Part shown: positions 1-41,043 of the stretch, piece by piece
Numbering within the stretch: the first letter of the stretch is position 1
Layout of the letters: every line of letters begins with the position of its first letter
Source: a virus
Lineage: Duplodnaviria > Heunggongvirae > Uroviricota > Caudoviricetes
Length of the DNA stretch: 41,043 nucleotides
Reading direction: 5' to 3' (one strand)
IMG/VR virus record: IMGVR_UViG_2563366998_000006
Notes under the pieces: generated by a model
The model's database searches: none
What the model was told of the DNA's origin: nothing
Seen by the model: only the letters and a program-made list of their open reading frames with translations
Position numbers and translations under genes: made by a program

Positions 1-1284
1 TTACTTCTTCGCCTCTGCAACCACTTTGCTACCCACGCCGCGGTTATTGTATTCCCACATGCGGTTGTAGTTAGTGTCATTCAGATTGCGTTGTATTTCG
101 TCGTTATCATCAACGCTGCCGGTGTTACCCGCAAACGGACGATTAGAGATCACCGCATCAGCCCAGGGTTTGGCTGTGTTAAAACCTTCGTTGATGGCGC
201 TATCACGGATCACCACCTGACCGTTGGTATTGGCATCAACATCCAGCGAGCGACCCAGTTGCGCCACGCCATCACCGGAAGCATTGAAACGGCTGTTTAC
301 GGCGAGGAAACCGTAATAGATGTTAGACAGCGTAGCCGGTGCAAACACATACGCTTCTTGCTGAGTACGTGAGTTCACCACGCGGAATTCGGTGTTATCG
401 AACACCACTGCGCCGCGACCAGAAACGATATCCACATCCCCTTCAATGTAACTGTTGGTCACCAGAGTACGCGGCTGACGGTTGGTTTCCAGACGGTTTT
501 GCACACCACTGTTGGTGACAAAGAAGGTATTCTGACGACCGAGAATGTTGACGTTATTGATCTGCACTTTGTCACCATCAGTACGCAGTGCCACCGCCGG
601 ATGGTTACCCGCATCTACGCTATCGCCCAGCGTGTTTTCGATGGTCAGATTTTGCAGTTGCAGGCCATTGTTTTGTGACCAGAAGACCGCAGAGCAGAGA
701 ACACCGATACTGTCGCTGCGTTTGCTCTGGCAGCTATCGTACATATACCACGCTGGTTTACCTGGCATATATTTGCCGCGCGGGTTGACGTCGTGACGCC
801 AGTCGGCAGGGCTCATGCCCCCATCAAGGGAAAGCCCAATCTTCACATCAATCGGTTTTTCACCTGTACCGTACAGAGTAATTCCACCCGGAGCGGCAGG
901 GACATACACCGTTCCCTGATACTCACCAGGCATCACGGCAATATACTGGCGCTTGTTGGTGCGCTTGATAATTGCCGCATCTACCGCCGCCTGAATCGTG
1001 GTATGCGTTACACCTTGAGTACCCGCCGGGCCGACAACAAAGTCAGGTTGCGCAGGCAGGGTAATCGGGGAAGGATTCCACGCTGCCGCACCTGGTGTCA
1101 GGGATGCAAAATAGTGTTGAGCATCGAAATTCTGCGCTTCTTTTGCCGACAGAATCGGGCGAGAAGAGGTACCAGGCGCGGTTTGATCAGAAGGACGTTG
1201 ATCGGGCGGTGTTGAGCTACAGGCGGTCAGCGTCACGCCAAAAGCCAATGCCAGCGCCAGACGGGAAACTGAAAATGTGTTCAC
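1..1284 (-). CDS. ybhC: YbhC-like outer-membrane lipoprotein (pectinesterase-family putative acyl-CoA thioesterase); host gene bordering attB-lambda
   Basis: Complete 427-aa ORF ending at the window edge; N-terminal signal peptide with lipobox LTAC; recalled as E. coli YbhC, which flanks the lambda attachment site. Confidence 0.85.
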   Translation of the reverse strand: MNTFSVSRLALALAFGVTLTACSSTPPDQRPSDQTAPGTSSRPILSAKEAQNFDAQHYFASLTPGAAAWNPSPITLPAQPDFVVGPAGTQGVTHTTIQAAVDAAIIKRTNKRQYIAVMPGEYQGTVYVPAAPGGITLYGTGEKPIDVKIGLSLDGGMSPADWRHDVNPRGKYMPGKPAWYMYDSCQSKRSDSIGVLCSAVFWSQNNGLQLQNLTIENTLGDSVDAGNHPAVALRTDGDKVQINNVNILGRQNTFFVTNSGVQNRLETNRQPRTLVTNSYIEGDVDIVSGRGAVVFDNTEFRVVNSRTQQEAYVFAPATLSNIYYGFLAVNSRFNASGDGVAQLGRSLDVDANTNGQVVIRDSAINEGFNTAKPWADAVISNRPFAGNTGSVDDNDEIQRNLNDTNYNRMWEYNNRGVGSKVVAEAKK

Positions 1285-1330
1285 AGGTTGCTCCGGGCTA
1301 TGAAATAGAAAAATGAATCCGTTGAAGCCT

Positions 1331-1345
1331 GCTTTTTTATACTAA
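1331..1345. other. attL: Lambda-type attachment core (attL): bacterial arm on the left, phage P' arm on the right
   Basis: Exact core GCTTTTTTATACTAA at 1331-1345, followed by GTTGGCATTATAAAAAAGCATTGCTTATCAATTTGTTGCAACGAACAGGTCACTATCAGTCAAAATAAAATCATTATTTG running into the 3' end of int. Confidence 0.85.
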
Positions 1346-1418
1346 GTTGGCATTATAAAAAAGCATTGCTTATCAATTTGTTGCAACGAACAGGTCACTA
1401 TCAGTCAAAATAAAATCA

Positions 1419-2489
1419 TTATTTGATTTCAATTTTGTCCCACTCCCTGCCTCTGTCATCACGATACTGTGATGCCATGGTGTCCGACTTATGCCCGAGA
1501 AGATGTTGAGCAAACTTATCGCTTATCTGCTTCTCATAGAGTCTTGCAGACAAACTGCGCAACTCGTGAAAGGTAGGCGGATCCCCTTCGAAGGAAAGAC
1601 CTGATGCTTTTCGTGCGCGCATAAAATACCTTGATACTGTGCCGGATGAAAGCGGTTCGCGACGAGTAGATGCAATTATGGTTTCTCCGCCAAGAATCTC
1701 TTTGCATTTATCAAGTGTTTCCTTCATTGATATTCCGAGAGCATCAACATGCAATGCTGTTGGGATGGCAATTTTTACGCCTGTTTTGCTTTGCTCGACA
1801 TAAAGATATCCATCTACGATATCAGACCACTTCATTTCGCATAAATCACCAACTCGCTGCCCGGTAACAACAGCCAGTTCCATTGCAAGTCTAAGCCAAC
1901 ATGGTGATGATTCTGCTGCTTGATAAATTTTCAGGTATTCGTCAGCCGTAAGTCTTGATCTCCTTACCTCTGATTTTGCTGCGCGAGTGGCAGCGACCGG
2001 GTTTGTTGTTATATGGCCTTCAGCTATTGCCTCTCGGAATGCATCGCTCAGTGTTGATCTGATTAACTTGGCTGACGCCGCCTTGCCCTCGTCTATGTAT
2101 CCATTGAGCATTGCTGCAATTTCTTTTGTGGTGATGTCTTCAAGTGGAACATCAGGTAGCCCCCTCCTTATTGCTTTAATTTTGCTCATGTAATTTATAA
2201 GTGTCTTCTGCTTGATTCCTCTGCTGGCGAGGATTTTTTCGTAGCGATCAAGCCATGAATGTAACGTAACAGAATTATCACTGTTGATTCTCGCTGTCAG
2301 AGGCTTGTGTTTGTGTCCTGAAAATAACTCAATGTTTGCCTGTATTGCTTCAGTAATTGCTATCCTCCTGTCTCTGCCTAATCCGAACTCTTTACCCGTC
2401 CTTGGGTCCCTGTAGCAGTAATATCCATTGTTTCTTATATAAAGGTTAGGGGGTAAATCCCGGCGCTCATGACTTCGCCTTCTTCCCAT
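1419..2489 (-). CDS. int: Lambda-type tyrosine integrase Int
   Basis: 356-aa translation (MGRRRSHERRDLPPNLYIRNNGYYCYRD...) essentially identical to phage lambda Int as recalled; adjacent to attL. Confidence 0.95.
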   Translation of the reverse strand: MGRRRSHERRDLPPNLYIRNNGYYCYRDPRTGKEFGLGRDRRIAITEAIQANIELFSGHKHKPLTARINSDNSVTLHSWLDRYEKILASRGIKQKTLINYMSKIKAIRRGLPDVPLEDITTKEIAAMLNGYIDEGKAASAKLIRSTLSDAFREAIAEGHITTNPVAATRAAKSEVRRSRLTADEYLKIYQAAESSPCWLRLAMELAVVTGQRVGDLCEMKWSDIVDGYLYVEQSKTGVKIAIPTALHVDALGISMKETLDKCKEILGGETIIASTRREPLSSGTVSRYFMRARKASGLSFEGDPPTFHELRSLSARLYEKQISDKFAQHLLGHKSDTMASQYRDDRGREWDKIEIK

Positions 2490-2685
2490 TTCTGATCCTC
2501 TTCAAAAGGCTACCTGTTACTGGTCGATTTAAGTCAACCTTTACCGCTGATTCGTGGAACAGATACTCTCTTCCATCCTTAACCGGAGGAGGGAATATCC
2601 TGCATTCGCGCACCCATCGACGAACTGTTTCAAGGCTTCTTGGGCGTCGCTGGCGAGCGTTCCACTCCTGAAGTGTCAAGTACAT
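2467..2685 (-). CDS. xis: Excisionase Xis
   Basis: Internal Met of the 102-aa ORF gives the 72-aa MYLTLQEWNARQRRPRSLETVRRWVRECRIFPPPVKDGREY... matching lambda Xis; 3' end overlaps int start as in lambda. Confidence 0.9.
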   Translation of the reverse strand: MYLTLQEWNARQRRPRSLETVRRWVRECRIFPPPVKDGREYLFHESAVKVDLNRPVTGSLLKRIRNGKKAKS

Positions 2686-2799
2686 CGCAAAGTCTCCGCA
2701 ATTACACGCAAGAAAAAGCCGCATTGATGCGGCGATGGTAGGTCTGGATATCATTGAGCAATGAACAGGCCTCATCGAGTGTGAGGCTGTATGGCTCTA

Positions 2800-3144
2800 T
2801 TATTTCACCTCTTGTTGTGACATTGTTGAAAAATGGATACCAGCTCGTTGCTGCCAGATGATCCAACCGAGAGTCATATCCCATGCCATGTATTCGTTAT
2901 CGCCGTTTTTTGCTCTCCGACGATCGACTGTTTTACCGAAACGCTTTTCCATAAATAATTCATAGGCTGCGCGTTCATCTGGCTCAACTTCCAGAGATGC
3001 CAGTGCAATCCGTGCCAGTTCTAAATCATTTTCAAGCTCAGCGCGAATCTCAGCGAATGCACTCTGTGTTAAGGCGAACTCAATGCTCTGCACTTTATTC
3101 CGTGCGCGCTCAAGCAGTGCATGGTAGTTAATTTCGGTTGTCAT
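2800..3144 (-). CDS. Hypothetical early-left protein
   Basis: 114-aa ORF; ATG overlaps the stop of the upstream gene (ATGA), consistent with translational coupling; no family recognised. Confidence 0.5.
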   Translation of the reverse strand: MTTEINYHALLERARNKVQSIEFALTQSAFAEIRAELENDLELARIALASLEVEPDERAAYELFMEKRFGKTVDRRRAKNGDNEYMAWDMTLGWIIWQQRAGIHFSTMSQQEVK

Positions 3145-4019
3145 ACCCCTACCTCTTCGAATTCCAATTCCAATTGATCACCCCAGATTTCACATGACTC
3201 TGAACACGAGCCGGTATCGAATCGCCTGGCCTGTACCATCGCCTGATACAAATTTCTGTAGTCGCTGTTGGCAGACATTCTGGCAATTCCGTCAAGCGTC
3301 AGGTGACCACGGTACATAATGTCTTTACCTGTTCTGCGATGACCATCCCTGACGTGTTTGCCTGTAACCAGCTCATTAAAAACTCGCATCAGACCTGGTT
3401 CGTCTTTACATGCAAGCCCCAGCTTTTGCGTTGACTTTTTGATGCAGAAAACACAGTTCCCGAGATGCTCCGGGATTTGCAAATCAAAAGGTTGTTTTCG
3501 CCACCACCGGATAACATCCGACTTATCAAAATCTGACAGCTCGGCAAGATACCGGACGCCCGATTTCGGTTTCAGCCTACGGGGTTCGTCTGCACGAATA
3601 CCCAGCCATGTGATGTAATTACCTCGCCCGAAATGGTTATCGCAGTATTTCGTGAAAGGGATGAGTTTTAGCCTGTCAGTACAGAACGCGCCGCCGATGT
3701 ATGGCGTGCCGTACTTTTTAACCATGTCCATAAACGGTTTAAGCACCGGCATTCGTGTCTGAATATCCGTTGGCTCCCATTCTGTATAACCATTTGGCTG
3801 CCCAAGCTCAGGATTTATATCGACCTGTAACACAGTTAGTGGTATGTCCCAGAACTTCACAACCTCCCGGATAAAGCGGTATGTCAGCGGATGTTCGCAA
3901 CCGGTATCCATAAAGATGTAGCAGACGTTATTGCCAGCCTTTCTTTGTTCTTCCATCAGGTGAACAAGATATGCGGATGTTCTCCCGCCAGAAAAACTAA
4001 CTACATGAGTTATGCACAT
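3141..4019 (-). CDS. PAPS-reductase-family (PP-loop ATP pyrophosphatase-like) protein
   Basis: 292 aa; N-terminal PP-loop-like motif VVSFSGGRTSAY; family is common in lambdoid early regions. Confidence 0.75.
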   Translation of the reverse strand: MCITHVVSFSGGRTSAYLVHLMEEQRKAGNNVCYIFMDTGCEHPLTYRFIREVVKFWDIPLTVLQVDINPELGQPNGYTEWEPTDIQTRMPVLKPFMDMVKKYGTPYIGGAFCTDRLKLIPFTKYCDNHFGRGNYITWLGIRADEPRRLKPKSGVRYLAELSDFDKSDVIRWWRKQPFDLQIPEHLGNCVFCIKKSTQKLGLACKDEPGLMRVFNELVTGKHVRDGHRRTGKDIMYRGHLTLDGIARMSANSDYRNLYQAMVQARRFDTGSCSESCEIWGDQLELEFEEVGV

Positions 4020-4546
4020 TTGCGTAATTCCGATAACTCGTTGAAGCGTTCCATAAACATCCCGTAGGCATGGCCCGGTGCCAGTGGAATAACTTTGAAC
4101 ATCTCTGTTGCCGGGATACCTTCCAGTACTGGCCAGAAAGAGCCATCATCAAGCCCGAGATCGCGGCGTTCAGTTGCCAGCATGATGAGATCGGCATATT
4201 TCACGGGTGTACTCATAACTGGGGGTAACCCGTATTTCTCACGGATTACGGCGTCTATTTTTTCTTCCATCCGTTTATAGTCAGGAAGAAGGCGTTTCAG
4301 TGGCGCCGGGATGTCCTGGCAATACGCTTCTGTTGCATCATGCATTAACGCTTCAAAAGCAAATTCCTGCGGCACCAGTTGGCTGCAAAGCACCGCATGT
4401 TGGGCGACGCTGTAGAAATGTGAAAGATGTCCTGCAAAGCGACAGATATTTGAAAGGGAAACCGCGATATCGTTAATAACGATGTCGTCTTGATTTATCT
4501 TGTCATAATAAAAATGCTTCCCGGAAAAAGTTTTAATAAATGACAT
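4010..4546 (-). CDS. HD-domain phosphohydrolase (YfdR/YfbR-like 5'-deoxynucleotidase family)
   Basis: Start placed at the internal ATG (MSFIKTF...) preceded by GGAGA; 178 aa; H...HD motif (AQHAV...LMHDATEAY). Confidence 0.7.
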   Translation of the reverse strand: MSFIKTFSGKHFYYDKINQDDIVINDIAVSLSNICRFAGHLSHFYSVAQHAVLCSQLVPQEFAFEALMHDATEAYCQDIPAPLKRLLPDYKRMEEKIDAVIREKYGLPPVMSTPVKYADLIMLATERRDLGLDDGSFWPVLEGIPATEMFKVIPLAPGHAYGMFMERFNELSELRKCA

Positions 4547-4673
4547 TTTGTTCTCCACGTATATGCGCTGCACCGCGCTGAATTCTGGTAAAAGGAAGTC
4601 CTCACCATCCGGCGATTATTGAGTTAATTACGTTTCCATAAATTCCCCCGCAGGGGCATTTGCAGTAATGAAA

Positions 4674-5498
4674 TCAGGCGGTGAAAGTACCAATAAAGGT
4701 TTCTACTTTGCTGTCTTTGAATTTCTCAACAAGCAGATCACGAAATTCGTTAGCCATTTCTTCCTGCACCGCTTCCAGCTGAATAATGCGCAGAACCAGT
4801 ACAGGACGATCGCCAGTGATAATGCTGAGGCGTAATTTAAATGGACGTTCTTTCAGGCCTTCAAACGGAACGCATTTAAATTCAAATGCCACTGGCATAA
4901 TGTCTTTGGTCTTCGCTTCGACAGACTCCATCAGGGAGCGTTTGCCGCTGAAGTCATTATCTTCAAAATCAGCGGTCTGGTTCGCTTCAATTGTGATTTT
5001 ACGGATAGCCGCCGCCGCTTTGGTTGCCTGAATGGCGTCACCATTAGCATCAAAGCCCACAAGGTAGTCGGCCCAGTCTTCAATCCATTCTGCCAGTGAT
5101 TTCTGGGAGTTACGCTCGCCATTAACAGACAACAGAGCAGAGAACGGTGCTGTCTTTTTCAGTTTGAGAGTGGCGGTGTTATCTGCGTGACCTGGTTCAT
5201 CAATAGTACCCAGGTTAAGCACACTGACGGCACGCATATTATCAGCATCGATAAAGCAGCGGGTGCCTTCATCTGCAAGATCTTTAGAATAACGGGTAAA
5301 GTCATCGATGCTGGCAGTGGAAAGCGCACCACGGAAACGGAAGCGATTTAAATTAAATTTTTCCAGATCATGAATGCGGAAATTCTCAGGCAATGCCACA
5401 GCATCGGCACCAATCTTACTGATAATTTCATTAACACCCTGAGCAGAAATAAGGGCATGGATTTGATTAAATGCGGTTGCGTCTAAGTTTTGAGACAT
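4674..5498 (-). CDS. YfdQ-like (DUF2303-type) prophage protein
   Basis: 274-aa [23 protein letters not shown]...; recalled similarity to CPS-53 prophage YfdQ. Confidence 0.65.
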
Positions 5499-5563
5499 AA
5501 TAAGTCCTCACTATATTAAGATATTCAGTGATGAGATAAATAATCGGTTAATTAAGAACGATA

Positions 5564-5926
5564 TTAATGACCTGCTGCGCGGAGTTTTCCGTCAGGTTCA
5601 CCGGCAAGAGTCAGTAATTGTCCCTGGTCTTCCTGCAGAATAGTCAGGCGACCACCGCGATTGACATACATCGGCGTTTCGGTGGTGTCTTCTTCGGAAA
5701 TTTTCCCGCGGTTAGTCGGGCGAACATATGAGAGTTTGTGTTTGATTTTCACACGGTTTTCATCAAATGGTTCGATTTCCAGGTTGAGTGAGACCTTACC
5801 TTTGGTTTTCGTGTTCATCACACCGGAAGCGACTTCACTGAGAACTGCGCCGATTTTGGTTTCAAATACGCCGCCGTCCAGCTCCCCGATAAATGCCTGC
5901 ACATCAGTACTGCGTTCGCTAGCCAT
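5564..5926 (-). CDS. YfdP-like hypothetical prophage protein
   Basis: Start at the internal ATG (MASERSTDVQAF...) preceded by GAGGAG; 120 aa; the upstream in-frame extension is Arg/Cys/Pro-rich and looks non-coding. Confidence 0.6.
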   Translation of the reverse strand: MASERSTDVQAFIGELDGGVFETKIGAVLSEVASGVMNTKTKGKVSLNLEIEPFDENRVKIKHKLSYVRPTNRGKISEEDTTETPMYVNRGGRLTILQEDQGQLLTLAGEPDGKLRAAGH

Positions 5927-5974
5927 TTTGCTGCTCCTCATCATATCGACCCTGCAAGGTCGGTTAGTTTCTCC

Positions 5975-6063
5975 ACAAAACAGAGAAGAACACCTGCGGT
6001 GACTGCCGCCCGGATGGATTGGGTTATGAGCCCGTCGTCCGGTGATGCTCTTCTCTGTTTTGT
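5975..6063. repeat. Perfect 15-bp inverted repeat (ACAAAACAGAGAAGA / TCTTCTCTGTTTTGT) enclosing a 59-nt GC-rich loop; part of a structured non-coding block
   Basis: Arms at 5975-5989 and 6049-6063 are exact reverse complements; a further 9-bp inverted repeat CGGTACCAG/CTGGTACCG lies at 6072-6108. Confidence 0.6.
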
Positions 6064-6327
6064 AAAAAGGACGGTACCAGCCGGAAGCAAGGGTACAAAC
6101 TGGTACCGCCAGGACTACACACAGCATAAAGTTGTGGTGCCGGGTGCCTCCCGGTGCCTGGCGAAGGTTGCACACCAGGCGGGTGGGTATCCACAGAAGG
6201 TCGACTGTCAGCCTCAACCTTAACCCGCGTGCGCTGAGCCGCATTCACCACAACGCTAAGGATTCTCTCTGGTTGAAAATACTTAGCTGTTATGTGCCTG
6301 CTTTTAGCCACATCAGGCGAGGTGGAC

Positions 6328-6379
6328 CTGGTTATTCCCCAACAACAAGGATTCGGTTAATCTGGTTATCCCCAACAAC
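6328..6379. repeat. Direct repeats CTGGTTAT(T)CCCCAACAAC x2 upstream of the orphan plus-strand gene (putative regulator-binding sites)
   Basis: Copies at 6328-6346 and 6362-6379, ending 16 bp before the ATG at 6395. Confidence 0.5.
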
Positions 6380-6394
6380 GCAAAAGGAAAAGAA

Positions 6395-6829
6395 ATGTCC
6401 GGTAATATCTATACGCTGTACAAATCCCACTGTGAAAATGTTGGAAAGTATCGGGGCATTGAAATCAGTGGGGTAGTGTCATCAGTCGAAATAAGCAAAG
6501 TTGAATCAAGGGCAACATTACTTACTCTTCTGGACCTTGTCTTAAATGAGCACCGGAAGAAATTCGGCACACCCTATAATCAGTTGAATGGGAAAAAGGC
6601 TCTGGTTCACCTTATTCTGATGAAGCATCACTGGATGCCAAAACAGATTAATGAGATGAAATTTGATGAACTTCTTCTTTCAATTCAGGATGAACTCACG
6701 CTTGATAAAATAAGTGTAACCGCCCAGAAATTTTTAGATTATCGAGACTGGAGATCACAAATTCATCACTTTGATGATTTTGACGAAAATGAATGGGATC
6801 CTAATTTGTCTGCACAATATCTAAAGTAA
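6395..6829 (+). CDS. Hypothetical AT-rich orphan protein (accessory gene antisense to the early-left operon)
   Basis: 144-aa ORF with AAGGA RBS 7 nt upstream; visibly AT-rich compared with its neighbours; acidic C-terminus; no family recognised. Confidence 0.5.
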   Translation: MSGNIYTLYKSHCENVGKYRGIEISGVVSSVEISKVESRATLLTLLDLVLNEHRKKFGTPYNQLNGKKALVHLILMKHHWMPKQINEMKFDELLLSIQDELTLDKISVTAQKFLDYRDWRSQIHHFDDFDENEWDPNLSAQYLK

Positions 6830-7007
6830 CATCCTGTGATAAAACCGTGATTTCCTGATCCAGTTTTTTTAAGGAGTCTATTGTTTCCTGTCGATAAGAC
6901 AGCACTTCACGAAGCTGGTTTATAGCTGCCAGCTTCTTTGTCATCCACTCATAAATTTCCTCATCTGTGTAGCCAGGCGCGACGATTTTTGGTTCTGTTT
7001 TGTGCAT
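6801..7007 (-). CDS. Hypothetical small protein, first ORF of the leftward early operon
   Basis: 68 aa from the internal ATG (MHKTEPKIV...) with strong RBS GAGGAGG; 3' end overlaps the 6395-6829 gene convergently. Confidence 0.45.
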   Translation of the reverse strand: MHKTEPKIVAPGYTDEEIYEWMTKKLAAINQLREVLSYRQETIDSLKKLDQEITVLSQDVTLDIVQTN

Positions 7008-7067
7008 TTCACACCTCCTCAAGTTATCAGTTACTTGTTGATGGGGACCAGATTGTTAAAGAGCGAA

Positions 7068-7090
7068 GCGTCCTATAGGGCGCTTTTTTT
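7068..7090 (+). terminator. Intrinsic terminator-like hairpin plus T7 run
   Basis: GCGTCC-TATA-GGGCGC stem-loop (one G-U pair) followed by TTTTTTT on the plus strand. Confidence 0.5.
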
Positions 7091-7263
7091 GTTGCTAACG
7101 AATCATCCGGTCATTCATACGCCACCGGCGGCTACTTCGTGGGCGTCCTGCCTGTTCGTTTTTGACATTTACTGACCTCTTACGACACATGCACCGTGCA
7201 CCGTGTTGCAACCAGATTTTGTTGTAATCCTGTAGTTGGTCTGGAACAAAAGATAAAATTAAA

Positions 7264-7300
7264 TTGCGAGATATGCAAGTAATATTTGCGAAATATGCAA
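7264..7300. promoter_or_regulatory. OL-type operator pair (15-bp sites TTGCGAGATATGCAA and TTGCGAAATATGCAA), presumed pL region
   Basis: Two near-identical 15-bp imperfect palindromes at 7264-7278 and 7286-7300, sharing the TTGCG...GCAA pattern with the sites between cI and cro. Confidence 0.6.
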
Positions 7301-7310
7301 AACGGTGGGT

Positions 7311-7334
7311 AATAAAAAGCCACCTTTCGGTGGC
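7311..7334 (-). terminator. Intrinsic terminator downstream of cI
   Basis: On the minus strand: GCCACC-GAAA-GGTGGC hairpin followed by TTTTTATT, 20 bp after the cI stop. Confidence 0.55.
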
Positions 7335-7354
7335 CGATGGATGGGATATTGAGG

Positions 7355-8047
7355 TTAATTATGTCTCTTAAGGGTTTGCGACTGACTGATTAAGACCTTT
7401 CCAAAGACCATAAATCGGTGTTCGTTTTCGCTAGTAATTCCCCATTCACGGTAAATCTGGTTATCAGAAATCACCAGCAGTTTGTCAGGAATCATTTGAA
7501 GTCTTTTAACGTATATTTTGTCATCAAAACCAAAGACATATATACCATCACCATCAAACTGATTGATGCTGACATCAACGAAGATGAGATCTCCTGGCTC
7601 AATGGTTGGACACATACTGTCCCCACGAACGTTGATAACTTTGATGTGATTGGCTGGTCGTCCGCCGAACATTGATACAGCATTATCAGTTCTGTATTCG
7701 ATGGCATGAATCACATCAATGACATCACCGCCCTGGATAAGGCCATTTCCCGCACTGGCACTGATATCCAGCATTTCAATACGGAACACATCCTTCACCT
7801 GCGCAACATCCTCATTATTACTGTTTTTATATACAGTATTACTTTTGAGGGCAGAGGTAAAGAGATCAGCAATATCAACACCTAAGCTCTTGGCAATATT
7901 ACTCAGTGTTTGTTCGGTAAATTGTTTTTGCTTACCCGTTTCTAAGCGCGAGATGTTCGCCGCATCTACTCCTATTGCTTCAGCGAGATCGGCGATTTTC
8001 ATGTTCTTCGCTTGGCGAAGTTGTCTGACTCGGTTTCCTATGTTCAT
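7355..8047 (-). CDS. cI: CI-type prophage repressor (N-terminal HTH, C-terminal S24 LexA-like peptidase domain)
   Basis: 230 aa; HTH segment IADLAEAIGVDAANISRLETGK; C-terminal S24-like region (VRGDSMCPTIEPGDLIFVD ... KRL); divergent from cro across an operator-rich intergenic region. Confidence 0.85.
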   Translation of the reverse strand: MNIGNRVRQLRQAKNMKIADLAEAIGVDAANISRLETGKQKQFTEQTLSNIAKSLGVDIADLFTSALKSNTVYKNSNNEDVAQVKDVFRIEMLDISASAGNGLIQGGDVIDVIHAIEYRTDNAVSMFGGRPANHIKVINVRGDSMCPTIEPGDLIFVDVSINQFDGDGIYVFGFDDKIYVKRLQMIPDKLLVISDNQIYREWGITSENEHRFMVFGKVLISQSQTLKRHN

Positions 8048-8067
8048 GCGTTTATTACATTTCTTTA

Positions 8068-8130
8068 TTGCGTGATAAGCAAATCAACTTGCGCAAAATA
8101 ATTGCGTGAAATAACATGCATAACGCGCAA
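8068..8130. promoter_or_regulatory. OR-type operator cluster between cI and cro (presumed pRM/pR region)
   Basis: TTGCGTGATAAGCAA (8068-8082), TTGCGCAA (8089-8096), TTGCGTGAAATAACA (8102-8116) and reverse-orientation TTGCGCGTTATGCAT (8116-8130). Confidence 0.6.
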
Positions 8131-8144
8131 TATTTGGAGGGTAT

Positions 8145-8405
8145 ATGCAATCACCATTACGAAATGTGCGTAAGGCGCATGGTTTCACTTTGCAGCATGT
8201 TGCTGCGGGTGTTCAAGTCAATCCAGCGACGTTGAGTCGTATTGAGAGGCTGGAGCAGATTCCATCTATCGAACTTGCAGAACGTTTAGCCAATTTTTTT
8301 AAGGGTGAAGTCAGCGAAATGCAGATTCTTTATCCGGCACGTTTTCAATCTAGCCAAAACCAGAATGGGTTTAAACCACAGGAACAGGAGGTAAGCCGTG
8401 GGTAA
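8145..8405 (+). CDS. cro: Cro-like HTH regulator
   Basis: 86 aa, divergent from cI; HTH-like segment FTLQHVAAGVQVNPATLSRIER; GGAGG RBS. Confidence 0.75.
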   Translation: MQSPLRNVRKAHGFTLQHVAAGVQVNPATLSRIERLEQIPSIELAERLANFFKGEVSEMQILYPARFQSSQNQNGFKPQEQEVSRG

Positions 8406-18677: not shown

Positions 18678-18819
18678 AACGCCCCAGCCAGTCATTCCCG
18701 ACCCGCTGACCTATGGGGCCAGTCTGGATCTGAATGTGAGCCTGCTTTCGGCGCTGGGCCAGTGCAACATCGACAAGGCCAGTATCAGGAAGATAGAAAC
18801 GTCACGCAACTCACAGTAG
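18562..18819 (+). CDS. Rz1-like outer-membrane lipoprotein spanin (overlapped, not fully embedded)
   Basis: +1 frame within and beyond Rz; MMIVLQVMCLLPLLTGC has a lipobox; Pro-rich mature region; start could also be the ATG at 18565 or 18583. Confidence 0.5.
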   Translation: MMIVLQVMCLLPLLTGCGSTRTVYVPVPAVPLPTSLTTETPQPVIPDPLTYGASLDLNVSLLSALGQCNIDKASIRKIETSRNSQ

Positions 18820-18858
18820 CCATTACAAAGCTCATCTGCGGGTGGGCTTTGTAATGGC
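18819..18858. terminator. Stem-loop between convergent genes (13-bp perfect stem), possible bidirectional terminator
   Basis: GCCATTACAAAGC (18819-18831) and GCTTTGTAATGGC (18846-18858) with a 14-nt loop, starting at the Rz1 stop codon. Confidence 0.4.
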
Positions 18859-19164
18859 TTATTCGTAGTTGTCACCAGGGAAGTATTCCTGAAACTTTGA
18901 TTTTGGGAGCTGGGTTTTCGCGAAGTTCGCAAGCCTTCCTCTTGTAAGCATGTAGTCACACCCACCTTCTTGTTTGAGAAGGTCACCAGCTAATGTCCGA
19001 TACACAACGTCACTTCGCAAAATTTCAATGGTGGAATTCCTGATGAGAAATGTTTCACACATCGGGCATCTAATTAACCAAGCGGTATCACGGTTCTGCC
19101 AGGTCGCATCTGAATTGCAAGCCGGGCAGCATTTCTGATCTTCTTGTCCTATGACCATTGTCAT
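18859..19164 (-). CDS. Hypothetical zinc-ribbon protein on the opposite strand
   Basis: 101-aa ORF with CPACN...CPMC motif; sits between the lysis cassette and the HNH gene; true start may be the second ATG at 19158 (GAGAG RBS). Confidence 0.45.
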   Translation of the reverse strand: MTMVIGQEDQKCCPACNSDATWQNRDTAWLIRCPMCETFLIRNSTIEILRSDVVYRTLAGDLLKQEGGCDYMLTRGRLANFAKTQLPKSKFQEYFPGDNYE

Positions 19165-19237
19165 GCTCTCGCATAGTGAAGGAATTTTCAGATTAACTCA
19201 TTTTCAGACGCATCGTAATGGCTTAAGGAAACAATTA

Positions 19238-19588
19238 ATGCCACCACGTACACCAAAAGCCTGCCGCGTTCGCGGTTGCCGCCATACCACAACTGACCCG
19301 TCAGGCTATTGCGAAAGCCACAAAAGCGAAGGCTGGAAGCAATACAAACCAGGCCTGTCACGTCATCAGCGCGGTTACGGTTCGAAGTGGGATACCATCC
19401 GTGAACGTGTGCTGAAGCGTGACAAAGGCCTGTGTCAGTTATGTCTGCGTTCTGGTGTGGTGCGTGAGGCGAAAACCGTTGACCACATCATCCCTAAAGC
19501 GCATGGCGGCACTGATGCTGACAGTAATCTGCAGAGTCTGTGCTGGCCGTGCCATAAGGCGAAGACGGCCCGTGAACGGTTAAAGTGA
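19238..19588 (+). CDS. HNH endonuclease (terminase-associated)
   Basis: 116 aa from the ATG at 19238 (AAGGA RBS); CRVRGCRHTT...CQLC...VDHIIPKAHGGTD...NLQSLCWPCH HNH/zinc-finger motifs. Confidence 0.85.
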   Translation: MPPRTPKACRVRGCRHTTTDPSGYCESHKSEGWKQYKPGLSRHQRGYGSKWDTIRERVLKRDKGLCQLCLRSGVVREAKTVDHIIPKAHGGTDADSNLQSLCWPCHKAKTARERLK

Positions 19589-19614
19589 TAATAATTCTCA
19601 ACTGTCTGAGGGGA

Positions 19615-19677
19615 GGGGCGGGTCAAATCCCTGTGACCTGACGTCTTCCGGACTGCCCGCCCCATCGTTTTTTTATA
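19615..19677 (+). other. GC-rich 8-bp inverted repeat (GGGGCGGG/CCCGCCCC) followed by a T7 run; terminator-like or cos-proximal element
   Basis: Arms at 19615-19622 and 19656-19663 followed by TTTTTTT at 19669-19675, between the HNH and small terminase genes. Confidence 0.35.
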
Positions 19678-19713
19678 CCCGCGAAAAATGAAATTTAACC
19701 AGGAGTGCCGCAT

Positions 19714-20208
19714 ATGGCTGGAACGGCGGGGCGTTCCGGGCGTCGCCCCAAGCCAACGGCGCGCAAGGCGCTGGCCGGAAACCCCGGCAAGCGAGCCCTG
19801 AATAAAGATGAACCTGTTTTTACGCCCATCAAAGGTGTTGAGCCACCGGAGTGGTTCGCTGAAGAAGATCTCCCTCTCGCTACGATCATGTGGCAACTGA
19901 CAACTAAAGAACTCTGCGGTCAGGGCCTGCTGTGCGTGACTGACCTCGCGGTGCTTGAGCGGTGGTGCGTGGCCTACGAGTTCTGGCGACGTGCCGTGAA
20001 AAATATTGCCAGACAGGGCAACACCATCACCGGTGCAATGGGCGGTATGGTCAAAAATCCGGAGCTGACCGCCAAAAAAGAACAGGAGTCCGAGATGAGC
20101 AGTACGGGGGCAATGCTCGGACTCGACCCCAGCAGCCGCCAGCGTCTGATTGGCCTGGCGGGGCAGAAGAAAACCACTAACCCGTTTCTGAAAATCATCG
20201 AATCATGA
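19714..20208 (+). CDS. Terminase small subunit
   Basis: 164 aa from the ATG at 19714 (AGGAG RBS 8 nt upstream); [14 protein letters not shown]... directly upstream of the large terminase with overlapping stop/start. Confidence 0.8.
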
Positions 20209-21938
20209 GCCGGAAATCTTACCCCAACGTAAATGCTGCCAATCAGTATGCCCGGGATGTCGTGCGCGGAAAGATTGTGGCCTGCCAGTTTGTGATTCAG
20301 GCCTGCCAGCGCCATCTTGATGACCTGATGGAGGAAAAAAGTAAGTCGTTTCGTTACCGCTTCGACAAGGACCTGGCTGAACGGGCCGCGAAATTTATTC
20401 AGCTGTTGCCGCACACCAAGGGTGAGTGGGCATTCAAACGGATGCCCATCACGCTGGAGCCGTGGCAGCTATTTGTGATCTGCTGTGCGTTTGGCTGGGT
20501 CAATAAAGGCACCCGGTTGCGCCGCTTCCGGGAGGTGTATACCGAAATCCCCCGTAAGAACGGCAAATCAGCAATCTCTGCCGGTGTCGCCCTGTATTGT
20601 TTTGCCTGTGATAACGAGTTCGGCGCGGAAGTGTATTCCGGTGCCACGACAGAGAAACAGGCATGGGAAGTCTTTCGTCCGGCAAGACTGATGTGTAAAC
20701 GCACACCCATGCTGACGGAAGCGTTCGGGATTGAGGTTAACGCCTCAAACATGAACCGTCCGGAGGATGGTGCGCGTTTTGAACCGCTGATCGGTAACCC
20801 CGGTGATGGTTCATCACCCCACTGTGCGGTGGTGGATGAATATCACGAGCACGCCACAGATGCGCTTTACACCACGATGCTTACCGGGATGGGGGCGCGA
20901 CGTCAGCCACTGATGTGGGCTATCACTACCGCCGGGTACAACATTGAGGGGCCGTGCTACGACAAACGGCGGGAAGTCATCGAGATGCTCAACGGCTCGG
21001 TGCCTAACGATGAACTGTTCGGGATCATCTATACCGTTGATGAAGGTGACGACTGGACCGACCCGCAGGTGCTGGAAAAAGCCAATCCAAATATTGGCGT
21101 GTCGGTTTATCGCGAATTTTTGTTAAGTCAGCAGCAGCGTGCGAAAAATAACGCCCGTCTGGCAAACGTCTTTAAAACAAAACACCTCAATATCTGGGTG
21201 TCGGCGCGTTCGGCGTATTTCAACCTGGTGAGCTGGCAGAGCTGCGAGGATAAATCACTGTCCCTTGAGCAGTTCGAGGGGCAGCCGTGCATTCTGGCCT
21301 TTGACCTGGCGCGTAAACTGGATATGAACAGCATGGCGCGACTTTATACCCGCGAGATTGACGGTAAAACGCATTACTACAGTGTAGCCCCGCGTTTCTG
21401 GGTACCGTATGACACGGTGTACAGCGTCGAGAAAAATGAAGATCGACGGACAGCCGAACGCTTTCAGAAATGGGTGGAAATGGGCGTTCTGACCGTTACC
21501 GATGGTGCGGAGGTGGATTATCGCTACATCCTCGAGGAGGCCAAAGCGGCGAACAAAATCAGCCCGGTCAGTGAGTCACCCATCGACCCCTTCGGGGCGA
21601 CCGGGTTGTCACATGACCTTGCTGATGAAGACCTGAACCCCATCACTATCATTCAGAACTACACCAACATGTCCGACCCGATGAAAGAGCTGGAAGCGGC
21701 AATTGAATCGGGGCGCTTTCATCATGACGGCAATCCCATCATGACCTGGTGTATCGGCAACGTGGTCGGCAAAACCATTCCGGGTAACGATGATGTGGTG
21801 AAACCCGTCAAAGAGCAGGCGGAAAACAAAATCGATGGTGCAGTTGCGCTGATTATGGCGGTTGGCAGAGCCATGCTGTACGAGAAAGAAGACACGCTGT
21901 CTGACCACATTGAGTCCTACGGGATCCGCTCGCTTTAA
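20205..21938 (+). CDS. Terminase large subunit
   Basis: 577 aa; size, position and ATPase/nuclease layout typical of HK97-type TerL. Confidence 0.9.
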
Positions 21939-21949
21939 CTGAGGTAATT

Positions 21950-22132
21950 ATGATCATGCTGATTCTCGCGCCTCTGGTGGGCGTGCTGGGTGCGCTTTTG
22001 CTGGCATATGGTGCCTGGCTGATTTATCCCCCGGCGGGTTTTGTTGTTGCCGGGGCGCTGTGCCTGTTCTGGTCGTGGCTGGTGGCGCGATATCTCGATC
22101 GTACACAGCTGTCTGTCGGCGGAGGTAAATAG
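21950..22132 (+). CDS. Small hydrophobic protein
   Basis: 60-aa ORF with two hydrophobic segments between TerL and portal. Confidence 0.4.
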
Positions 22133-23373
22133 TGTTCTTTTCGGGATTATTTCAACGAAAAAGTGACGCACCGGTGACCACGCCAGCAGAGCTGGCGGAT
22201 GCCATCGGGTTGTCCTACGACACCTATACCGGAAAGCAGATCAGCAGCCAGCGGGCCATGCGACTGACGGCGGTTTTTTCCTGTGTCAGGGTGCTGGCGG
22301 AGTCGGTCGGGATGTTGCCCTGCAACCTGTATCACCTGAACGGCAGCCTGAAGCAGAGAGCCACCGACGAACGTCTGCATAAGCTGATCTCCACGCATCC
22401 CAATGGCTATATGACGCCGCAGGAGTTCTGGGAGCTGGTGGTCACCTGTCTGTGCCTGCGGGGAAACTTTTACGCCTACAAAGTGAAAGCATTTGGCGAA
22501 GTGGCTGAACTGCTGCCCGTCGATCCCGGCTGTGTGGTACCGAAGCTTAACAGTAGCTGGGAGCCGGTCTATCAGGTCACATTCCCGGATGGCTCCACGG
22601 ATGTACTGAGCCAGGAGGATATCTGGCATGTGCGCACGCTGACGCTGGACGGTCTGGTGGGACTGAATCCCGTCGCCTATGCCCGTGAGGCAATATCGCT
22701 GGCAGCTGCGACCGAAGAGCACGGGGCCGGACTGTTCAGCAATGGCGCGGTGACGTCGGGTGTGTTGCGTACAGAACAGACGCTGTCGGATCAGGCTTAT
22801 GAGCGCCTGAAGAAAGATTTTGAGGAGCGTCACACCGGGCTTGGTAATGCTCACCGCCCGATGATCCTTGAGATGGGGCTGGACTGGAAGTCGATGGCGC
22901 TGAACGCCGAGGACAGCCAGTTCCTGGAAACCCGCAAGTTTCAGCTTGAAGAAATCTGTCGTCTGTTCCGGGTGCCGTTGCACATGGTGCAGAACACCGA
23001 TCGCGCCACCTTCAACAATATCGAAGAGCTGGGGCTGGGATTTATCAACTATTCACTGGTGCCGTATCTGACCCGCATCGAACAGCGGATCAACACCGGA
23101 CTGGTACGAAAAAGTAAGCAGGGCGTTTATTACGCCAAATTTAACGCCGGGGCGTTACTGCGCGGGGATATGAAGTCCCGTTTTGAAGCCTACGCCACCG
23201 GGATCAACTGGGGAATTTACTCTCCCAATGACTGCCGCGATCTGGAAGATATGAATCCGCGTCCCGGTGGTGATGTCTATCTCACACCGATGAACATGAC
23301 CACGAAACCCTCCGATGGCAGTAAAGCCGGTAAGCAGAAGGATAACGCCAATGCAGACGAAACAACGTCTTGA
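22132..23373 (+). CDS. Portal protein (HK97 family)
   Basis: 413 aa, immediately after the terminase; typical size and position. Confidence 0.85.
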   Translation: MFFSGLFQRKSDAPVTTPAELADAIGLSYDTYTGKQISSQRAMRLTAVFSCVRVLAESVGMLPCNLYHLNGSLKQRATDERLHKLISTHPNGYMTPQEFWELVVTCLCLRGNFYAYKVKAFGEVAELLPVDPGCVVPKLNSSWEPVYQVTFPDGSTDVLSQEDIWHVRTLTLDGLVGLNPVAYAREAISLAAATEEHGAGLFSNGAVTSGVLRTEQTLSDQAYERLKKDFEERHTGLGNAHRPMILEMGLDWKSMALNAEDSQFLETRKFQLEEICRLFRVPLHMVQNTDRATFNNIEELGLGFINYSLVPYLTRIEQRINTGLVRKSKQGVYYAKFNAGALLRGDMKSRFEAYATGINWGIYSPNDCRDLEDMNPRPGGDVYLTPMNMTTKPSDGSKAGKQKDNANADETTS

Positions 23374-24001
23374 TGTACCGCTGAGTCTGAAGTCTATCAG
23401 TGACTCCGGTGAGTTTGAAGGGTATGGCTCCGTCTTTGGTGTAAAGGACAGCCACGATGATGTGGTGATGTCCGGGGCATTTGCCGCCTCCCTGCGGGCG
23501 TGGAGTGACAGAAAAGCGTTACCTGCGCTGCTCTGGCAGCACCGCATGGATGAGCCCATCGGTGTTTACACCGAAATGAAGGAAGACGATGTCGGGCTTT
23601 ACGTCAGGGGGCGGTTGCTCATTGATGATGATCCCCTGGCAAAACGCGCACATGCACACATGAAGGCCGGTTCGTTAACCGGCCTTTCTATTGGGTACGT
23701 CCTGAAAGACTGGGAATACGACCGGACGAAAGAAGCCTTTCTGCTAAAAGAAATCGACCTCTGGGAAGTCAGTCTGGTGACGTTCCCGTCTAACGACGAG
23801 GCACGGATCAGCGACGTCAAGAACGCGCTGGCCCGCGGGGAAATCCCCGAACAGAAAAAAATCGAAAGAGTCCTGCGTGATGTCGGACTCTCCCGTACCC
23901 AGGCCAAAGCATTCATGGCCGGGGGCTATAGCGCACTGTCCCTGCGCGACGCTGAGGATGTGAGCTCTGCACTGAATGCACTGAAAAATCTGAACTTCTA
24001 A
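23351..24001 (+). CDS. Prohead protease (HK97 family)
   Basis: 216 aa from the ATG at 23351; lies between portal and major capsid; GYGSVFGVKDSHDDVV motif region. Confidence 0.8.
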   Translation: MQTKQRLDVPLSLKSISDSGEFEGYGSVFGVKDSHDDVVMSGAFAASLRAWSDRKALPALLWQHRMDEPIGVYTEMKEDDVGLYVRGRLLIDDDPLAKRAHAHMKAGSLTGLSIGYVLKDWEYDRTKEAFLLKEIDLWEVSLVTFPSNDEARISDVKNALARGEIPEQKKIERVLRDVGLSRTQAKAFMAGGYSALSLRDAEDVSSALNALKNLNF

Positions 24002-24015
24002 TCAGGAGAAATACG

Positions 24016-25221
24016 ATGGCGGTAGATATTAAAGATGTCGAACAGGTCGCGCAGGAGCTGCAGCAGAAGTTTGACGACTTCAAAGCAAAGAACGACAAGC
24101 GCGTGGAGGCGATTGAGCAGGAAAAAGGCAAACTTGCCGGGCAGGTGGAAACCCTGAACGGAAAACTCAGCGAGCTGGAAAATCTCAAAAGCGACCTTGA
24201 AAAAGAGCTGCTTGAGCTGAAACGTCCGGCAGGTGGTGCGCAAAATAAACTGGCCACCGAGCATAAAGAGGCGTTTGTGGGTTTTCTGCGTAAAGGCCGT
24301 GAAGACGGTCTGCGCGATCTGGAGCGTAAGGCATTGCAGGTGGGCACCGATGAAGACGGTGGCTACGCCGTGCCGGAAGAACTGGATCGCAACATTCTCA
24401 ACCTGCTGAAAGATGAAGTGGTGATGCGTCAGGAAGCCACGGTGATCACCGTTGGCGGTTCCGACTACAAAAAACTGGTGAATCTGGGCGGTACGGCTTC
24501 CGGATGGGTGGGGGAAACGGATACGCGATCCCAGACTGCCACCTCCAGACTGGAGCTGATTGAACCTCTCATGGGGGAAATCTACGGTAACCCGCAGGCC
24601 ACCCAGAAAATGCTGGACGATGCCTTTTTCAACGTGGAGGCCTGGATCAACAGCGAGCTGGCAACCGAATTTGCCGAACAGGAAGAAATTGCCTTTACCT
24701 CCGGCGATGGCACCAAGAAGCCAAAAGGGTTCCTGGCGTATGAATCCACCGATGAAACCGATAAGGTCCGGGCGTTCGGCAAACTTCAGCATATTGTATC
24801 CGGCGAAGCGACGGCGGTGACCGCAGACGCCATTATCAAACTGATTTACACGCTGCGTAAGGCACACCGCACTGGCGCGAAATTCATGATGAACAACAAC
24901 AGCCTGTTTGCCATCCGTCTGCTGAAAGACAGCGAGGGTAACTATCTGTGGCGTCCGGGGCTGGAACTGGGGCAGCCGTCCTCTCTGGCGGGTTACGGTA
25001 TCGCTGAAAACGAACAGATGCCGGATATCGCCGCTGATGCGAAAGCCATTGCATTTGGTAACTTCAAACGGGGTTACACCATCGTTGACCGTATCGGCAC
25101 CCGCATTCTGCGTGACCCGTACACCAATAAACCGTTTGTCGGTTTTTATACCACCAAGCGCACCGGCGGGATGCTGGTCGATTCGCAGGCCATCAAACTG
25201 CTGAAGATTGCAGCGGCGTAA
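24016..25221 (+). CDS. Major capsid protein (HK97 fold)
   Basis: 401 aa with N-terminal coiled-coil delta-domain-like region, following the protease. Confidence 0.9.
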   Translation: MAVDIKDVEQVAQELQQKFDDFKAKNDKRVEAIEQEKGKLAGQVETLNGKLSELENLKSDLEKELLELKRPAGGAQNKLATEHKEAFVGFLRKGREDGLRDLERKALQVGTDEDGGYAVPEELDRNILNLLKDEVVMRQEATVITVGGSDYKKLVNLGGTASGWVGETDTRSQTATSRLELIEPLMGEIYGNPQATQKMLDDAFFNVEAWINSELATEFAEQEEIAFTSGDGTKKPKGFLAYESTDETDKVRAFGKLQHIVSGEATAVTADAIIKLIYTLRKAHRTGAKFMMNNNSLFAIRLLKDSEGNYLWRPGLELGQPSSLAGYGIAENEQMPDIAADAKAIAFGNFKRGYTIVDRIGTRILRDPYTNKPFVGFYTTKRTGGMLVDSQAIKLLKIAAA

Positions 25222-25228
25222 TCACTCA

Positions 25229-25257
25229 GGGGCGCGGAACCGCGCCCCTGTTCTGAC
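25229..25257 (+). terminator. Strong GC stem-loop immediately after the capsid gene (terminator/mRNA stabiliser)
   Basis: GGGGCGCGG-AA-CCGCGCCCC perfect 9-bp stem followed by TGTTCTG. Confidence 0.5.
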
Positions 25258-25269
25258 GGGTGAAGAATC

Positions 25270-25470
25270 ATGATCCTGAAACAAGATCTGAAATGGTCAC
25301 CGGACGGTATGCGTGTTGAGGTCATTCGGGCCGGTGAGTATGACGACGGGGCGCTTCCTGCCCGGGTGCAGGAGATTGCACTTCAGGCTGGGTTAGCAGA
25401 GCGCGGAATCAGTACAAAAAGCAGTAAAGCGGCAAAAGAGAAAAAAGCCACGACCAGTAAAGAGGGCTGA
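25270..25470 (+). CDS. Hypothetical small head-region protein
   Basis: 66-aa ORF between capsid and connector genes. Confidence 0.4.
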   Translation: MILKQDLKWSPDGMRVEVIRAGEYDDGALPARVQEIALQAGLAERGISTKSSKAAKEKKATTSKEG

Positions 25471-25472
25471 GT

Positions 25473-25796
25473 ATGCTTCTGACAATGGAAGAGATTAAAG
25501 CCCAACTCCGGCTGGATGAGGATTTCGATGCTGATGACCGCCATCTGCAACTGCTGGCCTGTGCGGCGCAAAAGCGGACGGAAACGTATCTGAACCGGAA
25601 GCTCTATGCACCGGATGAAACCATTCCGGACAGCGATCCGGACGGGCTGCACCTGCCGGATGATATTCGTCTGGGGATGCTGATGCTTATCAGCCATTTT
25701 TACGAAAACCGCTCGTCGGTTACGGAAGTGGAGAAACTCGACATGCCGCAGAGTTTTGGCTGGCTTGTCGGCCCGTACAGGTACTTTCCGCAATGA
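25473..25796 (+). CDS. Head-tail connector (gp6-like)
   Basis: 107 aa; position and size typical. Confidence 0.7.
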   Translation: MLLTMEEIKAQLRLDEDFDADDRHLQLLACAAQKRTETYLNRKLYAPDETIPDSDPDGLHLPDDIRLGMLMLISHFYENRSSVTEVEKLDMPQSFGWLVGPYRYFPQ

Positions 25797-26203
25797 AAAT
25801 TCGTCAGGCGCAGACCAGCGCAACCTACATTCTGCCGGACCCCGGTGAACTGAATAAACGCGTCCTGATCCGCCAGCGGGTGGATATGCCCGCGGATAAC
25901 TTTGGCGTGGAGCATCAATACCCGGTTACGTTCCGGACATGGGCGAAGGTTATCCAGACCAGTGCCACCACCTGGCAGGAAACCGCGCAGACTGGAGACG
26001 CCATCACCCATTACATCACCATTCGCTACCGCCGGGGGATCACCGCTGATTATGAGGTGGTCTGCGGTGACAGTGTGTACCGGGTGAAACGTCAGCGCGA
26101 TCTGAACGGGGCGCGGCGCTTTCTGCTGCTGGAGTGTACGGAACTGGGCGAATTTACGCAGAGTCACGGAGGCAGCAATGGCGACTCCCTTTTTTCACGT
26201 TGA
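25793..26203 (+). CDS. Head closure/adaptor protein
   Basis: 136 aa; overlapping gene order in the head-completion module. Confidence 0.65.
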   Translation: MKIRQAQTSATYILPDPGELNKRVLIRQRVDMPADNFGVEHQYPVTFRTWAKVIQTSATTWQETAQTGDAITHYITIRYRRGITADYEVVCGDSVYRVKRQRDLNGARRFLLLECTELGEFTQSHGGSNGDSLFSR

Positions 26204-26684
26204 TGTTCAGCAGCCCGCGGAGATGCGCTTTAACCGCGCCCGTGTCCGGCGGGCGTTTGTCACGATTGGGCAGCGTCATATGCGTGATGCCCGTCGGCTG
26301 GTGATGCGCCGTGCGCGGTCGGCACCGGGTGAAAATCCCGGTTATCAGACCGGACGTCTGGCTCGTTCGATTGGTTACATGGTGCCGAGAGCCAGTAAAA
26401 AGCGAGCCGGTTTTATGACACGCATTGCCCCTAACCAGCGCAACGGGAAGGGGAACCGGATGATCTCTGGTGACTTCTATCCGGCGTTTCTGTTTTTTGG
26501 TGTCCGGGGAGGAGCAAAACGTCGTCGTAGCCATCATCGTGGTGCATCCGGTGGCAGCGGCTGGCGGCTGGCTCCACGTAATAACTTTATGGTGGAAACT
26601 CTTGAAAAGAACCGCAGCTGGACACGCTATTTTCTGGCGCGGGAATTGCGTAAATCACTGAAGCCGGAGCGACGACACAGATGA
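26178..26684 (+). CDS. HK97 gp10-like head-tail joining protein
   Basis: 168 aa basic protein in the head-completion module. Confidence 0.6.
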   Translation: MATPFFHVDVQQPAEMRFNRARVRRAFVTIGQRHMRDARRLVMRRARSAPGENPGYQTGRLARSIGYMVPRASKKRAGFMTRIAPNQRNGKGNRMISGDFYPAFLFFGVRGGAKRRRSHHRGASGGSGWRLAPRNNFMVETLEKNRSWTRYFLARELRKSLKPERRHR

Positions 26685-27241
26685 AACTGACGCCTGTTAT
26701 TGCTGCGCTGCGTGCCCGCTGCCCGTATTTTGAAAACCGGGTGGCAGGCGCGGCACAGTTCAAAAATCTGCCGGAGGTCGGAAAGCTGAGACTCCCGGCG
26801 GCGTATGTGGTACCGGGTGATGACTCTCCGGGAGAAAACAAAAGCCAGACCGACTACTGGCAGGAGCTGAAAGAGGGCTTCTCCGTGGTTGTCATACTGA
26901 GTAACGGGCGTGATGAGCGCGGTCAGTTTGCCTCGTATGATGTGGTGGACGATGTCCGGCAGATGCTCTTTAAGGCTCTGCTGGGCTGGAACCCGGAAGC
27001 GTGCGGTAACCCGATTACCTATGACGGCGGCACGCTGCTGGATCTGAATCGTCATGAGCTGATTTATCAGTTCGATTTTTCGGTCATCAGCGAGCTGACC
27101 GAAGACGATACCCGCCAGCAGGATGACCTGAACAGTCTGGATGAACTGCGAACGCTGGCGATTGATGTTGATTATCTCGATCCCGGTAACGGGCCTGACG
27201 GCGATATCGAACATCACACCGAAATAACCCTTCCTTCCTGA
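26681..27241 (+). CDS. Putative tail completion/neck protein
   Basis: 186 aa immediately upstream of the sheath gene cluster. Confidence 0.55.
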   Translation: MKLTPVIAALRARCPYFENRVAGAAQFKNLPEVGKLRLPAAYVVPGDDSPGENKSQTDYWQELKEGFSVVVILSNGRDERGQFASYDVVDDVRQMLFKALLGWNPEACGNPITYDGGTLLDLNRHELIYQFDFSVISELTEDDTRQQDDLNSLDELRTLAIDVDYLDPGNGPDGDIEHHTEITLPS

Positions 27242-27249
27242 GGATCCTC

Positions 27250-27420
27250 ATGTTTGTGAAACCTGTTAAAGGGCGGTCAGTGCCTGACCCTGCCCGCGGC
27301 GACCTTTTGCCCGCCGAAGGGCGAAATGTTGACGAGAACAACTACTGGCTGCGCCGTGAAGCAGCGGGTGATATCCGGCGCGTGAATAAAAAGGTGAATA
27401 CCGATGACGATAAGCTTTAA
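27250..27420 (+). CDS. Small protein preceding the tail sheath gene
   Basis: 56-aa ORF below the ORF-track size cutoff: MFVKPVKGRSVPDPARGDLLPAEGRNVDENNYWLRREAAGDIRRVNKKVNTDDDKL; its stop overlaps the sheath start. Confidence 0.45.
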   Translation: MFVKPVKGRSVPDPARGDLLPAEGRNVDENNYWLRREAAGDIRRVNKKVNTDDDKL

Positions 27421-28900
27421 CACCATTCCGTCGAATACGCTGGTTCCGCTGTTTTATGCGGAAATGGATAACCAGGCTGCGAATACTGCACAGGACAGCG
27501 GAGCATCGCTGCTGATTGGTCATGCCAATAACGGTGCAGAGATTGTTGCCAACAGTCTGGTGCTGATGCCGTCGGCAGACTATGCATGCCAGATTTGTGG
27601 TGCGGGAAGTCAGCTGGCGCGTATGGTCGAGGCTTATCGCCAGACCGACCCGTTTGGTGAGCTGTATGTGATTGCCGTTCCTGAATCCACGGGCGCGGCG
27701 GCAACGGTTACGCTGACGGTGACTGGAGCAGCAACCGAAAGCGGCACGGTGAATGTTTATGTGGGACGTACCCGCGTGCAGGCACCGGTGACCAACGGCG
27801 ATAACGTCACGACGATTGCCAGCAGTATCCAGGATGCCATCAATGCCGTTCCGACCCTGCCGTTTACGGCCTCATCTTCGGCAGGCGTGGTCACGCTGAC
27901 CGCGCGTCATAAGGGGCTTTGCGGGAATGAAATTCCTGTCAGCCTCAATTACTACGGCTTTGGTGGTGGCGAAGTGCTGCCAGCGGGTGTACAGATTGCT
28001 GTGGCGACGGGTACCGCCGGAACGGGCGCTCCGGTTCTCACCGGCGCGGTGGCTGCAATGGCGGATGAGCCGTTTGATTATATCGGCCTGCCGTTCAACG
28101 ACACGGCCTCCGTTAACACGCTGGTGACCGAGATGAACGATACCAGCGGTCGCTGGAGCTATGCGCGTCAGCTGTATGGTCATGTGTATACGGCAAAGAT
28201 CGGCACGCTGTCAGAACTGGTGACCGCAGGTGACCAGTTTAACCAGCAGCACATTACCCTGGCGGGATACGAAAAAGACACCCAGACGCCTGCCGACGAG
28301 CTGGCGGCAAGCCGTACCGCCCGCGCAGCGGTGTTTATTCGCAACGATCCGGCACGTCCCACGCAGACCGGTGAGCTGGTGGGTATGCTGCCTGCGCCGA
28401 AGGGGAAACGGTTCACGATGACAGAACAACAGACCCTGCTGTCTCATGGCGTGGCAACGGCGTATGTCGAAAGCGGGGTGCTGCGCATTCAGCGTGATGT
28501 CACCACGTACAGGGAAAATGCTTACGGGGTTGCGGATAACAGCTACCTCGACAGCGAGACGCTGCATACCAGTGCGTATGTACTGCGCAAACTGAAATCC
28601 GTCATTACCAGTAAGTACGGGCGTCACAAGCTTGCCAGCGACGGTACCCGCTTTGGTCCCGGTCAGGCGATTGTCACCCCGGCGGTGATCAAAGGGGAAC
28701 TGCTGGCAACCTACCGTCAGCTCGAGCGTGCGGGCATCGTGGAAAACTACGAACTGTTTAAGCAGTACCTGGTTGTGGAGCGTGATGCCAGCGATCCAAA
28801 TCGCCTGAACACGCTGTTCCCGCCTGACTATGTTAACCAGCTGCGTGTCTTTGCCGTGGTTAACCAGTTCCGTCTTCAGTATTCAGAGGAGTCCGCATAA
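27404..28900 (+). CDS. Contractile tail sheath protein (Mu L-like)
   Basis: 498 aa; size and position before the tube gene. Confidence 0.85.
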   Translation: MTISFNTIPSNTLVPLFYAEMDNQAANTAQDSGASLLIGHANNGAEIVANSLVLMPSADYACQICGAGSQLARMVEAYRQTDPFGELYVIAVPESTGAAATVTLTVTGAATESGTVNVYVGRTRVQAPVTNGDNVTTIASSIQDAINAVPTLPFTASSSAGVVTLTARHKGLCGNEIPVSLNYYGFGGGEVLPAGVQIAVATGTAGTGAPVLTGAVAAMADEPFDYIGLPFNDTASVNTLVTEMNDTSGRWSYARQLYGHVYTAKIGTLSELVTAGDQFNQQHITLAGYEKDTQTPADELAASRTARAAVFIRNDPARPTQTGELVGMLPAPKGKRFTMTEQQTLLSHGVATAYVESGVLRIQRDVTTYRENAYGVADNSYLDSETLHTSAYVLRKLKSVITSKYGRHKLASDGTRFGPGQAIVTPAVIKGELLATYRQLERAGIVENYELFKQYLVVERDASDPNRLNTLFPPDYVNQLRVFAVVNQFRLQYSEESA

Positions 28901-29256
28901 TGGCCCGTATCGGGGGAACCTGTTATTTCAAGATTGACGGTCAGCAGCTATCGCTGACCGGCGGCATTGAGGTGCCCATGAACAAAACGGTTAATGATGA
29001 CATCATCGGTCTGGACGGTTCAGTGGACCGCAAGGAAACTCACCGTGCACCTTATGTCAAAGGGACCTTCAAGGTACCGAAGAATTTTCCGGTGAGCAAA
29101 ATCACCTCGTCTGATGAGATGACCATCACTGCCGAGCTGGCGAACGGTCAGGTCTATGTATTGTCGTCAGCCTGGCTGCACGGCGAAGCGAACCATAATG
29201 CCGAAGAAGGCACGGTCGATATTGAATTTCACGGTGAAGAAGGGGATTACCAGTGA
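28900..29256 (+). CDS. Tail tube protein (Mu M-like)
   Basis: 118 aa directly after the sheath with TAATG overlap. Confidence 0.8.
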   Translation: MARIGGTCYFKIDGQQLSLTGGIEVPMNKTVNDDIIGLDGSVDRKETHRAPYVKGTFKVPKNFPVSKITSSDEMTITAELANGQVYVLSSAWLHGEANHNAEEGTVDIEFHGEEGDYQ

Positions 29257-29576
29257 TTGAGCTTGTACTTAAAAAACCGATCATCGCCCACAAAGAAACA
29301 CTGCATGTGTTGGAAATACGTGAGCCTACGTATGACGAGATTGAGGCGCTGGGGTTCCCTTTCTCTGTTTCGCCTGATGGTGGTATGAAAATGGACAGTC
29401 AGGTGGCGCTGAAATATATCCCGCTTCTGGCCGGGATCCCGCGCTCGTCTGCAGCGCAGATGACGAAGCTGGATATTTTCAAGGCAGGCATGATTGTAAT
29501 GCGTTTTTTTACCGGCTTGGAGACGGAAGAGACCTCAGGAAGCGATTCTACAATGTCGCGTGGTTCTGGAAATTAA
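29253..29576 (+). CDS. Tail assembly chaperone
   Basis: 107 aa between tube and tape measure. Confidence 0.6.
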   Translation: MIELVLKKPIIAHKETLHVLEIREPTYDEIEALGFPFSVSPDGGMKMDSQVALKYIPLLAGIPRSSAAQMTKLDIFKAGMIVMRFFTGLETEETSGSDSTMSRGSGN

Positions 29577-29660
29577 ACCCACTTGAACTTCGCCGGACGG
29601 CTATTTCCCACTTTGCTGATCTGGAGGCAGAGGCCGTCCGTATAAATGAGGAGATGAAGC

Positions 29661-31568
29661 ATGGCTGATAATTTTCAGCTGAAAGCCATCATCACCGCCG
29701 TTGACAGGCTATCCGGCCCGCTTAAAGGTATGCAGCGTCAGCTTAAGGGATTTCAGAAAGAAGTCTCCAGCCTTGCTCTGGGTGCTGCCGGGGCGGGTAC
29801 TGCAATAATGGGGGCACTGGCACTCCCTGTAAAATCAGCCATCACCCTTGAATCGAAGATGGCTGATGTCCGCAAAGTGGTGGACGGTCTGGATACGCCG
29901 GATGCATTTAAGGCCATGACGGAGCAGGTACGCGCTTTGTCTACAGAGCTTCCCATGTCTGCAGACGGGATCGCGGAAATTGTGGCGGCTGGCGGTCAGG
30001 CCGGGATTGCACGTGATGAACTGATGCAGTTTGCCACTGATGCGGTGAAGATGGGCGTGGCCTTTGATACAACGGCTGAAGAGTCCGGGCAGATGATGGC
30101 CCAGTGGCGTACTGCGTTTAATATGACGCAGGATGAAGTGGCCGGGCTGGCTGACAAAATCAACTACCTTGGTAATACCGGCCCGGCGAATGCGAAGAAA
30201 ATCTCCGATATTGTTACGCGTATTGGTCCTTTAGGTGGTGTTGCAGGTGTGGCTTCCGGCGAAATTGCGGCAATGGGGGCAACCATTGCCGGGATGGGCG
30301 TGGAGTCAGAAATTGCCGCCACAGGGATCAAGAACTTCATGCTTTCCCTGACCGCGGGAAATTCTGCGACAAAATCGCAGAAACAGGCATTGCGTTTTCT
30401 GCGGATCAATCCGAAGAAATTAGCTGCTGATATGCAGAAAGATGCCCGGGGCACCATGCTGTCTGTACTGGATGCGATGGCTAAAGTGCCTAAAGAAAAA
30501 CGGGCCGCTGTGCTGAATGCCCTGTTCGGGAAAGAGTCTCTGGGCGCGATAGCACCTCTGCTGACTAACCTTGATTTGTTGCGTACCAACTTCAGGCGGG
30601 TTGCGGATTCCCAGCAGTATGGCAGTTCGATGCAGAAGGAATATGCTTCGAGGGCAGCGACGACGGAAAACCAGCTTTTACTTCTGCAAAATCAACTTGA
30701 TGCCATTTCTTCCACGCTGGGGGAAACGTTTCTTCCTGAGGTTAATGATGGTCTTGAAGCGGTAAAACCGCTCCTTGAGGAAGTGAGAACGTTTGTCCGT
30801 GAAAACCCGGAGCTCGTTAAGACCATTGCTAAAATCGGTCTGGCCTTACTGACGGTGGGAGCCGCTGCAGGCTCTTTGTCCAGAATTATGAAAGTTCTCG
30901 GCGGTGTGATGAATATGACGCCAGCTAAGGGGCTGATTGCTCTTCTGGTTGGTGGCGCTTACCTCATTATTGATAACTGGGAAACCGTAGGCCCCGTCAT
31001 AAAAAAAGTCTGGCACGTGGTGGATGAAACGGCGCAGGCGATGGGGGGATGGGAAACTGTTCTGAAAGCGATTGCCCTGTTTATGGCAACCAAATGGGTT
31101 GCTGACGTTACCAAATCCATTACCGCAGTGACCAGAGAGATGCGTACGCTGGGGAAGGTATCGGCAGAAACGGGATTGATGGGGAAAGGCCGCGGCTTTA
31201 TCGGGAAGGCCGGGGGATATGGTTTTCTGGGAACCCTGATGTATGAGCCGGTTAAAGATACTCTGGAAAGTGTTGTTCCTGAAGATACGGTTAACTGGCT
31301 GGATAATAAAGGGCTGTTTCTGGCTTCAGACTGGACGCCTTTTTTTGATCGTAAAGAGTACGAGCAGTATCAGGCCAGCCTGAGCCAGTACAAACCCAAT
31401 GTTCCGCTGTTGAATCCATCTTCTTCCATGACACAGCACAGCGAACTGAAAGTCACGTTCGAGAATGCTCCGCCAGGTATGAAGATAATTGATGTACCGG
31501 GCAAAGCCGATCCCCTGATGAAAATCACGCACGATGTGGGGTATTCCCCTTTTCGTTTTCCACGATAA
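29661..31568 (+). CDS. Tail tape measure protein
   Basis: 635 aa, Ala/Gly-rich helical protein with hydrophobic central segments. Confidence 0.85.
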   Translation: MADNFQLKAIITAVDRLSGPLKGMQRQLKGFQKEVSSLALGAAGAGTAIMGALALPVKSAITLESKMADVRKVVDGLDTPDAFKAMTEQVRALSTELPMSADGIAEIVAAGGQAGIARDELMQFATDAVKMGVAFDTTAEESGQMMAQWRTAFNMTQDEVAGLADKINYLGNTGPANAKKISDIVTRIGPLGGVAGVASGEIAAMGATIAGMGVESEIAATGIKNFMLSLTAGNSATKSQKQALRFLRINPKKLAADMQKDARGTMLSVLDAMAKVPKEKRAAVLNALFGKESLGAIAPLLTNLDLLRTNFRRVADSQQYGSSMQKEYASRAATTENQLLLLQNQLDAISSTLGETFLPEVNDGLEAVKPLLEEVRTFVRENPELVKTIAKIGLALLTVGAAAGSLSRIMKVLGGVMNMTPAKGLIALLVGGAYLIIDNWETVGPVIKKVWHVVDETAQAMGGWETVLKAIALFMATKWVADVTKSITAVTREMRTLGKVSAETGLMGKGRGFIGKAGGYGFLGTLMYEPVKDTLESVVPEDTVNWLDNKGLFLASDWTPFFDRKEYEQYQASLSQYKPNVPLLNPSSSMTQHSELKVTFENAPPGMKIIDVPGKADPLMKITHDVGYSPFRFPR

Positions 31569-31592
31569 TGCAGTCCTTTTTGAGGTCAGTCT

Positions 31593-32969
31593 ATGGATTT
31601 ATCCTCATTTCCCACCCGACCTTCATTACTTTCGTCGTCTTCAGGCTGGCGTGACAGACTTCAGGACGCGTCATTTCGCGGCGTGCCGTTTAAGGTTGAA
31701 GAAGAAAGTGCGGGAACCGGTCGCCGTGTGGAAACACATGAATACCCGAACCGCGACAAACCCTATACCGAAGACCTGGGGAAAATCACTTTTCGCCCGT
31801 CCATCACGGCTTATGTGGTGGGAGATGACTGCTTTGACCAGCGCGATCGCCTGATTGACGCGCTGAATAAACCCGGTCCCGGCACGCTTGTCCATCCGAC
31901 ATACGGTGAGCTGAAAGTCTGTGTTGACGGGGAGGTTCGGGTCAGCACATCGAAGAGTGAAGGGCGTATTGTCCGCTTTGACCTGAAGTTTGTCGAAGCG
32001 GGAGAACTCTCTTACCCCACATCAGGTGCGGCGACGGCGCAGACGCTGATGTCATCCTGTTCTGCACTGGATGACTGCATCAGTGACAGTTTCAGTGGTT
32101 TCAGTATCGATGGCGTGGCAGATTTTGTGCAGAACGACGTCGTCGGTAATGCCAGCACAATGCTTGGGTATGTTTCTGATGCGATGAAAGTGGTGGATTC
32201 TGCCGTATCGGATGCCGCCAGGCTGTTGCAGGGGGATATCTCGGTACTTCTGCCGCCGCCATCGTCAGGCAAAAATTTCGTTGAGCAGGTGCAGAAAATG
32301 TGGCGTACCGGGAAACGCCTTTATGGTAACGCCAGCGACCTGGTCACCATGATCAAAACGCTTTCCGGTGTCAGCCTCGGCAGCGATCTGCAACCGCGCG
32401 GCGTCTGGAAAACGGACAGTAAAACTACCGCTACGGCGACGCAGCAGCGTAACGTGGTTGCCAGCACCCTTCGTACGACCGCAATCAGCGAAGCGGCGTA
32501 TGCCGTCACACGATTGCCTGCGCCAACAACTTCCGCGGTGATGCAGAATGCCGCAATGGGGCAGGCAACAACACCTGCGCAGAGCACTGGCTGGCCTTCC
32601 GTCACGCATCCGGCACTGAACAATGCACCGGCGGTGAAAAGCACGGTTGACCTGCCGACGTGGGAAGAACTGACTGACATTCGCGACACACTGAATACGA
32701 CAATTGATAAGGAGTTGTCCCGTACAACCAGTGATGCGCTGTTTCTGGCGCTGCGCCGGGTGAAAGCAGATCTGAATGCGGATATCAACATGCGCCTTGA
32801 ACAGTCTGCGCGGATCATTCAGCGCACACCGGATGAGGTTTTACCCGCGCTGGTGCTGGCGGCGACCTGGTTTGATAACGCGGCGCGTGACGCGGACATT
32901 ATCCGGCGTAATGCCATTACGCATCCCGGCTTTGTGCCGGTGATCCCTCTGAAGGTGCCAGTGCAATGA
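31593..32969 (+). CDS. DNA circularisation protein (Mu N-like)
   Basis: 458 aa; WRDRLQDASFRGVPF motif near the N-terminus resembles Mu N. Confidence 0.75.
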   Translation: MDLSSFPTRPSLLSSSSGWRDRLQDASFRGVPFKVEEESAGTGRRVETHEYPNRDKPYTEDLGKITFRPSITAYVVGDDCFDQRDRLIDALNKPGPGTLVHPTYGELKVCVDGEVRVSTSKSEGRIVRFDLKFVEAGELSYPTSGAATAQTLMSSCSALDDCISDSFSGFSIDGVADFVQNDVVGNASTMLGYVSDAMKVVDSAVSDAARLLQGDISVLLPPPSSGKNFVEQVQKMWRTGKRLYGNASDLVTMIKTLSGVSLGSDLQPRGVWKTDSKTTATATQQRNVVASTLRTTAISEAAYAVTRLPAPTTSAVMQNAAMGQATTPAQSTGWPSVTHPALNNAPAVKSTVDLPTWEELTDIRDTLNTTIDKELSRTTSDALFLALRRVKADLNADINMRLEQSARIIQRTPDEVLPALVLAATWFDNAARDADIIRRNAITHPGFVPVIPLKVPVQ

Positions 32970-34045
32970 ACGACAATGTCACGCTACGGATAAATGGCCG
33001 GGAGTGGAATGGCTGGACATCGGTGCGCATCGGTGCCGGTATTGAACGGCTGGCGCGGGATTTCAGTGTGGAGATCACCCGCCAGTGGCCGGGTGATGAG
33101 GGTATCACCACGCTTCAGCCGCGCATTAAAAACGGTTCAAAAGTGGAGGTGCTGATTGGTGATGAGCTGGTGATCACCGGCTGGGTGGAGGCGACGCCCG
33201 TTCGTTACGATGCCCGTTCGGTCAGCACCGGTATTGCCGGACGTAGTCTGACGGCTGACCTGATTGACTGTGCAGCCGAACCGACACAGTTTAACGGACG
33301 CTCGCTGGTGCAGATTGCGCAGGCGCTTGCTGCGCCTTTCGGCATTGAGGTGGTGAACAGCGGTGCGCCGTCGGGTGTTATTCCTGATGTTCAGCCTGAT
33401 CACGGTGAAACGGTGATTGAGGTAATCAACAAAATACTCGGTCAGCAGCAGGCGCTGGCTTATGACGACCCGCACGGCAGGCTGGTGATTGGTGGTATTG
33501 GCTCAACGCGGGCACATACCGCGCTGGTACTCGGGGAAAACATCCTTTCCTGCGATACGGAGAAGAGTATCCGGGAGCGGTTTTCTGTTTACCAGGTGGC
33601 GGGGCAGCGTGCCGGAAACGACGATGATTTCGGTGAGGCCACCACCACCGCGCTGCGGGCCCGCACAGAGGACGCATTTATTGCCCGTTACCGTCCGATG
33701 TATATCAGGCAGACAGGACAGGCTACGGGGGCTGGCTGTATTGCCCGTGCGGACTTTGAAGCCCGACAACGGGCGGCGCGGACGGATGAAACCACCTATG
33801 TGGTGCAGGGCTGGCGACAGGGTAACGGTACGCTGTGGCAGCCCAACCAGCGGGTGATTGTCTTTGATCCGGTCTGTGGTTTCGACAACACCGAACTGCT
33901 TGTTTCGGAAGTCACGTTTACTCAGGACCAGAACGGCACCCTGACGGAAATCCGTGTCGGCCCACCAGATGCTTATCTGCCTGAACCCGAAGCCCCCGGC
34001 GCGCGGAAAAAGAAAAAAGCCAGAGTACAGGAGGACCCGTTCTGA
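32966..34045 (+). CDS. Baseplate hub protein (Mu P / P2 D-like)
   Basis: 359 aa following the N-like gene. Confidence 0.75.
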   Translation: MNDNVTLRINGREWNGWTSVRIGAGIERLARDFSVEITRQWPGDEGITTLQPRIKNGSKVEVLIGDELVITGWVEATPVRYDARSVSTGIAGRSLTADLIDCAAEPTQFNGRSLVQIAQALAAPFGIEVVNSGAPSGVIPDVQPDHGETVIEVINKILGQQQALAYDDPHGRLVIGGIGSTRAHTALVLGENILSCDTEKSIRERFSVYQVAGQRAGNDDDFGEATTTALRARTEDAFIARYRPMYIRQTGQATGAGCIARADFEARQRAARTDETTYVVQGWRQGNGTLWQPNQRVIVFDPVCGFDNTELLVSEVTFTQDQNGTLTEIRVGPPDAYLPEPEAPGARKKKKARVQEDPF

Positions 34046-34593
34046 TGAGGACGATTGAAGCCATGCAGCGACAACTCCTCGGCCTGATTGGGCGGGCCGT
34101 GGTGAAAAGCATCAGTGCCGCCACGAAATGTCAGACCGTGGATGTGTCCCTGATTGCCGGTGAACCCAAAGCCGGGGTTGAACATCTTGAACCCTACGGT
34201 TTTACTGCAAGGGCAAACAGTGGTGCGGAAGCGGTGGTGTTGTTTCCGGATGGCGACCGTTCTCATGCGGTGGTTGTTACGGTGTCGGACCGTCGCTACC
34301 GCCTGAAAGGGCTGCAGACGGGGGAGGTGGCTGTCTATGACGATCAGGGGCAGTCCGTGACGCTGACCCGGGAGGGGATTGTGGTGGACGGTGCAGGTAA
34401 AACGATCACGTTTCGCAATGCACCTGAAGCACGTTTTGAAATGGACCTGGAAGTGACAGGACAGGTGAAAGACCTGTGCGACTCCGGCGGCACCACCATG
34501 TCAGCGATGCGGCTTGCCTATAACGGGCATCGTCACAGAGAGAACGGTCAGGGCAGTAACACCGACAAACCTGATAAATCGATGGAGGCATGA
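34045..34593 (+). CDS. Baseplate spike/assembly protein V (Mu gp45-like)
   Basis: 182 aa in conserved baseplate order. Confidence 0.7.
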   Translation: MRTIEAMQRQLLGLIGRAVVKSISAATKCQTVDVSLIAGEPKAGVEHLEPYGFTARANSGAEAVVLFPDGDRSHAVVVTVSDRRYRLKGLQTGEVAVYDDQGQSVTLTREGIVVDGAGKTITFRNAPEARFEMDLEVTGQVKDLCDSGGTTMSAMRLAYNGHRHRENGQGSNTDKPDKSMEA

Positions 34594-35018
34594 TGGAACT
34601 GTGGCTGACGGTGAACGGTAAACGCACCTGCGCCAGCGCACCGCTGGATCCGCTGACCCGCGCCGTGGTGATTTCCCTGTTTACCTGGCGGCGGGCGGAG
34701 CCTGATGACAATGCCGACGTCCCGATGGGATGGTGGGGGGATACCTGGCCTGAGGTACAGAATGACCGTTACGGCTCCCGACTGTGGCTGCTTCAGCGCA
34801 GCAAACTGACCAATCAACTGGTGCAGACGGTAAGGGGGTATATCCGCGAATGCCTGCAATGGATGATTGATGACGGCGTGGTGTCCCGTATTGATCTGGA
34901 TATCCGCCGCACCGGGATTAATGAACTGGGTAACAGTATCACTCTCTGGCGTCGTGACGGACCGGTAATGATTTCTTTTGATGATCTGTGGAGTGCGATA
35001 ACGCATGGCGGACAGTGA
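34590..35018 (+). CDS. Baseplate protein (Mu gp46-like)
   Basis: 142 aa in conserved baseplate order. Confidence 0.7.
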   Translation: MMELWLTVNGKRTCASAPLDPLTRAVVISLFTWRRAEPDDNADVPMGWWGDTWPEVQNDRYGSRLWLLQRSKLTNQLVQTVRGYIRECLQWMIDDGVVSRIDLDIRRTGINELGNSITLWRRDGPVMISFDDLWSAITHGGQ

Positions 35019-36063
35019 ATTTCAGCGCCCGACGCTGGCAGAAAATATCAGTATGCTCCGTAACGATTTATTCGCCAGGCTGGACGTCAGCGACACGCTC
35101 CGGCGCATGGATGAAGACGTGCGGGCAAAGGTGTATGCGGCGGCGCTGCATACGGTTTACGGGTACATCGATTATCTGGCAATGAACATGCTGCCTGACC
35201 TGTGCGATGAGTCCTGGCTGGCGCAACATGCTGCGATGAAACGGTGTCCGCGCAAGGGGGCCACGGCTGCCAGCGGGTATATGCGCTGGGAAGGTGTCAG
35301 CGATGGCCTGAAGGTGACCGCCGGAAGTGTTATTCAGCGCGATGACCTGGTTCAGTACACGGCAACTGCCGATGCAACCAGCACCGGTGGTGTCCTGCGC
35401 GTGCCGATCGCCTGCTCAAGTGCAGGCGCGGTCGGTAACGCTGACGACGGTACGTCATTAATCCTGGTCACGCCGGTTAATGGTCTGCCGTCTTCCGGCG
35501 AGGCAGATACCCTGACAGGTGGATTTGATACTGAAGAGCTGGAAACGTGGCGCGCCCGCGTCATTGAGCGGTATTACTGGACGCCTCAGGGCGGGGCTGA
35601 CGGGGACTATGTCGTCTGGGCTAAAGAAGTGCCCGGCATTACCCGCGCATGGACATACCGACACTGGATGGGAACGGGGACTGTCGGTGTGATGATTGCC
35701 AGCAGTGACCTGATTAACCCCATTCCGGAAGAATCAACGGAAACGGCGGCAAGACAACATATCGAGCCACTGGCCCCGGTGGCAGGCTCTGATTTGTATG
35801 TATTCAGGCCGGTGGCGCACAAAGTGGATTTTCATATCCGCGTGACGCCGGACACACCGGAAATACGGGCTGCCATCACCGCGGAGTTGCGTTCATTCCT
35901 GCTGCGTGATGGTTATCCGCAGGGAGAGCTTAAGGTATCGCGTATCAGTGAAGCGATTTCCGGTGCGAACGGGGAATACAGCCATCAGTTGCTTGCTCCG
36001 GCGGACAATATCTCCATTGCAAAAAATGAACTGGCGGTTCTGGGGACGATTTCATGGACGTGA
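35005..36063 (+). CDS. Baseplate J-like protein (Mu gp47-like)
   Basis: 352 aa in conserved baseplate order. Confidence 0.8.
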
Positions 36064-36638
36064 CAAACGATGATTACATCCGTCTGTTGTCGGCACTGTT
36101 GCCCCCTGGTCCGGCGTGGTCAGCCAGCGATCCGGCGATTGCCGGTGCGGCACAGTCATTAACCCGTGCTCATCAGCGTGCGGATGCCCTGATGCGGGAG
36201 CTGGATCCGCGCACCACCACCGAACTGATAAACCGCTGGGAGCGTCTGTGCGGCCTGCCGGATGAATGTATTCCGGCAGGGACGCAGACCCTTCGCCAGC
36301 GTCAGCAACGGCTGGATGCGAAGGTTAACCTGGCGGGTGGCATCAATGAGGATTTTTACCTTGCGCAGCTTGCTGCCCTGGGCAGACCAGATGCCACCAT
36401 CACGCGATACGACAAAAGCACGTTCACCTGCTCATCGGCCTGTACTGACGCGGTGAATGCGCCGGAATGGCGGTATTACTGGCAGGTCAATATGCCAGCT
36501 GCCACCAACACCACCTGGATGACATGTGGCGATCCCTGTGATTCCGCACTGCGTATCTGGGGGGACACCGTTGTCGAGTGCGTGCTTAACAAACTCTGCC
36601 CGTCGCATACCTACGTAATTTTTAAATATCCGGAGTAA
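36054..36638 (+). CDS. Tail protein (Mu gp48 / YmfQ-like)
   Basis: 194 aa before the tail fibre gene. Confidence 0.7.
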
Positions 36639-36641
36639 TTC

Positions 36642-37574
36642 ATGCATCGTATAGACACGAAAACCGCGCAGAAGGATAAGTTCGGCGCGGGTAAGAACGG
36701 TTTTACCCGTGGTAACCCCCAGACCGGCACGCCTGCCACCGATCTGGATGATGACTACTTTGACATGTTGCAGGAGGAGCTTTGCAGCGTGGTGGAGGCA
36801 TCCGGTGCCAGCCTGGAGAAGGGGCGGCATGACCAGTTGCTTACAGCGCTTCGTGAGCTGCTGTTAAGCCGCAAGAATCCGTTTGGCGATATCAAATCGG
36901 ATGGCACGGTGAAAACGGCTCTCGAAAACCTTGGTTTGGGAGATGGCTCGGGGCGTTACAGCAAAACTGTCGTTTTTTCATCGTCGGGTTCATATACGTG
37001 GCCAGCTGACGTAAAACGAATTGACGTTATTCTGACTGCGGCGGGCGGCGGTGGCGGTGGATGTAACGCGGAGAACGCAAATCAGACATTTTCAGGGGCT
37101 GGCGGAGGAGCCGGAGGTACTGTTTTTGCCACTATTTATGCGACAGACAACGATGCCGGGCCAGGGACCTATACAGTGACAATTGGTAGCGGTGGTAGTG
37201 GTGCCAATGGGCCAGGGTCTGGAAATAATGGCGGTCATAGTTCGTTCATGACATTAACTGCGCTCGGCGGCCAGGGTGGGCAATGGGGCGGCGCTACAAA
37301 TACCGCTGGCGGGCTCGGTGGTTCAGGCTCTGGCGGTTATAAAACTGAACAAGGCGGAGACGGTTCAGACGGACAGGCGGGCCAGGCGCTATTAGTAGGC
37401 AATGGGGCATCGAGCTATTGGGGTGGCGGCGGCCGCGCTGGGCAACTGAGCGGTAATTCTGGAGTTTGCTCTGGCTCCGGCGGCGGGGGTGCATACGATA
37501 ATAGCTATTCACACACGTCAGGACGTGGCGGGCACGGAGCTAATGGCGTGCTGGTAATTCGGGAGTACATGTAA
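36642..37574 (+). CDS. Tail fibre protein with Gly-rich C-terminal region
   Basis: 310 aa; conserved N-terminal fibre-attachment region then Gly-rich repeats. Confidence 0.8.
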
Positions 37575-37979
37575 ATGAATGATGTTTATGCAGTTGTTGA
37601 TAATAACGTTGTTATTAATGTCATTATCTGGGACGGAATTTCTGAATGGAAACCAGAGGCTGGTAATTTAGTTCCGTTAAACGGCGATGCTGGCATCGGT
37701 TGGTCATATTCAGACGGAGTATTTACCGCGCCACCTCCCCCAGAACGCTCTCACAACGCGTTAGTTGCGGAGGCTGAGCTGCAGAAATCAGCACTACTGA
37801 CCGTAGCAAATAACGCAATAGCACCGCTGCAGGATGCCGTTGATTTGGAAATGGCGACAGACGATGAACAGACGTTACTGCTGGCGTGGAAAAAATACAG
37901 GGTACTGCTGAACCGTGTTGATACCTCAGCGGCACCCGAAATAGAGTGGCCTACGCAACCGGGGGAGCGGGCCAGTTGA
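37575..37979 (+). CDS. Tail fibre assembly protein (Tfa)
   Basis: 134 aa; C-terminus ...[15 protein letters not shown] is Tfa-like; directly downstream of the fibre gene. Confidence 0.8.
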
Positions 37980-38100
37980 TATCAGGCGCAGGGGCAGCAT
38001 CAACTGCTGTCACTGCGTCGATGTAGTCGAGTACCGCATTCAGCCGCCTTTTTTCATCATCAGTCAGTTTGCGGCCTACACCTCTCCGTTGACATCTTTG
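37951..38100 (-). pseudogene. Inverted remnant of an alternative Tfa C-terminus
   Basis: Minus-strand frame encodes ...[36 protein letters not shown], a Tfa-type C-terminus convergent with the intact tfa; closed by an upstream stop after about 50 codons. Confidence 0.4.
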
Positions 38101-38280
38101 TTATATGGTACAACTGCGCAGAGGCCTGTCTCTCCAATTGTGCCAGTTGAATACTACGATACAACGCTAGGTCTTCCAATATGGTATAACGGCACAGCTT
38201 CATCATGGCAGCGAGCTGATGGAACAAATACTTGATTAATTTATGGCGCATCAATATAAAGTATCGATGCGCCATAATAA

Positions 38281-41043: not shown

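What the first reader, a model, noticed from the sequence alone, without database searches (positions are those of the whole stretch)
1321..2685. Lambda attachment site and int/xis used by a phage that is otherwise not lambda
The att core with its P' arm, Int and Xis are lambda-identical by eye, and the R endolysin is nearly lambda-identical, yet head genes are HK97-type, the tail is Mu-like contractile, and the right end carries gtrABC. That makes this a module-swapped mosaic occupying the classical ybhC-side attB-lambda. It implies immunity-independent competition with lambda for the same integration site.
Basis: partly seen in the sequence, partly recalled or inferred. Interest (0 to 1): 0.4.

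Follow-up and report, generated by a model that had tools for sequence, protein, structure and literature searches.

The report
Lambda-type integration module in SfV-like prophage
This is an ordinary mosaic prophage: a Shigella SfIV/SfV-like O-antigen-converting phage carrying the lambda/HK97-type integrase, excisionase and attachment site, sitting in the classical lambda site of E. coli, a site filled by lambda-type integrase prophages in about a third of complete E. coli genomes.

Summary
Window 1331-1345 is the exact 15-bp lambda core and 1346-1418 is a P' arm identical to lambda. Int (1419-2489, minus strand) matches lambda at 353/356 residues and Xis (2467-2685, minus strand) at 71/72. 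ybhC lies directly to the left, so this is attL of a prophage at attB-lambda.

The module is nearer to HK97 than to lambda (99.2% against 97.9% nt; Int 355/356, Xis 72/72). attR is outside the window. It is present, next to ybhB, in a prophage identical to the window apart from an IS5, one mismatch and one gap. attL-left plus attR-right rebuilds an empty attB at 415/415.

The rest of the prophage is SfIV/SfII/SfI/SfV-like: about 29 of 39.7 kb align to SfIV, mostly at 89-97% nt. It has an HK97-family head, a Mu-like contractile tail and gtrABC beside att. The lambda-type module replaces the thrW-type int/xis/attP of the Shigella phages.

The endolysin R is only 87% aa (82% nt) identical to lambda R, so "nearly identical" was overstated.

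None of this is new. HK97 and 434 records already annotate a lambda-type att. 1919 of 5426 complete E. coli genomes carry this attL junction and 91 carry gtrA next to attR. A gtr prophage between ybhB and ybhC was reported for E. coli O44 in 2007. Interest is low.

The parts
1..1284 (-). ybhC, the host gene on the gal side of attB-lambda
   Evidence: RefSeq annotation of the identical stretch in NZ_CP071073.1. Identical to the ybhC flank of an unoccupied site.
1285..1330 (+). Bacterial B arm of attL (ybhC-att intergenic DNA)
   Evidence: Identical to the sequence left of the core in the empty attB of strain RM14516.
1331..1345 (+). 15-bp common core GCTTTTTTATACTAA, the crossover region
   Evidence: Exact, single match in the window. 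15/15 to lambda and HK97. A second copy lies at attR in L001 40188-40202.
1346..1422 (+). P' arm. The arm-type Int sites P'1-P'3 lie at 1392-1422, and the IHF H' region lies between the core and P'1.
   Evidence: 1346-1418 is 73/73 identical to lambda and HK97. Site names are placed by register with lambda from my own knowledge of the published footprints.
1419..2489 (-). int, a lambda/HK97-type tyrosine integrase of 356 aa
   Evidence: 353/356 to lambda Int and 355/356 to HK97 Int, with the six catalytic positions checked identical to lambda. The exact protein is on at least 1000 contigs.
2467..2685 (-). xis, an excisionase of 72 aa
   Evidence: 72/72 to HK97 Xis and 71/72 to lambda Xis.
2698..2711 (-). 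TTGC-N6-TTGC box of the lambda pI promoter (lambda CII site), just upstream of the xis start
   Evidence: Read directly from the sequence. 2686-2787 is 102/102 identical to HK97. Its function here is inferred, because the backbone has no lambda-type CII.
2711..2733 (-). Intrinsic terminator hairpin plus T run upstream of xis on the leftward transcript
   Evidence: Terminator scan hit at 2733-2718(-). The HK97 and 434 records annotate a terminator under this match.
2738..2787 (.). Right-hand junction of the module: about 50 bp shared by HK97, SfIV and this prophage, within which the crossover lies
   Evidence: The HK97 match ends at 2787 and the SfIV match starts at 2738.
2788..13632 (.). SfIV-like early region. 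It holds a NinC-like PAPS-reductase gene, yfdR/Q/P-like genes, a cI-like repressor 7355-8047(-), cro 8145-8405, a CP76 (186-type) CII-family gene 8398-8949, replication genes, RusA, KilA-N, DUF968 and Q 13261-13632.
   Evidence: Annotation of the identical prophage. Aligned blocks are 90-97% nt identical to SfIV. Pfam hits.
17495..37979 (+). Lysis cassette, HK97-family packaging and head genes, and a Mu-like contractile tail and baseplate. This is the SfIV-like late region.
   Evidence: 96.6% nt identical to SfIV over 17.3 kb. Pfam hits. R is 87% aa identical to lambda R.
38281..41043 (-). O-antigen glucosylation operon: gtrA (40681-41043), gtrB (39755-40684) and a type-specific Gtr (38281-39768). 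It lies next to attR, just beyond the window end.
   Evidence: Pfam GtrA_DPMS_TM, Glycos_transf_2 and Glucos_trans_II. In L001 gtrA is followed by the sib/P arm, the core and ybhB.

Best explanation
Window 1285-2787 is the attL end of a prophage integrated by lambda-type site-specific recombination into the classical attB-lambda between ybhC and ybhB. The prophage backbone is an SfIV/SfV-like serotype-converting myovirus. Its usual integration module (thrW-type in the Shigella phages) has been replaced by a lambda/HK97-type cassette of about 1.7 kb. In the circular form that cassette reads sib/tI, P arm, core, P' arm, int, xis, pI, terminator. The exchange happened at short stretches shared between the phage types: window 2738-2787 on the xis side and about L001 39933 just upstream of gtrA. 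The mechanism is inferred from near-identity to the characterised lambda/HK97 system. Int bridges the arm-type sites (P1, P2, P'1-3) and the core sites with IHF to recombine attP with attB. For excision, Xis (sites X1/X1.5/X2), Fis and IHF help Int recombine attL with attR. Shown here: the sequences, the precise insertion, intact Int and Xis, conserved binding sites, and both junctions. Inferred: that the module is still active in this phage, and how int and xis are expressed in a backbone that lacks lambda CII and N.
For: Identity of core, P' arm, Int and Xis. ybhC and ybhB flank the element. attR with the same core is at L001 40188-40202. attL-left plus attR-right matches an empty attB at 415/415. 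The P arm keeps P1, H1, P2 and X1 with 0 differences from lambda, and the IHF core of H2 is retained; changes cluster between X1.5 and the core and mostly match HK97. The tI/sib hairpin is conserved and folds. The backbone is SfIV-like: 29,014 of 39,713 prophage bases align, mostly at 89-97%. The same gtr-att-int-xis order occurs in SfIV. The same backbone carries an e14/icd-type integrase in phage vB_EcoM-689R6, so integrase swapping recurs in this lineage. The junctions are mapped. The gtrA-attR-ybhB junction is in 91 complete genomes.
Against: No excised attP form linking the gtrA side to int was found in IMG/VR or JGI metagenome contigs, and no deposited phage genome spans either junction. 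Activity of this hybrid is therefore unproven. The lambda pI CII box is kept, but the backbone encodes a CP76 (186-type) CII-family protein and no lambda CII or N homologue. An intrinsic terminator also sits just upstream of xis. Expression of int and xis may therefore be impaired or wired differently. The X2/Fis region differs from lambda at 3 of 13 positions, one of them not shared with HK97.
Confidence: 0.9

Rival explanations
1. The element is a fixed, defective prophage. The lambda-type module is intact in sequence but can no longer excise the element or give viable phage, so it is only a scar of a past integration.
For: No attP form or isolated phage with these junctions was found. PGAP flags several pseudogenes in the identical prophage: a frameshifted ORF, a partial DUF2570 gene, a partial stfP and a tail-fibre-assembly fragment. 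There is a regulatory mismatch: a lambda pI/CII box with a 186-type CII, and a terminator before xis.
Against: Int, Xis, both att sites and all arm-type sites are intact. The head, tail, lysis and terminase ORFs are full length and co-linear with the isolated phage SfIV. The prophage is near-identical in strains from several countries and hosts, and the same cassette sits on different backbones, which suggests recent mobility.
Confidence: 0.2
2. Two elements lie in tandem at attB-lambda: a lambda/HK97-like remnant supplying att-int-xis, and a separate SfV-like prophage beside it.
For: Tandem lysogeny at attB-lambda is well known (my own knowledge), and the site is very often occupied.
Against: Only two cores exist, at the two ends of the element. 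No second integrase or hybrid att lies inside it. The lambda-type block ends within 50 bp of where SfIV homology starts, exactly where SfIV has its own xis/int/attP. The gtrA-to-P-arm junction is equally tight.
Confidence: 0.03
3. The resemblance is an assembly chimera or a chance similarity.
For: None beyond the general possibility.
Against: The block is 1.4 kb at 98-99% identity. The same attL junction is in 1919 complete genomes and the gtrA-attR junction is in 91.
Confidence: 0.01

Closest known systems
Phage HK97 att-int-xis module (NC_002167 21035-22686)
   Same: 99.2% nt identity over window 1331-2787. Int 355/356, Xis 72/72. Core and P' arm identical. P arm 121/135. The terminator upstream of xis is the same. 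HK97 is itself a non-lambda phage whose record annotates 'attachment site core; identical to lambda att site core'.
   Different: The sib-distal end of the P-arm side (L001 39933-39991) matches lambda, not HK97. HK97 is a siphovirus with lambda-like tail genes and a lambda-type N/cII early region. The two share no other DNA except R at 84%.
Phage lambda att-int-xis (J02459 27470-29126)
   Same: Core and P' arm identical. Int 353/356, Xis 71/72. P1, H1, P2 and X1 identical. Same integration site between ybhC and ybhB. pI CII box and tI/sib retained.
   Different: The P arm from X1.5 to the core is diverged (112/135 overall). Upstream of xis the similarity stops at 2733. The rest of the genome is unrelated except a NinC-like gene (79% aa), R (87% aa), a tfa fragment and a 58-aa stretch of O.
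Shigella flexneri serotype-converting phages SfIV, SfII, SfI and SfV
   Same: About 73% of the prophage aligns to SfIV, mostly at 89-97% nt. Same gene order, HK97-family head, Mu-like contractile tail, and gtrABC immediately beside attP followed by int and xis.
   Different: The integration module is lambda/HK97-type instead of the Sf-type 387-aa integrase. From my own knowledge of the literature, the Sf phages insert at tRNA-thrW. gtrA/gtrB are only 80-86% identical, and the type-specific Gtr has no close relative in any phage record (best 27% aa). There is an extra defence moron between Q and the holin.
E. coli O44 gtrA-gtrB-wbbG prophage between ybhB and ybhC (Wang et al. 2007, Microbiology 153:2159, as described in PMC10304059)
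   Same: An O-antigen glucosylation operon carried by a putative prophage at the lambda insertion site of E. coli.
   Different: I could not read the 2007 paper or its sequence. Whether that prophage has the same backbone or the same type-specific transferase is unknown, and no source names the 495-aa protein here WbbG.
e14-type relative, phage vB_EcoM-689R6 (ON470584)
   Same: Same SfV-like late and early regions at about 97% nt.
   Different: It carries an e14-type excisionase and integrase next to icd, and an invertase instead of gtr. It is a third integration module on the same backbone.

Membership tests
Lambda-type Int/Xis/att site-specific recombination module | Tyrosine recombinase with the RKHRHY catalytic set and lambda's N-terminal arm-binding domain | tested here: met
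   353/356 identical to lambda Int. R212, K235, H308, R311, H333 and Y342 are present. The three substitutions (positions 114, 164, 248) lie outside the first 64 residues.
Lambda-type Int/Xis/att site-specific recombination module | 15-bp common core identical in the phage and bacterial sites, duplicated at both prophage ends | tested here: met
   Core at window 1331-1345 and at L001 40188-40202. attR was seen in a prophage matching the window except for an IS5, one mismatch and one gap, not in the window itself.
Lambda-type Int/Xis/att site-specific recombination module | Arm-type Int sites P1, P2 and P'1-3, and IHF sites H1, H2 and H' | tested here: met
   P' arm 73/73 identical. P1, H1 and P2 have 0 differences. 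H2 keeps the ATTGATA core with HK97-like flanks. Site definitions are from my own knowledge of the published footprints.
Lambda-type Int/Xis/att site-specific recombination module | Xis protein and its X1/X1.5/X2 sites with the overlapping Fis site | tested here: inconclusive
   Xis is 72/72 to HK97. X1 is identical. X1.5 and X2 each differ from lambda at 3 positions (1 each from HK97), and the Fis region differs at 4 of 14. Binding was not testable.
Lambda-type Int/Xis/att site-specific recombination module | Integration at attB-lambda between ybhC and ybhB (gal-bio) | tested here: met
   Flanking genes. The rebuilt site matches an empty site at 415/415.
Lambda-type Int/Xis/att site-specific recombination module | Demonstrated integration and excision activity | not testable with these tools
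   No excised attP form was found in IMG/VR or metagenome contigs, but that search needed exact matches and is weak evidence.
Lambdavirus (phage lambda proper) | Genome-wide nucleotide similarity to lambda; lambda head, tail, N, cI, cII, O/P and Q modules | tested here: not met
   Only 1331-2733, 3187-4006 (inverted, 74%), 17843-18276 (82%) and 37818-37952 (75%) match lambda by blastn. tblastx adds only a 58-aa stretch of O.
SfV/SfIV-like serotype-converting phages | HK97-family head plus Mu-like contractile tail, with high nucleotide similarity to SfIV/SfII/SfI/SfV | tested here: met
   29,014 of 39,713 bases align to SfIV, including 17.3 kb at 96.6%. Pfam hits.
SfV/SfIV-like serotype-converting phages | gtrA-gtrB-gtr(type) operon directly beside attP, followed by int and xis | tested here: met
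   gtrA start, about 90 bp, sib/P arm, core (L001), then core, int, xis (window). SfIV has the same order.
SfV/SfIV-like serotype-converting phages | Sf-type integrase with integration at tRNA-thrW | tested here: not met
   No similarity to the SfIV int/xis/attP stretch between SfIV positions 23118 and 24586. Integration is at attB-lambda. The thrW target of the Sf phages is from my own knowledge of the literature.

The most novel reading that the evidence does not exclude
The unit that moves may be larger than int/xis/att. A portable cassette of gtrA-gtrB plus sib, lambda-type attP, int and xis would be shuffled as one piece between unrelated virion backbones, with only the type-specific gtr gene exchanged. 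The gtrA-to-P-arm stretch (including the junction) is about 99% identical in SfV-like myovirus prophages and in prophages with a P22-type tailspike, all at attB-lambda. The cassette would work even though its built-in lambda controls (the pI CII box, and sib/N-dependent retroregulation) are orphaned in a backbone with a 186-type CII and no N. That would imply an unknown way of supplying Int and Xis.
Probability: 0.35. Interest if true: 0.3.

Novelty: already known. Interest (0 to 1): 0.1.

Why it matters
It matters little as a discovery. Exchange of integration modules among lambdoid and SfV-like phages is textbook mosaicism, and the lambda/HK97 int-att allele is among the commonest integration modules in E. 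coli. It has practical value for annotation. attB-lambda in wild E. coli is usually occupied by something that is not lambda, so 'lambda integrase' hits should not be read as lambda prophages. In this lineage the occupant carries an uncharacterised O-antigen glucosylation specificity and a defence system based on a nucleoid-associated protein. Those are more likely than the integration module to affect phage susceptibility and serotyping.

Tried and rejected
(1) I searched for an excised attP form of this phage: the gtrA-upstream sequence, a 255-270 nt gap, then core plus P'. There were no hits in IMG/VR or JGI metagenome contigs.

(2) A shorter attP pattern (the last 24 nt of this P-arm variant, then core and P') hit one 9.5-kb IMG/VR contig (L007). 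That contig shares only the att-int-xis block with this prophage and has different flanks. The att allele therefore also occurs in attP form on another phage, but this says nothing about activity here.

(3) No deposited phage genome covers at least 80% of either junction query.

(4) PADLOC gave no hit for the two defence-moron proteins. NCBIfam did.

(5) The literature search for 'same attachment site' led to the mEpimmI paper (PMC11893012), which concerns other integration sites and is not relevant. The E. coli W genome paper only lists lambda-like prophages at ybhC-ybhB in strains B and Crooks.

(6) I tried to link the 495-aa Gtr to the published WbbG of O44 through cluster names. No source uses that name, so this stays unresolved.

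(7) The tandem-prophage, chimera and chance explanations were considered and rejected (see rivals).

Full report
**1. What is at 1321-2685**

The sequence shows ybhC ending at 1284 on the minus strand, as annotated in an identical RefSeq stretch. After it come the exact 15-bp lambda core GCTTTTTTATACTAA at 1331-1345, the P' arm, a 356-codon ORF at 1419-2489(-) and a 72-codon ORF at 2467-2685(-). The core is the only match in the window even at two mismatches, with 0.05 expected by chance.

Megablast against 50,697 phage records returns 57 records. HK97 is best at 99.1%, and lambda, 434, HK629/630, HK106 and others follow at 97.5-98.7%. Local blastn gives 97.9% identity to lambda over 1331-2733 and 99.2% to HK97 over 1331-2787.

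Part by part:
- Core: 15/15 to both phages.
- P' arm: 73/73 to both phages.
- int: 1052/1071 nt to lambda and 1059/1071 to HK97.
- Int protein: 353/356 (lambda) and 355/356 (HK97). R212, K235, H308, R311, H333 and Y342 are all present.
- Xis: 71/72 (lambda) and 72/72 (HK97).

The allele is the HK97 variant of the lambda-type module.

**2. It is attL of a precisely inserted prophage**

The window ends at the gtrA start codon, so attR is not in it. Thirteen complete E. coli genomes listed match window 1-25000 at 100% apart from an insertion sequence.

In one of them (NZ_CP071073.1, locus L001) the prophage continues from gtrA for about 340 bp to a second copy of the core at L001 40188-40202. After that come CTTGAGCGAAACGGG, then ybhB, then bioA. 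Apart from the insertion, the window and L001 differ by one mismatch and one gap. The left side of attL joined to the right side of attR equals the unoccupied ybhC-ybhB site of strain RM14516 at 415 of 415 positions.

**3. The P arm and sib**

The 135 nt from P1 to the core are 112/135 identical to lambda and 121/135 to HK97. Lambda and HK97 are themselves 112/135 identical. P1, H1, P2 and X1 have no changes. Differences cluster between X1.5 and the core and are mostly the HK97 variants. X2 has one extra change, and the IHF core of H2 is retained. Site sequences come from my own knowledge of the published footprints and were used only as landmarks.

Further out, the tI/sib hairpin is kept with a one-base loop insertion and still folds. 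The most distal about 60 bp (L001 39933-39991) resemble lambda rather than HK97. The P-arm side is thus its own variant of a known, functional design.

**4. The rest of the element is not lambda**

By blastn the window matches lambda at only three further places:
- a NinC-like PAPS-reductase gene at 74%, in inverted orientation;
- R at 82%;
- a tfa fragment at 75%.

tblastx adds only 58 aa of O. There is no lambda N, cI, cII, Q, head or tail. R is 138/158 aa identical to lambda R. The holin, although of the 'lambda holin family' by NCBIfam, is about 22% identical to S. 'Nearly lambda-identical R' is therefore overstated.

**5. What the backbone is**

Megablast of the late and early regions finds the Shigella flexneri serotype-converting phages SfIV, SfII, SfI and SfV, plus E. 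coli relatives, at 95-97%. Against SfIV, 29,014 of the 39,713 prophage bases in the window align, including 17.3 kb of head and tail genes at 96.6%.

Pfam confirms three things:
- an HK97-family head: S78 protease and PF05065 capsid, 26% identical to HK97 gp5 over a 170-residue local alignment;
- a Mu-like contractile tail: sheath, tube, DNA_circ_N, GpP, Gp45 and Baseplate_J;
- GtrA, GtrB and a GtrII-family transferase.

SfIV has the same order: gtr(type), gtrB, gtrA, attP, int, xis.

**6. The swap and its junctions**

SfIV homology runs up to L001 39964 upstream of gtrA and resumes at window 2738. Lambda-type homology runs from L001 39933 to window 2733 (lambda) or 2787 (HK97). On the xis side, HK97, SfIV and the prophage share about 50 bp (2738-2787), inside which the crossover must lie. 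On the gtr side the switch is at about L001 39933, where SfIV and lambda sib sequences are weakly similar. So a cassette of about 1.7 kb replaces the Sf-type int/xis/attP.

The same backbone carries an e14/icd-type integrase in phage vB_EcoM-689R6. Exchange of the integration module therefore recurs in this lineage.

**7. How common it is**

- 1919 of 5426 complete E. coli genomes (35%) have the ybhC, core, P', int junction at 80% coverage or more.
- 91 have gtrA, P arm, core, ybhB.
- 23 have at least 80% of window 1-25000.
- The exact Int, Gtr and defence proteins are each on at least 1000 contigs.

The identical GtrA occurs next to the same P arm (about 99% identical across the gtrA-to-core stretch, including the junction) in prophages with different type-specific Gtr proteins (488, 491 and 495 aa). 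It occurs both in SfV-like prophages and in prophages bearing a P22-type tailspike, all beside ybhB.

No deposited phage genome spans either junction, and I found no excised attP form.

**8. Prior knowledge**

HK97's record annotates its att core as identical to lambda's, and the 434 records annotate an attP core under the same match. A paper on O-antigens states that in E. coli O44 the gtrA, gtrB and wbbG genes lie in a putative prophage between ybhB and ybhC, the normal lambda site. It cites Wang et al. 2007, Microbiology 153:2159 (PMC10304059). The E. coli W genome paper lists lambda-like prophages at ybhC-ybhB in strains B and Crooks. The phenomenon, and a gtr prophage at this site, are already known.

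**9. Mechanism and open points**

Given the near-identity to the characterised lambda/HK97 system, the module most likely works as in lambda. Integration is Int plus IHF acting on attP and attB. Excision is Int, Xis, Fis and IHF acting on attL and attR. sib is separated from int in the prophage state.

What is not shown is expression. The lambda pI CII box (TTGC-N6-TTGC, 2698-2711, minus strand) is retained. However, the gene in the cII position (8398-8949) belongs to Pfam Phage_CP76, the 186-type CII family. No lambda CII or N homologue exists in the window. An intrinsic terminator lies immediately upstream of xis. A boxA-like CGCTCTTTAACAA sits in the presumed pL leader. Whether Int and Xis supply depends on other promoters or on antitermination is unknown.

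Classical genetics (my own knowledge) shows tandem lysogeny through attL and attR of a resident prophage with the same specificity.

**10. Verdict**

This is a real, correctly located feature with a mostly correct reading, but it is ordinary. Novelty: already known. Interest: 0.1.

Noticed in passing
window 13612-17203 (minus strand), with IS5 at 15835-17029: A two-gene anti-phage moron lies between Q and the holin on the opposite strand. NCBIfam names the genes DS1_2_antiphage (13612-14826, 404 aa, no Pfam domain) and DS1_1, a nucleoid-associated (YejK/NA37-like) anti-phage protein. In this window the DS1_1 gene is split by a 1195-bp IS5 with a CTAA target duplication. None of 5426 complete E. 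coli genomes has this insertion junction. YejK-domain defence systems were validated only recently (PMC13092281; preprint 10.64898/2026.04.06.716658). PADLOC 2023 does not recognise either protein.
   Followed up: partly
window 38281-39768 (minus strand): The type-specific glucosyltransferase (495 aa, Pfam GtrII) has no close relative in any deposited phage genome (best tblastn identity 27%). Yet the exact protein is on at least 1000 contigs. Its O-antigen specificity appears uncharacterised. Sister prophages at the same site carry other alleles of 485-491 aa.
   Followed up: partly
window 2698-2733, 7051-7063 and 8398-8949: There is a regulatory mismatch inside the mosaic. The lambda pI CII box and a terminator upstream of xis travel with the module, while the backbone has a Phage_CP76 (186-type) CII-family gene and no lambda CII or N homologue. 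A boxA-like CGCTCTTTAACAA lies in the presumed pL leader.
   Followed up: partly
L008-L017 (attR side of attB-lambda in other genomes), e.g. L011 3631-8363: The same gtrA and gtrA-to-P-arm stretch (about 99% identical) occurs next to ybhB in prophages with a P22-type tailspike (Head_binding plus beta-helix) as well as in SfV-like ones. The identical GtrA also occurs beside a different integrase (L013) and in a P2-like prophage (L014).
   Followed up: partly
window 3141-4019 (minus strand): A PAPS-reductase-family gene is 79% aa identical to lambda NinC (Nin 290). Here it sits in the leftward early operon next to xis, inverted relative to its place in lambda's nin region. It gives weak PADLOC hits to SspD, BrxP and DndC models.
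   Followed up: no
L007 (IMGVR_UViG_2648501797_000001) 3033-4628: A 9.5-kb viral contig carries an attP form whose last 24 nt of P arm, core and first 11 nt of P' are identical to this prophage's variant, but with unrelated flanks. The att allele therefore circulates on other phages too.
   Followed up: partly

Follow-up and report, generated by a model that had tools for sequence, protein, structure and literature searches.

The question raised by this locus is whether the gene block at positions 3141-5926, which an earlier note had read as nucleotide-metabolism genes standing where lambda carries exo/bet/gam, replaces the recombination genes of the phage or serves another early function. The window (the whole stretch of DNA analysed, 41,043 nt; IMG/VR record IMGVR_UViG_2563366998_000006) matches annotated E. 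coli chromosomes at 100% nucleotide identity, and an identical prophage is carried by NZ_CP023142; judged by its sequence, the window is an SfV/SfIV-like prophage of E. coli, inserted at attλ. Comparison with the ORF list placed the four ORFs of the block on the minus strand with exactly the coordinates reported previously, and profile searches (Pfam, PHROG) agreed with every family call made for them (PP-loop/PAPS-reductase family, HD phosphohydrolase and YfdP/YfdQ-like). The run had been left incomplete, as a fifth member, a yfdT-like gene (2800-3144), was omitted.

The block forms part of the leftward early operon, with the immunity region on one side and xis-int on the other. A putative OL/pL (7264..7300, minus strand), for which the promoter is a prediction, is marked by a pair of operator-like 15-mers, TTGCGAGATATGCAA and TTGCGAAATATGCAA, directly left of the cI-like gene; a third operator-like copy is found in the cI/cro interval (8068-8082), and together these repeats lend support to a leftward early operon. 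All of its genes are on the minus strand. The first is a small ORF of 73 aa (6801..7022; phrog_1744, 7.8e-35), annotated as hypothetical, and upstream of yfdP is a frameshifted hypothetical gene (5941..6284; PGAP pseudogene at 5941-6251) that overlaps a sub-threshold match to the STnc100 sRNA (RF02076; 43.1 bits vs a gathering threshold of 47; 6062-6284). There follow yfdP (5564..5926, 120 aa), yfdQ (4674..5498, 274 aa, DUF2303), yfdR (4010..4546 from the PGAP start, with an alternative GTG start at 4573; 178 aa, HD-domain), a gene for a NinC-like PP-loop protein of the PAPS-reductase family (3141..4019, 292 aa) and the yfdT-like gene (2800..3144, 114 aa; phrog_660). The operon is closed by xis (2467-2685) together with the gene for a lambda-type integrase (1419-2489), next to ybhC on the attλ side. 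Translational coupling, proposed for the whole run, is consistent with the junctions of yfdR with ninC (10-nt overlap) and of ninC with yfdT (the ninC stop is overlapped by ATGA), but not with the 65-nt gap between yfdP and yfdQ or the 127-nt gap between yfdQ and yfdR. In the 127-nt gap, a search for structured RNA or a terminator gave no Rfam match and nothing beyond a 4-bp CCCC/GGGG hairpin.

By sequence comparison, the block is an accessory cassette of the CPS-53/SfV type, with the order yfdP-yfdQ-yfdR-(variable slot)-yfdT, and is common E. coli prophage cargo that has already been annotated. RefSeq/PGAP annotate it identically across hundreds of E. coli genomes; among 5426 complete E. coli genomes, yfdR-region DNA is present in 2966 and the yfdR-ninC junction in 283. 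The cassette is thus known and ordinary, and not a new genomic object. Homologues of YfdQRST have been named in SfV (ORFs 29-31; PMC4776307), and in Klebsiella and Yersinia prophages a trio of YfdP, YfdQ and a 178-aa protein heads the same operon, followed by variable cargo.

What distinguishes the window is the content of the variable slot. From 5945 to 4012 its DNA is 97% identical to that of K-12; homology to K-12 and SfIV then ends at 4012, at the yfdR stop codon, and returns at 3009, and the C-terminal 81 aa of the YfdT-like protein share 84% identity with K-12 YfdT. Between these points lies a mosaic cassette (3010..4011, no strand assigned) made up of ninC and the first 45 codons of the yfdT-like gene, which replaces yfdS and the 5′ part of yfdT of K-12/SfIV. 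The stretch held in common with the Stx phage here is 4021-3132 only. We considered and rejected the possibility that yfdS is a truncated ninC, as YfdS is a DUF551 protein and BLASTP of the window NinC-like protein against K-12 YfdS gave no match.

The proposal that the block stands in place of recombination genes is misleading. No exo/bet/gam, RecET or Erf is annotated in the NZ_CP023142 prophage, in which the annotated recombination genes are only RusA, Int and Xis; however, the block is not the positional equivalent of exo/bet/gam. Rather, in the Stx phage Lys12581Vzw the genes gam-recT-exo-ssb are directly followed, on their downstream side, by a yfdP-like/yfdQ-like/orf147/NinC-like run (gene order kil-gam-recT-exo-ssb-yfdP-like-yfdQ-like-orf147-NinC-like-...-ea22-DUF551), and the cassette is therefore the equivalent of the lambda exo-xis accessory region. 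Our analysis thus corrects the idea of a cassette replacing recombination functions.

YfdP is 99.2% identical to its K-12 CPS-53 counterpart and belongs to phrog_204, and its homologues all carry PF27127 in a precomputed table; its AF2 model, a long helix with a three-strand sheet, returned no match in a PDB fold search. YfdQ is 99.3% identical to K-12 YfdQ and matches DUF2303 over its full length (Pfam PF10065, E 1.7e-92; residues 8-272 vs profile positions 3-269 of 269), a family spread widely among phages from many phyla. One could suppose that the pair supplies an unrecognised recombination or annealing function substituting for Red/RecET, a reading that would suit a prophage with no annotated SSAP/exonuclease pair, the breadth of DUF2303 and the mild MMS sensitivity of a yfdQ mutant mentioned in PMC4776307. 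We rejected it as extremely improbable: no SSAP or exonuclease was matched among the proteins of the block with Pfam or PHROG, fold searches with the YfdP and YfdQ models gave no informative match and no recombinase fold, and in the Stx phages the pair coexists with recT/exo/gam.

The product of yfdR is 98.3% identical to K-12 YfdR over 178 aa, retains an intact HD motif (H50, H69-D70, E73 and D119, read from the translation) and matches phrog_318 (4.5e-111) and the HD protein PDB 2gz4 (1.9e-13), with a Pfam YfbR-like score slightly under the cut-off. K-12 YfdR has been named a 5′-deoxynucleotidase and binds DnaA, an interaction that, with the purified protein, depends on F46 (PMC4776307); its published nucleotide affinities in vitro are low. 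In the same study, multicopy yfdQRT or yfdQRS inhibited initiation at oriC, and extracts oversupplied with YfdQRST inhibited initiation in vitro, while yfdQRST deletion produced no replication phenotype and the authors allowed that the overexpression effect may be an artefact (PMC4776307). Genetically, the DnaA-related phenotype of K-12 depends on YfdQ. The cassette probably slows host DNA replication, a role in the live phage that is extrapolated from K-12 proteins (98-99% identical) acting under multicopy or overexpression conditions. Following induction or infection, YfdR would be made along with YfdQ and YfdT and would bind DnaA domain I near Phe46, competing with DiaA and DnaB; initiation at the host oriC would then be damped, amounting to a takeover of host replication, and YfdR may hydrolyse dNMPs as well. 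A connection with inhibited host replication has also been drawn for the lambda exo-xis region (PMC10834534).

The cassette might instead serve the lysogen, its expression from the prophage aiding the host under oxidative, acid or alkylation stress rather than assisting lytic growth. Reports cited in PMC4776307 describe increased H2O2 sensitivity of K-12 yfdQ and yfdS deletions and increased MMS sensitivity of the yfdQ deletion, although the phenotypes, as given there, are weak; the survival of the cassette in the defective prophage CPS-53 and its yfdR-region DNA in 2966 of the 5426 genomes point the same way. However, the genes share an operon with xis and int behind operators under repressor control, so that a stable lysogen should keep them silent, and functional phages, among them SfV, SfIV and the induced PhiR phages, retain the trio. 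We therefore regard a benefit to the lysogen as distinctly unlikely.

The gene in the variable slot had been set in contrast to lambda, yet it is not foreign to that phage: its product is an orthologue of lambda NinC (79% identity over 285 of 292 aa) and is 93% identical to the Stx-phage copy, with PHROG matches to phrog_424 (9.5e-91) and phrog_33262 (1.8e-90). The SGGRTS PP-loop is present as SFSGGRTSAY in the 292-aa ORF. Invariant in the NinC family are SGGRxS, DTG, C113, C126, C189xxC192 and C272xxxC276, and GNCxxC occurs in 117/117 full-length family representatives. In the annotation of the identical prophage, NinB and NinC are absent from the Q-proximal region, which holds RusA, KilA-N and DUF968. 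The literature searched yielded only listings of lambda NinC and no experimental function.

Taken at face value, the label 'phosphoadenosine phosphosulfate reductase' given by PHROG and PGAP would make this protein a true CysH-type PAPS/APS reductase, an auxiliary metabolic gene product raising the cysteine supply of the host. Pfam PAPS_reduct (PF01507) does score above threshold (35.2 bits vs a cut-off of 22.5), and PDB PAPS/APS reductases are its sole solved sequence relatives. However, the Pfam match covers residues 5-71 only, alignment is restricted to approximately residues 5-100 (~3-99 in the PDB profile search), and the NCBIfam CysH equivalog model reached 20.1 bits against a cut-off of 154. 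The catalytic cysteine at the C-terminus of CysH sits in an ECGLH motif, instead of which the window protein ends in GSCSESCEIW, with the family-invariant C272-x3-C276-E. Furthermore, fusions to DNA adenine methyltransferases recur in the family, and the PADLOC SspD model outscores every CysH model. On coverage, the curated cut-off and the C-terminal motif, we rejected a true CysH identity, which we consider very unlikely.

Rather, the NinC-like protein is a putative PP-loop ATP-pyrophosphatase, and from its six invariant cysteines we infer Fe-S and thiol chemistry like that of DndC/SspD. The best match in the PADLOC defence library was SspD (1.2e-14), followed by BrxP (2.8e-4) and DndC (6e-3); the SspD alignment is partial (residues 5-152 vs positions 2-125 of a 277-position profile), and likeness to SspD, DndC and CysH is confined to the N-terminal half or less. 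The protein is also related to the PAPS domain of Vibrio phage 44E38.1 p0018 (55% identity over 283 aa, E 2e-110). Transfer of p0018 and p0019 allowed a recipient phage to grow on a Dnd+ host (Piel et al. 2022; 10.1101/2021.05.05.442762), and the two genes are cited as anti-Dnd in PMC13551039; since they, including the Dam fusion, were moved together, the PAPS domain alone is not proven responsible. Of the eight longest representatives of the family, six carry a fused methyltransferase, either Dam (on one side or the other) or a D12 adenine methyltransferase, and methyltransferase genes adjoin NinC-like genes in Salmonella phage Oslo and a Gilliamella prophage. The annotation of the window prophage contains no methyltransferase fused to or neighbouring its NinC-like protein and no dnd/ssp partner genes. 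A further point against counter-defence is that lambda carries NinC, and its virion DNA is not known to contain phosphorothioate or a hypermodified base. On account of the 55%-identical homologue and these gene fusions, the NinC-like protein probably acts on DNA, helping phage DNA to escape phosphorothioate-sensing (Dnd/Ssp-type) or other modification-dependent restriction.

The suggestion that the block acts early on nucleotides or DNA, possibly against host defences, fits the assignment of YfdR as a 5′-deoxynucleotidase and DnaA binder, as well as the p0018 likeness and the methyltransferase fusions of the NinC family. Its treatment as one nucleotide-metabolism block did not survive. A single nucleotide-metabolism or DNA-hypermodification pathway would alter virion DNA in the manner of S-2L DatZ/PurZ or the 7-deazaguanine systems, with the HD hydrolase removing a canonical dNMP while the PP-loop enzyme and YfdP/YfdQ build a modified nucleotide or base. 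Both the HD and PP-loop folds handle nucleotides, the overlaps among yfdR, ninC and yfdT make their co-translation probable, and Stx phages, too, combine yfdP/yfdQ with NinC-like genes. However, the modules are separable: in K-12, SfV and SfIV, yfdPQR is accompanied by yfdS and NinC is lacking, lambda (in its nin region) and other lambdoid prophages carry NinC beside NinB and no yfdPQR, the Stx phage has an unrelated 147-aa ORF instead of the HD gene, and the cassette boundary coincides exactly with the end of yfdR at its stop codon. Genes for PurZ, QueC/D/E, DpdA and thymidylate-synthase-like proteins are not annotated in the prophage, and the low nucleotide affinities of YfdR also argue against the pathway, which we judge unlikely.

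Taken as a whole, our explanation (a CPS-53-type cassette in which YfdR, YfdQ and YfdT damp the host oriC and the NinC-like protein takes part in counter-defence) seems to us about evenly balanced between right and wrong. A bolder generalisation, possible but rather doubtful, has two separate parts. In the first, the NinC family, including that of lambda, may be a stand-alone DNA-directed PP-loop/Fe-S enzyme acting together with adenine methylation, which would come from the Dam of the host or from a phage methyltransferase, fused or neighbouring; by installing or imitating a DNA mark, of sulfur type or another, it would overcome Dnd/Ssp-type restriction. In the second, many enterobacterial temperate phages may use YfdP-YfdQ-YfdR as a conserved three-protein device that shuts off the host oriC via DnaA domain I. 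Most genes of the block are K-12 genes, and its interest comes down to two questions, both on prophage genes that are very common. For lambda NinC, counter-defence at the level of DNA is suggested by the methyltransferase fusions together with the anti-Dnd result from Vibrio; for YfdPQR(T), the K-12 overexpression data suggest a switch-off of host replication initiation during phage development.

Among known systems, the lambda exo-xis region (orf60a, orf61, orf63, orf73, ea22 and ea8.5) has the same place in the pL operon, from the early-left functions to xis, and is dispensable; no sequence homology to its proteins was seen in the window, and in Stx phages the yfdP/yfdQ/NinC run adjoins ea22 and DUF551 genes. 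The yfdPQRST genes of K-12 CPS-53 (KpLE1) and their SfV/SfIV homologues (SfV orf28-33) share both gene order and a location upstream of xis. CPS-53, however, has yfdS (DUF551) in the slot where the window has a NinC-type gene, differs in the first 45 codons of yfdT and resides at argW, whereas the window prophage occupies attλ with a lambda-type integrase. Lambda NinC (Nin290) is similar in length (290 vs 292 aa) and has the same PP-loop and cysteine pattern, but is encoded after NinB in the rightward nin region, whereas the window copy follows yfdR in a leftward operon. DndC, SspD and BrxP share a PP-loop N-terminal half and a cysteine-rich C-terminal half, although their partners (DndA/B/D/E, SspA/B/C, cysteine desulfurase and the BREX proteins) are not annotated in the prophage. 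Finally, 44E38.1 p0018 carries a fused Dam, whereas the window protein ends at residue 292 without one, but the whole ~280-aa PP-loop domain and all invariant cysteines are common to both.

The interval 3141-5926 is filled exactly by four minus-strand ORFs, and the families proposed for them in the earlier note proved right in Pfam, PHROG and PDB matches: yfdP (5564-5926; phrog_204, PF27127), yfdQ (4674-5498; DUF2303, E value 1.7e-92), yfdR, an HD protein carrying H50, H69-D70 and E73 (4010-4546; phrog_318, 4.5e-111; PDB 2gz4, 1.9e-13), and a ninC-like gene for a 292-aa PP-loop protein with an SFSGGRTSAY motif (3141-4019; phrog_424/33262, about 1e-90; Pfam PAPS_reduct, 35.2 bits against a cut-off of 22.5, residues 5-71 only). 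The four-gene run was incomplete, however, as a fifth, yfdT-like gene belongs to it (2800-3144). Translational coupling is borne out where yfdR and ninC overlap by 10 nt and where ninC and the next gene share an ATGA, but not across the gaps between yfdP and yfdQ (65 nt) and between yfdQ and yfdR (127 nt). The most conserved stretch of YfdP, residues 81-104 (TTETPMYVNRGGKLTILQEDQGQL), lies largely within its predicted-disordered tail (pLDDT below 50 for residues 90-105 of the structure model); being conserved yet without a predicted fold, this stretch suggests a peptide motif through which YfdP docks onto another protein.

The window begins with ybhC (first 1.3 kb), followed by a lambda-type integrase gene (1419-2489) and xis, all on the minus strand. 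Positions 2700-6400 are 100 % identical to many E. coli chromosomes, such as NZ_CP023142, whose annotation shows a prophage across the 40 kb around them, between ybhC and ybhB/bioA, the attλ site. Annotated in it are an HK97-type head and a contractile Mu-like tail, gtr O-antigen genes, an immunity region of the cI/cro/YmfL type, RusA and Q. Of the phages available as isolates, SfIV, SfV, Kati and the PhiR phages come nearest (~97 % identity over the shared part). Operator-like 15-mers at 7264-7300 match another at 8068-8082 in the cI/cro interval, from which we infer a repressor-controlled leftward promoter upstream of the yfdP-ninC block.

Just upstream of yfdP, a match to the Rfam sRNA STnc100 (6062-6284, minus strand; 43.1 bits against a gathering threshold of 47, E value 5e-7) spans model positions 1-206 of 206 and overlaps a frameshifted 'hypothetical' pseudogene, which may thus in fact represent an sRNA locus. 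Inside the leftward early operon, an ECs1072-family phage-associated gene lies on the opposite strand (6395-6829, plus; NCBIfam 5.4e-46), with two hairpins resembling plus-strand terminators after it (6911-6936 and 7065-7086), and looks like an independently transcribed moron. Elsewhere, between the Q antiterminator and lysis genes (13612-16996), two genes of low GC content (0.34-0.37) form a cassette: one encodes an NA37-family nucleoid-associated protein (NAP), and the other is a 404-aa ORF that matched nothing in Pfam or PADLOC. The NAP gene, intact in NZ_CP023142 (391 aa), is cut in the window by an IS5-like transposase gene (15980-16996; DDE_Tnp_1 and DUF772). Abortive-infection systems termed 'PANGU', with NAP sensors and paired effectors, are described in a 2026 preprint (10.64898/2026.04.06.716658), so this cassette may be a disrupted prophage-borne example.

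The earlier note placed the block where lambda carries exo/bet/gam. In agreement, no Red, RecET or Erf genes are annotated in the prophage (NZ_CP023142 annotation); however, the early-left order of the Stx phage Lys12581Vzw is kil, abrB-like, gam-like, recT, exo and ssb, then YfdP-like (58 % identity), YfdQ-like (52 %), an unrelated 147-aa ORF and NinC-like (93 %) genes, followed by ea22-like and DUF551 genes. The cassette thus coexists with a recombination module, downstream of it, and by gene order yfdP-yfdQ-ninC corresponds to the exo-xis accessory region of lambda, a dispensable stretch with a reported link to the inhibition of host DNA replication (PMC10834534). In Klebsiella-associated and Yersinia prophages, the same operon opens with a YfdP-YfdQ-178-aa trio, behind which the cargo varies and includes a ParB-like gene plus another PAPS_reduct gene, methyltransferases and an Rv2179c-like exonuclease. 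On one Klebsiella-type prophage contig (L009, 7672-9732), a ParB-like (HTH_ParB) gene and a different, 249-aa PAPS_reduct gene lie downstream of a YfdP-YfdQ-175-aa trio, resembling the IbrB/IbrA-like ParB plus PAPS-reductase pairs, for which published work predicts DNA modification. This second PAPS_reduct gene makes the family a recurrent cargo of the leftward operon.

The NinC-like protein resembles solved PAPS/APS reductases only over its first ~100 residues, and with the CysH equivalog model it reaches 20 bits, where the cut-off is 154. Among defence-system models, SspD matched best (1.2e-14, N-terminal half), then BrxP and DndC. Across 24 homologues, down to 51 % identity, SGGRxS, DTG, C113, C126, GNC189xxC192 and C272-SES-C276-E are invariant, and GNCxxC occurs in 117/117 full-length representatives from an exhaustive profile search. 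On account of this cysteine pattern, we infer an ATP-pyrophosphatase of the PP-loop type that has a C-terminal pair of cysteines as well as a metal or Fe-S site.

Five of the eight longest family representatives carry a Dam domain (PF05869; N-terminal side in two, C-terminal in three), and a sixth a D12-class adenine methyltransferase. Gene orders include NinB, DNA methyltransferase, NinC in Salmonella phage Oslo; D12 methyltransferase, C5 methyltransferase, NinC-like in a P2-like Gilliamella prophage; and NinB then NinC in other lambdoid prophages. These fusions, and a 55 % identical homologue, suggest that NinC-type PP-loop enzymes could act on DNA as counter-defence. That homologue, the PAPS-Dam fusion protein p0018 of Vibrio phage 44E38.1 (283 residues aligned, E value 2e-110), was moved together with p0019 into a related phage, which gained growth on a Dnd-carrying host (Piel et al., preprint 10.1101/2021.05.05.442762; cited as anti-Dnd in PMC13551039). 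The transfer, which kept the PAPS domain together with the Dam domain and p0019, offers the nearest experimental support for such a role and is compatible with either phage-DNA modification or interference with DndFGH. Lambda encodes NinC, and we know of no report of phosphorothioates or hypermodified bases in lambda DNA, which counts against bulk modification of virion DNA.

For the yfd genes, experiments come from K-12, where multicopy yfdQ and yfdR plus yfdS or yfdT suppressed over-initiation mutants and inhibited oriC initiation in the wild type, yfdP not being required (Noguchi and Katayama, PMC4776307). Purified YfdR bound DnaA, with DnaA Phe46 important for binding, and extracts oversupplied with YfdQRST inhibited initiation in vitro; structurally, YfdR is homologous to YfbR, a 5'-deoxynucleotidase, but its nucleotide affinities are much lower. 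Deletion had no phenotypic effect, and the authors concede that what was seen on overexpression may be artefactual (PMC4776307). As the window's YfdQ, YfdR and YfdT are 84-99 % identical to those of K-12, the K-12 findings carry over within their own limits. YfdR, with YfdQ and YfdT, would interfere with DnaA-dependent host initiation, an effect shown for the near-identical K-12 proteins only under overexpression. A single nucleotide-modification pathway for the whole block is argued against by the independent occurrence of its genes; two independent parts, YfdR/Q/T on DnaA and NinC on DNA, are the best-supported working reading.

As a genomic object, the yfdP-yfdQ-yfdR-ninC block is already known, with PGAP labels in place ('protein YfdP', 'YfdQ family protein', '5'-deoxynucleotidase' and 'phosphoadenosine phosphosulfate reductase family protein'). 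In a set of 5426 complete E. coli genomes, 2966 contain DNA matching the yfdR portion of the junction query, 283 the yfdR-ninC junction and 429 a NinC-like gene of the window type, including 72 places on plasmids. The plasmid copies have ~91 % DNA identity (e.g. NZ_CP067430.1 7822-8689 and NZ_CP077484.1 497-1364), and adjoin an ead/Ea22-like gene in at least one case. Listed plasmids measure about 93-100 kb, and these carriers are probably phage-plasmids.

The arrangement noticed earlier is real, yet it describes a familiar mosaic accessory cassette. One 294-aa protein cluster (P0261) contains both DUF551 (PF04448, the YfdS domain) and PAPS_reduct, is 86 % identical to the window's NinC over 88 % of its length, and appears to be a chimera from recombination between two alternative occupants of the post-yfdR slot. 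YfdS is not a truncated NinC, being a DUF551 protein with no BLASTP match to the NinC-like protein. Compared with the K-12 prophage CPS-53, YfdP, YfdQ and YfdR are 99.2, 99.3 and 98.3 % identical, and the YfdT-like protein 84 % over its C-terminal 81 residues, and lambda NinC, encoded after NinB in the nin region, shares 79 % identity with the PP-loop protein over 285 residues, and a copy in Stx phages 93 %. Relative to K-12 and SfIV, homologous DNA extends from about 5945-6400 down to 4012, the yfdR stop codon, and resumes at 3009, inside yfdT, so that a 1002-bp segment (3010-4011, ninC and the yfdT start) stands in for a 450-bp segment with yfdS and the yfdT start. Stx phage DNA homology is confined to 4021-3132, and on these alignments ninC has cleanly taken the place of yfdS, as a mosaic cassette exchanged at a gene boundary.

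Follow-up and report, generated by a model that had tools for sequence, protein, structure and literature searches.

Between the yfdP start codon and the plus-strand gene at 6395 lies a GC-rich block of about 470 bp, which we find to consist of four or more separable folded RNA modules in series; we also find that the minus strand is its transcribed strand, shared with yfdP and the early-left operon. The window in what follows is the whole stretch of phage DNA that was analysed (41,043 nucleotides, IMG/VR record IMGVR_UViG_2563366998_000006), and all positions refer to it. On the strength of sequence comparison and of a modelled fold, we consider it probable that the block is the non-coding leader of a repressor-controlled early-left operon, which works as RNA, produces a small RNA (sRNA) and is processed by RNases in the manner of dicF. 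The features of this cassette, and those of its surroundings, are collected in Table 1.

Table 1. Features of the block and of the early-left region upstream of it (window coordinates).
Feature	Position	Strand	Basis
Operator-like palindromes TTGC-N7-GCAA (two) and putative early-left promoter	7264-7300	-	Motif match, sequence
boxA-type sequence GCUCUUUAACAA in the early-left leader	7053-7064	-	Exact, single match in window
Right-hand part, outside the conserved fold	6290-6394		Direct-repeat family D2, homology breakpoints, alignments
Hairpin P0	6287-6255	-	Repeat I3; in MFE and centroid folds; directly 5' of the multi-helix domain
STnc100-type multi-helix domain	6254-6131	-	Sub-threshold Rfam match and covariation
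Conserved single-stranded stretch UUUAUGCUGUGUGUAGUCCUG	6130-6110	-	Unpaired in centroid fold
Intrinsic terminator	6109-6064	-	Repeat I4 and fold; Rfam STnc100 alignment places its terminator here
Module B, three-way junction	6063-5975	-	Fold, covariation and covariance model R1
Linker, small hairpin and yfdP Shine-Dalgarno region	5974-5927	-	Sequence; yfdP start codon at 5926

The composition and the repeats agree with the original prediction, which was made from the sequence. The GC content is 0.52-0.58 across 5900-6300 compared to 0.35-0.48 in the flanks, and every inverted repeat it claimed is present where it was placed. The perfect 15-bp repeat (5975-5989/6049-6063) is the outer part of a longer repeat, I1, whose 25-nt arms are 84% complementary; the four mismatches of these DNA arms are all paired in the minus-strand RNA fold. 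The perfect 9-bp repeat I4 (6072-6080/6100-6108) is joined by a second one, I5 (6131-6139/6246-6254), and by I3 (6255-6267/6275-6287), while the hairpin CCGGG-AGGCA-CCCGG (6140-6154) is one of the predicted short GC stems around 6130-6180. Folded as minus-strand RNA, 5965-6290 has a free energy of -141.7 kcal/mol (z = -6.3), which none of 100 shuffles equals; the plus-strand fold reaches z = -3.9. Two possible identities had been offered for the block, a structured RNA and a protein-binding platform. The first is supported: three separate modules carry compensatory base changes, the G.U pairs of the stems are functional on the minus strand alone, our covariance model R1 scores 122 against 43 bits on the two strands, and the block gives a full-length, sub-threshold match to STnc100. 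The second is not supported, since what is conserved is pairing rather than DNA symmetry. Similarly, the 470-bp block holds up as the site of a conserved fold and fails as a single element, with 6290-6394 lying outside the fold.

We now consider the modules in the order in which a minus-strand transcript would reach them. Hairpin P0 has a counterpart in phage ST64B, where the sequence at this position is different and still pairs (GAUAAGAGUU...AACUCUUAUC). The multi-helix domain that follows is closed by a 9-bp stem (6246-6254 with 6131-6139), next to which lies the junction AAU, and it encloses an invariant hairpin, GCGGCUCAGCGCACGC, two variable hairpins and the AGGCA hairpin at 6140-6154, which is stacked beside the closing stem. 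An Rfam/Infernal scan had been suggested as a check; at gathering thresholds it returns nothing in the window and tRNAs only in 12 related loci, and below threshold it returns a full-length match of the domain to STnc100 (RF02076; 6284..6062, minus strand, model positions 1-206) at 43.1 bits, E 1.2e-7, under the gathering cut-off of 47 bits. Covariation across homologues, the other computational check, supports both this domain and module B. For the domain, 88% of cells are paired in 18 distinct homologues as opposed to 27-45% when the partners are slid, and both the closing stem and the AGGCA hairpin show pairs changed on both sides.

Directly after the domain comes a single-stranded stretch (6130-6110) that may serve as an sRNA seed or as the entry site of RNase E and is nearly invariant among homologues whose upstream domains and terminators differ. 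The 14-nt core of this stretch, UGCUGUGUGUAGUC (6126..6113), is identical to RprA, the identity extends to 18 nt in many relatives, and the complement of the stretch matches rprA at 20 of 21 positions in about all E. coli genomes, in the sense of RprA. RprA has a 47-nt form processed by RNase E, and the core coincides with the 5' end of that form (PMC9262595); the cassette thus has the sequence of the processed 3' form (AAUUGCUGUGUGUAGUCUUU plus terminator), with an identical core of 14 nt. The RprA model RF00034, which has a cut-off of 70 bits and a three-hairpin architecture, gives no match in the window at E<=10, and it gives a full-length match of 41 bits in the phiES15 relative. Together with the links to STnc100 and DicF, these identities suggest either that part of the core regulator RprA is of phage origin or that phages have captured it.

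The terminator hairpin (6108-6072) has perfect 9-bp arms, forms 13 pairs in the MFE fold and is followed by UCC and five U residues (6068-6064). Its stem resembles that of DicF (GGCGGUACCAG vs GGCGGUAUCAG), and the DicF model RF00039 scores 15.7 bits (E 2.7) in the window, 29.6 bits in relative L097 and 29.1 bits in relative L086, all below the cut-off of 48 bits. Other homologues have other terminator stems behind the conserved seed. No target of the seed was found in the window. Pairing with the ftsZ leader, assessed by RNAduplex, has an energy no better than that of shuffled sequences in a crude test by which genuine DicF does not stand out either.

Module B is a three-way junction in which a 20-bp helix P1 (6063-6044 with 5994-5975), extendable across the U-run by GGAGA pairing, carries helix P2 (6042-6010, loop GACGGGCUCAUAACCCAAUCC) and a small variable hairpin P3 (6009-5996). 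Folded alone, the 99-nt hairpin has z = -8.4. Among 50 distinct sequences, 96.8% of cells are paired versus 43-50% with partners slid, and 10 pairs are changed on both sides; R1 gives 122.2 bits on the minus strand and 43.3 bits on the plus strand. Rfam has no match to it at E<=10, so that module B adds a well-supported structured RNA motif to those in Rfam. Within the P2 loop, the 14 nt CGGGCUCAUAACCC (6034-6021, minus strand) are identical to positions 29-42 of the metZ initiator tRNA, that is, to its anticodon stem and loop, and the predicted fold pairs GGG with CCC around a 7-nt loop. This is the only metZ match of at least 11 nt on either strand of the whole window, and 0 of 1000 shuffles reach 14 nt. 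The invariance of the loop in the 50-sequence set is circular because the set was gathered with the loop as its search pattern. In homologues not chosen by their loop, the loop varies somewhat: ST64B and sal3 keep the GGG/CCC stem and UCAU, the two weaker P1 matches keep UCAU, and L228 and the decayed copy in e14 are without it. Candidate partners for the loop within the window were set aside, as they lie inside a 427-aa ORF or are weak.

On the side of yfdP, module B is followed by the linker GGAGAAAC (5974-5967) and a small hairpin with loop UUGCAG (5964-5945); in most type-A homologues, too, module B is followed by GGAGA and by a short hairpin whose loop is (U)GCAG. On the other side, two 19-nt direct repeats (6321-6339 and 6355-6373) stand just upstream of the plus-strand gene at 6395, which is ECs1072/ymfI-like, and the minus-strand stretch 6323-6291 is common to phiES15 and e14. 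A dedicated sigma-70 promoter directly upstream of P0 was sought by scan and by eye, with no convincing candidate. The motif TTGC-N7-GCAA has three exact matches in the window, all of them flanking the repressor gene (7355-8047), and an early-left promoter near 7260 is the probable source of cassette transcription, although a consensus promoter scan makes no call for it. The boxA-type sequence in the early-left leader is suggestive by position only, because about 23% of shuffles give one match at no more than one mismatch. In several relatives a boxA-like UGCUCUYU just 5' of the domain was considered as a nut-like boxA and rejected: it is the 3' arm of a preceding module-B-like stem.

Folds, strand, modularity, terminator geometry and sequence identities are results of the comparisons above, and expression, processing sites, Hfq binding and targets are inferred. 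Taken as a processed sRNA leader, the cassette would work as follows. When the repressor is inactivated, transcription would run from right to left from the promoter near 7260, pass the small ORF at 7007-6804, continue antisense through the plus-strand gene 6395-6829 and enter the cassette, where it would meet in turn P0, the STnc100-type domain, the RprA-like stretch and the intrinsic terminator. RNase E would shorten terminated transcripts within the A/U-rich junction that follows the closing stem of the domain, which would leave an Hfq-type sRNA of about 65 nt with a 5' end that mimics processed RprA and a DicF-like terminator. Transcripts that read through would include module B, whose stem of 20 bp (up to about 27 bp) would suit RNase III as a natural substrate and lies immediately before the ribosome-binding site of yfdP. 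A cut there may provide an alternative 3' end for the sRNA and may uncouple or tune the yfdP-yfdQ-yfdR message, as is described for DicF in the Qin dicB operon. On the side of transcription, the K-12 copy ('ymfH') is part of the YmfT iModulon along with the remaining e14 early genes (PMC12133099). Two features go unexplained by this model: the elaborateness of the STnc100-type domain, and the strong conservation of the 21-nt loop of module B, which a plain RNase III hairpin does not need. We also count against the model that all Rfam matches lie below their cut-offs (STnc100 at 43.1 of 47 bits, DicF at 15.7 of 48) and that the RprA-identical core in the window is only 14 nt.

A broader reading, which we regard as unlikely, takes the cassette for a toolkit of host-RNA mimics released on prophage induction. 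Here, a copy of processed RprA would join or sponge the Rcs/RprA regulon and a mimic of the initiator-tRNA anticodon arm (module B) would titrate a factor specific for tRNA-fMet, such as a VapC-type anticodon nuclease or the 30S P site, both carried on an STnc100 scaffold derived from tRNA genes. If this were the case, the reported triggering of the retron-Sen2 toxin by a K-12 ymfH clone would be an effect of RNA and not of protein.

The mimicry of tRNA can also be considered by itself, as a rather improbable account in which module B, and perhaps the domain too, is a decoy or ligand for host factors that bind initiator tRNA or respond to tRNA shape (among them VapC-type anticodon nucleases, RNase P, MetRS or the 30S P site), and either protects the induced phage or reprogrammes translation. 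The 14 nt of the initiator-tRNA anticodon arm, set in a matching stem-loop geometry, point this way, as does UCAU in the ST64B, sal3 and weaker P1 homologues. VapC toxins reported to cut the anticodon loop of initiator tRNA are present in the Shigella and Salmonella hosts of SfV, SfII, SfIV and ST64B. In Klebsiella phages, a type-K module B directly follows tRNA-Asn/tRNA-Arg and has a closing stem, GGCCUG/CAGGCC, that is followed by RCCA; at or beside the same scaffold, relatives L097 and L086 reach the cut-off of the Rfam tRNA model (29.5 and 40 bits, with a cut-off of 29). However, the same model (RF00005) has no match in the window, ARAGORN finds no tRNA gene in the window or in 16 related loci, the loop invariance is circular as noted above, and L228 and the e14 copy are without CAU.

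We attach a similarly low probability to antitermination in cis, in which the STnc100-type domain, perhaps together with boxA, would modify RNA polymerase or recruit Nus factors and so bring about put- or nut-like read-through of 6108-6064 and of later terminators in a phage without a recognisable N gene. In the leader of its repressor-controlled operon, the domain does directly precede an intrinsic terminator, with an exact boxA upstream of the cassette, and related domains precede genes in long phage operons (Qin dicB, P1 ban and, for canonical STnc100, late operons). We see no N-like Arg-rich protein, and the 68-aa first ORF has no Pfam match. On the other hand, the domain in Qin is downstream of the DicF terminator instead of upstream, and canonical STnc100 units form tandem arrays in which a terminator may or may not follow. 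PasD, which a preprint groups with STnc100, is reported there as an abundant, Hfq-bound, trans-acting sRNA (bioRxiv 10.64898/2026.05.13.724894). We detect no likeness to known antiterminator RNAs; R1 has no match in bases 22000-30000 of HK022, a weak comparison because the put sites were not located there.

A protein-coding block, whether a decayed gene of the YmfH family or a small plus-strand protein that starts at ATG 6026, is very improbable. The RefSeq annotation nevertheless implies the decayed gene, and several observations speak for coding: the decayed copy of the cassette in K-12 e14 is annotated as the 103-aa protein ymfH, PGAP labels 5941-6251 (minus strand) a 'frameshifted hypothetical protein', SfIV has yfdP extended across the block, and many homologues have a plus-strand ORF that begins MSPSSGDAL. 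An intact ORF at this locus in related phages, without conserved structure, had been named as an outcome that would refute a structured RNA. The ymfH frame does not have this force, because it owes its existence to a 1-nt deletion in the AGGCA loop and is not kept among homologues, while the fold is conserved. Homologues of the block differ by 1-nt and 20-nt indels, ST64B has a different set of ORFs at the locus, and YmfH is not a conserved open reading frame. The plus-strand ORF, whose ATG is opposite the CAU, was rejected as well: its length varies between 11 and 133 aa, its tails are unrelated, and the residues that vary in it coincide exactly with the compensatory positions of the stems. 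The impression that the block holds no convincing ORF is thus borne out, as none of its ORFs has a Pfam match or is conserved among homologues. Finally, that the inverted repeats are DNA-level protein sites (operators, a recombination site or an origin) is hardly credible despite their perfect 15-bp and 9-bp palindromic arms and the adjacent immunity region, since homologues differ in arm sequence yet preserve the pairing, G.U pairs speak for one strand, the arms are separated by 19-59 nt that include structured inserts, and the operator motif of the repressor is a different one located elsewhere.

The processed leader that we favour is part of a widespread locus, which we find in 2781 of 5426 complete E. 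coli genomes, or about half, and which converting phages of Shigella and Salmonella and P1-like plasmids also carry. A related architecture is seen in the dicF-dicB spacer of K-12 Qin and in phages P1, ST64B and phiES15. In ST64B and phiNP the element fills a gap of 0.8-1 kb that separates a cI-like gene from the first early-left gene, and both genes and the element share one strand; in phiES15 the domain and terminator stand just before kil; in P1 the domain precedes tciA in the C1-controlled ban operon, where a 'dicF-like region' is annotated. A contig search with the pattern TGCGGCTNNGCGCACGCGG returned 120 loci, and because this pattern is GC-rich most of them are chance matches in high-GC genomes, which leaves about six useful enterobacterial loci.

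Although about half of E. coli genomes contain the locus, it is either left unannotated or labelled a pseudogene or a protein, YmfH. Its recognition as RNA sets right the annotation of a K-12 y-gene and calls for a new interpretation of genetic screens that used a ymfH clone. It also places STnc100/PasD, DicF and RprA, families so far treated apart, on a single modular scaffold that recurs across phage early, late and plasmid-prophage operons. The mimicry in module B, if functional, would offer a testable link from prophage induction to translation initiation or to tRNA-targeting defence toxins.

How does this arrangement compare with known systems? The leader of the phage lambda N gene has an RNase III-sensitive long stem before the ribosome-binding site of the first early-left gene. 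Module B likewise sets a long stem between the signals of the leader and the ribosome-binding site of the first gene of the early-left operon, but it is a three-way junction with a conserved loop and not a simple hairpin. Phage T4 species 1/2 RNAs and the C4 RNA precursor of P1/P7 are tRNA-like stable RNAs and RNase P substrates, folded RNAs with acceptor-like stems whose genes adjoin phage tRNA genes; type-K module B likewise follows tRNAs and ends in RCCA. Our window is without a tRNA-model match.

With STnc100, the domain shares a closing helix, GGUGAAU, internal hairpins and then CACCGGGAGGCACCCGGCACC, as seen in the model alignment and in comparison with more than 40 canonical units, as well as a near-identical CACCGGGAGGCACCCGGCACCA element and carriage by enterobacterial prophages. 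The first internal hairpin is GCGGCUCAGCGCACGC here and CCCCCUGUGCGGAGGGG in the canonical units, which also do not have the RprA-like stretch after the domain. The context differs too: STnc100 and PasD are reported in the late region with Q, stx, esterase and lysis genes (PMC12370729; bioRxiv 10.64898/2026.05.13.724894), and our domain lies early-left, between repressor and yfdP. The likeness to RprA is one of sense and of position just 5' of a Rho-independent terminator (PMC9262595; PMC6202311), and in relative L118 the terminator stem resembles that of RprA as well. Unlike RprA, the cassette has no 5' half, the part that pairs with rpoS, and it is prophage-borne and repressor-controlled, whereas rprA is a core-genome locus.

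The closest parallel in overall layout is the dicF region of the Qin dicB operon, likewise a repressor-controlled early-left operon with a short sRNA unit that ends in a GGCGGUAnCAG-type terminator and has large folded domains on its flanks; in Qin, the same STnc100-type domain even stands between dicF and dicB. The two differ in seed (UGCUGUGUGUAGUC here, UUUCUGGUGACGUU in dicF), in the genes downstream (yfdP-yfdQ-yfdR rather than dicB) and in module order, which is reversed, in that our domain precedes the sRNA. RNase E makes the 5' end of DicF, and the 3' end results from termination (53 nt) or from an RNase III cut (72 nt) (PMC5069750). In our own mapping of Qin, the 72-nt end falls 11 nt inside the predicted 20-bp closing stem of the domain downstream of dicF, and our cassette shares this anatomy, with a predicted short sRNA unit at an intrinsic terminator and a long duplex just downstream as the putative target of RNase III.

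The block between the yfdP start (5926, minus strand) and the plus-strand gene at 6395 (5927-6394) was originally predicted to be either a structured RNA or a protein-binding platform, based on its nested inverted repeats. A repeat search over the 5926-6395 interval recovers the repeats on which that proposal was built, plus more, and the GC richness is likewise borne out (0.52-0.58 across 5900-6300 against 0.35-0.48 in the flanks). Folded as minus-strand RNA, 5965-6290 reaches -141.7 kcal/mol (z = -6.3), compared with z = -3.9 for the plus strand; the 99-nt hairpin at about 5970-6068 by itself has a minus-strand z of -8.4, and all 4 mismatches between the 25-nt DNA arms of inverted repeat I1 become pairs in the minus-strand RNA fold. 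Together these point to an RNA transcribed from the same strand as yfdP, yfdQ and yfdR. The structured-RNA half of the prediction is supported and sharpened by the folds, by covariation and by an Rfam match; the DNA platform is not supported, since pairing, and not DNA symmetry, is what has been kept. The rightmost ~100 bp (6290-6394) are not in the fold. Two 19-nt direct repeats (6321-6339, 6355-6373) lie there, just ahead of the ECs1072/ymfI-like gene on the plus strand, and the adjacent 6323-6291 (minus strand) has conserved counterparts in Cronobacter phage phiES15 and in K-12 e14.

Features of the block and of its early-left context (window positions)
Feature	Position	Strand	Remark
cI-like repressor	7355-8047	minus	terminator directly behind gene
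boxA, rrn-type, exact GCUCUUUAACAA	7064-7053	minus	early-left leader
Hairpin P0	6287-6255	minus	5' of multi-helix domain
Multi-helix domain	6254-6131	minus	closing stem GUUGUGGUG/CACCACAAC
Single-stranded stretch UUUAUGCUGUGUGUAGUCCUG	6130-6110	minus	
Terminator	6108-6072 (hairpin)	minus	followed by UCC and U5
Module B	6063-5975	minus	stem P1 (20 bp) closes junction of P2 and small variable P3
Segment 3' of module B	5964-5945 (small hairpin)	minus	GGAGAAAC, then the hairpin, then yfdP Shine-Dalgarno
Inverted repeat I1	5975-5999 with 6039-6063		outer 15 bp perfect
Inverted repeat I3	6255-6267 with 6275-6287		
Inverted repeat I4	6072-6080 with 6100-6108		perfect
Inverted repeat I5	6131-6139 with 6246-6254		perfect

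The multi-helix domain contains an invariant hairpin GCGGCUCAGCGCACGC, two variable hairpins and, against the closing stem, CCGGG-AGGCA-CCCGG (6154-6140). In the Rfam scan suggested along with the prediction, the STnc100 model (RF02076) aligns full-length with 6284-6062 at 43.1 bits (E 1.2e-7), slightly short of the 47-bit cut-off; at gathering thresholds the window has no hit. The closing helix, GGUGAAU and the AGGCA hairpin are common to this domain and to canonical STnc100 units, which are found in tandem arrays. One IMG/VR contig (L255, ~9186-10190, reverse strand) carries four tandem STnc100-type units in ~1 kb, recalling tRNA arrays. Across 18 distinct homologues (E. coli, Salmonella, Cronobacter, Scandinavium, Shigella, E. 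albertii, E. ruysiae, P1, SJ46), 88% of cells are paired, against 27-45% with the partners slid; closing-stem pairs swap U-A/A-U/G-C and U-A/C-G, and the AGGCA-hairpin stem appears as CCGGG/CCCGG, CCUGG/CCAGG or GGUGG/CCACC. Compensatory changes of this kind, another check proposed originally, occur in module B as well.

Module B is a three-way-junction RNA whose P2 hairpin loop is GACGGGCUCAUAACCCAAUCC and whose stem P1 can be extended over the U-run through pairing with GGAGA downstream. A pattern scan of IMG/VR baited with the loop sequence found >120 contigs. In 50 distinct type-A sequences, 96.8% of cells are paired (43-50% when slid), 10 pairs are altered on both sides and G.U pairs are numerous. 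The covariance model built from these sequences, R1, scores 122 bits on the window's minus strand and 43 bits on its plus strand, and also matches ST64B, sal3, phiNP, the related locus L228, two weaker copies in phage P1, and a Klebsiella-phage form called "type K". This form lies downstream of Q, directly after tRNA-Asn and tRNA-Arg, with a closing stem GGCCUG/CAGGCC and then RCCA. Because the loop served as bait, its invariance within the type-A set is circular; in homologues not picked by the loop it varies (ST64B, ACGGGCUCAUUACCCAAUCC; phage P1, ACGGGUUCAUAUCCCAAUCU and ACGGGGUCAUAUCCCAAUCU), and the CAU is gone from L228 and the decayed e14 copy. In the window, a 14-nt run of the loop (6034-6021) matches positions 29-42 of the E. 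coli initiator tRNA metZ exactly; these positions comprise three G-C pairs and the anticodon loop, and the run is the window's sole match of >=11 nt to metZ. Neither an Rfam entry matching module B nor, in a full-text literature search, a paper on the motif was found, and we regard it as a real, separable, undescribed motif.

A protein-coding reading has to be considered, since PGAP labels 5941-6251 a 'frameshifted hypothetical protein'. That label arises because the K-12 e14 copy (L372 5070-5381, b1142, 91% identical), flanked by ymfI and xisE in a gene order that the window shares, is annotated as ymfH. A 1-nt deletion from the AGGCA loop creates the K-12 frame; in the same copy the module B loop is damaged. 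Homologues of the block carry 1-nt and 20-nt indels, ST64B has a different ORF set, and the plus-strand ORF starting opposite the CAU varies in length (11-133 aa) and has tails unrelated to one another. As originally claimed, the block holds no convincing ORF: none has a Pfam match. On these grounds the coding reading is out, and YmfH is probably not a protein. The prediction had named an intact ORF in related phages, together with a lack of conserved structure, as one counter-case; e14 has an ORF there through the deletion, but this ORF is not conserved among homologues, and the fold is. Transcription of the K-12 copy is supported by the listing of 'ymfH' in the YmfT iModulon with intE, xisE, ymfJ, ymfT, ymfL and the SOS genes sulA and recN (PMC12133099), so that K-12 ymfH is co-expressed with the e14 early genes. 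A ymfH clone triggers the retron-Sen2 toxin in a screen (bioRxiv 10.1101/2020.06.22.160242); given the coding evidence, this may be an RNA effect.

Where, then, would the RNA be transcribed from? Exact TTGC-N7-GCAA palindromes occur only 3 times in 41 kb (7264-7278, 7286-7300, 8068-8082), on both sides of the cI-like gene, and probably represent this prophage's oL and oR; we infer that the first two are oL with the early-left promoter, which a consensus promoter scan did not call. Below them, the minus strand reads boxA, a 68-aa ORF, the antisense ECs1072/ymfI-like gene, the block, yfdP, yfdQ and yfdR; the region downstream of the cro-like gene yielded no boxA match. In ST64B (Salmonella) and phiNP (Citrobacter), the homologous sequence occupies a 0.8-1 kb gene-free gap between a cI-like gene and a yfdP homologue, all on one strand. 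Gene order and gap position together place the block in the leader of a repressor-controlled early-left operon. The ECs1072/ymfI-like gene (6395-6829, plus strand; 144 aa, without Pfam match; terminators at 6911-6936 and 7065-7086) opposes the operon from inside it in a moron-like arrangement and overlaps the 3' end of the 68-aa ORF; the hairpin before boxA is its terminator when read on the plus strand.

The terminator stem GGCGGUACCAG is near DicF's GGCGGUAUCAG, and the DicF model (RF00039) gives 15.7 bits for the window and ~29 bits for relatives, all below the 48-bit cut-off. Among the homologues compared, the stretch before the terminator is near-invariant (AUUGCUGUGUGUAGUCUU) despite quite different upstream domains and terminator stems. 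Its complement, searched against E. coli genomes, matched rprA at 20/21 in essentially all of them; at that locus the identity proves to be same-sense with RprA (...AACGAAUUGCUGUGUGUAGUCUUUGCCC...), and in the window the identical core spans 14 nt (6126-6113). RNase E processing of RprA leaves a 47-nt form that is active by itself (PMC9262595; for RNase E cleavage, PMC6202311), and the 5' end of this form coincides exactly with the identical stretch. The relative in Cronobacter phage phiES15 (L127 2069-2169) aligns full-length with the Rfam RprA model (RF00034) at 41 bits (cut-off 70). In this alignment the AGGCA hairpin takes the place of the second RprA hairpin, so a common ancestry of RprA and the scaffold's 3' half is possible.

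The best-supported reading, which we hold to be reasonably probable, is that of a leader cassette of the dicF type, in which termination at 6064 and an RNase E cut in the A/U-rich junction would yield a short RprA-seeded sRNA; in read-through transcripts module B would fold, its long stem inviting RNase III immediately before the ribosome-binding site of yfdP. The terminator, the conserved single strand, the long duplex and the context are explained in this way; the elaborate STnc100-type domain and the tRNA-fMet-like loop are left over. For these leftovers the candidate readings are cis-antitermination, which we think improbable, and tRNA mimicry, to which we give just as little credence. On the latter, sequences in or beside the scaffold at two related loci (L097 4364-4488, minus strand; L086 1800-1925) score 29.5 and 40 bits, reaching the Rfam tRNA cut-off, with 50-60-nt insertions, and ARAGORN calls no tRNA in them; to us the scores suggest, without proving it, that the scaffold is derived from tRNA or mimics it.

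The dicF-type cassette can be compared with other replicons. In K-12 Qin (L130 2230-2590), dicF lies between two closed multi-helix domains, and the downstream one, before dicB, is of the window type; its closing stem is a perfect 20-bp duplex beginning 8 nt past the 53-nt DicF end. RNase III generates the 72-nt DicF form (PMC5069750), whose end, by our own mapping, would fall 11 nt inside this duplex, consistent with the model. In phage P1, the domain immediately precedes tciA in the C1-controlled ban operon, which also carries a 'dicF-like region', three tRNA genes and two module-B-like elements. These elements (L004 1643-1757, 1920-2015) run antisense to two annotated ORFs, plp and upl, and directly precede the STnc100-type domain and tciA; both ORF calls may be worth re-examination. 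In phiES15, the domain and RprA-like unit lie directly upstream of kil. We read the locus as a prophage early-operon sRNA cassette, which is a known kind, and what is new in it is one module absent from any library and an unexpected link to RprA.

What the first reader, a model, noticed from the sequence alone, without database searches (positions are those of the whole stretch)
6328..7007. AT-rich orphan gene transcribed against the early-left operon, with tandem direct repeats in its promoter region
The 144-aa ORF (6395-6829) is on the opposite strand to all its neighbours and is visibly more AT-rich. It has a good RBS and two 18-19-bp direct repeats (CTGGTTAT(T)CCCCAACAAC) just upstream, and its 3' end overlaps a convergent 68-aa ORF. 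Opposite-strand, compositionally distinct genes in this position are typically lysogen-expressed accessory genes such as superinfection exclusion or abortive infection.
Basis: partly seen in the sequence, partly recalled or inferred. Interest (0 to 1): 0.5.

Follow-up and report, generated by a model that had tools for sequence, protein, structure and literature searches.

The report
Accessory gene pair in sieB slot
The flagged gene is a real but uncharacterised prophage accessory gene (ECs1072 family) that sits where phages lambda and P22 carry their exclusion gene sieB and has inherited that gene's promoter and antisense-RNA control region, so the "direct repeats" are a known regulatory block driving a different cargo.

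Summary
ORF 6395-6829 (+, 144 aa, GC 0.38 against 0.50 for the window) lies against the leftward early genes. Two direct repeats sit upstream, and its 3' end overlaps a convergent 68-aa ORF by 29 nt.

It is not an orphan. It scores 156 bits against NCBIfam NF033230, "ECs1072 family phage-associated protein" (cut-off 70). The family has 63 clusters at 50% identity, and the cassette is in 408 of 5426 complete E. coli genomes.

Window 6282-6399 is homologous over its full length to the P22 and lambda sieB promoter, leader and sas antisense-RNA block. By alignment to the mapped P22 sites, repeat 1 covers the -35 and repeat 2 starts the mRNA. Different phages carry different cargo behind this block: SieB, BssS, a CxxC protein, or ECs1072.

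The ECs1072 gene and its small partner form a conserved convergent pair in Escherichia, Shigella, Proteus, Providencia, Enterobacter, Klebsiella and Citrobacter prophages. The partner always faces with the lytic operon.

The confident AlphaFold model has no structural relative, and neither protein has a membrane segment.

Most likely it is a lysogen-expressed moron that is switched off by antisense early-left (pL) transcription. A defence role, with the 68-aa protein as self-immunity factor, is inferred and untested.

The parts
6282..6399 (-). sas-like block. It is the homologue of the P22 antisense RNA sas and of the sieB promoter and leader on the other strand. It runs from the start codon of the 144-aa ORF to the conserved GCCTG...CAGGC hairpin.
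   Evidence: Alignment A5 of 10 phages has 74% mean column identity. The P22 sas sequence in PMC13397905 Table 2 is the reverse complement of P22 L018 about 1641-1763.
6293..6325 (.). Conserved anchor GTGCCTGCTTTTAGCCACATCAGGCGAGGTGG. On the - strand it is the 3' hairpin (GCCUG/CAGGC) of the sas-like RNA.
   Evidence: Invariant pairs in 10 of 10 phages. It is also present upstream of ECs1072 homologues in Providencia and Proteus.
6328..6346 (+). Direct repeat 1 (CTGGTTATTCCCCAACAAC). It contains the -35 equivalent TTATTC at 6332-6337.
   Evidence: D3. Position mapped from the annotated P22 sieB promoter through alignment A5. The hairpin around it is 88% paired, with 2 compensatory pairs.
6356..6361 (+). 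-10 equivalent GTTAAT (P22 has GATAAA).
   Evidence: Mapped by alignment to the P22 promoter feature at L018 1691-1721. Inferred, not measured.
6362..6379 (+). Direct repeat 2 (CTGGTTATCCCCAACAAC). The P22 sieB RNA start aligns to T6369, so CCCCAACAAC would be the 5' end of the mRNA.
6395..6829 (+). 144-aa ECs1072-family protein: soluble, all-helical, no known structural relative.
6801..7007 (-). 68-aa convergent partner (phrog_1744). It is the first ORF downstream of pL, acidic, and modelled as a single long helix at residues 15-59.
   Evidence: Homology to the 85- and 93-aa partners of Proteus and Enterobacter modules. AlphaFold pLDDT 85.
6911..6936 (+). Terminator-like hairpin on the ECs1072 strand, inside the partner ORF.
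   Evidence: Equivalent hairpins occur in the Proteus and Klebsiella modules.
7034..7054 (.). Inverted third copy of the repeat (CTTGTTGATGGGGACCAGATT).
   Evidence: I3, I5. Duplex energy is about 4 sd below interior windows. A 26-nt, 85% complementary equivalent lies in PhiR29_1, around different cargo.
7065..7095 (+). Intrinsic terminator for the rightward transcript (9-bp stem plus T run).
   Evidence: It is shared with PhiR29_1, where homology resumes at 7048.
7180..7300 (-). OL operator-like sites (TTGCGAnATATGCAA at 7264 and 7286, a weaker one at 7180), and so the pL region.
   Evidence: Related sites lie at 8068 and 8116 between cI and cro.

Best explanation
The locus 6282-7095 is a moron (a swappable accessory cassette) in the sieB slot of an SfIV-like lambdoid prophage.

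Shown by homology:
- The region upstream of the 144-aa gene is the same element that drives sieB in P22 and lambda.
- By alignment to the mapped P22 sites, repeat 1 overlaps the -35 (TTATTC, 6332-6337).
- GTTAAT (6356-6361) is the -10.
- The mRNA starts near 6369 at repeat 2.
- On the other strand the same 118 nt correspond to the antisense RNA sas.

Inferred from geometry:
- In the lysogen a rightward mRNA of about 0.55-0.73 kb is made. It ends at the hairpin 6911-6936 or the terminator 7065-7095.
- That mRNA encodes a soluble ECs1072-family protein, and its 3' part is antisense to the 68-aa ORF.
- On induction or infection, pL transcription (from about 7240 leftward) first expresses the 68-aa protein.
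- It then reads antisense through the 144-aa gene and yields a sas-like RNA covering that gene's leader, ribosome-binding site and start codon. This shuts the gene off.

Inferred from conserved pairing and orientation:
- The 144-aa protein is a lysogen-phase effector. A phage-exclusion or abortive-infection factor is the leading guess.
- The 68-aa helical protein is its lytic-phase antagonist. It would spare the phage's own development, playing the part that Esc and sas play for SieB.

I put the architecture and regulation part at about 0.8 and the defence/self-immunity part at about 0.35.
For: Real gene and family:
- NF033230 at 156 bits against a cut-off of 70.
- phrog_5286.
- 63 clusters at 50% identity with conserved motifs.
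- Confident AlphaFold model.

Swappable cassette:
- PhiR29_1 is homologous up to 6379 and from 7048, and SfV up to 6325 and from 7097.
- Different genes sit in between.

Control block:
- The window block aligns over its full length with P22 and lambda.
- The P22 record carries a mapped sieB promoter and RNA start.
- The P22 sas sequence from RNA-seq covers exactly this block (PMC13397905).
- Spacing of the two repeat units is 33-34 bp in all three phages.
- Cargo behind the block is SieB PF14163 in lambda and ev207, BssS PF13991 in F1055, and a CxxC protein in PhiR29_1 and Kp4882.

Transcript ends and pL:
- Terminators at 6911-6936 and 7065-7095.
- Operators place pL at 7180-7300.

Conserved pair:
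- An ECs1072 homologue and a partner homologue lie convergent in the window, SfIV, Proteus, Enterobacter, Providencia, P. terrae, L021, Klebsiella and Citrobacter.
- This holds whether the search starts from either protein.
- Salmonella DT104 keeps the partner plus a decayed ECs1072 fragment.
- The partner always faces with the lytic operon (pL, or Q-dependent late), and ECs1072 always faces against it.

Expression hint:
- ECs1072 is listed as growth-phase responsive in uninduced O157 Sakai (PMC2241611).
Against: - No transcript data exist for this phage.
- The promoter hexamers are weak (TTATTC-18-GTTAAT) and the consensus scan did not call them.
- The window's sas-like strand folds no better than shuffled sequence (z +0.8, against -2.1 for P22).
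- RNAalifold recovers only the 3' hairpin.
- No PADLOC, Pfam, PDB or BFVD match gives any functional handle.
- The slot also holds a BssS-family gene, which is not a defence gene.
- In the Q-to-lysis contexts the sas block is absent, so that control is a property of the slot, not of the module.
- Locus L022 has no recognisable partner.
- The inverted third copy is absent from lambda, P22, Kp4882 and F1055, and this model does not explain it.
Confidence: 0.6

Rival explanations
1. The pair is a lysogenic-conversion or host-modulating module unrelated to phage defence. The 144-aa protein would alter host physiology in the lysogen, and the 68-aa protein would be an unrelated early lytic gene or a regulator of it.
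For: The same slot carries a BssS-family biofilm-regulator homologue in phage F1055. There is no hit to any PADLOC model. Both proteins are soluble with no membrane segment. ECs1072 responds to growth phase in Sakai.
Against: The tight convergent linkage of the two genes across distant hosts and two different genome positions argues that they work together. Their fixed orientation relative to lytic operons is what is expected of an effector that must be neutralised during the phage's own growth.
Confidence: 0.25
2. The pair is a toxin-antitoxin-like addiction module, with the 144-aa toxin and the 68-aa antitoxin stabilising the prophage.
For: Two small, tightly linked genes. The partner is a single acidic helix of the kind that often binds and masks another protein. 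One locus keeps the partner with a decayed ECs1072 gene, which is the order of loss expected if the larger protein is harmful.
Against: The genes are convergent, not co-transcribed. The presumed antitoxin faces with repressed lytic operons, so it should be off in the lysogen, exactly when an antitoxin is needed. There is no match to known toxin or antitoxin families.
Confidence: 0.1
3. The repeats (two direct, one inverted) are binding sites for a DNA-binding protein, either a regulator that loops the cassette or a DNA-based immunity element like aba of BstA. They would not be RNA or promoter elements.
For: Spacing of 33-34 bp is conserved. The inverted copy flanks the cassette in both the window and PhiR29_1, and it follows a base change in repeat 2 there. 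The aba element of BstA also depends on direct repeats around the start codon (PMC8585504).
Against: The P22 promoter, RNA start and sas RNA already account for both direct repeats. No candidate binding protein is evident: neither cassette protein has a DNA-binding domain. The repeat sequence differs between clades (CCCCAACAAC against CCCCTACAG) independently of cargo. The inverted copy is missing in most phages that have the block.
Confidence: 0.1
4. The ORF is a chance open frame and the real feature is only the non-coding RNA block.
For: SfIV annotation in this region contains evident over-calls (SfIV_34 and SfIV_35 run across the sRNA-like element and the sas block).
Against: The protein family is conserved down to about 25% identity with invariant residues. 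The AlphaFold model is confident. A curated NCBIfam model matches.
Confidence: 0.02

Closest known systems
sieB / esc / sas locus of phages P22 and lambda (Ranade and Poteete 1993, Genes Dev 7:1498, cited from my own knowledge and via PMC12197685 and PMC13397905)
   Same: - Same place in the genome: inside the pL operon, near the repressor.
- Same orientation against pL.
- Homologous promoter, leader and antisense block with two repeat units 33-34 bp apart, reaching the start codon.
- Same logic: a prophage gene that the phage must silence in its own lytic growth.
   Different: - The cargo is unrelated to SieB. It has no PF14163 hit, it is soluble where SieB is not, and its fold is different.
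- There is no in-frame Esc. Instead a separate convergent 68-aa gene overlaps the 3' end.
- An extra inverted repeat copy and a terminator lie at the right end.
- No N gene lies between the cassette and pL.
ECs1072 family phage-associated protein (NCBIfam NF033230; PHROG 5286)
   Same: The 144-aa protein is a full-length member (156 bits against a cut-off of 70; residues 4-144 on profile positions 2-142).
   Different: Nothing differs at the protein level. The family itself has no assigned function, structure or literature beyond one microarray table.
BstA-aba of prophage BTP1 (Owen et al. 2021, PMC8585504)
   Same: A lysogen-expressed prophage gene next to the repressor locus, with its own terminator, a built-in self-immunity element at its 5' end, and functionally required direct repeats around the start codon.
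   Different: There is no sequence or fold similarity. BstA is larger, aba acts as DNA, and there is no protein partner.
TERi system of Listeria prophages (TerI with anti-TerI1/2; bioRxiv 10.1101/2025.02.27.640495)
   Same: The concept of a small prophage defence protein plus small proteins made during induction that neutralise it.
   Different: Different hosts, no homology, and a function demonstrated there but not here.
Classical lambdoid morons (for example HK97 gp15; my own knowledge)
   Same: Own promoter and terminator, lower GC than the flanks, and present in some relatives and replaced in others.
   Different: Here the promoter is not part of the mobile cargo. It belongs to a conserved slot that also encodes an antisense off-switch.

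Membership tests
ECs1072 family (NCBIfam NF033230) | Whole-protein HMM score above the curated cut-off (70 bits), full-length match | tested here: met
   156.2 bits, E 5e-46, residues 4-144 on profile positions 2-142 of 142. Also phrog_5286, E 4e-90.
ECs1072 family (NCBIfam NF033230) | Association with phages or prophages | tested here: met
   All contexts examined are prophages or phages.
SieB superinfection exclusion protein (Pfam PF14163) | Sequence match to the SieB profile | tested here: not met
   No Pfam hit for the 144-aa protein at E up to 0.1. SieB of lambda and ev207 score 103 and 79 bits in the same library.
SieB superinfection exclusion protein (Pfam PF14163) | Hydrophobic, membrane-associated protein with an internal in-frame start giving Esc | tested here: not met
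   Maximum 19-residue hydropathy is 0.84 and GRAVY is -0.47. No conserved internal start was seen in alignment A2. That SieB is membrane-associated comes from my own knowledge.
P22-type sieB promoter / sas antisense block | Sequence homology to the experimentally defined sas RNA and sieB promoter region | tested here: met
   Alignment A5 has 74% mean column identity over 118 nt, with 47 invariant columns in 10 phages. sas sequence from PMC13397905. Promoter and RNA start from the P22 record.
P22-type sieB promoter / sas antisense block | Two repeat units about 34 bp apart, the proximal one at the mRNA 5' end, with the block abutting the cargo start codon | tested here: met
   CCCCAACAAC at 6337 and 6370 (33 bp apart), against CCCCTACAG 34 bp apart in P22 and lambda.
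P22-type sieB promoter / sas antisense block | A discrete antisense RNA is actually produced and switches translation | not testable with these tools
   Needs RNA-seq or Northern blots and reporter fusions. The fold of the window strand is not distinctive (z +0.8).
Moron (lambdoid accessory cassette) | Own promoter and terminator, presence or absence among close relatives, deviant base composition | tested here: met
   Promoter by homology. Terminator 7065-7095. Replaced in SfV and PhiR29_1. GC 0.39 against 0.50.
Known anti-phage defence systems (PADLOC-DB 2.0) | Match of either protein to a defence-system model | tested here: not met
   No families at E up to 1 for either protein.
Type II toxin-antitoxin module | Co-directional, co-transcribed gene pair with a recognisable toxin or antitoxin fold | tested here: not met
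   The genes are convergent and overlap at their 3' ends. No Pfam or NCBIfam toxin or antitoxin hits.
STnc100 / PasD sRNA family (Rfam RF02076), neighbouring element at 6062-6284 | Covariance-model score at or above the gathering score (47 bits) | tested here: inconclusive
   43.1 bits, E 2e-7, full model length 1-206. Not listed at the gathering threshold.

The most novel reading that the evidence does not exclude
ECs1072 plus its small convergent partner is a new two-protein prophage defence system with cognate self-immunity. It would consist of a soluble effector with a previously unseen helical fold, made in the lysogen, and a single-helix antidote made only from the phage's own lytic operon. 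In the sieB slot it would be backed up by a sas-type antisense RNA. More broadly, the conserved sieB promoter / sas block would be a portable "defence socket" with a built-in off-switch, into which lambdoid phages of Escherichia, Shigella, Salmonella and Klebsiella plug different cargo.
Probability: 0.3. Interest if true: 0.7.

Novelty: new variant of a known kind. Interest (0 to 1): 0.5.

Why it matters
The cassette is in about 7.5% of complete E. coli genomes, and the control block alone is in about 13% more. Yet the protein family has no known function, structure or literature.

Linking it to the sieB/sas control region gives a concrete, cheap set of experiments: the transcript start, the antisense species, a phage-panel challenge, and rescue by the 68-aa gene.

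The link also suggests that the P22 sas mechanism, known from one phage since 1993, is a general cargo-independent switch used across enterobacterial lambdoid phages.

If the pair proves to be a defence and self-immunity system, it adds a new fold and a new architecture to the short list of prophage defences known to spare their own phage (SieB/Esc, BstA/aba, TerI/anti-TerI).

Tried and rejected
Searches that found nothing for the 144-aa protein:
- Pfam, PADLOC and PDB sequence searches.
- Weak HEPN-toxin rows in Foldseek (E 6-7) were disregarded as noise, and no Rx4-6H motif is conserved.

Tools that could not be used:
- The afdb50 library was not available.
Contexts were gathered one protein at a time instead.

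Analyses that gave little:
- RNAalifold on the sas block gave only the invariant 3' hairpin plus a GGGG:CC pairing with one clade-level compensatory change. I do not rely on it.
- The hand-proposed hairpin around repeat 1 has modest support.
- The distal hairpin differs in register between lambda and P22, so I did not test it on the alignment.
- Single-sequence folding of the window's antisense strand is not better than shuffles.

Ideas considered and dropped:
- I looked for the inverted third copy in lambda, P22, Kp4882 and F1055 and did not find it. It is therefore not a general part of the block.
- Invertible-segment and transposon-end readings of the inverted repeats were dropped. There is no recombinase nearby, and the arms are short and imperfect.
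- The 73-aa TTG start for the partner was rejected in favour of ATG 7007, which has a GGAGG site.
- The original Ranade and Poteete paper is not in the library.

Full report
**What is in the sequence.**
- The window is a lambdoid phage or prophage of the SfIV/SfV type. Region 5500-7400 is 98% identical to E. coli phages vB_EcoS-569R4 and Kati and to Shigella phage SfIV.
- The leftward early genes are on the - strand: PAPS-reductase-like 3141-4019, HD hydrolase 4010-4573, DUF2303 4674-5498 and yfdP-like 5564-5932. So is the cI repressor at 7355-8047.
- Between them lies the flagged + strand ORF, 6395-6829 (144 aa). It has an AAGGA ribosome-binding site. Its GC is 0.379, against 0.504 for the window.
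- The two direct repeats are real: 6328-6346 and 6362-6379 (chance expectation 0.03).
- A 68-aa ORF on the - strand (7007 to 6801, GGAGG site) overlaps the 3' end by 29 nt.
It is followed by a strong + strand intrinsic terminator at 7065-7095.

**Where pL is.**
- Exact 15-mers TTGCGAnATATGCAA lie at 7264 and 7286, with a weaker one at 7180. Related sites lie at 8068 and 8116 between cI and cro.
- A - strand terminator follows cI at 7335-7318.
- These are best read as OL and OR. pL therefore fires leftward from about 7200-7300. The 68-aa ORF is then its first ORF, and the 144-aa gene is transcribed head-on against it.

**It is a swappable cassette.**
- PhiR29_1 matches the window up to 6379 and again from 7048. 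SfV matches up to 6325 and from 7097.
- In between, PhiR29_1 has a 171-aa CxxC protein. SfV has orf33 on the - strand, and my reading suggests an unannotated small + strand ORF opposite it (not confirmed).
- In 5426 complete E. coli genomes, 408 carry at least 80% of 6285-7100. About 700 more carry only the first 95 nt or so, meaning the upstream block with other cargo.

**The protein.**
- It is not an orphan. It matches NCBIfam NF033230, "ECs1072 family phage-associated protein", at 156 bits against a cut-off of 70, and phrog_5286.
- An exhaustive HMMER scan finds 63 clusters at 50% identity. Nearly all are 145-155 aa, with invariant or near-invariant R54, L64, G66, A69, H72 and W134.
- Named homologues are in Escherichia, Salmonella, Enterobacter, Proteus and Providencia.
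- It has no Pfam, PADLOC or PDB sequence match.
- An AlphaFold model from 15 sequences is confident (pLDDT 85.9, pTM 0.83) and all-helical.
- It is soluble, with pI 6.4 and no membrane segment.
- The only literature hit is a microarray table listing ECs1072 as growth-phase responsive in uninduced O157 Sakai.

**What the repeats are.**
- A search with 6285-6394 found the same sequence in front of other genes in Klebsiella, Salmonella, Hafnia and lambda-like E. coli phages. In several of these the downstream gene is annotated as superinfection exclusion protein B.
- Side by side, the window block matches the region upstream of sieB in lambda and P22. The shared order is GTGCCTG..CCACATCAGGC..GGTGG, a first repeat unit, (A)TTCGG.TAA, a second repeat unit, the ribosome-binding site, then ATG.
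- The repeat core is CCCCTACAG in lambda and P22 and CCCCAACAAC here. Spacing is 33-34 bp in all three.
- The P22 record annotates the sieB promoter and RNA start.
- Carried through alignment A5, these map to TTATTC at 6332-6337 (inside repeat 1), GTTAAT at 6356-6361, and a start at T6369 (inside repeat 2).
- The P22 antisense RNA sas, as sequenced by RNA-seq (127 nt, PMC13397905), is the reverse complement of exactly this block. It runs from two bases inside the sieB start codon to just past the anchor hairpin.
- sas switches translation of sieB during P22 lytic growth (PMC12197685; Ranade and Poteete 1993, from my own knowledge).
- Structural support is modest. The 3' hairpin GCCUG/CAGGC is invariant. 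A hairpin around repeat 1 is 88% paired, with two compensatory pairs. The window strand does not fold better than shuffles.
- Shorter one-repeat versions of the block precede ECs1072 homologues in Providencia, Proteus terrae and locus L021.

**Cargo behind the block.**
- It is SieB (PF14163) in lambda and ev207.
- It is a BssS-family protein, with a convergent ClpX-type zinc-finger ORF, in Salmonella phage F1055.
- It is a CxxC protein in PhiR29_1 and Klebsiella phage Kp4882-1, and an unknown 189-aa protein in 606R2.
- The slot therefore hosts lysogen-phase accessory genes in general. It does not only host exclusion genes.

**A conserved two-gene module.**
- In Proteus (L004-L007) and Enterobacter (L008-L011) the ECs1072 homologue again faces against its neighbours. 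It again overlaps a convergent small ORF (85 or 93 aa, phrog_3501) by about 90-105 nt.
- There the pair lies between antiterminator Q and the lysis genes.
- That small ORF is homologous to the window's 68-aa ORF (23% identity, E 2e-6 pairwise). A three-sequence profile recovers the partner in SfIV, Providencia and P. terrae. A 49-aa version is visible in L021.
- Starting instead from the partner family, Klebsiella and Citrobacter loci again show a convergent, overlapping ECs1072 homologue (E 1e-44 to 1e-49). Salmonella DT104 has the partner plus a decayed ECs1072 fragment.
- Only L022 lacks a recognisable partner.
- In every case the partner faces with the lytic operon (pL or late) and ECs1072 faces against it.
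- The partner is acidic and is modelled as one long helix, residues 15-59, after a conserved P..V.PG motif (pLDDT 85).
- Terminator-like hairpins on the ECs1072 strand lie inside the partner ORF in the window, Proteus and Klebsiella.

**Most likely mechanism.**
- Shown by homology: the promoter, leader and antisense block.
- Inferred from geometry: rightward expression in the lysogen ends at 6936 or 7095. Leftward pL transcription makes the 68-aa protein first. It then silences the 144-aa gene by head-on transcription and by a sas-like RNA over its leader and start codon.
- Inferred from linkage and orientation: the 144-aa protein is a lysogen-phase effector and the 68-aa helix is its lytic-phase antagonist. 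This parallels SieB/Esc/sas, BstA/aba (PMC8585504) and TerI/anti-TerI.
- A defence role is plausible but unproven. The BssS cargo in the same slot and the absence of any defence-family match are real cautions.

**Unexplained.**
- The inverted third copy (7034-7054) can pair with the repeat block on either strand. Its duplex energy is about 4 sd below interior windows.
- PhiR29_1 has an equivalent 26-nt arm around different cargo. That arm follows the T-to-A change in its repeat 2.
- The copy is absent from lambda, P22, Kp4882 and F1055.
- It could close the mRNA ends, create a double-stranded processing site in the pL transcript, or bind a protein. I could not discriminate between these.

**Verdict.**
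- The gene belongs to a named but uncharacterised family. The new points are its placement behind a sas-type switch and its conserved convergent partner.
- Novelty: new variant of a known kind. Interest: 0.5.

Noticed in passing
window 6062-6284 (- strand): An STnc100/PasD-family prophage sRNA-like element matches the full Rfam model RF02076 at 43.1 bits (gathering score 47, E 2e-7). It starts directly after the 3' end of the sas-like block and ends in a terminator-like hairpin. The STnc100/PasD relationship is described in bioRxiv 10.64898/2026.05.13.724894.
   Followed up: partly
window 5564-6244 and 6132-6476 (SfIV_34 and SfIV_35 in L001): The long ORFs annotated in SfIV across this region run through the sRNA-like element and the sas block, so they are probably over-calls. 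The yfdP-like gene more likely starts at 5932 (122 aa, phrog_204).
   Followed up: partly
window 5975-5999 / 6039-6063: A 25-nt inverted repeat (84% complementary, 39-nt loop) lies between the sRNA-like element and the yfdP-like start. It could be a large hairpin in the leftward transcript.
   Followed up: no
window 7180-7300 and 8068-8130: Operator-like 15-mers TTGCGAnATATGCAA occur twice exactly at 7264 and 7286. Weaker copies lie at 7180, 8068 and 8116. They probably define OL and OR of this immunity type.
   Followed up: partly
window 7208-7216: A further short inverted match to repeat 2 (AACCAGATT) lies inside the presumed pL/OL region.
   Followed up: no
L013 1908-2420 (Salmonella phage F1055); L003 3896-4412 and L012 1912-2427: Other cargo sits behind the same sieB promoter / sas block. 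F1055 has a BssS-family 83-aa protein with a convergent 61-aa ClpX-type zinc-finger ORF. PhiR29_1 and Klebsiella phage Kp4882-1 have a 171-aa CxxC protein. Convergent pairs recur in this slot.
   Followed up: partly
L002 3866-4324 (phage SfV): SfV lacks the sas block. Its record annotates only orf33 on the - strand. From my reading of the sequence it may also carry an unannotated small + strand ORF with a similar AAAAGGAAAA ribosome-binding site opposite orf33, but my coordinates for it gave internal stop codons when translated.
   Followed up: no
L023 1283-1480 (Salmonella Typhimurium DT104 prophage): The partner gene is intact, but the ECs1072 homologue survives only as a roughly 65-aa fragment (E 8e-6). 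This hints that the larger gene is the one lost first.
   Followed up: no
L017 (lambda) and L018 (P22), distal repeat unit of sas: The stem around the distal repeat differs between lambda (AAACU/AGUUU) and P22 (ACUCU/AGAGU), yet it pairs in both. This is a possible compensatory change, seen by eye and not tested on an alignment.
   Followed up: no

What the first reader, a model, noticed from the sequence alone, without database searches (positions are those of the whole stretch)
7053..7090. boxA-like element but no recognisable N protein on the leftward early transcript
The minus strand reads CGCTCTTTAACAA (plus coordinates 7053-7065), matching the boxA consensus, next to a hairpin at 7068-7083. 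No Arg-rich N-like ORF is evident between the OL sites and the first leftward gene. Early antitermination may be RNA-based or use an unrecognised factor, and the hairpin with its T7 run would act as a terminator for rightward transcripts.
Basis: partly seen in the sequence, partly recalled or inferred. Interest (0 to 1): 0.35.

Follow-up and report, generated by a model that had tools for sequence, protein, structure and literature searches.

The report
N-less phage leader: boxA plus new RNA
The early leftward transcript of this N-less prophage carries a perfect ribosomal-type boxA next to the terminator of an oppositely oriented gene, and just upstream lies a 64-base structured RNA that matches no catalogued RNA family, is found in about a quarter of E. 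coli genomes (including the K-12 e14 prophage), and is a candidate explanation for how such phages transcribe long early operons without an N protein.

Summary
CGCTCTTTAACAA lies at 7053-7065(-), the only exact copy in the window (0/100 shuffles). It matches the rrnB boxA at 12 of 13 bases and has the same hairpin, 2-nt linker, boxA layout. No N-like protein is encoded anywhere in the window.

The hairpin at 7068-7083 is not a boxB. It is stronger on the + strand (-14 vs -7 kcal/mol) and is followed there by T7. In all 26 distinct copies found elsewhere, a convergent ORF ends 14-224 nt beyond it. It is therefore the terminator of an oppositely oriented gene cassette.

The main new result lies outside the reported coordinates. 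Minus strand 7160-7097 is a 64-nt structured RNA in the pL leader. Helices P1 and P2 show strong covariation in 86-131 distinct copies (93.7% of cells paired vs 63% in shuffles). It has no Rfam 15 match and is not a detectable relative of the HK022/HK639 put RNAs. It sits close to an early promoter in SfII/SfIV/SfV/ST64B/ZF40-type temperate phages, K-12 e14 (5' UTR of ymfJ), Aeromonas phage and T5-like phages.

Best reading: an N-independent elongation-control leader. boxA recruits host Nus factors to resist Rho across the untranslated antisense cassette, and the new RNA is a candidate cis-acting element. Its function is inferred, not shown.

The parts
7250..7300 (-). OL operators (TTGCATATTTCGCAA 7300-7286; TTGCATATCTCGCAA 7278-7264) and putative pL (-35 TTGCAT 7278-7273, 17-nt spacer, -10 TATCTT 7255-7250; start near 7243)
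   Evidence: Read from the sequence. The same TTGC..GCAA repeats occur at OR between cI and cro. The promoter was assigned by eye and was not found by the strict consensus scan.
7318..7335 (-). Intrinsic terminator of the cI repressor gene (7355-8047, minus)
   Evidence: Terminator scan. Annotated as a putative rho-independent terminator in SfII.
7097..7160 (-). 64-nt structured leader RNA (new family). P1: 7160-7155 with 7102-7097. Small GGC/GCC hairpin 7152-7150 / 7144-7142 with loop AGGAC. Conserved core GCCCACGAAGUAGC at 7144-7131, containing a possible C-GAA-G mini-hairpin at 7140-7134. P2: 7128-7124 with 7111-7107, with loop GGCGUAUGAAUG. Junction AUGA at 7106-7103.
   Evidence: Alignment A1 of 86 distinct copies: 93.7% of cells paired vs 63.3% in shuffles and 18-44% when the partner is slid; 10 of 11 pairs have changes on both sides. 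A mutual-information scan of 131 distinct copies recovers only P1 and P2. The covariance model scores the window copy at 93.4 bits, E=2e-30. No Rfam match.
7065..7090 (+). Intrinsic terminator for rightward transcripts (stem GAAGCGTCC/GGGCGCTTT, loop TATA, T7 run), serving the convergent gene 6395-6829(+)
   Evidence: Terminator scan: 9 pairs plus T-run on the + strand only. Fold energy -14 kcal/mol on + vs -7.2 on -. All 26 distinct copies elsewhere precede the 3' end of a convergent ORF.
7053..7065 (-). rrn-type boxA CGCUCUUUAACAA on the leftward RNA, 2 nt after the hairpin and 46 nt before the first start codon
   Evidence: GCTCTTTAA[A/C]A is invariant in 26 distinct modules while the hairpin loop and the linker vary. 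A boxA lies downstream of the leader RNA in 20/96 loci in sense, 0/96 in antisense and 2/96 upstream.
6801..7020 (-). Shine-Dalgarno GAGGAGG (7020-7014) and the first leftward gene (ATG 7007; 68 aa; phrog_1744, unknown function, not Arg-rich)
6395..6829 (+). Convergent gene (144 aa, phrog_5286, unknown function; equivalent to SfIV orf36) that the leftward transcript must cross in antisense
   Evidence: The SfIV paper lists orf35 and orf36 as unique proteins of unknown function.

Best explanation
The interval is the leader of the early leftward (pL) operon of an SfII/SfIV/e14-type temperate phage that has no N protein. It holds three separable elements.

(1) A 64-nt multi-helix RNA (7160-7097, minus). 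It is made from about position +80 of the pL transcript here, and from about +5 to +20 in most relatives.

(2) A hairpin plus T7 run (7065-7090). This is the intrinsic terminator of the oppositely oriented gene 6395-6829(+). It is deliberately weak on the leftward RNA because of a C.A mismatch and the lack of a U-tract.

(3) An rrn-type boxA (7065-7053, minus).

Proposed mechanism. As RNA polymerase leaves pL, boxA RNA binds host NusB-NusE(S10). Together with NusA, NusG and SuhB it forms an rrn-like, N-independent complex that resists Rho. The polymerase can then cross the untranslated antisense stretch of the convergent gene and finish the roughly 5.8-kb operon as far as xis and int. The upstream structured RNA is proposed to be a second cis-acting element that acts on the elongation complex or on Rho. 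It would be a functional analogue of the HK022/HK639 put RNAs but is structurally unrelated to them.

Shown here: the sequence elements, their conservation, the RNA structure, the role of the hairpin as a convergent-gene terminator, and the absence of N. Inferred: Nus factor loading, Rho resistance, and any activity of the 64-nt RNA.
For: boxA. The exact 13-mer is unique in the window, with 0/100 shuffles matching. It is 12/13 identical to rrnB boxA and has the same hairpin, 2 nt, boxA layout. It fits the functional consensus GYTCTTTAANA (PMC5725501). [quoted passage not shown]

Orientation and recurrence. A boxA lies within 600 nt downstream of the leader RNA in 20/96 distinct loci, against 0/96 in antisense and 2/96 upstream. 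These loci include independent contexts: the SfIV type, L121, L033, L088/L092, and the T5-like Providencia phage PSTCR5, which has two boxA copies.

Why Rho resistance would be needed. All 26 hairpin+boxA modules are followed 14-224 nt later by the 3' end of a convergent ORF of varied size. A convergent ORF is among the first two genes in 20/22 loci with boxA and in 55/93 without. Strong sense-strand intrinsic terminators are rare in the 3 kb downstream (11/99 loci), while antisense ones are common (41/99).

No N., and PMC3851460.

Leader RNA. Covariation is shown. A sigma-70-like promoter lies within 110 nt upstream in 40/94 loci vs 2/94 controls, and the -10 element ends 12-26 nt before P1 in 35 of those 40. 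In mEp237 the RNA sits directly after the promoter upstream of kil, the same place as the annotated putL-like RNA of HK639. The genes that follow it are unrelated to each other (41 clusters in 92 loci) and start 17 to about 900 nt away, which argues for an operon-level rather than a gene-specific role.
Against: There are no experimental data for this phage group. About 80% of the leaders that carry the RNA have no boxA within 600 nt, so the two elements are not obligatory partners. Many leaders without boxA also face convergent ORFs (the gene calls are crude). The boxA is within 50 nt of the first start codon. That is also the geometry of the suhB-type repressive boxA. boxA is always linked to the terminator in the SfIV lineage, so part of its conservation could be hitch-hiking in a portable cassette. 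The rRNA role of Nus factors in opposing Rho has itself been questioned (PMC5725501 introduction). For the 64-nt RNA there is no similarity to put and no way to test RNA polymerase or Rho binding with these tools.
Confidence: 0.45

Rival explanations
1. boxA works as in suhB. The Nus complex tethered to RNA polymerase occludes the Shine-Dalgarno sequence of the first gene (68 aa, ATG 7007). This represses its translation and so promotes Rho termination. On this reading boxA is an attenuator of the left operon, not an antiterminator.
For: boxA ends 46 nt before the start codon and 33 nt before the SD. That is inside the 50-nt window Baniulyte et al. used to find repressive boxA sites, and they showed repression at even greater distances (PMC5725501).
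Against: In most other copies of the module, boxA is followed within 14-29 nt by the end of a convergent ORF and not by a sense start codon. In PSTCR5, L088 and L092 the distances to the next gene differ. A phage gains little from attenuating its own essential early operon.
Confidence: 0.15
2. The boxA match has no function on the leftward RNA. It is conserved only because it is part of a portable 3' end (3' UTR plus terminator) shared by convergent gene cassettes inserted at this hotspot.
For: In the SfIV lineage boxA never occurs apart from the terminator hairpin, and the convergent genes next to it are diverse (64-220 aa). This is what a conserved cassette boundary would look like. The looser consensus occurs by chance in 14% of shuffled windows.
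Against: An 11-nt stretch identical to the functional consensus stays invariant while the hairpin loop and linker vary. The terminator does not need it. boxA also follows the same leader RNA without any hairpin in a T5-like phage and in L033, L088 and L092, always in the sense orientation and 0/96 in antisense.
Confidence: 0.15
3. The 64-nt RNA is a post-transcriptional regulatory leader and not a transcription-elongation element. One example would be a two-site CsrA-binding RNA that ties early phage expression, or host CsrA availability, to growth state, or that controls mRNA stability.
For: GGA is kept in the loop of the GGC/GCC hairpin in 131/131 distinct copies, even though the loop changes (AGGAC, AGGAU, AGGAA, AUGGA, AAGGAAA). 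This reads as CAGGA(C/U/A)G, the CsrB repeat consensus as I recall it. A second GGAUGA is kept in 126/131 copies about 42 nt away. In e14 further GGA motifs reach the ymfJ SD. CsrA can modulate Rho access to leaders (PMC4052769, listed).
Against: GGA is not enriched in the window leader as a whole (5 observed vs 4.8 expected). CsrA binding does not explain the highly conserved GCCCACGAAGUAGCC core or the P2 loop. The distance to the first start codon varies from 17 to about 900 nt. The small hairpin never varies, so its existence is unproven.
Confidence: 0.2
4. This is a lambda-like N/nut system whose N protein went unrecognised. The candidates are the 38-aa Arg-rich ORF 7095-7211(-) or the 68-aa first gene.
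For: The 38-aa ORF has 10 Arg residues. It lies between OL and the first gene, where N would be expected.
Against: The ORF overlaps the covarying RNA, whose compensatory changes are RNA-level. That frame is open with a start codon in only 40/141 loci. It has a TTG start, no evident Shine-Dalgarno sequence by eye, and no family match. The 68-aa protein is acidic and coiled-coil-like, and it is absent from most loci that carry the RNA. No boxB lies 3' of boxA.
Confidence: 0.03

Closest known systems
E. coli rrn leader antitermination signal (boxB hairpin, boxA, boxC; NusA/B/E/G, SuhB, S4)
   Same: boxA is 12/13 identical (CGCUCUUUAACAA vs UGCUCUUUAACAA). A hairpin sits 2 nt upstream of boxA in both. 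No phage-encoded protein is needed.
   Different: There is no GU-rich boxC. The hairpin is unrelated in sequence and is better explained as the terminator of a convergent gene. The transcript is an mRNA operon, not rRNA.
Lambda nutL/nutR with N protein
   Same: A boxA lies in the leader of the early leftward operon, just downstream of pL and OL.
   Different: There is no N gene. There is no boxB 3' of boxA, and the hairpin lies 5' of boxA. There is no second site right of cro. The boxA is the full rrn type rather than lambda's shorter CGCUCUUA (lambda sequence from my own knowledge).
Stand-alone boxA sites: the suhB 5' UTR (Baniulyte et al. 2017, PMC5725501), and CRISPR-array leaders (Stringer et al. 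2020, recalled from memory, not read here)
   Same: A perfect GYTCTTTAANA consensus outside rRNA. The expected action is through host Nus factors alone and concerns Rho on poorly translated RNA.
   Different: The site is phage-borne and paired with a convergent-gene terminator and an upstream structured RNA. The direction of the effect (anti-Rho or repressive) is unknown.
HK022 putL/putR and the HK639 putL-like antiterminator RNAs
   Same: A 65-75-nt structured RNA made just after an early promoter of a lambdoid phage that lacks N. In mEp237 the new RNA occupies the same slot (promoter, RNA, kil/recombination genes) as putL in HK639. HK639, like this window, carries only a left-side copy.
   Different: The covariance model finds nothing in HK022 or HK639 even at E<=10. 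put consists of two side-by-side stem-loops forming a V shape, whereas this RNA has a closing stem P1 around internal hairpins. Only short strings are shared (CGAAC-GGC, GGAUGA), and part of that lies in the covarying P1. The put residues that contact RNA polymerase (U28, G35, 59-64) have no evident counterparts.

Membership tests
Lambda-type nut site | boxA (CGCUCUUA-like) on the early transcript | tested here: met
   Exact CGCTCTTTAACAA at 7053-7065(-).
Lambda-type nut site | boxB hairpin 3' of boxA that binds the Arg-rich motif of N | tested here: not met
   The only hairpin lies 5' of boxA and has a C.A mismatch on this strand. The 3' flank UCUGGUCCCCAUCAAC shows no boxB-type hairpin (sequence; folds).
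Lambda-type nut site | A cognate N protein encoded downstream | tested here: not met
   Pfam and PHROGs scans of the ORFs along the left operon, and PHROGs scans of the early-right ORFs, find none. The literature states that SfII, SfV and SfIV lack N.
rrn-type (N-independent) Nus antitermination signal | boxA matching GYTCTTTAANA / UGCUCUUUAACAA | tested here: met
   12/13 identical to rrnB.
rrn-type (N-independent) Nus antitermination signal | Hairpin (boxB) just upstream of boxA | tested here: inconclusive
   The 2-nt spacing is the same as in rrnB. However, the hairpin is weak on this strand and serves as the terminator on the other strand.
rrn-type (N-independent) Nus antitermination signal | boxC (GU-rich) downstream | tested here: not met
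   The downstream sequence is UCUGGUCCCCAUCAAC, with no UGUGUGGG-like element.
rrn-type (N-independent) Nus antitermination signal | NusB/NusE/SuhB binding and Rho resistance | not testable with these tools
   Needs ChIP, in vitro binding, or reporters in nus mutants.
put antiterminator RNA (HK022/HK639) | Sequence and structure homology to put (two tandem stem-loops) | tested here: not met
   BLAST finds nothing in HK022. Model R1 finds nothing in HK022 or HK639 at E<=10. The topology differs.
put antiterminator RNA (HK022/HK639) | Promoter-proximal position in the early operon of an N-less lambdoid phage | tested here: met
put antiterminator RNA (HK022/HK639) | Cis-acting read-through of terminators that depends on the beta' zinc-binding domain | not testable with these tools
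   Needs reporters in rpoC zinc-binding-domain mutants.
Any Rfam 15 family | Score at or above the family threshold | tested here: not met
   No match at gathering scores over the whole window. Nothing on the minus strand within the 64-nt RNA (7097-7160) at E<=10 apart from the edge of a chance-level Ysr197 hit at 7046-7113 (10 bits, E=3.9).

The most novel reading that the evidence does not exclude
The 64-nt leader RNA (7160-7097, minus) is a new class of cis-acting RNA that makes host RNA polymerase resistant to termination, or blocks Rho, without any phage protein. It would be a functional analogue of put with an unrelated fold. N-less temperate phages of Enterobacterales and Aeromonas (including K-12 e14) and T5-like phages would use it for their first transcripts, sometimes reinforced by an rrn-type boxA.
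Probability: 0.3. Interest if true: 0.85.

Novelty: new variant of a known kind. Interest (0 to 1): 0.62.

Why it matters
How the large SfV/SfII/ST64B/e14 group of lambdoid-like phages transcribes its long early operons without N appears to be an open question. Nothing I could search addresses it. This locus offers two concrete, testable cis elements.

The first is a perfect host-type boxA placed exactly where the transcript enters an untranslated antisense gene. The second is a structured RNA absent from Rfam 15 and from every record annotation examined. It is present in 1459 of 5426 complete E. coli genomes and in the e14 prophage of strain K-12, so it can be tested directly in the standard laboratory strain.

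If the RNA acts on the elongation complex, it would be only the second phage family of protein-independent antiterminator RNAs, after put. If instead it binds CsrA or another host factor, it would link early phage expression to host physiology. In either case, genome annotation should record it.

Tried and rejected
1. Rfam scans at gathering scores over the whole window and at E<=10 over 6950-7300 gave only generic terminator look-alikes on the + strand.
2. I tested homology to put. BLAST and the covariance model against HK022 and HK639 found nothing. The shared GGAUGA lies at the apex of put stem II, which is not the RNA polymerase interface.
3. I tested a small-protein reading of the conserved stretch. 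It is rejected by the covariation and by the open-frame statistics.
4. I looked for a second boxA or RNA element right of cro and found none.
5. The genome-contig scan with the 14-mer returned mostly chance hits; only 3 of 80 loci, all Enterobacteriaceae, are real. It served only as a specificity control.
6. I searched for extra helices or pseudoknots by mutual information. Only P1 and P2 were recovered.
7. mEp460, from the Nus-dependent mEp phage collection, shares the immunity region but lacks the RNA, so it gives no experimental link.
8. Literature searches for the core sequence string, and for boxA together with SfV, e14 or ST64B, found nothing relevant. The SfV genome paper and King et al. 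2011 on HK639 are not held in the library.
9. A single-sequence fold of the leader is no better than shuffled sequence (z=+0.8). The structure is visible only by comparison across sequences.

Full report
Setting. The window is a mosaic temperate phage of the Shigella SfII/SfIV and E. coli e14 type. The cI-like repressor is at 7355-8047(-), cro at 8145-8405(+) and a cII/YmfL-like gene at 8398-8949(+). The left arm resembles SfIV and the immunity region resembles SfII. A 251-nt query across the leader (7000-7250) is 100% identical to a site in the chromosome of E. coli CFSAN061770. The left operon runs from pL (about 7243) through a 68-aa gene (7007-6801), several genes of unknown function, xis (2775-2467) and int (2489-1419). 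A Q-like late antiterminator is at 13261-13632(+).

Check of the observation. The minus strand reads ...AAAAAAA GCGCCCUAUAGGACGC UU CGCUCUUUAACAA UCUGG.... The 13-mer at 7065-7053 is the only exact match to YGCTCTTTAACAA in the window, and none of 100 shuffles contains one. With up to two mismatches there are 4 matches against 1.8 expected, so the three others are chance-level. The sequence fits the functional gamma-proteobacterial boxA consensus GYTCTTTAANA (PMC5725501). It is 12/13 identical to the rrnB leader boxA, which I read directly from K-12. In rrnB, as here, a hairpin ends 2 nt before boxA.

No N. Pfam and PHROGs give no antiterminator N family for any ORF of the left operon, and PHROGs gives none for the early right operon. 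The published SfIV genome analysis states that SfII, SfV and SfIV lack N (PMC3851460). One Arg-rich ORF does exist in the interval (7095-7211 minus, 38 aa, 10 Arg, TTG start). That reading frame is open with any start codon in only 40 of 141 distinct homologous loci, and it lies on top of a covarying RNA structure. It is not a gene.

What the hairpin is. On the + strand it folds at -14 kcal/mol (9 pairs) and is followed by T7, a standard intrinsic terminator. On the leftward RNA it reaches only -7.2 kcal/mol, with a C.A mismatch and no U-tract. I collected every copy of the hairpin+boxA module in the fetched loci. In all 26 distinct copies, an ORF on the opposite strand ends 14-224 nt beyond boxA. 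These ORFs range from 64 to 220 aa and are unrelated in size. In the window this ORF is 6395-6829(+), which corresponds to SfIV orf36 and has no known function. The hairpin is therefore the terminator of a convergently oriented gene cassette. It is not a boxB-like partner of boxA.

Is boxA functional on the leftward RNA? Several results favour this. GCTCTTTAA[A/C]A is invariant in all 26 modules while the loop and linker vary. boxA also follows the same leader RNA without the hairpin in independent lineages. These are the T5-like Providencia phage PSTCR5 (11 nt after the RNA, with a second boxA about 450 nt further on) and loci L033, L088 and L092. A boxA lies within 600 nt downstream in 20/96 distinct loci, never in antisense (0/96) and rarely upstream (2/96). 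Its position also makes functional sense. From boxA onward the pL transcript runs antisense through a convergent gene, so the RNA is untranslated and a natural Rho substrate. Strong sense-strand intrinsic terminators are rare in the next 3 kb (11/99 loci), while antisense ones are common (41/99). This is the situation in which a host-factor-only boxA complex would be useful: it opposes Rho and is not known for overcoming intrinsic terminators. There are caveats. About 80% of related leaders have no boxA. Convergent ORFs also occur without boxA (55/93 by a crude gene call, against 20/22 with boxA). And boxA lies within 50 nt of a start codon, which is the geometry of the repressive suhB boxA.

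The unexpected element. A blastn search with the leader showed that minus strand 7165-7095 is conserved in phages of Escherichia, Shigella, Salmonella (ST64B, SPN3UB, SEN34), Klebsiella, Yersinia, Pectobacterium (ZF40), Pantoea, Citrobacter and Aeromonas, and in T5-like Providencia phages. It is never annotated as an RNA or regulatory feature in these records. A scan of viral contigs gave 86 distinct copies. Two helices covary strongly. P1 is 7160-7155 with 7102-7097; examples are ACGAA/UUCGU, CCACC/GGUGG and GUCAUC/GAUGAC. P2 is 7128-7124 with 7111-7107; examples are CCGGU/ACCGG, CCUGG/CCAGG and CUACC/GGUAG. Overall, 93.7% of cells are paired, against 63.3% in shuffles (0/500 shuffles reach the observed value) and 18-44% when the partner is slid. 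Ten of the 11 pairs show changes on both sides, with up to four pair types. A mutual-information scan of 131 distinct copies recovers exactly these helices and no others.

Between the helices lies a highly conserved segment. A scan that did not require the 14-mer still found GCCCACGAAGUAGC unchanged in 108/127 copies. The variants cluster at the middle base of a possible C-GNA-G mini-hairpin. A GGC/GCC hairpin always keeps GGA in its loop (131/131), and a junction GGAUGA is kept in 126/131. These small hairpins do not vary in their stems and so remain unproven. A covariance model scores the window copy at 93 bits. It finds only three real copies (all Enterobacteriaceae) among 80 loci that match the 14-mer by chance, and no second copy in the window.

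Context of the RNA. It is promoter-proximal. A sigma-70-like promoter lies within 110 nt upstream in 40/94 loci, against 2/94 controls, and the -10 element usually ends 12-26 nt before P1. In the window and in SfII-type immunity regions it starts about 80 nt into the transcript. It typically follows the repressor gene and its terminator (SfIV, ST64B, ZF40, Aeromonas pAEv1818). In mEp237 it sits directly after the promoter upstream of kil, the same slot as the annotated putL-like antiterminator RNA of HK639. In T5-like phages it lies in the terminal repeat, which in T5 is the first DNA to enter the cell and carries the pre-early genes (from my own knowledge). The first genes after it fall into 41 unrelated clusters in 92 loci and start 17 to about 900 nt away. 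None is an N-like family. E. coli K-12 carries a copy in prophage e14, between ymfK and ymfJ (74.6 bits; NC_000913.3 1,202,104-1,202,184). The leader region matches 1459 of 5426 complete E. coli genomes and is not annotated as an RNA in any of the 25 hit rows inspected. It also occurs on 41 plasmid or phage-plasmid records.

Comparison with known systems. No Rfam 15 family matches. HK022 putL/putR and the HK639 putL-like RNA are the closest in concept: about 70 nt, just after pL, in phages without N, and acting without a protein (PMC9378689). The model finds nothing in either phage at E<=10. The topology also differs, and the put residues that contact RNA polymerase have no evident counterpart. 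So the new RNA may work like put, but it is not a member of the put family. The boxA with its upstream hairpin looks like the rrn leader signal but lacks boxC. It is not a lambda nut site, since there is no boxB and no N.

Mechanism and confidence. I commit to an N-independent elongation-control leader. boxA loads NusB/NusE and the other host Nus factors to protect the polymerase from Rho across the antisense cassette and the long left operon. The 64-nt RNA is a second cis-acting element that acts on the elongation complex or on Rho. The structural facts are secure. The Nus/Rho step is an inference from well-established boxA biology (confidence about 0.45 for the composite statement). The activity of the RNA is the least certain part (about 0.3 for an antiterminator role). 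The rival readings are a repressive boxA of the suhB type, a boxA that merely hitch-hikes with the terminator cassette, a CsrA-type or other post-transcriptional role for the RNA, and a hidden N, which is essentially excluded.

Novelty. The absence of N in this phage group is on record. I found no report of the boxA or of the leader RNA in Rfam 15, in the GenBank and RefSeq annotations examined, or in the searchable literature. Two relevant papers could not be read. The finding as written is a new variant of a known kind (a stand-alone boxA in a phage early leader). The adjacent RNA is an RNA family absent from Rfam 15 and of unknown function, and it is what raises the interest score.

Noticed in passing
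window 7097-7168 (also L001 and L002): The join between the SfIV-like left arm and the SfII-like immunity region falls inside the conserved leader RNA. SfII matches from 7097 rightward and SfIV-type phages match up to about 7168. The RNA therefore seems to act as a shared linker at which modules recombine.
   Followed up: partly
L005 2565-2620; L009, L007, L010 and 44 of 141 loci; not in the window: A second conserved leader motif (UAACGCGCAGYAGGU, 3-6 nt, AACGUUCCGC, a short GC-rich hairpin, AAGGCA) follows the 64-nt RNA in many phages. In Klebsiella phage Kp4882-1 it precedes the hairpin+boxA module with no copy of the 64-nt RNA. The leaders look modular. RNAalifold gave no consensus structure on a rough alignment.
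   Followed up: partly
L132 6105-6185(-) = NC_000913.3 1,202,104-1,202,184: The e14 prophage of E. coli K-12 MG1655 carries the 64-nt RNA in the 5' UTR of ymfJ, directly after a near-consensus promoter (TTGACA, 16 nt, CATAAT) downstream of the ymfK repressor gene. It is not annotated there.
   Followed up: yes
L008 2019-2080 and about 2520 (Providencia phage PSTCR5); also PR1 terminal repeat: T5-like virulent phages carry the same RNA after a strong promoter. A boxA (CGCTCTTTAAAAA) follows 11 nt later, and a second boxA (CGCTCTTTAATAA) lies about 450 nt downstream.
   Followed up: partly
window 7192-7205 (minus): There is a tandem duplication of the 7-mer CACGGTG in the part of the leader between pL and the RNA. 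SfII has a single copy.
   Followed up: no
window 6801-7090: The rightward gene 6395-6829 ends about 240 nt before its terminator. Its 3' UTR is therefore fully antisense to the 68-aa first gene of the left operon. This could silence that gene in lysogens.
   Followed up: no
window 2718-2733 (minus): A terminator-like hairpin with a T-run (GCCGCATCAATGCGGC TTTTT) lies on the sense strand of the left operon, inside the start of the xis ORF and upstream of int. It is a possible internal terminator that read-through would have to overcome.
   Followed up: no
window 7053-7058 and L306 336-350: The 8-mer ACAATCTG overlaps the 3' end of the window's boxA. It also occurs in the rrnB leader 10 nt after boxA, at the start of the boxC region. 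This may be coincidence.
   Followed up: no
window 18121-18129(-) and 26964-26972(+): Two further 9-mer boxA cores (YGCTCTTTA) lie in the late region. Three matches in total against 0.9 expected (7 of 100 shuffles reach three), so they are probably chance.
   Followed up: no

What the first reader, a model, noticed from the sequence alone, without database searches (positions are those of the whole stretch)
18859..19164. Opposite-strand zinc-ribbon gene between the lysis and packaging modules
A 101-aa ORF with CPACN...CPMC motifs is transcribed against the late operon in the post-lysis slot where lambdoid phages often carry lysogen-expressed cargo (bor/lom-type). It is bounded by a convergent hairpin. 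Function is unknown; small zinc-ribbon proteins in this position may be regulators or anti-defence factors.
Basis: partly seen in the sequence, partly recalled or inferred. Interest (0 to 1): 0.4.

Follow-up and report, generated by a model that had tools for sequence, protein, structure and literature searches.

The report
Hidden zinc-ribbon cargo gene in prophage
A small, previously uncharacterised zinc-binding protein gene sits backwards between the lysis and DNA-packaging genes of an E. coli prophage; it is a real, conserved, self-contained cargo gene that standard RefSeq annotation misses, and its function is still unknown.

Summary
ORF 18859..19164 (-) exists with CPAC/CPMC motifs and ends at a strong hairpin. 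All homologues start two codons later (ATG 19158, 99 aa).

- **Real gene:** homologues of 91-41% identity keep the frame, dN/dS is 0.07-0.13, and the four Cys are invariant.
- **Missed by annotation:** PGAP leaves it unannotated in all 32 RefSeq E. coli genomes that carry it.
- **Portable cassette:** about 415 bp (72-nt conserved leader, ORF, hairpin with compensatory changes) with sharp borders. It lies opposite the late operon at the lysis/packaging junction of several unrelated packaging modules.
- **Cargo hot spot:** in the same prophage backbone this slot is empty or holds a GrlR-family regulator, an S1 peptidase or another ORF.
- **The protein:** a Cys4 zinc ribbon plus a helical domain, mostly acidic, with no catalytic motif.
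- **Nearest family:** Lar/RalR zinc ribbon is the most consistent Pfam hit (13/13 members), but always below threshold.
- **No other match:** nothing in PDB or BFVD folds, NCBIfam or PADLOC; only four relatives among 1.84 billion representatives; none in 50,697 GenBank phages.

My best reading is a moron encoding a small non-enzymatic binding protein, with anti-restriction or anti-defence as the leading guess. Expression and function are untested. Interest is modest.

The parts
18859..19158 (-). Coding sequence of the 99-aa zinc-ribbon protein (stop codon 18859-18861; likely start ATG 19156-19158).
   Evidence: ORF list. All homologues begin MVIG. dN/dS is 0.07-0.13 with 3rd-position excess. 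C11, C14, C31 and C34 are invariant in 13 sequences.
19159..19230 (-). Conserved 72-nt leader and candidate promoter region of the cassette. It holds a -35-like TTACGA (19213-19218), a 17-nt spacer, a -10-like TAATCT (19190-19195) and an SD-like GAGAG (19166-19170).
   Evidence: Identity among four cassettes is 69-80%, against 18-43% just outside, and is higher than at synonymous sites of the ORF. The hexamers match only 6 of 12 consensus positions and the promoter scan found nothing, so the promoter is inferred, not shown.
18818..18859 (.). Hairpin between the convergent stop codons of Rz1/lysC (18817-18819) and the zinc-ribbon gene (18859-18861). It is terminator-like but has no canonical T-tract.
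   Evidence: Inverted repeat of 17-nt arms. Folding gives z -7.95 (+ strand) and -5.3 (- strand). RNAalifold on 8 loci predicts 13 pairs, 6 with compensatory changes. The same hairpin occurs in HK022, mEpX2 and mEp235 without this gene. There is no Rfam family and it was not called by the terminator scan.
18846..18861 (+). Left copy of a 16-nt direct repeat (GCTTTGTAATGGCTTA). It is the 3' arm of the hairpin and includes the stop codon of the gene.
   Evidence: the repeat finder family D2. The exact 11-mer GTAATGGCTTA occurs only at these two places in the 41-kb window.
19210..19225 (+). Right copy of the direct repeat (GCATCGTAATGGCTTA, 14/16 identical), at the outer edge of the conserved leader. 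It overlaps the -35-like hexamer.
   Evidence: An equivalent AAGCCATTA-type motif lies upstream of the cassette in L003, L006, L007, L018 and L028.

Best explanation
This is a genuine, self-contained accessory gene (a 'moron') of about 415 bp: a conserved leader, a 99-codon ORF and a 3' hairpin. It has moved among lambdoid prophages of Enterobacterales and always lies at the lysis/packaging module junction, reading against the late operon. It should therefore be transcribed independently of Q-dependent late transcription, in the lysogen and/or right after infection. The product has an N-terminal Cys4 zinc ribbon (CPxC-x16-CxxC, with an invariant S-x-A-T-W-x-N face between the knuckles) and a roughly 55-residue helical domain. 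It has no catalytic motif and is mostly acidic to neutral. I infer that it works by binding rather than by catalysis. The most likely role is a small modulator or inhibitor of a host or competitor protein, with a Lar-like anti-restriction or anti-defence role as the leading specific guess. What is shown: the gene is real, it is under purifying selection, it is a cassette, the slot is variable, and the zinc-ribbon architecture holds. What is inferred: own promoter, timing of expression, binding mode and target. Confidence is about 0.9 for 'real moron gene', about 0.45 for 'non-enzymatic protein-binding modulator', and about 0.15-0.2 for anti-restriction specifically. The single figure given (0.5) is for the whole statement.
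For: Real gene: homologues at 91, 87, 81 and 61% identity and at 53-41% in viral contigs, all in frame. dN/dS is 0.07-0.13 with Fisher p 1e-7 to 1e-12. The exact protein is seen on at least 1000 contigs from E. coli, Salmonella and Shigella.

Cassette: homology covers 72 nt upstream, the ORF and the 40-nt hairpin, then drops to background. GC is 0.44-0.48 against 0.52-0.59 in the flanks.

Position: it is opposite-strand between lysis and terS in L003, L006, L018, L021, L027 and L028, which have different terminase types.

Slot variability in the same backbone: empty, a GrlR-family regulator, an S1 peptidase or a 144-aa ORF.

Architecture: four invariant Cys. The AF2 model has pLDDT 80.7 with 4 strands and 4 helices.

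Lar-type ribbon: it is the top or most consistent Pfam hit in 13/13 members, best E 1.1e-5. The top PHROG is a Lar-like restriction alleviation protein, E 0.026. hhalign against the RalR clade gives E 2e-4.

Binding rather than DNA-binding or catalysis: family pI is 4.9-7.6 and the ribbon domain pI is 4.2-6.5. No enzyme family is hit.
Confidence: 0.5

Rival explanations
1. It is a small DNA-binding (auto)regulator with a zinc ribbon plus an HTH-like helical domain, an architecture like IS1 InsA. It would recognise the AAGCCATTAC-type motifs that flank its own cassette. One copy overlaps the -35-like hexamer; the others form the palindromic hairpin. It would repress itself and perhaps block read-through between the lysis and packaging genes.
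For: The C-terminal residues 45-97 align with a repeated module of P0009 (profile search E 3.5e-9; hhalign probability 85%, E 6e-6). That module has faint similarity to transposase-type HTH families (HTH_32 at 32.6 bits vs cutoff 33.7; HTH_Tnp_Tc3_2, HTH_32 and DUF2089-HTH; Mutator transposase). The AAGCCATTAC motif occurs three times around the cassette and recurs upstream and downstream in other loci. A GrlR-family regulator occupies the same slot in sister prophages.
Confidence: 0.2
2. It is a Lar/RalR-family member in the strict sense: either a restriction-alleviation protein acting on type I R-M enzymes, or a RalR-like DNase toxin of a type I toxin-antitoxin pair. In the toxin case, antisense late-operon read-through or the hairpin region would supply the antitoxin RNA.
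For: Lar_restr_allev is the commonest Pfam hit in 13/13 members. There is a PHROG Lar-like hit. The spacing K-x-CPxC...C-x2-CE is shared with RalR. RalR is annotated as a toxin with an antisense sRNA antitoxin.
Against: Every hit is below the gathering threshold and confined to the ribbon. The conserved RWN(K/R)R tail of RalR is absent. An extra 55-residue domain is present. Net charge is opposite. NCBIfam anti_R_Lar is hit by only 1 of 7 members at E 0.046. The gene is maintained at 99.3-100% identity in the 32 complete E. coli genomes; one frameshifted copy (P0006) and a few truncated forms occur elsewhere, and no partner RNA gene is evident.
Confidence: 0.15
3. The functional element is the transcript or the hairpin rather than the protein. 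An antisense transcription unit or terminator would insulate the packaging genes from leaky late transcription in the lysogen, and the ORF would be incidental.
For: The hairpin is more stable in the late-operon sense, at -31.9 kcal/mol with a U-rich tail. It is conserved with compensatory changes and exists without the gene in HK022-like phages. The orientation is always antisense to the late operon.
Against: Strong purifying selection acts on the amino-acid sequence (dN/dS about 0.1). The four Cys and about 20 other residues are invariant down to 41% identity. An incidental ORF would not show this.
Confidence: 0.05
4. It is a spurious ORF: overprinted noise in an intergenic spacer, as PGAP's silence would suggest.
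For: It is unannotated in 32/32 RefSeq genomes. There is no Pfam family above threshold and no consensus promoter.
Against: The frame is kept over 13 diverged sequences. Substitutions show 3rd-position excess and dN/dS of 0.07-0.13. The start and stop are conserved. The AF2 model is confident.
Confidence: 0.02

Closest known systems
Phage lambda bor and the 'moron' concept of HK97/HK022 genomics (own knowledge: Barondess & Beckwith; Juhala et al. 2000)
   Same: It is a single accessory gene just after the lysis genes, reading against the late operon. It is present in some and absent from other otherwise-similar phages, has lower GC than its flanks, and has its own 3' hairpin.
   Different: The protein is unrelated. 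Bor is a secreted lipoprotein, whereas this is a cytoplasmic Cys4 zinc-ribbon protein. Lysogen expression and a working promoter are shown for bor but not here.
Lar / RalR of the Rac prophage (Pfam PF14354 Lar_restr_allev; NCBIfam TIGR03655)
   Same: It is a small prophage-encoded protein with an N-terminal K-x-CPxC ... CxxC-E zinc ribbon. This is the most consistent family hit (13/13 members).
   Different: All scores are below the gathering threshold. Only the ribbon aligns. The RWN(K/R)R tail is missing and an extra roughly 55-residue helical domain is present. It is acidic rather than basic, and it sits at the lysis/packaging junction rather than in the early recombination region.
IS1 InsA (N-terminal zinc ribbon plus C-terminal HTH, 91 aa; own knowledge)
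   Same: It has the same size and the same order of a Cys4 ribbon followed by a short helical module. The cassette is flanked by short repeats.
   Different: There is no significant sequence similarity (Zn_ribbon_InsA is hit by 1/13 members at E 0.068). No HTH family is hit, no transposase is nearby, and the resemblance is in architecture only.
Ogr/Delta zinc-finger late activators of P2/P4 (own knowledge)
   Same: They are small Cys4 phage proteins that act by binding (to RNA polymerase) rather than by catalysis.
   Different: There is no Pfam Ogr_Delta hit. The Cys spacing differs (x16 here, against about x22 and CxxxxC). The genomic position differs, and the host phage is not P2-like.

Membership tests
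Moron (autonomous accessory cassette of lambdoid phages) | Present in some and absent from other closely related genomes at the same site | tested here: met
   The same Rz1...HNH backbone has an empty slot (26 bp, L029), or a GrlR-family gene (L030), an S1 peptidase (L031) or a 144-aa ORF (L032). The zinc-ribbon gene is in 32 of about 1300 genomes with this backbone.
Moron (autonomous accessory cassette of lambdoid phages) | Sharp borders; the unit is found in different genomic backgrounds | tested here: met
   Identity is 69-90% over the leader, ORF and hairpin and 18-43% beyond. It lies next to P27-type terS plus HNH in the window, and next to phrog_1206 or phrog_51 terS types elsewhere.
Moron (autonomous accessory cassette of lambdoid phages) | Own promoter | tested here: inconclusive
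   The consensus scan finds none. The conserved 72-nt leader has TTACGA-17-TAATCT, which matches 6/12 positions.
Moron (autonomous accessory cassette of lambdoid phages) | Own terminator | tested here: inconclusive
   The conserved hairpin has 6 of 13 covarying pairs and z -5.3 in the gene's sense. It has no T-tract, was not called by the scan, and is shared with the convergent late operon.
Moron (autonomous accessory cassette of lambdoid phages) | Expressed from the prophage independently of late genes | not testable with these tools
   This needs RNA-seq or a reporter assay in a lysogen.
Lar_restr_allev (PF14354) / Lar family | Score at or above Pfam gathering threshold (28.6 bits) | tested here: not met
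   13/13 members hit, but the best E is 1.1e-5 and the window protein scores 17.6 bits. NCBIfam anti_R_Lar is hit by 1/7 at E 0.046.
Lar_restr_allev (PF14354) / Lar family | Profile-profile homology over the whole Lar domain, including the C-terminal RWN(K/R)R segment | tested here: not met
   hhalign against a RalR-clade alignment gives probability 46% and E 2e-4 over 32 columns, all in the ribbon. The RWN(K/R)R segment has no counterpart.
Lar_restr_allev (PF14354) / Lar family | Alleviates type I restriction (or has RalR-type DNase toxicity) | not testable with these tools
   A plating or toxicity assay is required.
Cys4 zinc ribbon | Two CxxC-type knuckles, invariant, on beta-hairpins | tested here: met
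   C11, C14, C31 and C34 are invariant in 13 sequences; the second knuckle is CxxC or CxxxC. AF2 places strands 6-10, 17-22, 26-30 and 36-40 around them. Only zinc-ribbon families are hit. Metal binding itself is not testable here.
Helix-turn-helix DNA-binding domain (C-terminal half) | Significant match to an HTH family or fold | tested here: inconclusive

The most novel reading that the evidence does not exclude
The cassette could be more than passive cargo. It may be a tiny self-recognising unit whose zinc-ribbon plus HTH-like protein binds the AAGCCATTAC repeats and palindrome that bound it. That binding could control its own expression, insulate the packaging genes from the lysis genes, or promote its own movement between module junctions. 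Alternatively it could found a new class of anti-restriction or anti-defence protein, placed about 0.5 kb from the cos end that enters the cell first (by analogy with lambda; own knowledge), so that it is among the first genes available for transcription on infection.
Probability: 0.12. Interest if true: 0.65.

Novelty: new member of a known kind. Interest (0 to 1): 0.35.

Why it matters
Three points make it worth recording.

- **Annotation gap.** A conserved protein-coding gene, found on at least 1000 public contigs from E. coli, Salmonella and Shigella, is left out of RefSeq annotation in every complete E. coli genome that carries it. Pangenome and prophage-cargo surveys built on those annotations do not see it.
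- **A cargo hot spot.** The analysis pins down a cargo insertion site (Rz1 stop to HNH or terS start) in a prophage backbone found in about a quarter of complete E. coli genomes. The site carries regulators and a protease in sister prophages. It is a good place to look for lysogenic-conversion or anti-defence genes.
- **An orphan family.** The protein family is very small (4 relatives among 1.84 billion representatives) and has no structural neighbour. Any phenotype would define a new family.

If the protein proves to be an ordinary accessory of no measurable effect, the finding is only a routine moron.

Tried and rejected
- **Family libraries.** NCBIfam, PADLOC (only a faint LmuB stretch), and PDB sequence profiles gave nothing usable.
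- **Rfam.** Nothing on the whole window at gathering scores and only chance-level miRNA-like hits on the hairpin. Known RNA families are rejected.
- **GenBank phages.** tblastn of three diverse family members found no match.
- **Genome-contig scan.** The single pattern used was too strict and confirmed nothing.
- **Precise empty site.** A synthetic junction joined at the 16-nt repeat matched only occupied sites. Excision by repeat recombination is therefore unsupported. The 'empty' backbone (L029) has diverged flanks, so the insertion point cannot be mapped to the base.
- **Literature.** Two full-text searches gave nothing on this gene.
- **Link to the HNH/terminase machinery.** I considered and rejected it, because the neighbour differs in every backbone.
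- **Spurious ORF.** Rejected on the substitution pattern.
- **65-aa zinc-ribbon ORF at 17006..17203.** It is not a paralogue. It is the N-terminal stub of an IS5-disrupted gene.

Full report
**Setting.** The window is a prophage integrated next to ybhC. It is 99.99% identical to one in E. coli CFSAN061770, apart from an IS5 insertion. It has lambdoid early genes, a Q antiterminator, HK97-type head genes and Mu/SfV-type tail genes. The late operon runs on the + strand:
- holin, 17495-17821
- endolysin, 17825-18301
- Rz, 18285-18677, and the overlapping Rz1/lysC, 18496-18819
- HNH endonuclease, annotated start 19238
- P27-family small terminase, large terminase, portal

**Observation.** The 101-codon ORF 18859..19164 (-) with CPACN and CPMC is there. 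It fills most of the 418-bp gap between the lysC stop and the HNH start. The gap is lower in GC (0.44-0.48) than its flanks (0.52-0.59). A 17-nt-arm inverted repeat at 18818-18859 touches both convergent stop codons. It folds far better than shuffles: -31.9 kcal/mol, z -7.95 on the + strand, and -23.0 kcal/mol, z -5.3 on the - strand.

**Is it a gene?** PGAP annotates nothing here in any of the 32 complete E. coli genomes that carry the sequence at 99.3-100% identity. GenBank submitters call it 'hypothetical protein', and the exact protein is on at least 1000 contigs from E. coli, Salmonella and Shigella. A search of 5.8 billion proteins found homologues of 91, 87, 81 and 61% identity, plus one frameshifted copy. 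IMG/VR contigs added relatives down to 41%.

All homologues are 96-104 aa and start MVIG. The true start is therefore most likely ATG 19158, giving 99 aa. The upstream ATG is peculiar to the E. coli allele.

Codon-aligned comparisons show the substitution pattern of a translated gene. Differences by codon position are, for example, 8/5/27 and 16/10/36. dN/dS is 0.07-0.13, and synonymous excess has p of 1e-7 to 1e-12. Across 13 sequences, C11, C14, C31, C34 and about 20 other residues are invariant. The 'overprinted noise' reading is excluded.

**Anatomy of the unit.** Among four cassettes with unrelated surroundings, homology covers three parts:
- 72 nt upstream of the ATG, at 69-80% identity, which is higher than at synonymous sites of the ORF
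- the ORF itself
- a 40-nt hairpin

Beyond these, identity falls to 18-43%. RNAalifold on eight loci gives a 13-pair stem, with compensatory double changes at 6 pairs.

The hairpin has no T-tract and was not called as a terminator. The same hairpin follows + strand late genes in HK022, mEp235 and mEpX2, which lack the gene. It is best seen as a shared, two-way boundary element.

The leader has -35-like TTACGA, a 17-nt spacer, -10-like TAATCT and a GAGAG Shine-Dalgarno-like motif. The hexamers match only 6 of 12 consensus positions, and the promoter scan found none.

A 16-nt direct repeat brackets the cassette: GCTTTGTAATGGCTTA at 18846-18861 and GCATCGTAATGGCTTA at 19210-19225. Similar AAGCCATTA motifs recur at both ends of the cassette in other loci. 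I found no genome with the precise repeat-to-repeat deletion. The meaning of the repeat is unexplained.

**Position and mobility.** The gene always lies between the end of the lysis cluster and the packaging genes, on the opposite strand. Its 5' end faces the packaging module. This holds in L003/L004/L005, L006, L018, L021, L027 and L028.

The packaging modules differ between loci: phrog_1206 or phrog_51 small terminases, Mu-F/portal_3 heads, GIY-YIG or ParB-like inserts. In the window the facing gene is HNH.

In the window's own backbone, which occurs in about 1300 of 5426 complete E. coli genomes, the slot between Rz1 and HNH varies:
- empty, 26 bp (L029)
- a GrlR-family regulator with a canonical terminator (L030)
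- an S1 peptidase (L031)
- a 144-aa ORF (L032)
- this gene

This is the behaviour of a moron in a cargo hot spot.

**What the protein is.** AlphaFold2 (pLDDT 80.7) predicts four strands carrying the two Cys knuckles, followed by four helices. Zinc-ribbon families are the only domain hits. Lar_restr_allev is the most consistent: 13 of 13 members, best E 1.1e-5. Every score is below Pfam's 28.6-bit gathering threshold, and the alignments cover only profile positions 4-33 of 58.

The best PHROG is a Lar-like restriction alleviation protein, at E 0.026. A profile-profile comparison with the RalR (Lar) clade gives probability 46% and E 2e-4 over the ribbon only. I therefore do not file it as a Lar-family member.

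An exhaustive profile search of 1.84 billion representatives found only four proteins. One is an 869-aa repeat protein. Its repeats align with residues 45-97 (hhalign probability 85%) and have only faint transposase-type HTH similarity.

No fold neighbour was found, and NCBIfam and PADLOC gave nothing. The family is mostly acidic to neutral (pI 4.9-7.6) and the ribbon half more so. This argues against a classical DNA-binding protein and against a RalR-like basic nuclease. Three diverse members have no tblastn match in 50,697 GenBank phage genomes.

**Mechanism.**
- *Shown:* a selected protein-coding cassette with a Cys4 ribbon, mobile among lambdoid prophages, in a variable cargo slot, antisense to the late operon.
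- *Inferred:* it is transcribed from its own weak promoter, independently of Q.
- *Inferred:* its product acts by binding, not catalysis.
- *Leading guess:* it modulates a host or rival-element protein, with a Lar-like anti-restriction or anti-defence role as the most specific version.

The main rival is a zinc-ribbon plus HTH-like autoregulator that recognises the AAGCCATTAC motifs around the cassette. An RNA-only or insulator role and a spurious ORF are disfavoured by the substitution pattern.

**Verdict.** This is a new, uncharacterised member of a known kind of element (a moron). Interest is modest, raised a little by three things: it is consistently missing from RefSeq annotation, the family is very small, and it has no structural or functional neighbour.

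Noticed in passing
window about 15834-17023 (IS5); ORFs 15980..16996 (-), 17006..17203 (-), 14829..15542 (-): An IS5 copy interrupts the 'nucleoid-associated protein' gene that is intact in the otherwise 99.99% identical CFSAN061770 prophage. The 65-aa 'zinc-ribbon' ORF at 17006..17203 is the N-terminal stub of that gene. Its last seven codons (GKVRTSP) appear, from my recollection of the IS5 end sequence, to read into the IS5 terminus. It is not a paralogue of the finding.
   Followed up: partly
window 13612..14826 (-) and 14829..17203 (-, split by IS5), between Q (ends about 13632) and holin (17495): A second opposite-strand cargo slot lies between the Q antiterminator and the holin. It holds a two-gene unit: a 404-aa hypothetical protein and a 391-aa nucleoid-associated-like protein with an N-terminal CxxC...CxxC motif. 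A sister prophage (L002) has three different hypothetical genes there. It could be a defence or exclusion system.
   Followed up: no
L029, L030, L031, L032 (E. coli prophages with the same Rz1...HNH backbone): The Rz1-to-HNH slot is a cargo hot spot. It is empty in L029 and holds a GrlR-family regulatory protein in L030, an S1 family peptidase in L031 and a 144-aa hypothetical protein in L032. All of these are on the late-operon strand, unlike the zinc-ribbon gene.
   Followed up: partly
window 18846-18861 and 19210-19225; also L030 about 1193-1204: A 16-nt direct repeat (14/16 identical) brackets the cassette and equals the 3' arm of the hairpin. The GrlR cassette in L030 has GCCATTACGATG in the opposite orientation just before HNH. 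This may be a recombination or boundary sequence at module junctions. No precise excision product was found.
   Followed up: partly
L009 (HK022) 1501-1542; L010 (mEpX2) 1501-1542: The same hairpin (about 93% identical) follows late-strand accessory genes in HK022, mEp235, mEpX2, HK446 and mEp506, which lack the zinc-ribbon gene. The hairpin is therefore a shared boundary element of lambdoid late regions, not private to the cassette.
   Followed up: partly
32 RefSeq E. coli chromosomes (e.g. NZ_CP023142.1 3423971-3424270): PGAP annotates no feature over this conserved ORF in any of the 32 complete genomes that carry it, although GenBank submitters' pipelines call it. This is a consistent RefSeq annotation gap.
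   Followed up: yes
P0009 (869 aa, metagenomic protein), residues about 190-690: This protein has eight tandem roughly 62-residue repeats (consensus ...ILKSNLxLxxIAExxTxETGIEVSxxKVxxxAKEKLxPEEYQKRFP). They are homologous to the C-terminal domain of the zinc-ribbon protein. The module is uncharacterised, with only faint HTH_32 similarity.
   Followed up: partly
window 18285..18677 (+) and 18496..18819 (+): The spanin pair is of the overlapped type: lysC/Rz1 starts inside Rz and runs 142 nt past its stop. PGAP flags the Rz (DUF2570) gene as incomplete in CFSAN061770, although the window has an intact 130-codon ORF.
   Followed up: no

Follow-up and report, generated by a model that had tools for sequence, protein, structure and literature searches.

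Positions 19151-37979 of the window (the whole 41,043-nucleotide stretch of DNA analyzed here) very probably constitute the complete late (virion) operon of a temperate myovirus of the SfV/SfIV family, present as a prophage at the E. coli lambda attB. We place the probability of this reading at roughly 0.93. The combination of an HK97-type head, a Mu-type tail and a lambda-like backbone is an architecture already known, the SfV/SfIV-family mosaic with its contractile tail having been described in 2002-2003, and the prophage is an ordinary, very common member of this family in E. coli.

The assignment to SfV/SfIV myoviruses is based on homology, gene order, the intactness of the genes and near-identity to proven myoviruses. 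SfV-like phages have been defined as lambdoid Myoviridae (PMC3603311), and electron microscopy of SfIV revealed a myovirus whose isometric head measures ~55 nm and whose contractile tail measures ~101 nm (PMC3851460). The strain carrying the present prophage may likewise produce particles.

Identity of the virion block

The block comprises ~26 intact virion genes. Its limits, as drawn in an earlier note on this DNA, are borne out by those of the open reading frames, 19151 being the first ATG of an extended HNH ORF (annotated start, 19238) and the gene for tail-fibre assembly stopping at 37979. Several complete E. coli genomes carry prophages with 100% identity to the block. It shares 97.5% nucleotide identity with Shigella phage SfIV across 90% of its length, ~97% with SfIV, SfII, SfI and vB_EcoM-720R4 as a group (79-94% of the block covered), and ~97% with SfV, where 59% of the length is covered. 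The virion proteins from TerS to gp48 are all full length, with 90-100% amino acid identity to SfIV except for one neck protein (60%). The classification with SfV-like myoviruses of Shigella and E. coli, which the earlier note had proposed to check by comparison with SfV-like and Mu-like references, was correct: the comparison gave near-identity to the SfIV group, and similarity to Mu at the protein level only. The prophage would measure ~40.1 kb, the family ranging from 37 to 41.5 kb.

Integration, immunity and late control

The following features form the lambdoid backbone.

1331..1345, + strand: lambda/HK97 att core (attL), exact GCTTTTTTATACTAA, at the ybhC-side prophage boundary
1419-2489, - strand: int, lambda/HK97 type (100% amino acid identity to HK97, 99% to lambda)
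2467-2685, - strand: xis, lambda/HK97 type (100% to HK97, 99% to lambda)
7355-8047, - strand: cI-like repressor gene (HTH and S24/UmuD-like peptidase matches)
8145-8405, + strand: cro-like gene (HTH match), divergent from cI
13276..13632, + strand: Q-family antiterminator gene (Pfam PF06530, 160 bits)
17204..17494, + strand: conserved non-coding region 5' of the holin gene that includes a terminator-like hairpin (17321-17342) and a T-rich tail to ~17352
17495..18819, + strand: lysis cassette of holin, endolysin and Rz/Rz1 (96-100% amino acid identity to SfV S, R, Rz and Rz1)

The att core at 1331-1345 has a chance expectation of 0.01, nucleotide homology to HK97 (99.2%) begins exactly there, and a second copy of the core adjoins ybhB in L001. 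Integration is of the lambda/HK97 type at the ybhC|ybhB attB, whereas the Shigella phages use thrW. Both lambda-type integration and a cI/cro switch had been proposed earlier, and both stand, given the matches of Int, Xis and att core and the presence of the divergent cI-like and cro-like genes. The 97 bp operator region between the latter contains repeated ATTGCG-type motifs, and the pair represents a non-SfV immunity allele.

The Q gene shares 86% nucleotide identity with Q of Stx2a phages, and its product 55% amino acid identity with SfIV Q. Region 17204..17494, which is 95% identical to SfII and in part 93.7% identical to Stx2a phages with the same Q type, may comprise a late promoter, a qut site and tR'. 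The Q-family gene and the terminator-like hairpin preceding the holin gene suggest Q-dependent late control. The endolysin is 87-89% identical to lambda and HK97 R, and a siphovirus and Stx2a phages share the early region with the prophage at 94-96% nucleotide identity.

An IS5 element disrupts a DS-1 anti-phage gene pair located between Q and the lysis genes. It occupies 15835-17029, after Q and ahead of the putative late promoter, adds 1.2 kb and has a reverse-strand accessory gene as its target; it could have polar or regulatory effects.

This insertion is one reason to consider that the block belongs to a decaying, non-inducible prophage that no longer specifies particles. Cryptic prophages of this kind are exemplified by the E. 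coli K-12 remnants e14 and CPS-53. RefSeq annotates Rz, stfP and one early gene as partial or frameshifted in an identical prophage, and partial matches are common in E. coli, 803 of the 2218 genomes with a match having a coverage of at least 80%. Nevertheless, the IS5 affects an accessory defense gene only, Rz is full length and 95% identical to that of SfV, and the fibre called 'split' is one intact ORF of 310 residues. Moreover, none of the virion ORFs is broken or shortened relative to the functional phage SfIV, and two att cores accompany intact int and xis genes. We therefore regard decay as unlikely and retain the complete operon of a temperate myovirus as our reading.

Head and packaging genes

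The phmmer E-values given below come from comparison with a small reference set made up of 36 proteins from Mu and HK97. The similarities were partitioned, with head genes matching HK97 and tail genes matching Mu at E-values far beyond chance; within this set, no match was found between the head genes and Mu head genes or between the tail genes and HK97 tail genes.

19238..19588, + strand: HNH endonuclease, HK97 gp74-like packaging accessory adjoining cos (Pfam HNH, 61 bits; phmmer to gp74, E 9.6e-10, 37% identity)
19589..19713, + strand: cos region, with SfV virion DNA ends mapping to ~19646/19647
19714-20208, + strand: terminase small subunit (Terminase_4, PHROG 83)
20205-21938, + strand: terminase large subunit (Pfam TerL_ATPase and TerL_nuclease; phmmer to HK97 gp2, E 6.5e-29, 26% identity)
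21950..22132, + strand: YmfR, a moron-like small membrane protein encoded between the terL and portal genes (PHROG 502 membrane protein, E 1.5e-27)
22132-23373, + strand: portal (Pfam Phage_portal, 361 bits; phmmer to HK97 gp3, E 1.4e-55, 31% identity)
23351-24001, + strand: S78 prohead protease (Pfam Peptidase_S78, 110 bits; phmmer to HK97 gp4, E 7.5e-26, 36% identity)
24016-25221, + strand: major capsid protein with an N-terminal delta-like domain (Pfam Phage_capsid, 267 bits; phmmer to HK97 gp5, E 6.9e-6, 26% identity across 42% of the capsid length)
25270..25470, + strand: conserved 66-aa ORF directly after the capsid gene (PHROG 1020, E 6.5e-44)

The cos region is the same as the SfV end-to-start junction at 154 of 157 nucleotides, window position 19647 corresponding to SfV coordinate 1, and the cos site of SfIV is the same as that of SfV (PMC3851460). 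Portal, protease and capsid have 97.5-99% amino acid identity to SfIV, where the 66-aa ORF is also found (95.5%) but is unannotated.

The earlier description of terminase, portal, protease and capsid as HK97-like holds for TerL, portal, protease and capsid, while TerS falls outside the HK97 gp1 family; a gp1-like identity was rejected for it, as it belongs to Terminase_4/PHROG 83 and gp1 to PHROG 5601. As judged from sequence, 'HK97-like' applies to the head at the family level only. The solved structures closest to the capsid protein are capsids of the HK97 family, the RcGTA capsid (6TB9) foremost. The HK97 crosslink residues K169/N356/E363 are located in alignment gaps, and the capsid appears to be devoid of them, so that 'HK97-type' would stop short of chainmail chemistry. 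The ERK|AL motif aligns with the HK97 cleavage site K103|S104, and processing of the capsid protein is predicted.

Neck, tail and baseplate genes

25473-25796, + strand: head-tail adaptor Ad1, HK97 gp6 type (PHROG 40, shared with gp6; Pfam Phage_connect_1)
25793-26203, + strand: head closure Hc1, HK97 gp7 type (PHROG 25, shared with gp7; Pfam Phage_HCP)
26178-26684, + strand: Neck1/tail-completion protein (PHROG 879)
26681-27241, + strand: tail terminator (PHROG 209; Pfam Phage_tail_terminator, 93 bits)
27250-27420, + strand: Mu gp38-like DUF2635 protein (Mu gp38, E 5.6e-13, 42% identity)
27404-28900, + strand: tail sheath (Mu L, E 5.7e-84, 36% identity)
28900-29256, + strand: tail tube (Mu M, E 1.8e-4; Pfam Tail_tube, 113 bits)
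29253-29576, + strand: tail assembly chaperone, with a -1 ORF to 29668 (Pfam Phage_TAC_7)
29661..31568, + strand: tape measure protein (Pfam PhageMin_Tail, 147 bits; PHROG 28)
31593-32969, + strand: N/gp43-like tube initiator (Pfam DNA_circ_N; Mu N, E 2.6e-18)
32966-34045, + strand: P/gp44 hub (Pfam GpP domains; Mu P, E 5e-54, 35% identity)
34045-34593, + strand: gp45 spike (Pfam Phage_Mu_Gp45; Mu gp45, E 6.7e-18)
34593-35018, + strand: gp46 (Pfam GP46; Mu gp46, E 1.7e-18)
35005-36063, + strand: gp47 (Pfam Baseplate_J; Mu gp47, E 8.5e-42)
36054-36638, + strand: gp48 (Pfam Phage_Mu_Gp48; Mu gp48, E 1e-14)

The joint genes at 26178..27241 gave a weak, sub-threshold Gp37 match and were negative by hhalign against Mu gp36/gp37 and HK97 gp10; Neck1 and the tail terminator are not assignable to HK97 or Mu on this basis. 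Further along, the tail homologues (gp38-gp48 and U) have 30-43% amino acid identity to Mu and are collinear with it, and the sheath, tube, N, P and gp45-48 each match the Mu counterpart that the earlier note had named. Mu-named Pfam families are also found among these genes (DNA_circ_N, GpP-like, Phage_Mu_Gp45, GP46 and Phage_Mu_Gp48). Among PDB entries, the sheath is matched best by the Mu tail (9KHY/9KI1, E 2.8e-80); the N-like protein matches Mu N in 9KI1 and the hub Mu gp44 in 1WRU, with MuSo2 in 3CDD as a further PDB match of the baseplate proteins. The tube and Mu M both belong to PHROG 185. The baseplate roles from N to gp48 were assigned after the cryo-EM structure of Mu (PMC11915804). 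'Mu-like' describes this tail at the protein level only.

The chaperone gene contains an unannotated slippery heptamer, T_TTT_TTT (-1), at 29504-29510, and the -1 ORF stops at 29666-29668, giving a predicted fusion of 138 aa. In the SfV chaperone gene the heptamer reads T_TTT_TTC, in the same phase and with a comparable -1 extension; -1 frameshifting is predicted here. The tape measure protein has 99% amino acid identity to SfIV and 24% to SfV.

Headless SfV-like tail clusters are known as pyocin-like elements in Pseudomonas (PMC2647930), and the tail half could in principle be a stand-alone contractile bacteriocin (tailocin) cluster beside unrelated head genes; this is highly improbable, since head, neck and tail form one unbroken operon on a single strand, in which stops and starts overlap and which is organized identically to that of isolated phages, with tape measure, cos site and terminase all present. 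Equally far-fetched is a genuine Mu-like transposable phage with an acquired foreign head, as twelve consecutive tail genes homologous to Mu and in Mu order are set against zero nucleotide similarity to Mu, no window ORF matching Mu A, B, c, ner, C or mom, an Int/Xis pair of the site-specific kind whose att cores lie at one fixed place in the chromosome, and cos-type rather than Mu-type headful packaging.

Fibre and O-antigen genes

36642-37574, + strand: tail fibre (Pfam Gly_rich_2; Mu S, E 8.4e-6)
37575-37979, + strand: fibre assembly chaperone, Tfa (Pfam Caudo_TAP; Mu U, E 9.8e-17, 37% identity)
37951..38076, - strand: 42-codon fossil of an inverted fibre-assembly gene, seen in translation (RefSeq: partial tail fibre assembly protein)
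38281-39768, - strand: GtrC-type serotype-specific transferase (Pfam Glucos_trans_II)
39755-40684, - strand: gtrB (Pfam Glycos_transf_2)
40681-41043, - strand: gtrA (Pfam GtrA), the O-antigen glucosylation cluster 38281..41043 adjoining attR

The fibre combines a conserved N-terminal anchor of ~100 aa with a swapped glycine-rich C-terminal tip from ~36944, homology to SfV/SfIV stopping at 36943. Tfa is 67% identical to the C-terminus of lambda Tfa. The fossil reads as the remnant of a Mu G-like invertible segment; the related phage SKA5 retains the whole segment together with the invertase. Fibre tip and GtrC-type gene are absent from sequenced phages, the GtrC-type protein having no more than 27% identity to anything that the phage collection encodes, while gtrA/B have 86-87% amino acid identity to SfV.

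Proposed working of the block

Upon induction, the Q-type antiterminator would let transcription from a putative late promoter 5' of the holin gene continue through the lysis genes and those of the virion. HNH endonuclease, TerS and TerL, a packaging set in the style of HK97, would cut cos near 19647 and fill a prohead built of portal, S78 serine protease and HK97-fold capsid protein, whose N-terminal ~110 residues may serve as an internal scaffold, as a scaffold gene of its own is absent. The HK97 gp6/gp7-type adaptor and closure, Neck1 and the tail terminator would connect the head to a Mu-type contractile tail of sheath, tube, -1 frameshift chaperone and tape measure, ending in a simple baseplate with the gp43-like tube initiator, gp44 hub, gp45 spike, gp46/47/48 wedges, fibre and fibre chaperone. 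We infer this transcription scheme and the packaging and head steps from homology.

Comparison with known phages

Homologues of Mu gp38, L, M, N, P, gp45-48, S (N-terminus) and U are present in the same order, and the Mu tail provides the closest solved structures for sheath, N and P. However, the Mu head module is absent, none of the early/transposition genes were matched in the window, the functional invertible G segment and Gin are missing apart from the 42-codon fossil, and the neck/terminator and chaperone proteins of Mu belong to other PHROGs.

With HK97, the prophage has in common the families of the HNH accessory nuclease, TerL, portal, S78 protease, capsid and gp6/gp7-type connectors, as well as the Int/Xis region from the att core onward. 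The head proteins, on the other hand, are merely 26-37% identical, TerS is of another family, the crosslink residues are not alignable, and the HK97 tail is lambda-like and non-contractile.

SfIV (NC_022749), SfII, SfI and vB_EcoM-720R4 share cos, lysis genes and much of the early region with the prophage, and also carry gtrA/B beside att. They integrate at thrW, unlike the prophage with its HK97/lambda-type Int/Xis/attP, and differ from it in the cI/cro allele, the DS-1 gene pair in the Q-to-lysis slot, the fibre tip, Tfa and the GtrC-type gene.

Enterobacteria phage SfV (NC_003444) is the founding member and has been described as carrying structural genes from two phage families. Its portal and capsid represent a different HK97-family allele (25-28% amino acid identity), its protease gave no match to the one described here, its chaperone and tape measure are 44% and 24% identical, and its Q, immunity region, Int and GtrC-type gene differ. 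Its overall architecture and gene order are nevertheless the same, with 97-99% amino acid identity for TerS and TerL and 98-100% from the tail terminator to the tube and from N to gp48.

Organization and integration site of the prophage

The 41-kb window corresponds closely to a single prophage, in which an HK97-type head module and a Mu-type contractile tail are carried on a lambdoid regulatory backbone. Its genes follow the lambdoid order (int-xis, early region, cI/cro, replication genes, Q, lysis cassette, virion genes) and end with a gtr cluster. The window runs from the ybhC stop codon to a point inside gtrA. Scans of its full length (1-41043) detected neither tRNA genes nor, at gathering threshold, any Rfam family. 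The left border is defined by two features:

1-1284, minus strand: ybhC
1331-1345: lambda/HK97 att core, GCTTTTTTATACTAA

Lambda-type integration, as claimed in the earlier note, is borne out by an Int and Xis that are 100% identical at the amino acid level to those of HK97 (tblastn) and by the lambda att core at ybhC|ybhB. Using blastn, we found that HK97 DNA begins exactly at the att core and continues through int and xis (1331-2787, 99.2% nucleotide identity), with the fusion point to the SfV-like early genes at ~2738-2787. Of 5,426 complete E. coli genomes, 33 contain this HK97-int/SfV-like junction, and it is missing from all 50,697 phage records.

E. coli CFSAN061770 is 100% identical to the window over 19151-37979. 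Its second att core lies just past gtrA, beside ybhB-bioA, which places the element at the classical lambda attB in the lambda orientation. In L001, a copy of the prophage, the attR core is found 344 bp past gtrA. The element measures ~38.9 kb in CFSAN061770; in the window, the additional IS5 brings it to ~40.1 kb. The Shigella phages, by contrast, use thrW (PMC3851460). Integration there with an SfV-type Int and a 46-bp attP is a trait of the Shigella members and not of the wider group, and is replaced here by HK97 Int and Xis acting at lambda attB. SfV-like prophages occupy five sites in E. coli (PMC3603311).

Head genes and packaging

All plausible genes of the window were translated and compared by tblastn with SfV, Mu, HK97 and lambda, and by phmmer with the Mu late proteins and the HK97 head and neck proteins. 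The block of virion genes had been placed correctly at 19151-37979, from the start of an extended HNH ORF to the stop codon of tfa, the fiber assembly chaperone gene. Within it, the HNH endonuclease, TerL, portal, protease and capsid proteins matched only HK97 gp74 and gp2-gp5 (26-37% identity), with phmmer E-values, obtained against this small reference set, of 9.6e-10 to 1.4e-55 and a weakest value of 6.9e-6 for the capsid. Pfam and PHROGs agree with the HK97-like assignment of TerL, portal, protease and capsid. TerS does not share this assignment: it belongs to PHROG 83 and Pfam Terminase_4, HK97 gp1 belongs to PHROG 5601, and the two gave no pairwise match. The head is of the HK97-family type found in SfV-like phages, with TerL, portal, S78 protease and PF05065 capsid protein; no ORF lies between the protease and capsid genes, and there is no separate scaffold gene.

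The virion-end junction of SfV maps to ~19646/19647, where 154 of 157 bases are identical. This cos junction sits between the HNH endonuclease, which adjoins the terminase genes as HK97 gp74 does, and TerS. An HNH endonuclease-cos-terminase arrangement is known for HK97-type packaging machines, and packaging would be of the cos type.

In the capsid protein (24016-25221), the Pfam Phage_capsid domain begins at residue 115, and the N-terminus gives a weak coiled-coil-like match. In the alignment, the HK97 maturation site K103|S104 falls on ERK|AL, whose K is invariant. These features and the lack of a scaffold gene point to a delta domain that would serve as scaffold and be cleaved off by the S78 protease. 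Since all three positions of the HK97 isopeptide crosslink triad (K169, N356 and E363) fall into alignment gaps in both the window and SfV capsids, chainmail crosslinking is probably absent, a reading that is suggestive rather than final because the alignment is at only 23% identity. The PDB matches of the capsid are HK97-family capsids. The best of them, that of the Rhodobacter gene transfer agent RcGTA (6TB9, E 8e-76), is much closer to it than HK97 gp5. A small conserved gene follows:

25270-25470: ORF of 66 aa, PHROG 1020, directly 3' of the capsid gene

This ORF is present but unannotated in SfIV (95.5% amino acid identity), corresponds to Sb7 in ST64B and is absent from SfV. Further downstream, the adaptor and closure proteins share PHROGs 40 and 25, both HK97-type connectors, with HK97 gp6 and gp7.

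Contractile tail and head-tail joint

The tail genes gave the complementary picture. DUF2635, sheath, tube, N, P, gp45, gp46, gp47, gp48, the fiber N-terminus and Tfa matched only Mu gp38, L, M, N, P, gp45-48, S and U, with 30-43% identity, E-values down to 5.7e-84 and the Mu order kept. Pfam identified the Mu-named families DNA_circ_N, GpP, Phage_Mu_Gp45, GP46 and Phage_Mu_Gp48, in agreement with PHROGs, and the PDB matches of the sheath, N-like and P-like proteins were to the tail of phage Mu (9KHY/9KI1, 1WRU) and to MuSo2 (3CDD). The Mu-like character claimed for sheath, tube, N, P and gp45-48 therefore stands, as only Mu was matched, collinearly, and the contrary outcome, tail genes unlike those of Mu, was not seen. 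This is the collinear Mu-type contractile tail with a simple-baseplate set that characterizes SfV-like phages. The cryo-EM model of Mu comprises terminator, sheath, tube, tape measure, gp43 initiator, gp44 hub, gp45 spike, gp46/47/48 wedge and fiber (PMC11915804), and the parts of the window tail would correspond to it one to one.

The element is not a Muvirus. The window carries no transposase A or B and no Mu early or head genes, the sole Mu matches outside gp38-U being Rz/Rz1. Nucleotide similarity to Mu was zero in blastn; the SfIV paper also describes Mu as lacking DNA similarity (PMC3851460).

The chaperone gene contains a perfect -1 slippery heptamer, T_TTT_TTT, at 29504-29510, behind which the -1 frame is open over 29510-29668 (~52 codons), overlapping the tape-measure start. 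SfV has T_TTT_TTC at 9614, in the same phase and with a similar -1 extension. The site would correspond to the chaperone frameshift that long-tailed phages conserve, with a predicted product of 138 aa; it is unannotated in the RefSeq prophage, SfV and SfIV records.

The boundary between the two modules lies between the head closure gene Hc1 (end 26203) and DUF2635 (start 27250). PHROG and Pfam assign the two genes at this boundary to a Neck1-class protein (26178-26684) and a tail terminator (26681-27241). Neither has detectable sequence similarity to its HK97 or Mu counterparts; with shallow profiles built from 4 sequences, hhalign probabilities stayed under 1% for Mu gp37, Mu gp36 and HK97 gp10. 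A PDB sequence search with the tail terminator returned no match, and AlphaFold2, run on single sequences, modeled the neck protein and the tail terminator at mean pLDDT values of 36.7 and 37.4, too low to compare their folds with those of Mu gp37 and HK97 gp10/gp11. We considered whether these genes form a dedicated third coupling module that docks HK97-type heads on Mu-type tails, in particles whose capsid, apparently without the HK97 crosslink triad, may be stabilized by other means, with the 66-aa ORF as one candidate. Taken as a whole, this scheme appears unlikely to us.

Early region and accessory cargo

What had been called a lambdoid backbone is in practice an early region common to a siphovirus, vB_EcoS-569R4, and to Stx2a phages (94-96% nucleotide identity to both). 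The proposed cI/cro switch was recovered: a cI-like repressor with HTH and S24 peptidase domains faces a cro-like gene across 97 bp with repeated ATTGCG-type motifs. The Q protein belongs to PF06530, and its gene is 86% identical at the nucleotide level to Q of some Stx2a phages. A terminator-like hairpin (17321-17342) lies within a conserved non-coding stretch 5' of the holin gene, and the same stretch is present in SfII, SfIV and Stx2a phages with similar Q. Q-dependent late control can plausibly be inferred. Among the window ORFs compared by tblastn, none matched the early antiterminator N of lambda or HK97. The leftward early operon also contains, beside xis and not in a nin region, a PAPS-reductase-family gene (3141-4019, minus strand) with 79% amino acid identity to lambda NinC and a PADLOC match to SspD (E 1.2e-14).

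Two accessory features are located between Q and the lysis cassette:

13612-15834 and 17030-17203, minus strand: DS-1 pair, GC ~0.36; intact copy at L001 11161-13553
15835-17029: IS5, 1,195 bp, transposase at 15980-16996 on the minus strand, target duplication CTAA at 15831-15834 and 17030-17033

The IS5 interrupts the YejK-like reverse-strand gene of the pair. An insertion at this site is absent from otherwise identical prophages and was found in none of the complete E. coli genomes. The YejK-like gene matches the NCBIfam equivalog DS1_1 "nucleoid-associated anti-phage protein" (451 bits) and its neighbor (13612-14826, minus strand) DS1_2 "anti-phage protein" (375 bits), both above cut-off; PADLOC v2 gave no match for the pair. 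A YejK nucleoid-associated domain has recently been validated in defense (PMC13092281). With its YejK-like gene disrupted by the insertion, the DS-1 system is probably inactive in the window.

The same slot (window 13632-17494) is occupied differently elsewhere: by a reverse-strand two-gene PADLOC candidate, PDC-M53 (PDC-M53A/B), in SfII (NC_021857 35581-37195), by an uncharacterized reverse-strand gene pair in Stx2a_1447 (AP012536 13770-15333) and by an IS and two genes in SfIV (NC_022749 35435-37354). A two-gene reverse-strand cassette is thus found between Q and the late-promoter/terminator region in all four elements compared, and the slot looks like a cargo or defense hotspot.

Fiber, tfa and gtr genes

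The fiber gene (36642-37574) is one intact ORF of 310 aa. RefSeq instead annotates two features here in the identical prophage, a "partial stfP pseudogene" and a "glycine-rich domain protein"; this division seems to be an annotation artefact that arose from the mosaic origin of the gene. A remnant overlaps the functional tfa gene at its end:

37951-38076, minus strand: inverted C-terminal tfa fragment, 42 codons

This fragment is the fossil of a Mu G-like invertible fiber segment. Phage SKA5 keeps a full invertible segment and a DNA invertase, whereas the window retains only the fragment, with no functional G segment and no Gin or other invertase among its ORFs.

A gtrA-gtrB-gtrC(type) cluster lies between the tail genes and att, as in SfV-like phages. 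The stretch 36944-39788, which comprises the glycine-rich fiber tip, Tfa and a 495-aa GtrC-type transferase, has no counterpart at 85% nucleotide identity or more in the 50,697 phage records, and the best match of the GtrC-type protein is only 27% identical. We rejected the idea that fiber tip, Tfa and GtrC-type gene form a single receptor-binding and receptor-modifying cassette. Among the 71 E. coli genomes with any part of this block, 32 have the whole of it, many lack this GtrC-type gene but carry the fiber tip and Tfa, and in at least one the gene lies beside a tailspike. Fiber tip and GtrC-type gene, being found both together and apart, reassort independently. Since these alleles are carried by no sequenced phage, host range and serotype effect are not readable from the Shigella relatives. 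Of the two uses proposed for the architecture, classification as a confident SfV/SfIV-family temperate myovirus holds, and host-range prediction fails on alleles that differ from those of the Shigella relatives.

Comparison with SfV-like phages

Our data establish homology, gene order and intactness, with the mechanism inferred from characterized relatives. Whole-genome comparison with SfV, SfIV and Mu upheld the claim of the earlier note that the element has the architecture of serotype-converting SfV-like myoviruses, as it agreed with the SfV-like phages and not with Mu DNA. The virion block is 97-97.5% identical at the nucleotide level to SfIV, SfII, SfI and vB_EcoM-720R4, and matches SfV (NC_003444) across 59% of its length. 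All proteins from TerS to gp48 are full length and 90-100% identical to those of SfIV, except for one neck protein (60%). SfIV has been isolated, lysogenises and converts serotype, and electron microscopy shows its head to be isometric (~55 nm) and its tail contractile (~101 nm) (PMC3851460). From its near-identity to SfIV, the window element would be expected to form a contractile-tailed particle and to convert the O-antigen serotype.

The block is matched in 2,218 of 5,426 complete E. coli genomes (~40%); in 803 of these, the match covers 80% or more of the block. SfV-like phages have been termed "lambdoid Myoviridae" (PMC3603311, citing Allison 2002, Mmolawa 2003). The architecture is the published definition of this group, already known and ordinary; the observation is confirmed and its interpretation supported with minor corrections. 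What is peculiar to this copy, namely attB-lambda integration, the immunity allele and Q, the DS-1 cargo and the fiber-tip and GtrC alleles, is routine mosaic variation. Little follows for basic biology, and the value lies in annotation, as a confident SfV/SfIV-family temperate myovirus at attB-lambda.

In blastn, SfV-like and non-SfV blocks alternate along the element. On the left, the non-SfV blocks are int-xis (from HK97), the immunity region, part of the replication region, and Q through the late-promoter region. They are followed by ymfR-portal-protease-capsid, a second HK97-family allele common to SfIV, SfII and Salmonella ST64B, and on the right by chaperone and tape measure, and by fiber tip, Tfa and GtrC-type gene. 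SKA5 has the same tail with an SfV-type head allele, whereas ST64B combines the head allele of the window with a Mu-type tail that has diverged further. These combinations show that family members exchange head and tail alleles around the adaptor and closure genes. Since 2002-2003, the joining of unlike heads and tails in SfV-like phages has served as a textbook case of modular phage evolution.

Follow-up and report, generated by a model that had tools for sequence, protein, structure and literature searches.

Tail-fibre assembly proteins of the Caudo_TAP family include lambda Tfa, Mu U and e14 TfaE. In the G segment of phage Mu (S, U, U', S', gin), the fibre gene is split by a crossover site into a constant head and a variable tail, and the two assembly genes, U and U', converge at a distance of 28 bp; both crossover sites and gin are present, and the C segment of phage P1 (cin) belongs to the same class. 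In e14, the P segment has the order stfP, tfaP, tfaE, stfE, pinE. It was shown experimentally that the left repeat TTGGTTTGGGAGAAGG and its inverted partner bound this 1797-bp segment, which is inverted by PinE, PinQ and PinR (Kirigo et al., PMC12529663). With the full tfaE, the variable part of stfE, the right repeat and pinE all retained, e14 still inverts (PMC12529663). In the heavily deleted prophage CPS-53 (KplE1) of K-12, the pseudogene tfaS keeps approximately 100 codons of an inverted tfa, which converge with the intact yfdK and have the fibre genes on one side and a gtr cluster (yfdI-yfdH-yfdG) on the other. In SfIV, the inverted gene gp22 has its full length of 174 aa and shares 29 nt with gp21; next come an IS element and a gtr cluster. 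The authors of that work regarded gp22 as an extra assembly protein and not as the relic of an inversion system (PMC3851460).

The stretch of DNA analysed here (the window) comprises 41,043 nucleotides and matches E. coli CFSAN061770 (NZ_CP023142.1) with 100% identity. It contains ybhJ' and ybhC, followed by a prophage of about 38 kb that appears complete, in contrast to CPS-53, and whose gtrC-gtrB-gtrA end adjoins ybhB and bioA. This is an E. coli prophage of the SfV/SfIV/e14 type, with a Mu-type baseplate/fibre module and a gtrABC cluster, inserted between ybhC and ybhB. Its tail module (DNA-circularisation protein, baseplate V, gp46, baseplate J/gp47, a YmfQ/gp48-like protein, fibre, tfa) belongs to the Mu/SfV/e14 type, and the YmfQ-like protein matches Mu gp48 with an E value of 8e-17. 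The local gene order (baseplate J, gp48/YmfQ, fibre, tfa and a reversed tfa remnant, hereafter tfa') is the baseplate-to-fibre order of Mu, and the e14 P segment has the same upstream gene, ymfQ. Among sequenced phages, the prophage is nearest to the Shigella serotype-converting myoviruses SfIV, SfI, SfII and SfV, and SfIV is closely related over the whole tail module. These relatives were recovered only in the more sensitive blastn mode; a megablast search of positions 37500-38400 against the phage collection gave no match. An Rfam scan of the window returned nothing at the gathering score. Below this threshold, the matches in the region were to IS009, within the intact tfa, and to a miRNA, on the hairpin described below; the latter is meaningless.

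The intact tail-fibre assembly gene tfa (37575..37979, plus strand) is an ORF of 134 aa (PGAP product WP_001000826.1) that matches Pfam Caudo_TAP with an E value of 1e-32. Facing it on the minus strand is tfa' (37951..38076), a 5'-truncated pseudogene of a second, inverted tfa of the TfaE/TfaS type, which consists of the last 41 codons (37954-38076) and its own C-terminal stop (37951-37953). In a tblastn alignment with e14 TfaE, 28 of these 41 residues are identical (68%; TfaE residues 160-200; E 1e-12). The fragment also matches positions 95-130 of the 131-position Pfam profile PF02413, Caudo_TAP (E 4.7e-10; 40.2 bits against a cut-off of 22.1), and PHROG tail-assembly families (E 8e-14 to 2e-10). 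The two convergent genes overlap tail to tail by 29 nt, an overlap that is identical in e14 tfaP/tfaE, SfIV gp21/gp22 and K-12 CPS-53 yfdK/tfaS, and the DNA is colinear with these convergent pairs up to position 38076. In the identical sequence of NZ_CP023142.1, PGAP independently annotates a 'tail fiber assembly protein, incomplete, missing N-terminus'. An earlier note on this DNA had described a minus-strand Tfa-type C-terminus convergent with the intact tfa and had proposed alignment with Tfa proteins as a check; the description stands, and the alignment gave significant similarity. With only 41 residues and no start codon, the fragment might have been taken for a chance resemblance in non-coding DNA. 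This reading is already refuted by the alignments with TfaE, Pfam and the PHROGs, and the colinearity with three other convergent tfa pairs and the PGAP pseudogene call also oppose it, so that we consider it next to impossible. As judged by alignment, the likeness to Tfa is real and far beyond chance. A BLASTP comparison of the relic with Mu U' gave no alignment; the probable link to Mu is drawn from gene order and the neighbouring genes.

Although tfa' is recognized by the family profile, it does not form a complete ORF with a start and an N-terminal part, and no ORF of at least 30 aa is present in its frame. It counts as a pseudogene fragment and not as a protein of the family. The earlier note had attributed the truncation to a stop codon. 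However, the stop at 37951-37953 is the native one, and the nearest in-frame stop of the tfa' frame is at 38101-38103. Homology to Tfa, together with the DNA match to SfIV, ends sharply at 38076/38077, which is eight codons downstream of that stop in the reading direction of tfa'. Since homology breaks here and not at the stop codon, we infer that a recombination or deletion junction removed the N-terminal ~160 codons. Among 5.8 billion proteins, this tfa' allele was found nowhere in intact form, and relatives with at least 75% identity were all fragments of 38-60 aa; the search was word-based and hence under-reports distant full-length relatives such as TfaE.

The relic is probably part of a decayed e14-P/Mu-G switch, and it is the same kind of object as K-12 tfaS. 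As in CPS-53, a truncated inverted tfa converges with an intact one over the 29-nt overlap and is situated between the fibre genes and a gtr cluster. The extent of what remains differs, since tfaS keeps about 100 codons, and SfIV gp22 its full length, compared with the 41-codon stub in the window. The window pair overlaps, whereas Mu U and U' do not. Compared with e14, the rest of tfa' is replaced by a tailspike relic and gtrCBA.

Further evidence for such a switch comes from the tail-fibre gene itself (36642..37574, plus strand), an intact single ORF of 310 aa. Its N-terminal ~100 aa are constant and common to e14 StfP and the SfV/SfIV fibres, and its C-terminal part is variable and glycine-rich, with residues 114-307 matching Pfam Gly_rich_2 (E 8.5e-18). 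An orphan Pin/Gin-type (pixL-like) crossover site, CTCTCGAAAACCTTGGTTTGGGAGATGG, is located at 36919..36946. It is identical to e14 (L003 4779-4803) as far as ...GGGAGA and agrees with the e14 left repeat at 15 of 16 bases. Alignment of the fibre genes of the window, e14, SfIV and phage 689R6 shows that nucleotides 1-302 of the window gene, the site included, are approximately 97% identical to the other three, and that the sequences are unrelated immediately beyond. The site therefore marks the constant/variable boundary of the fibre gene, as in Mu S. PGAP splits this gene into an 'stfP pseudogene' and a 'glycine-rich protein'; automatic annotation here divides an intact gene at its crossover site.

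In having a crossover site where constant head and variable tail meet, the fibre gene shows one feature expected of an invertible segment. An adjacent serine invertase, a pair of inverted sites and two complete facing cassettes are all absent from the window. Using two patterns and allowing mismatches, we found no credible second crossover site in the 41 kb. The site pattern matched at 36926-36946 and once more at 6842; the latter match is without flanking half-sites and was rejected as a second site. A second variable fibre tail is likewise absent from the window, the second cassette being represented by the 41 codons of tfa' only. In line with the earlier note, which had reported no invertase, a tblastn search with PinE found nothing in the window (best E 2.9), and the PGAP annotation of the whole prophage contains a tyrosine integrase and no serine recombinase. 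The conserved fibre head, including the site, occurs once in the NZ_CP023142.1 chromosome, and hence there is no e14-type partner segment there. Full-length matches in other genomes were single colinear pieces in all 30 of the 30 listed. From these sequence comparisons, the fibre appears to be locked in one orientation, with its constant head, glycine-rich tip and own Tfa, and inversion would no longer take place.

Gene order as in Mu and e14, the 29-nt overlap and the 15/16 site at the fibre boundary agree with the earlier proposal that this region is the footprint of a former invertible or recombinationally exchanged fibre cassette. It could be argued that tfa' never belonged to an invertible segment and is debris from a one-off illegitimate recombination with a phage carrying its fibre module in the opposite orientation, cassettes being exchanged without inversion. 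Fibre/tfa cassettes are clearly exchanged among these phages, as homology to SfV, SfI, SfII and SfIV breaks at the cassette boundaries, and we found no relative with exactly this cassette in an intact invertible form. Moreover, the full-length inverted gp22 of SfIV has IS-element genes on its 5' side, and neither a second fibre gene nor an invertase is annotated before gtrIV. However, a random joint would not recreate the exact 29-nt overlap of the working e14 P segment, nor would it leave an e14-type site precisely at the constant/variable boundary of the fibre gene. We therefore regard an origin without inversion as distinctly unlikely.

To the right of tfa' lies a junction zone (38077..38106), whose rightmost codons may already be tailspike-derived. 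Significant tailspike homology begins at 38107. The plus strand of 38107..38235 encodes GTTAQRPVSPIVPVEYYDTTLGLPIWYNGTASSWQRADGTNT, followed by a stop; these are the last ~42 codons and the native stop of a P22-like beta-helix tailspike gene. This segment is 67.5% identical to the last 40 residues of the tailspike of E. coli ESC818 (E 3e-16); it also matches phrog_20787 (E 2.3e-12) and tail-fibre/tailspike proteins of many phages. The ESC818 tailspike is a right-handed beta-helix protein of a P22-like prophage, and its C-terminus aligns with residues 545-626 of the 633 in the solved structure of CBA120 TSP3 (5W6F/6NW9; E 4e-23). Its gene is convergent with gtrC-gtrB-gtrA, next to ybhB, and ends ...YYDTTLGLPIWYN...ADGT, 32 bp from the gtrC stop; GtrA of ESC818 is the identical protein to that of the window (WP_000931964.1). 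Strain 2018-05-2CC has a longer tailspike 3' end, truncated by IS3, with the same last 22 residues, downstream hairpin and gtrC allele as the window. The spacer is therefore what remains of the 3' part of a tailspike gene that belongs natively with this gtr cluster. The extreme C-terminus and the position of the native stop are retained, and the head-binding domain and beta-helix body are absent, the upstream sequence being the tfa' relic on the other strand. Compared with ESC818, only the last ~42 tailspike codons survive, and they do so inside a myovirus-type prophage.

The earlier note had described what follows tfa' as an AT-rich spacer, but it is not simply a spacer. Most of it is the tailspike 3' end. 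The GC content is 0.47 over 38075-38224, and the drop from ~0.5-0.58 to ~0.3 occurs only from about 38150 on. Within 37951-38280, 126 of the 330 bases derive from Tfa, and the non-coding part proper is confined to approximately 38236-38280, where the hairpin lies. Nor did the earlier reading recognize the crossover site that survives in the fibre gene, the tailspike sequence within the spacer, or the actual cause of the truncation.

The tailspike relic lies within a 48-codon, TTG-initiated ORF (38089-38235), which raises the question of whether the ORF, or a transcript of the spacer, has been co-opted as a small protein or RNA. A precedent would be RyeG/YodE of K-12 CPS-53, which is transcribed, translated and growth-inhibitory (PMC7498339). 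The yodE gene lies between tfaS and yfdI; like the ORF of the window it encodes 48 aa, and its relative orientation is also the same. Furthermore, the junction and relic are kept in 69 genomes, and promoter-like hexamers are present nearby. However, the strongest of the promoter-like matches lies on the opposite strand, tblastn detects no sequence similarity to YodE, and the ORF begins with TTG without an evident Shine-Dalgarno sequence. It is frameshifted by a 4-nt deletion in the relative 2013C-4282, its right half is exchanged freely together with the gtrC allele, and PGAP does not call it as a gene. A function of this kind is thus very improbable, and the ORF is probably not expressed. We also examined YodE as a possible tailspike or fibre 3' relic. 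Its open frame extends over 101 codons and reaches the tfaS junction, and the sequence has no significant match in phage genomes or PHROGs and none to the window; among E. coli, yodE occurs only in K-12-type strains. The CPS-53 spacer beside tfaS encodes RyeG/YodE, whereas that of the window carries a recognizable tailspike end. We regard the tfa' and tailspike fragments as non-coding relics.

Between the stops of the tailspike relic and gtrC, the sequence forms a strong hairpin (38233..38283) with a minimum free energy of -27.7 kcal/mol (z -6.65); none of 200 shuffled sequences folded as well. The terminator scan did not call it an intrinsic terminator because it has no T-run. The hairpin is identical beside the same gtrC allele in 2018-05-2CC, so it travels with this allele, and it probably serves to separate the convergent late and gtr transcripts. 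The gtr genes, all on the minus strand (38281..41043; ORFs and PGAP), are gtrC (38281-39768), gtrB (39755-40684) and gtrA (40681-41043). They form an O-antigen glucosylation (serotype-conversion) cluster at the prophage end next to ybhB. In one operon, they comprise a flippase-like GtrA, a GT2 bactoprenol glucosyltransferase GtrB and a serotype-specific GtrC, this specificity being predicted. GtrC matches Pfam Glucos_trans_II with an E value of 1.1e-26; GtrA and GtrB were identified from the PGAP products only. The GC content of the cluster is 0.27-0.34, compared with 0.5-0.6 in the tail genes.

The change in base composition falls close to an invariant 27-nt block inside the tailspike relic (GATACAACGCTAGGTCTTCCAATATGG; 38158..38184), which contains the codons for YDTTLGLPIW. 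In an alignment of five loci, we counted identities separately to the left and right of this block. On the left, the window shares 51 of 52 positions with two other SfV-like prophages and only 25-26 of 52 with P22-like sequences. On the right, it is identical to 2018-05-2CC (54/54), 2013C-4282 resembles ESC818 (55/60), and CE0007a represents a third type. Every right-hand type is paired with its own gtrC allele. This incongruence between the two sides shows that gtrC alleles have been exchanged by crossovers within the block, a homologous crossover point by which they passed between P22-like and SfV-like prophages.

On the far side of gtrC are the conserved gtrB and gtrA, and the same integration sites are used by both phage types. 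It is conceivable, if rather unlikely, that the tailspike relic is not debris and is maintained as a recombination adaptor by which gtrC alleles are captured from P22-like podoviruses. If so, it would constitute a cross-morphotype cassette-exchange system for O-antigen modification, in which SfV-like prophages of the myovirus type draw on P22-like podoviruses. Less likely than this is that the orphan Pin site might still serve the invertases of other prophages, by analogy with the action of PinQ and PinR on e14.

To determine how widely the arrangement is distributed, we used a 51-mer spanning the tfa'/tailspike junction. It was found in 69 of 5426 complete E. coli genomes, with 90-100% identity. 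At least two integration sites carry the junction, one adjoining ybhB and one beside an intS-type integrase gene, and it is accompanied by several gtrC alleles; no paper describing it was found in the literature. The Gly-rich variable fibre cassette, present in 67 genomes, is almost coextensive with it. The spread of the junction, its different sites, its overlap with the Gly-rich cassette and the fact that database relatives of this tfa' allele above 75% identity are all short fragments point to one truncation event fairly long ago, whose product was then inherited and relocated. The near coincidence of cassette and junction, the single crossover site and the colinear matches in other genomes are also consistent with the view put forward in the earlier note that host range is probably now fixed.

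Taken together, we consider it likely that the locus as a whole combines the relic of a decayed e14-P/Mu-G-type switch with that of a P22-like tailspike, leaving the fibre locked and a block at which gtrC alleles are swapped. No relative was found that carries this tfa' allele or the Gly-rich cassette in an intact invertible segment with an invertase, and the proposed ancestral state is therefore modelled on e14 and Mu and not observed in this lineage. The host-range module of the ancestor would have been an e14-P/Mu-G-type invertible segment, in the order constant fibre head, site, first variable tail and tfa, the facing tfa' and second variable tail, second site and pin. One illegitimate recombination or deletion would then have eliminated the N-terminal ~160 codons of tfa' along with the second fibre tail, the second site and the invertase. 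By the same event, the remaining 37951-38076 would have been fused to the 3'-terminal part of a P22-like tailspike gene that, in the donor, would have been convergent with gtrC-gtrB-gtrA. The deletion may have come first and the gtr/tailspike module later, or both may have arisen by one recombination with a P22-like genome.

The arrangement is ordinary phage mosaicism and not a new system, and the current understanding of mosaicism is unchanged. Nevertheless, the locus shows one route by which a host-range switch can be lost, with one deletion taking half of the segment together with the invertase. What remains of the lost switch is a single orphan site and a 41-codon stub, the same state of decay as that annotated as tfaS in K-12. 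Furthermore, the tailspike relic marks the point at which gtrC is swapped between phage types, and is useful for tracing the spread of O-antigen-modifying genes among E. coli prophages.

The fibre gene of the window is an uninterrupted ORF of 310 codons (36642–37574), which in the PGAP annotation appears as two features abutting at the orphan Pin/Gin-type crossover site (36919–36946). These are labelled ‘stfP pseudogene, missing C-terminus’ and ‘glycine-rich domain-containing protein’. Since the ORF is intact, this division appears to be an artefact arising from its chimeric composition. The intact tfa gene contains, in its 3′ half, a sub-threshold match to the Rfam family IS009 (37742–37930, plus strand; 48.8 bits, gathering score 117, E = 5.5e-10), suggesting that this family overlaps the tfa coding sequence.

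A further decay state of the same fibre module is present in phage vB_EcoM-689R6 (ON470584.1, 5002–7283). Here the fibre comprises 172 amino acids with the same constant head as in the window; mcrA and a DNA invertase come immediately after it, and no tfa gene is annotated. The tailspike relic (38107–38235, plus strand) also varies between genomes. In E. coli 2013C-4282 (approximately 4098–4100 of the locus) it carries a 4 nt deletion (TATA) directly past the invariant block, which occupies 38158–38184 in the window, and the 48-codon TTG-initiated ORF (38089–38235) is consequently frameshifted. At the extreme 3′ end of gtrC, the minus strand contains a near-consensus σ70-like promoter sequence (38274–38303; TTGACA, 18 nt, TATTAT; 11 of 12 positions), which is directed through the hairpin (38233–38283) towards the relics.

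With respect to the overall layout, bacterial DNA makes up the initial ~2.5 kb (within 1–3688 of the window), comprising part of ybhJ and then ybhC. A tyrosine integrase and an excisionase mark the start of the prophage itself; this arrangement places the prophage between ybhC and ybhB. A two-gene insert on the opposite (minus) strand (approximately 14811–17203), encoding a ‘nucleoid-associated protein’ and a 404-residue hypothetical protein, separates the Q antiterminator from the holin, the classic position of a moron. The authors of the SfIV study (PMC3851460) likewise described a moron at this position.

In the CPS-53 prophage of K-12 (NC_000913.3), the frame of YodE, the toxic 48-residue protein on the RyeG RNA, resembles the tailspike relic of the window in both position and orientation. 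This frame (4498–4803 of the K-12 locus, minus strand) is open for 101 codons, as far as the junction with tfaS, the truncated inverted tfa of CPS-53. No homologues of its sequence were found in searches of phage genomes and PHROGs, and within E. coli the sequence is confined to K-12-type strains. The YodE frame may represent what is left of the 3′ end of a larger gene.
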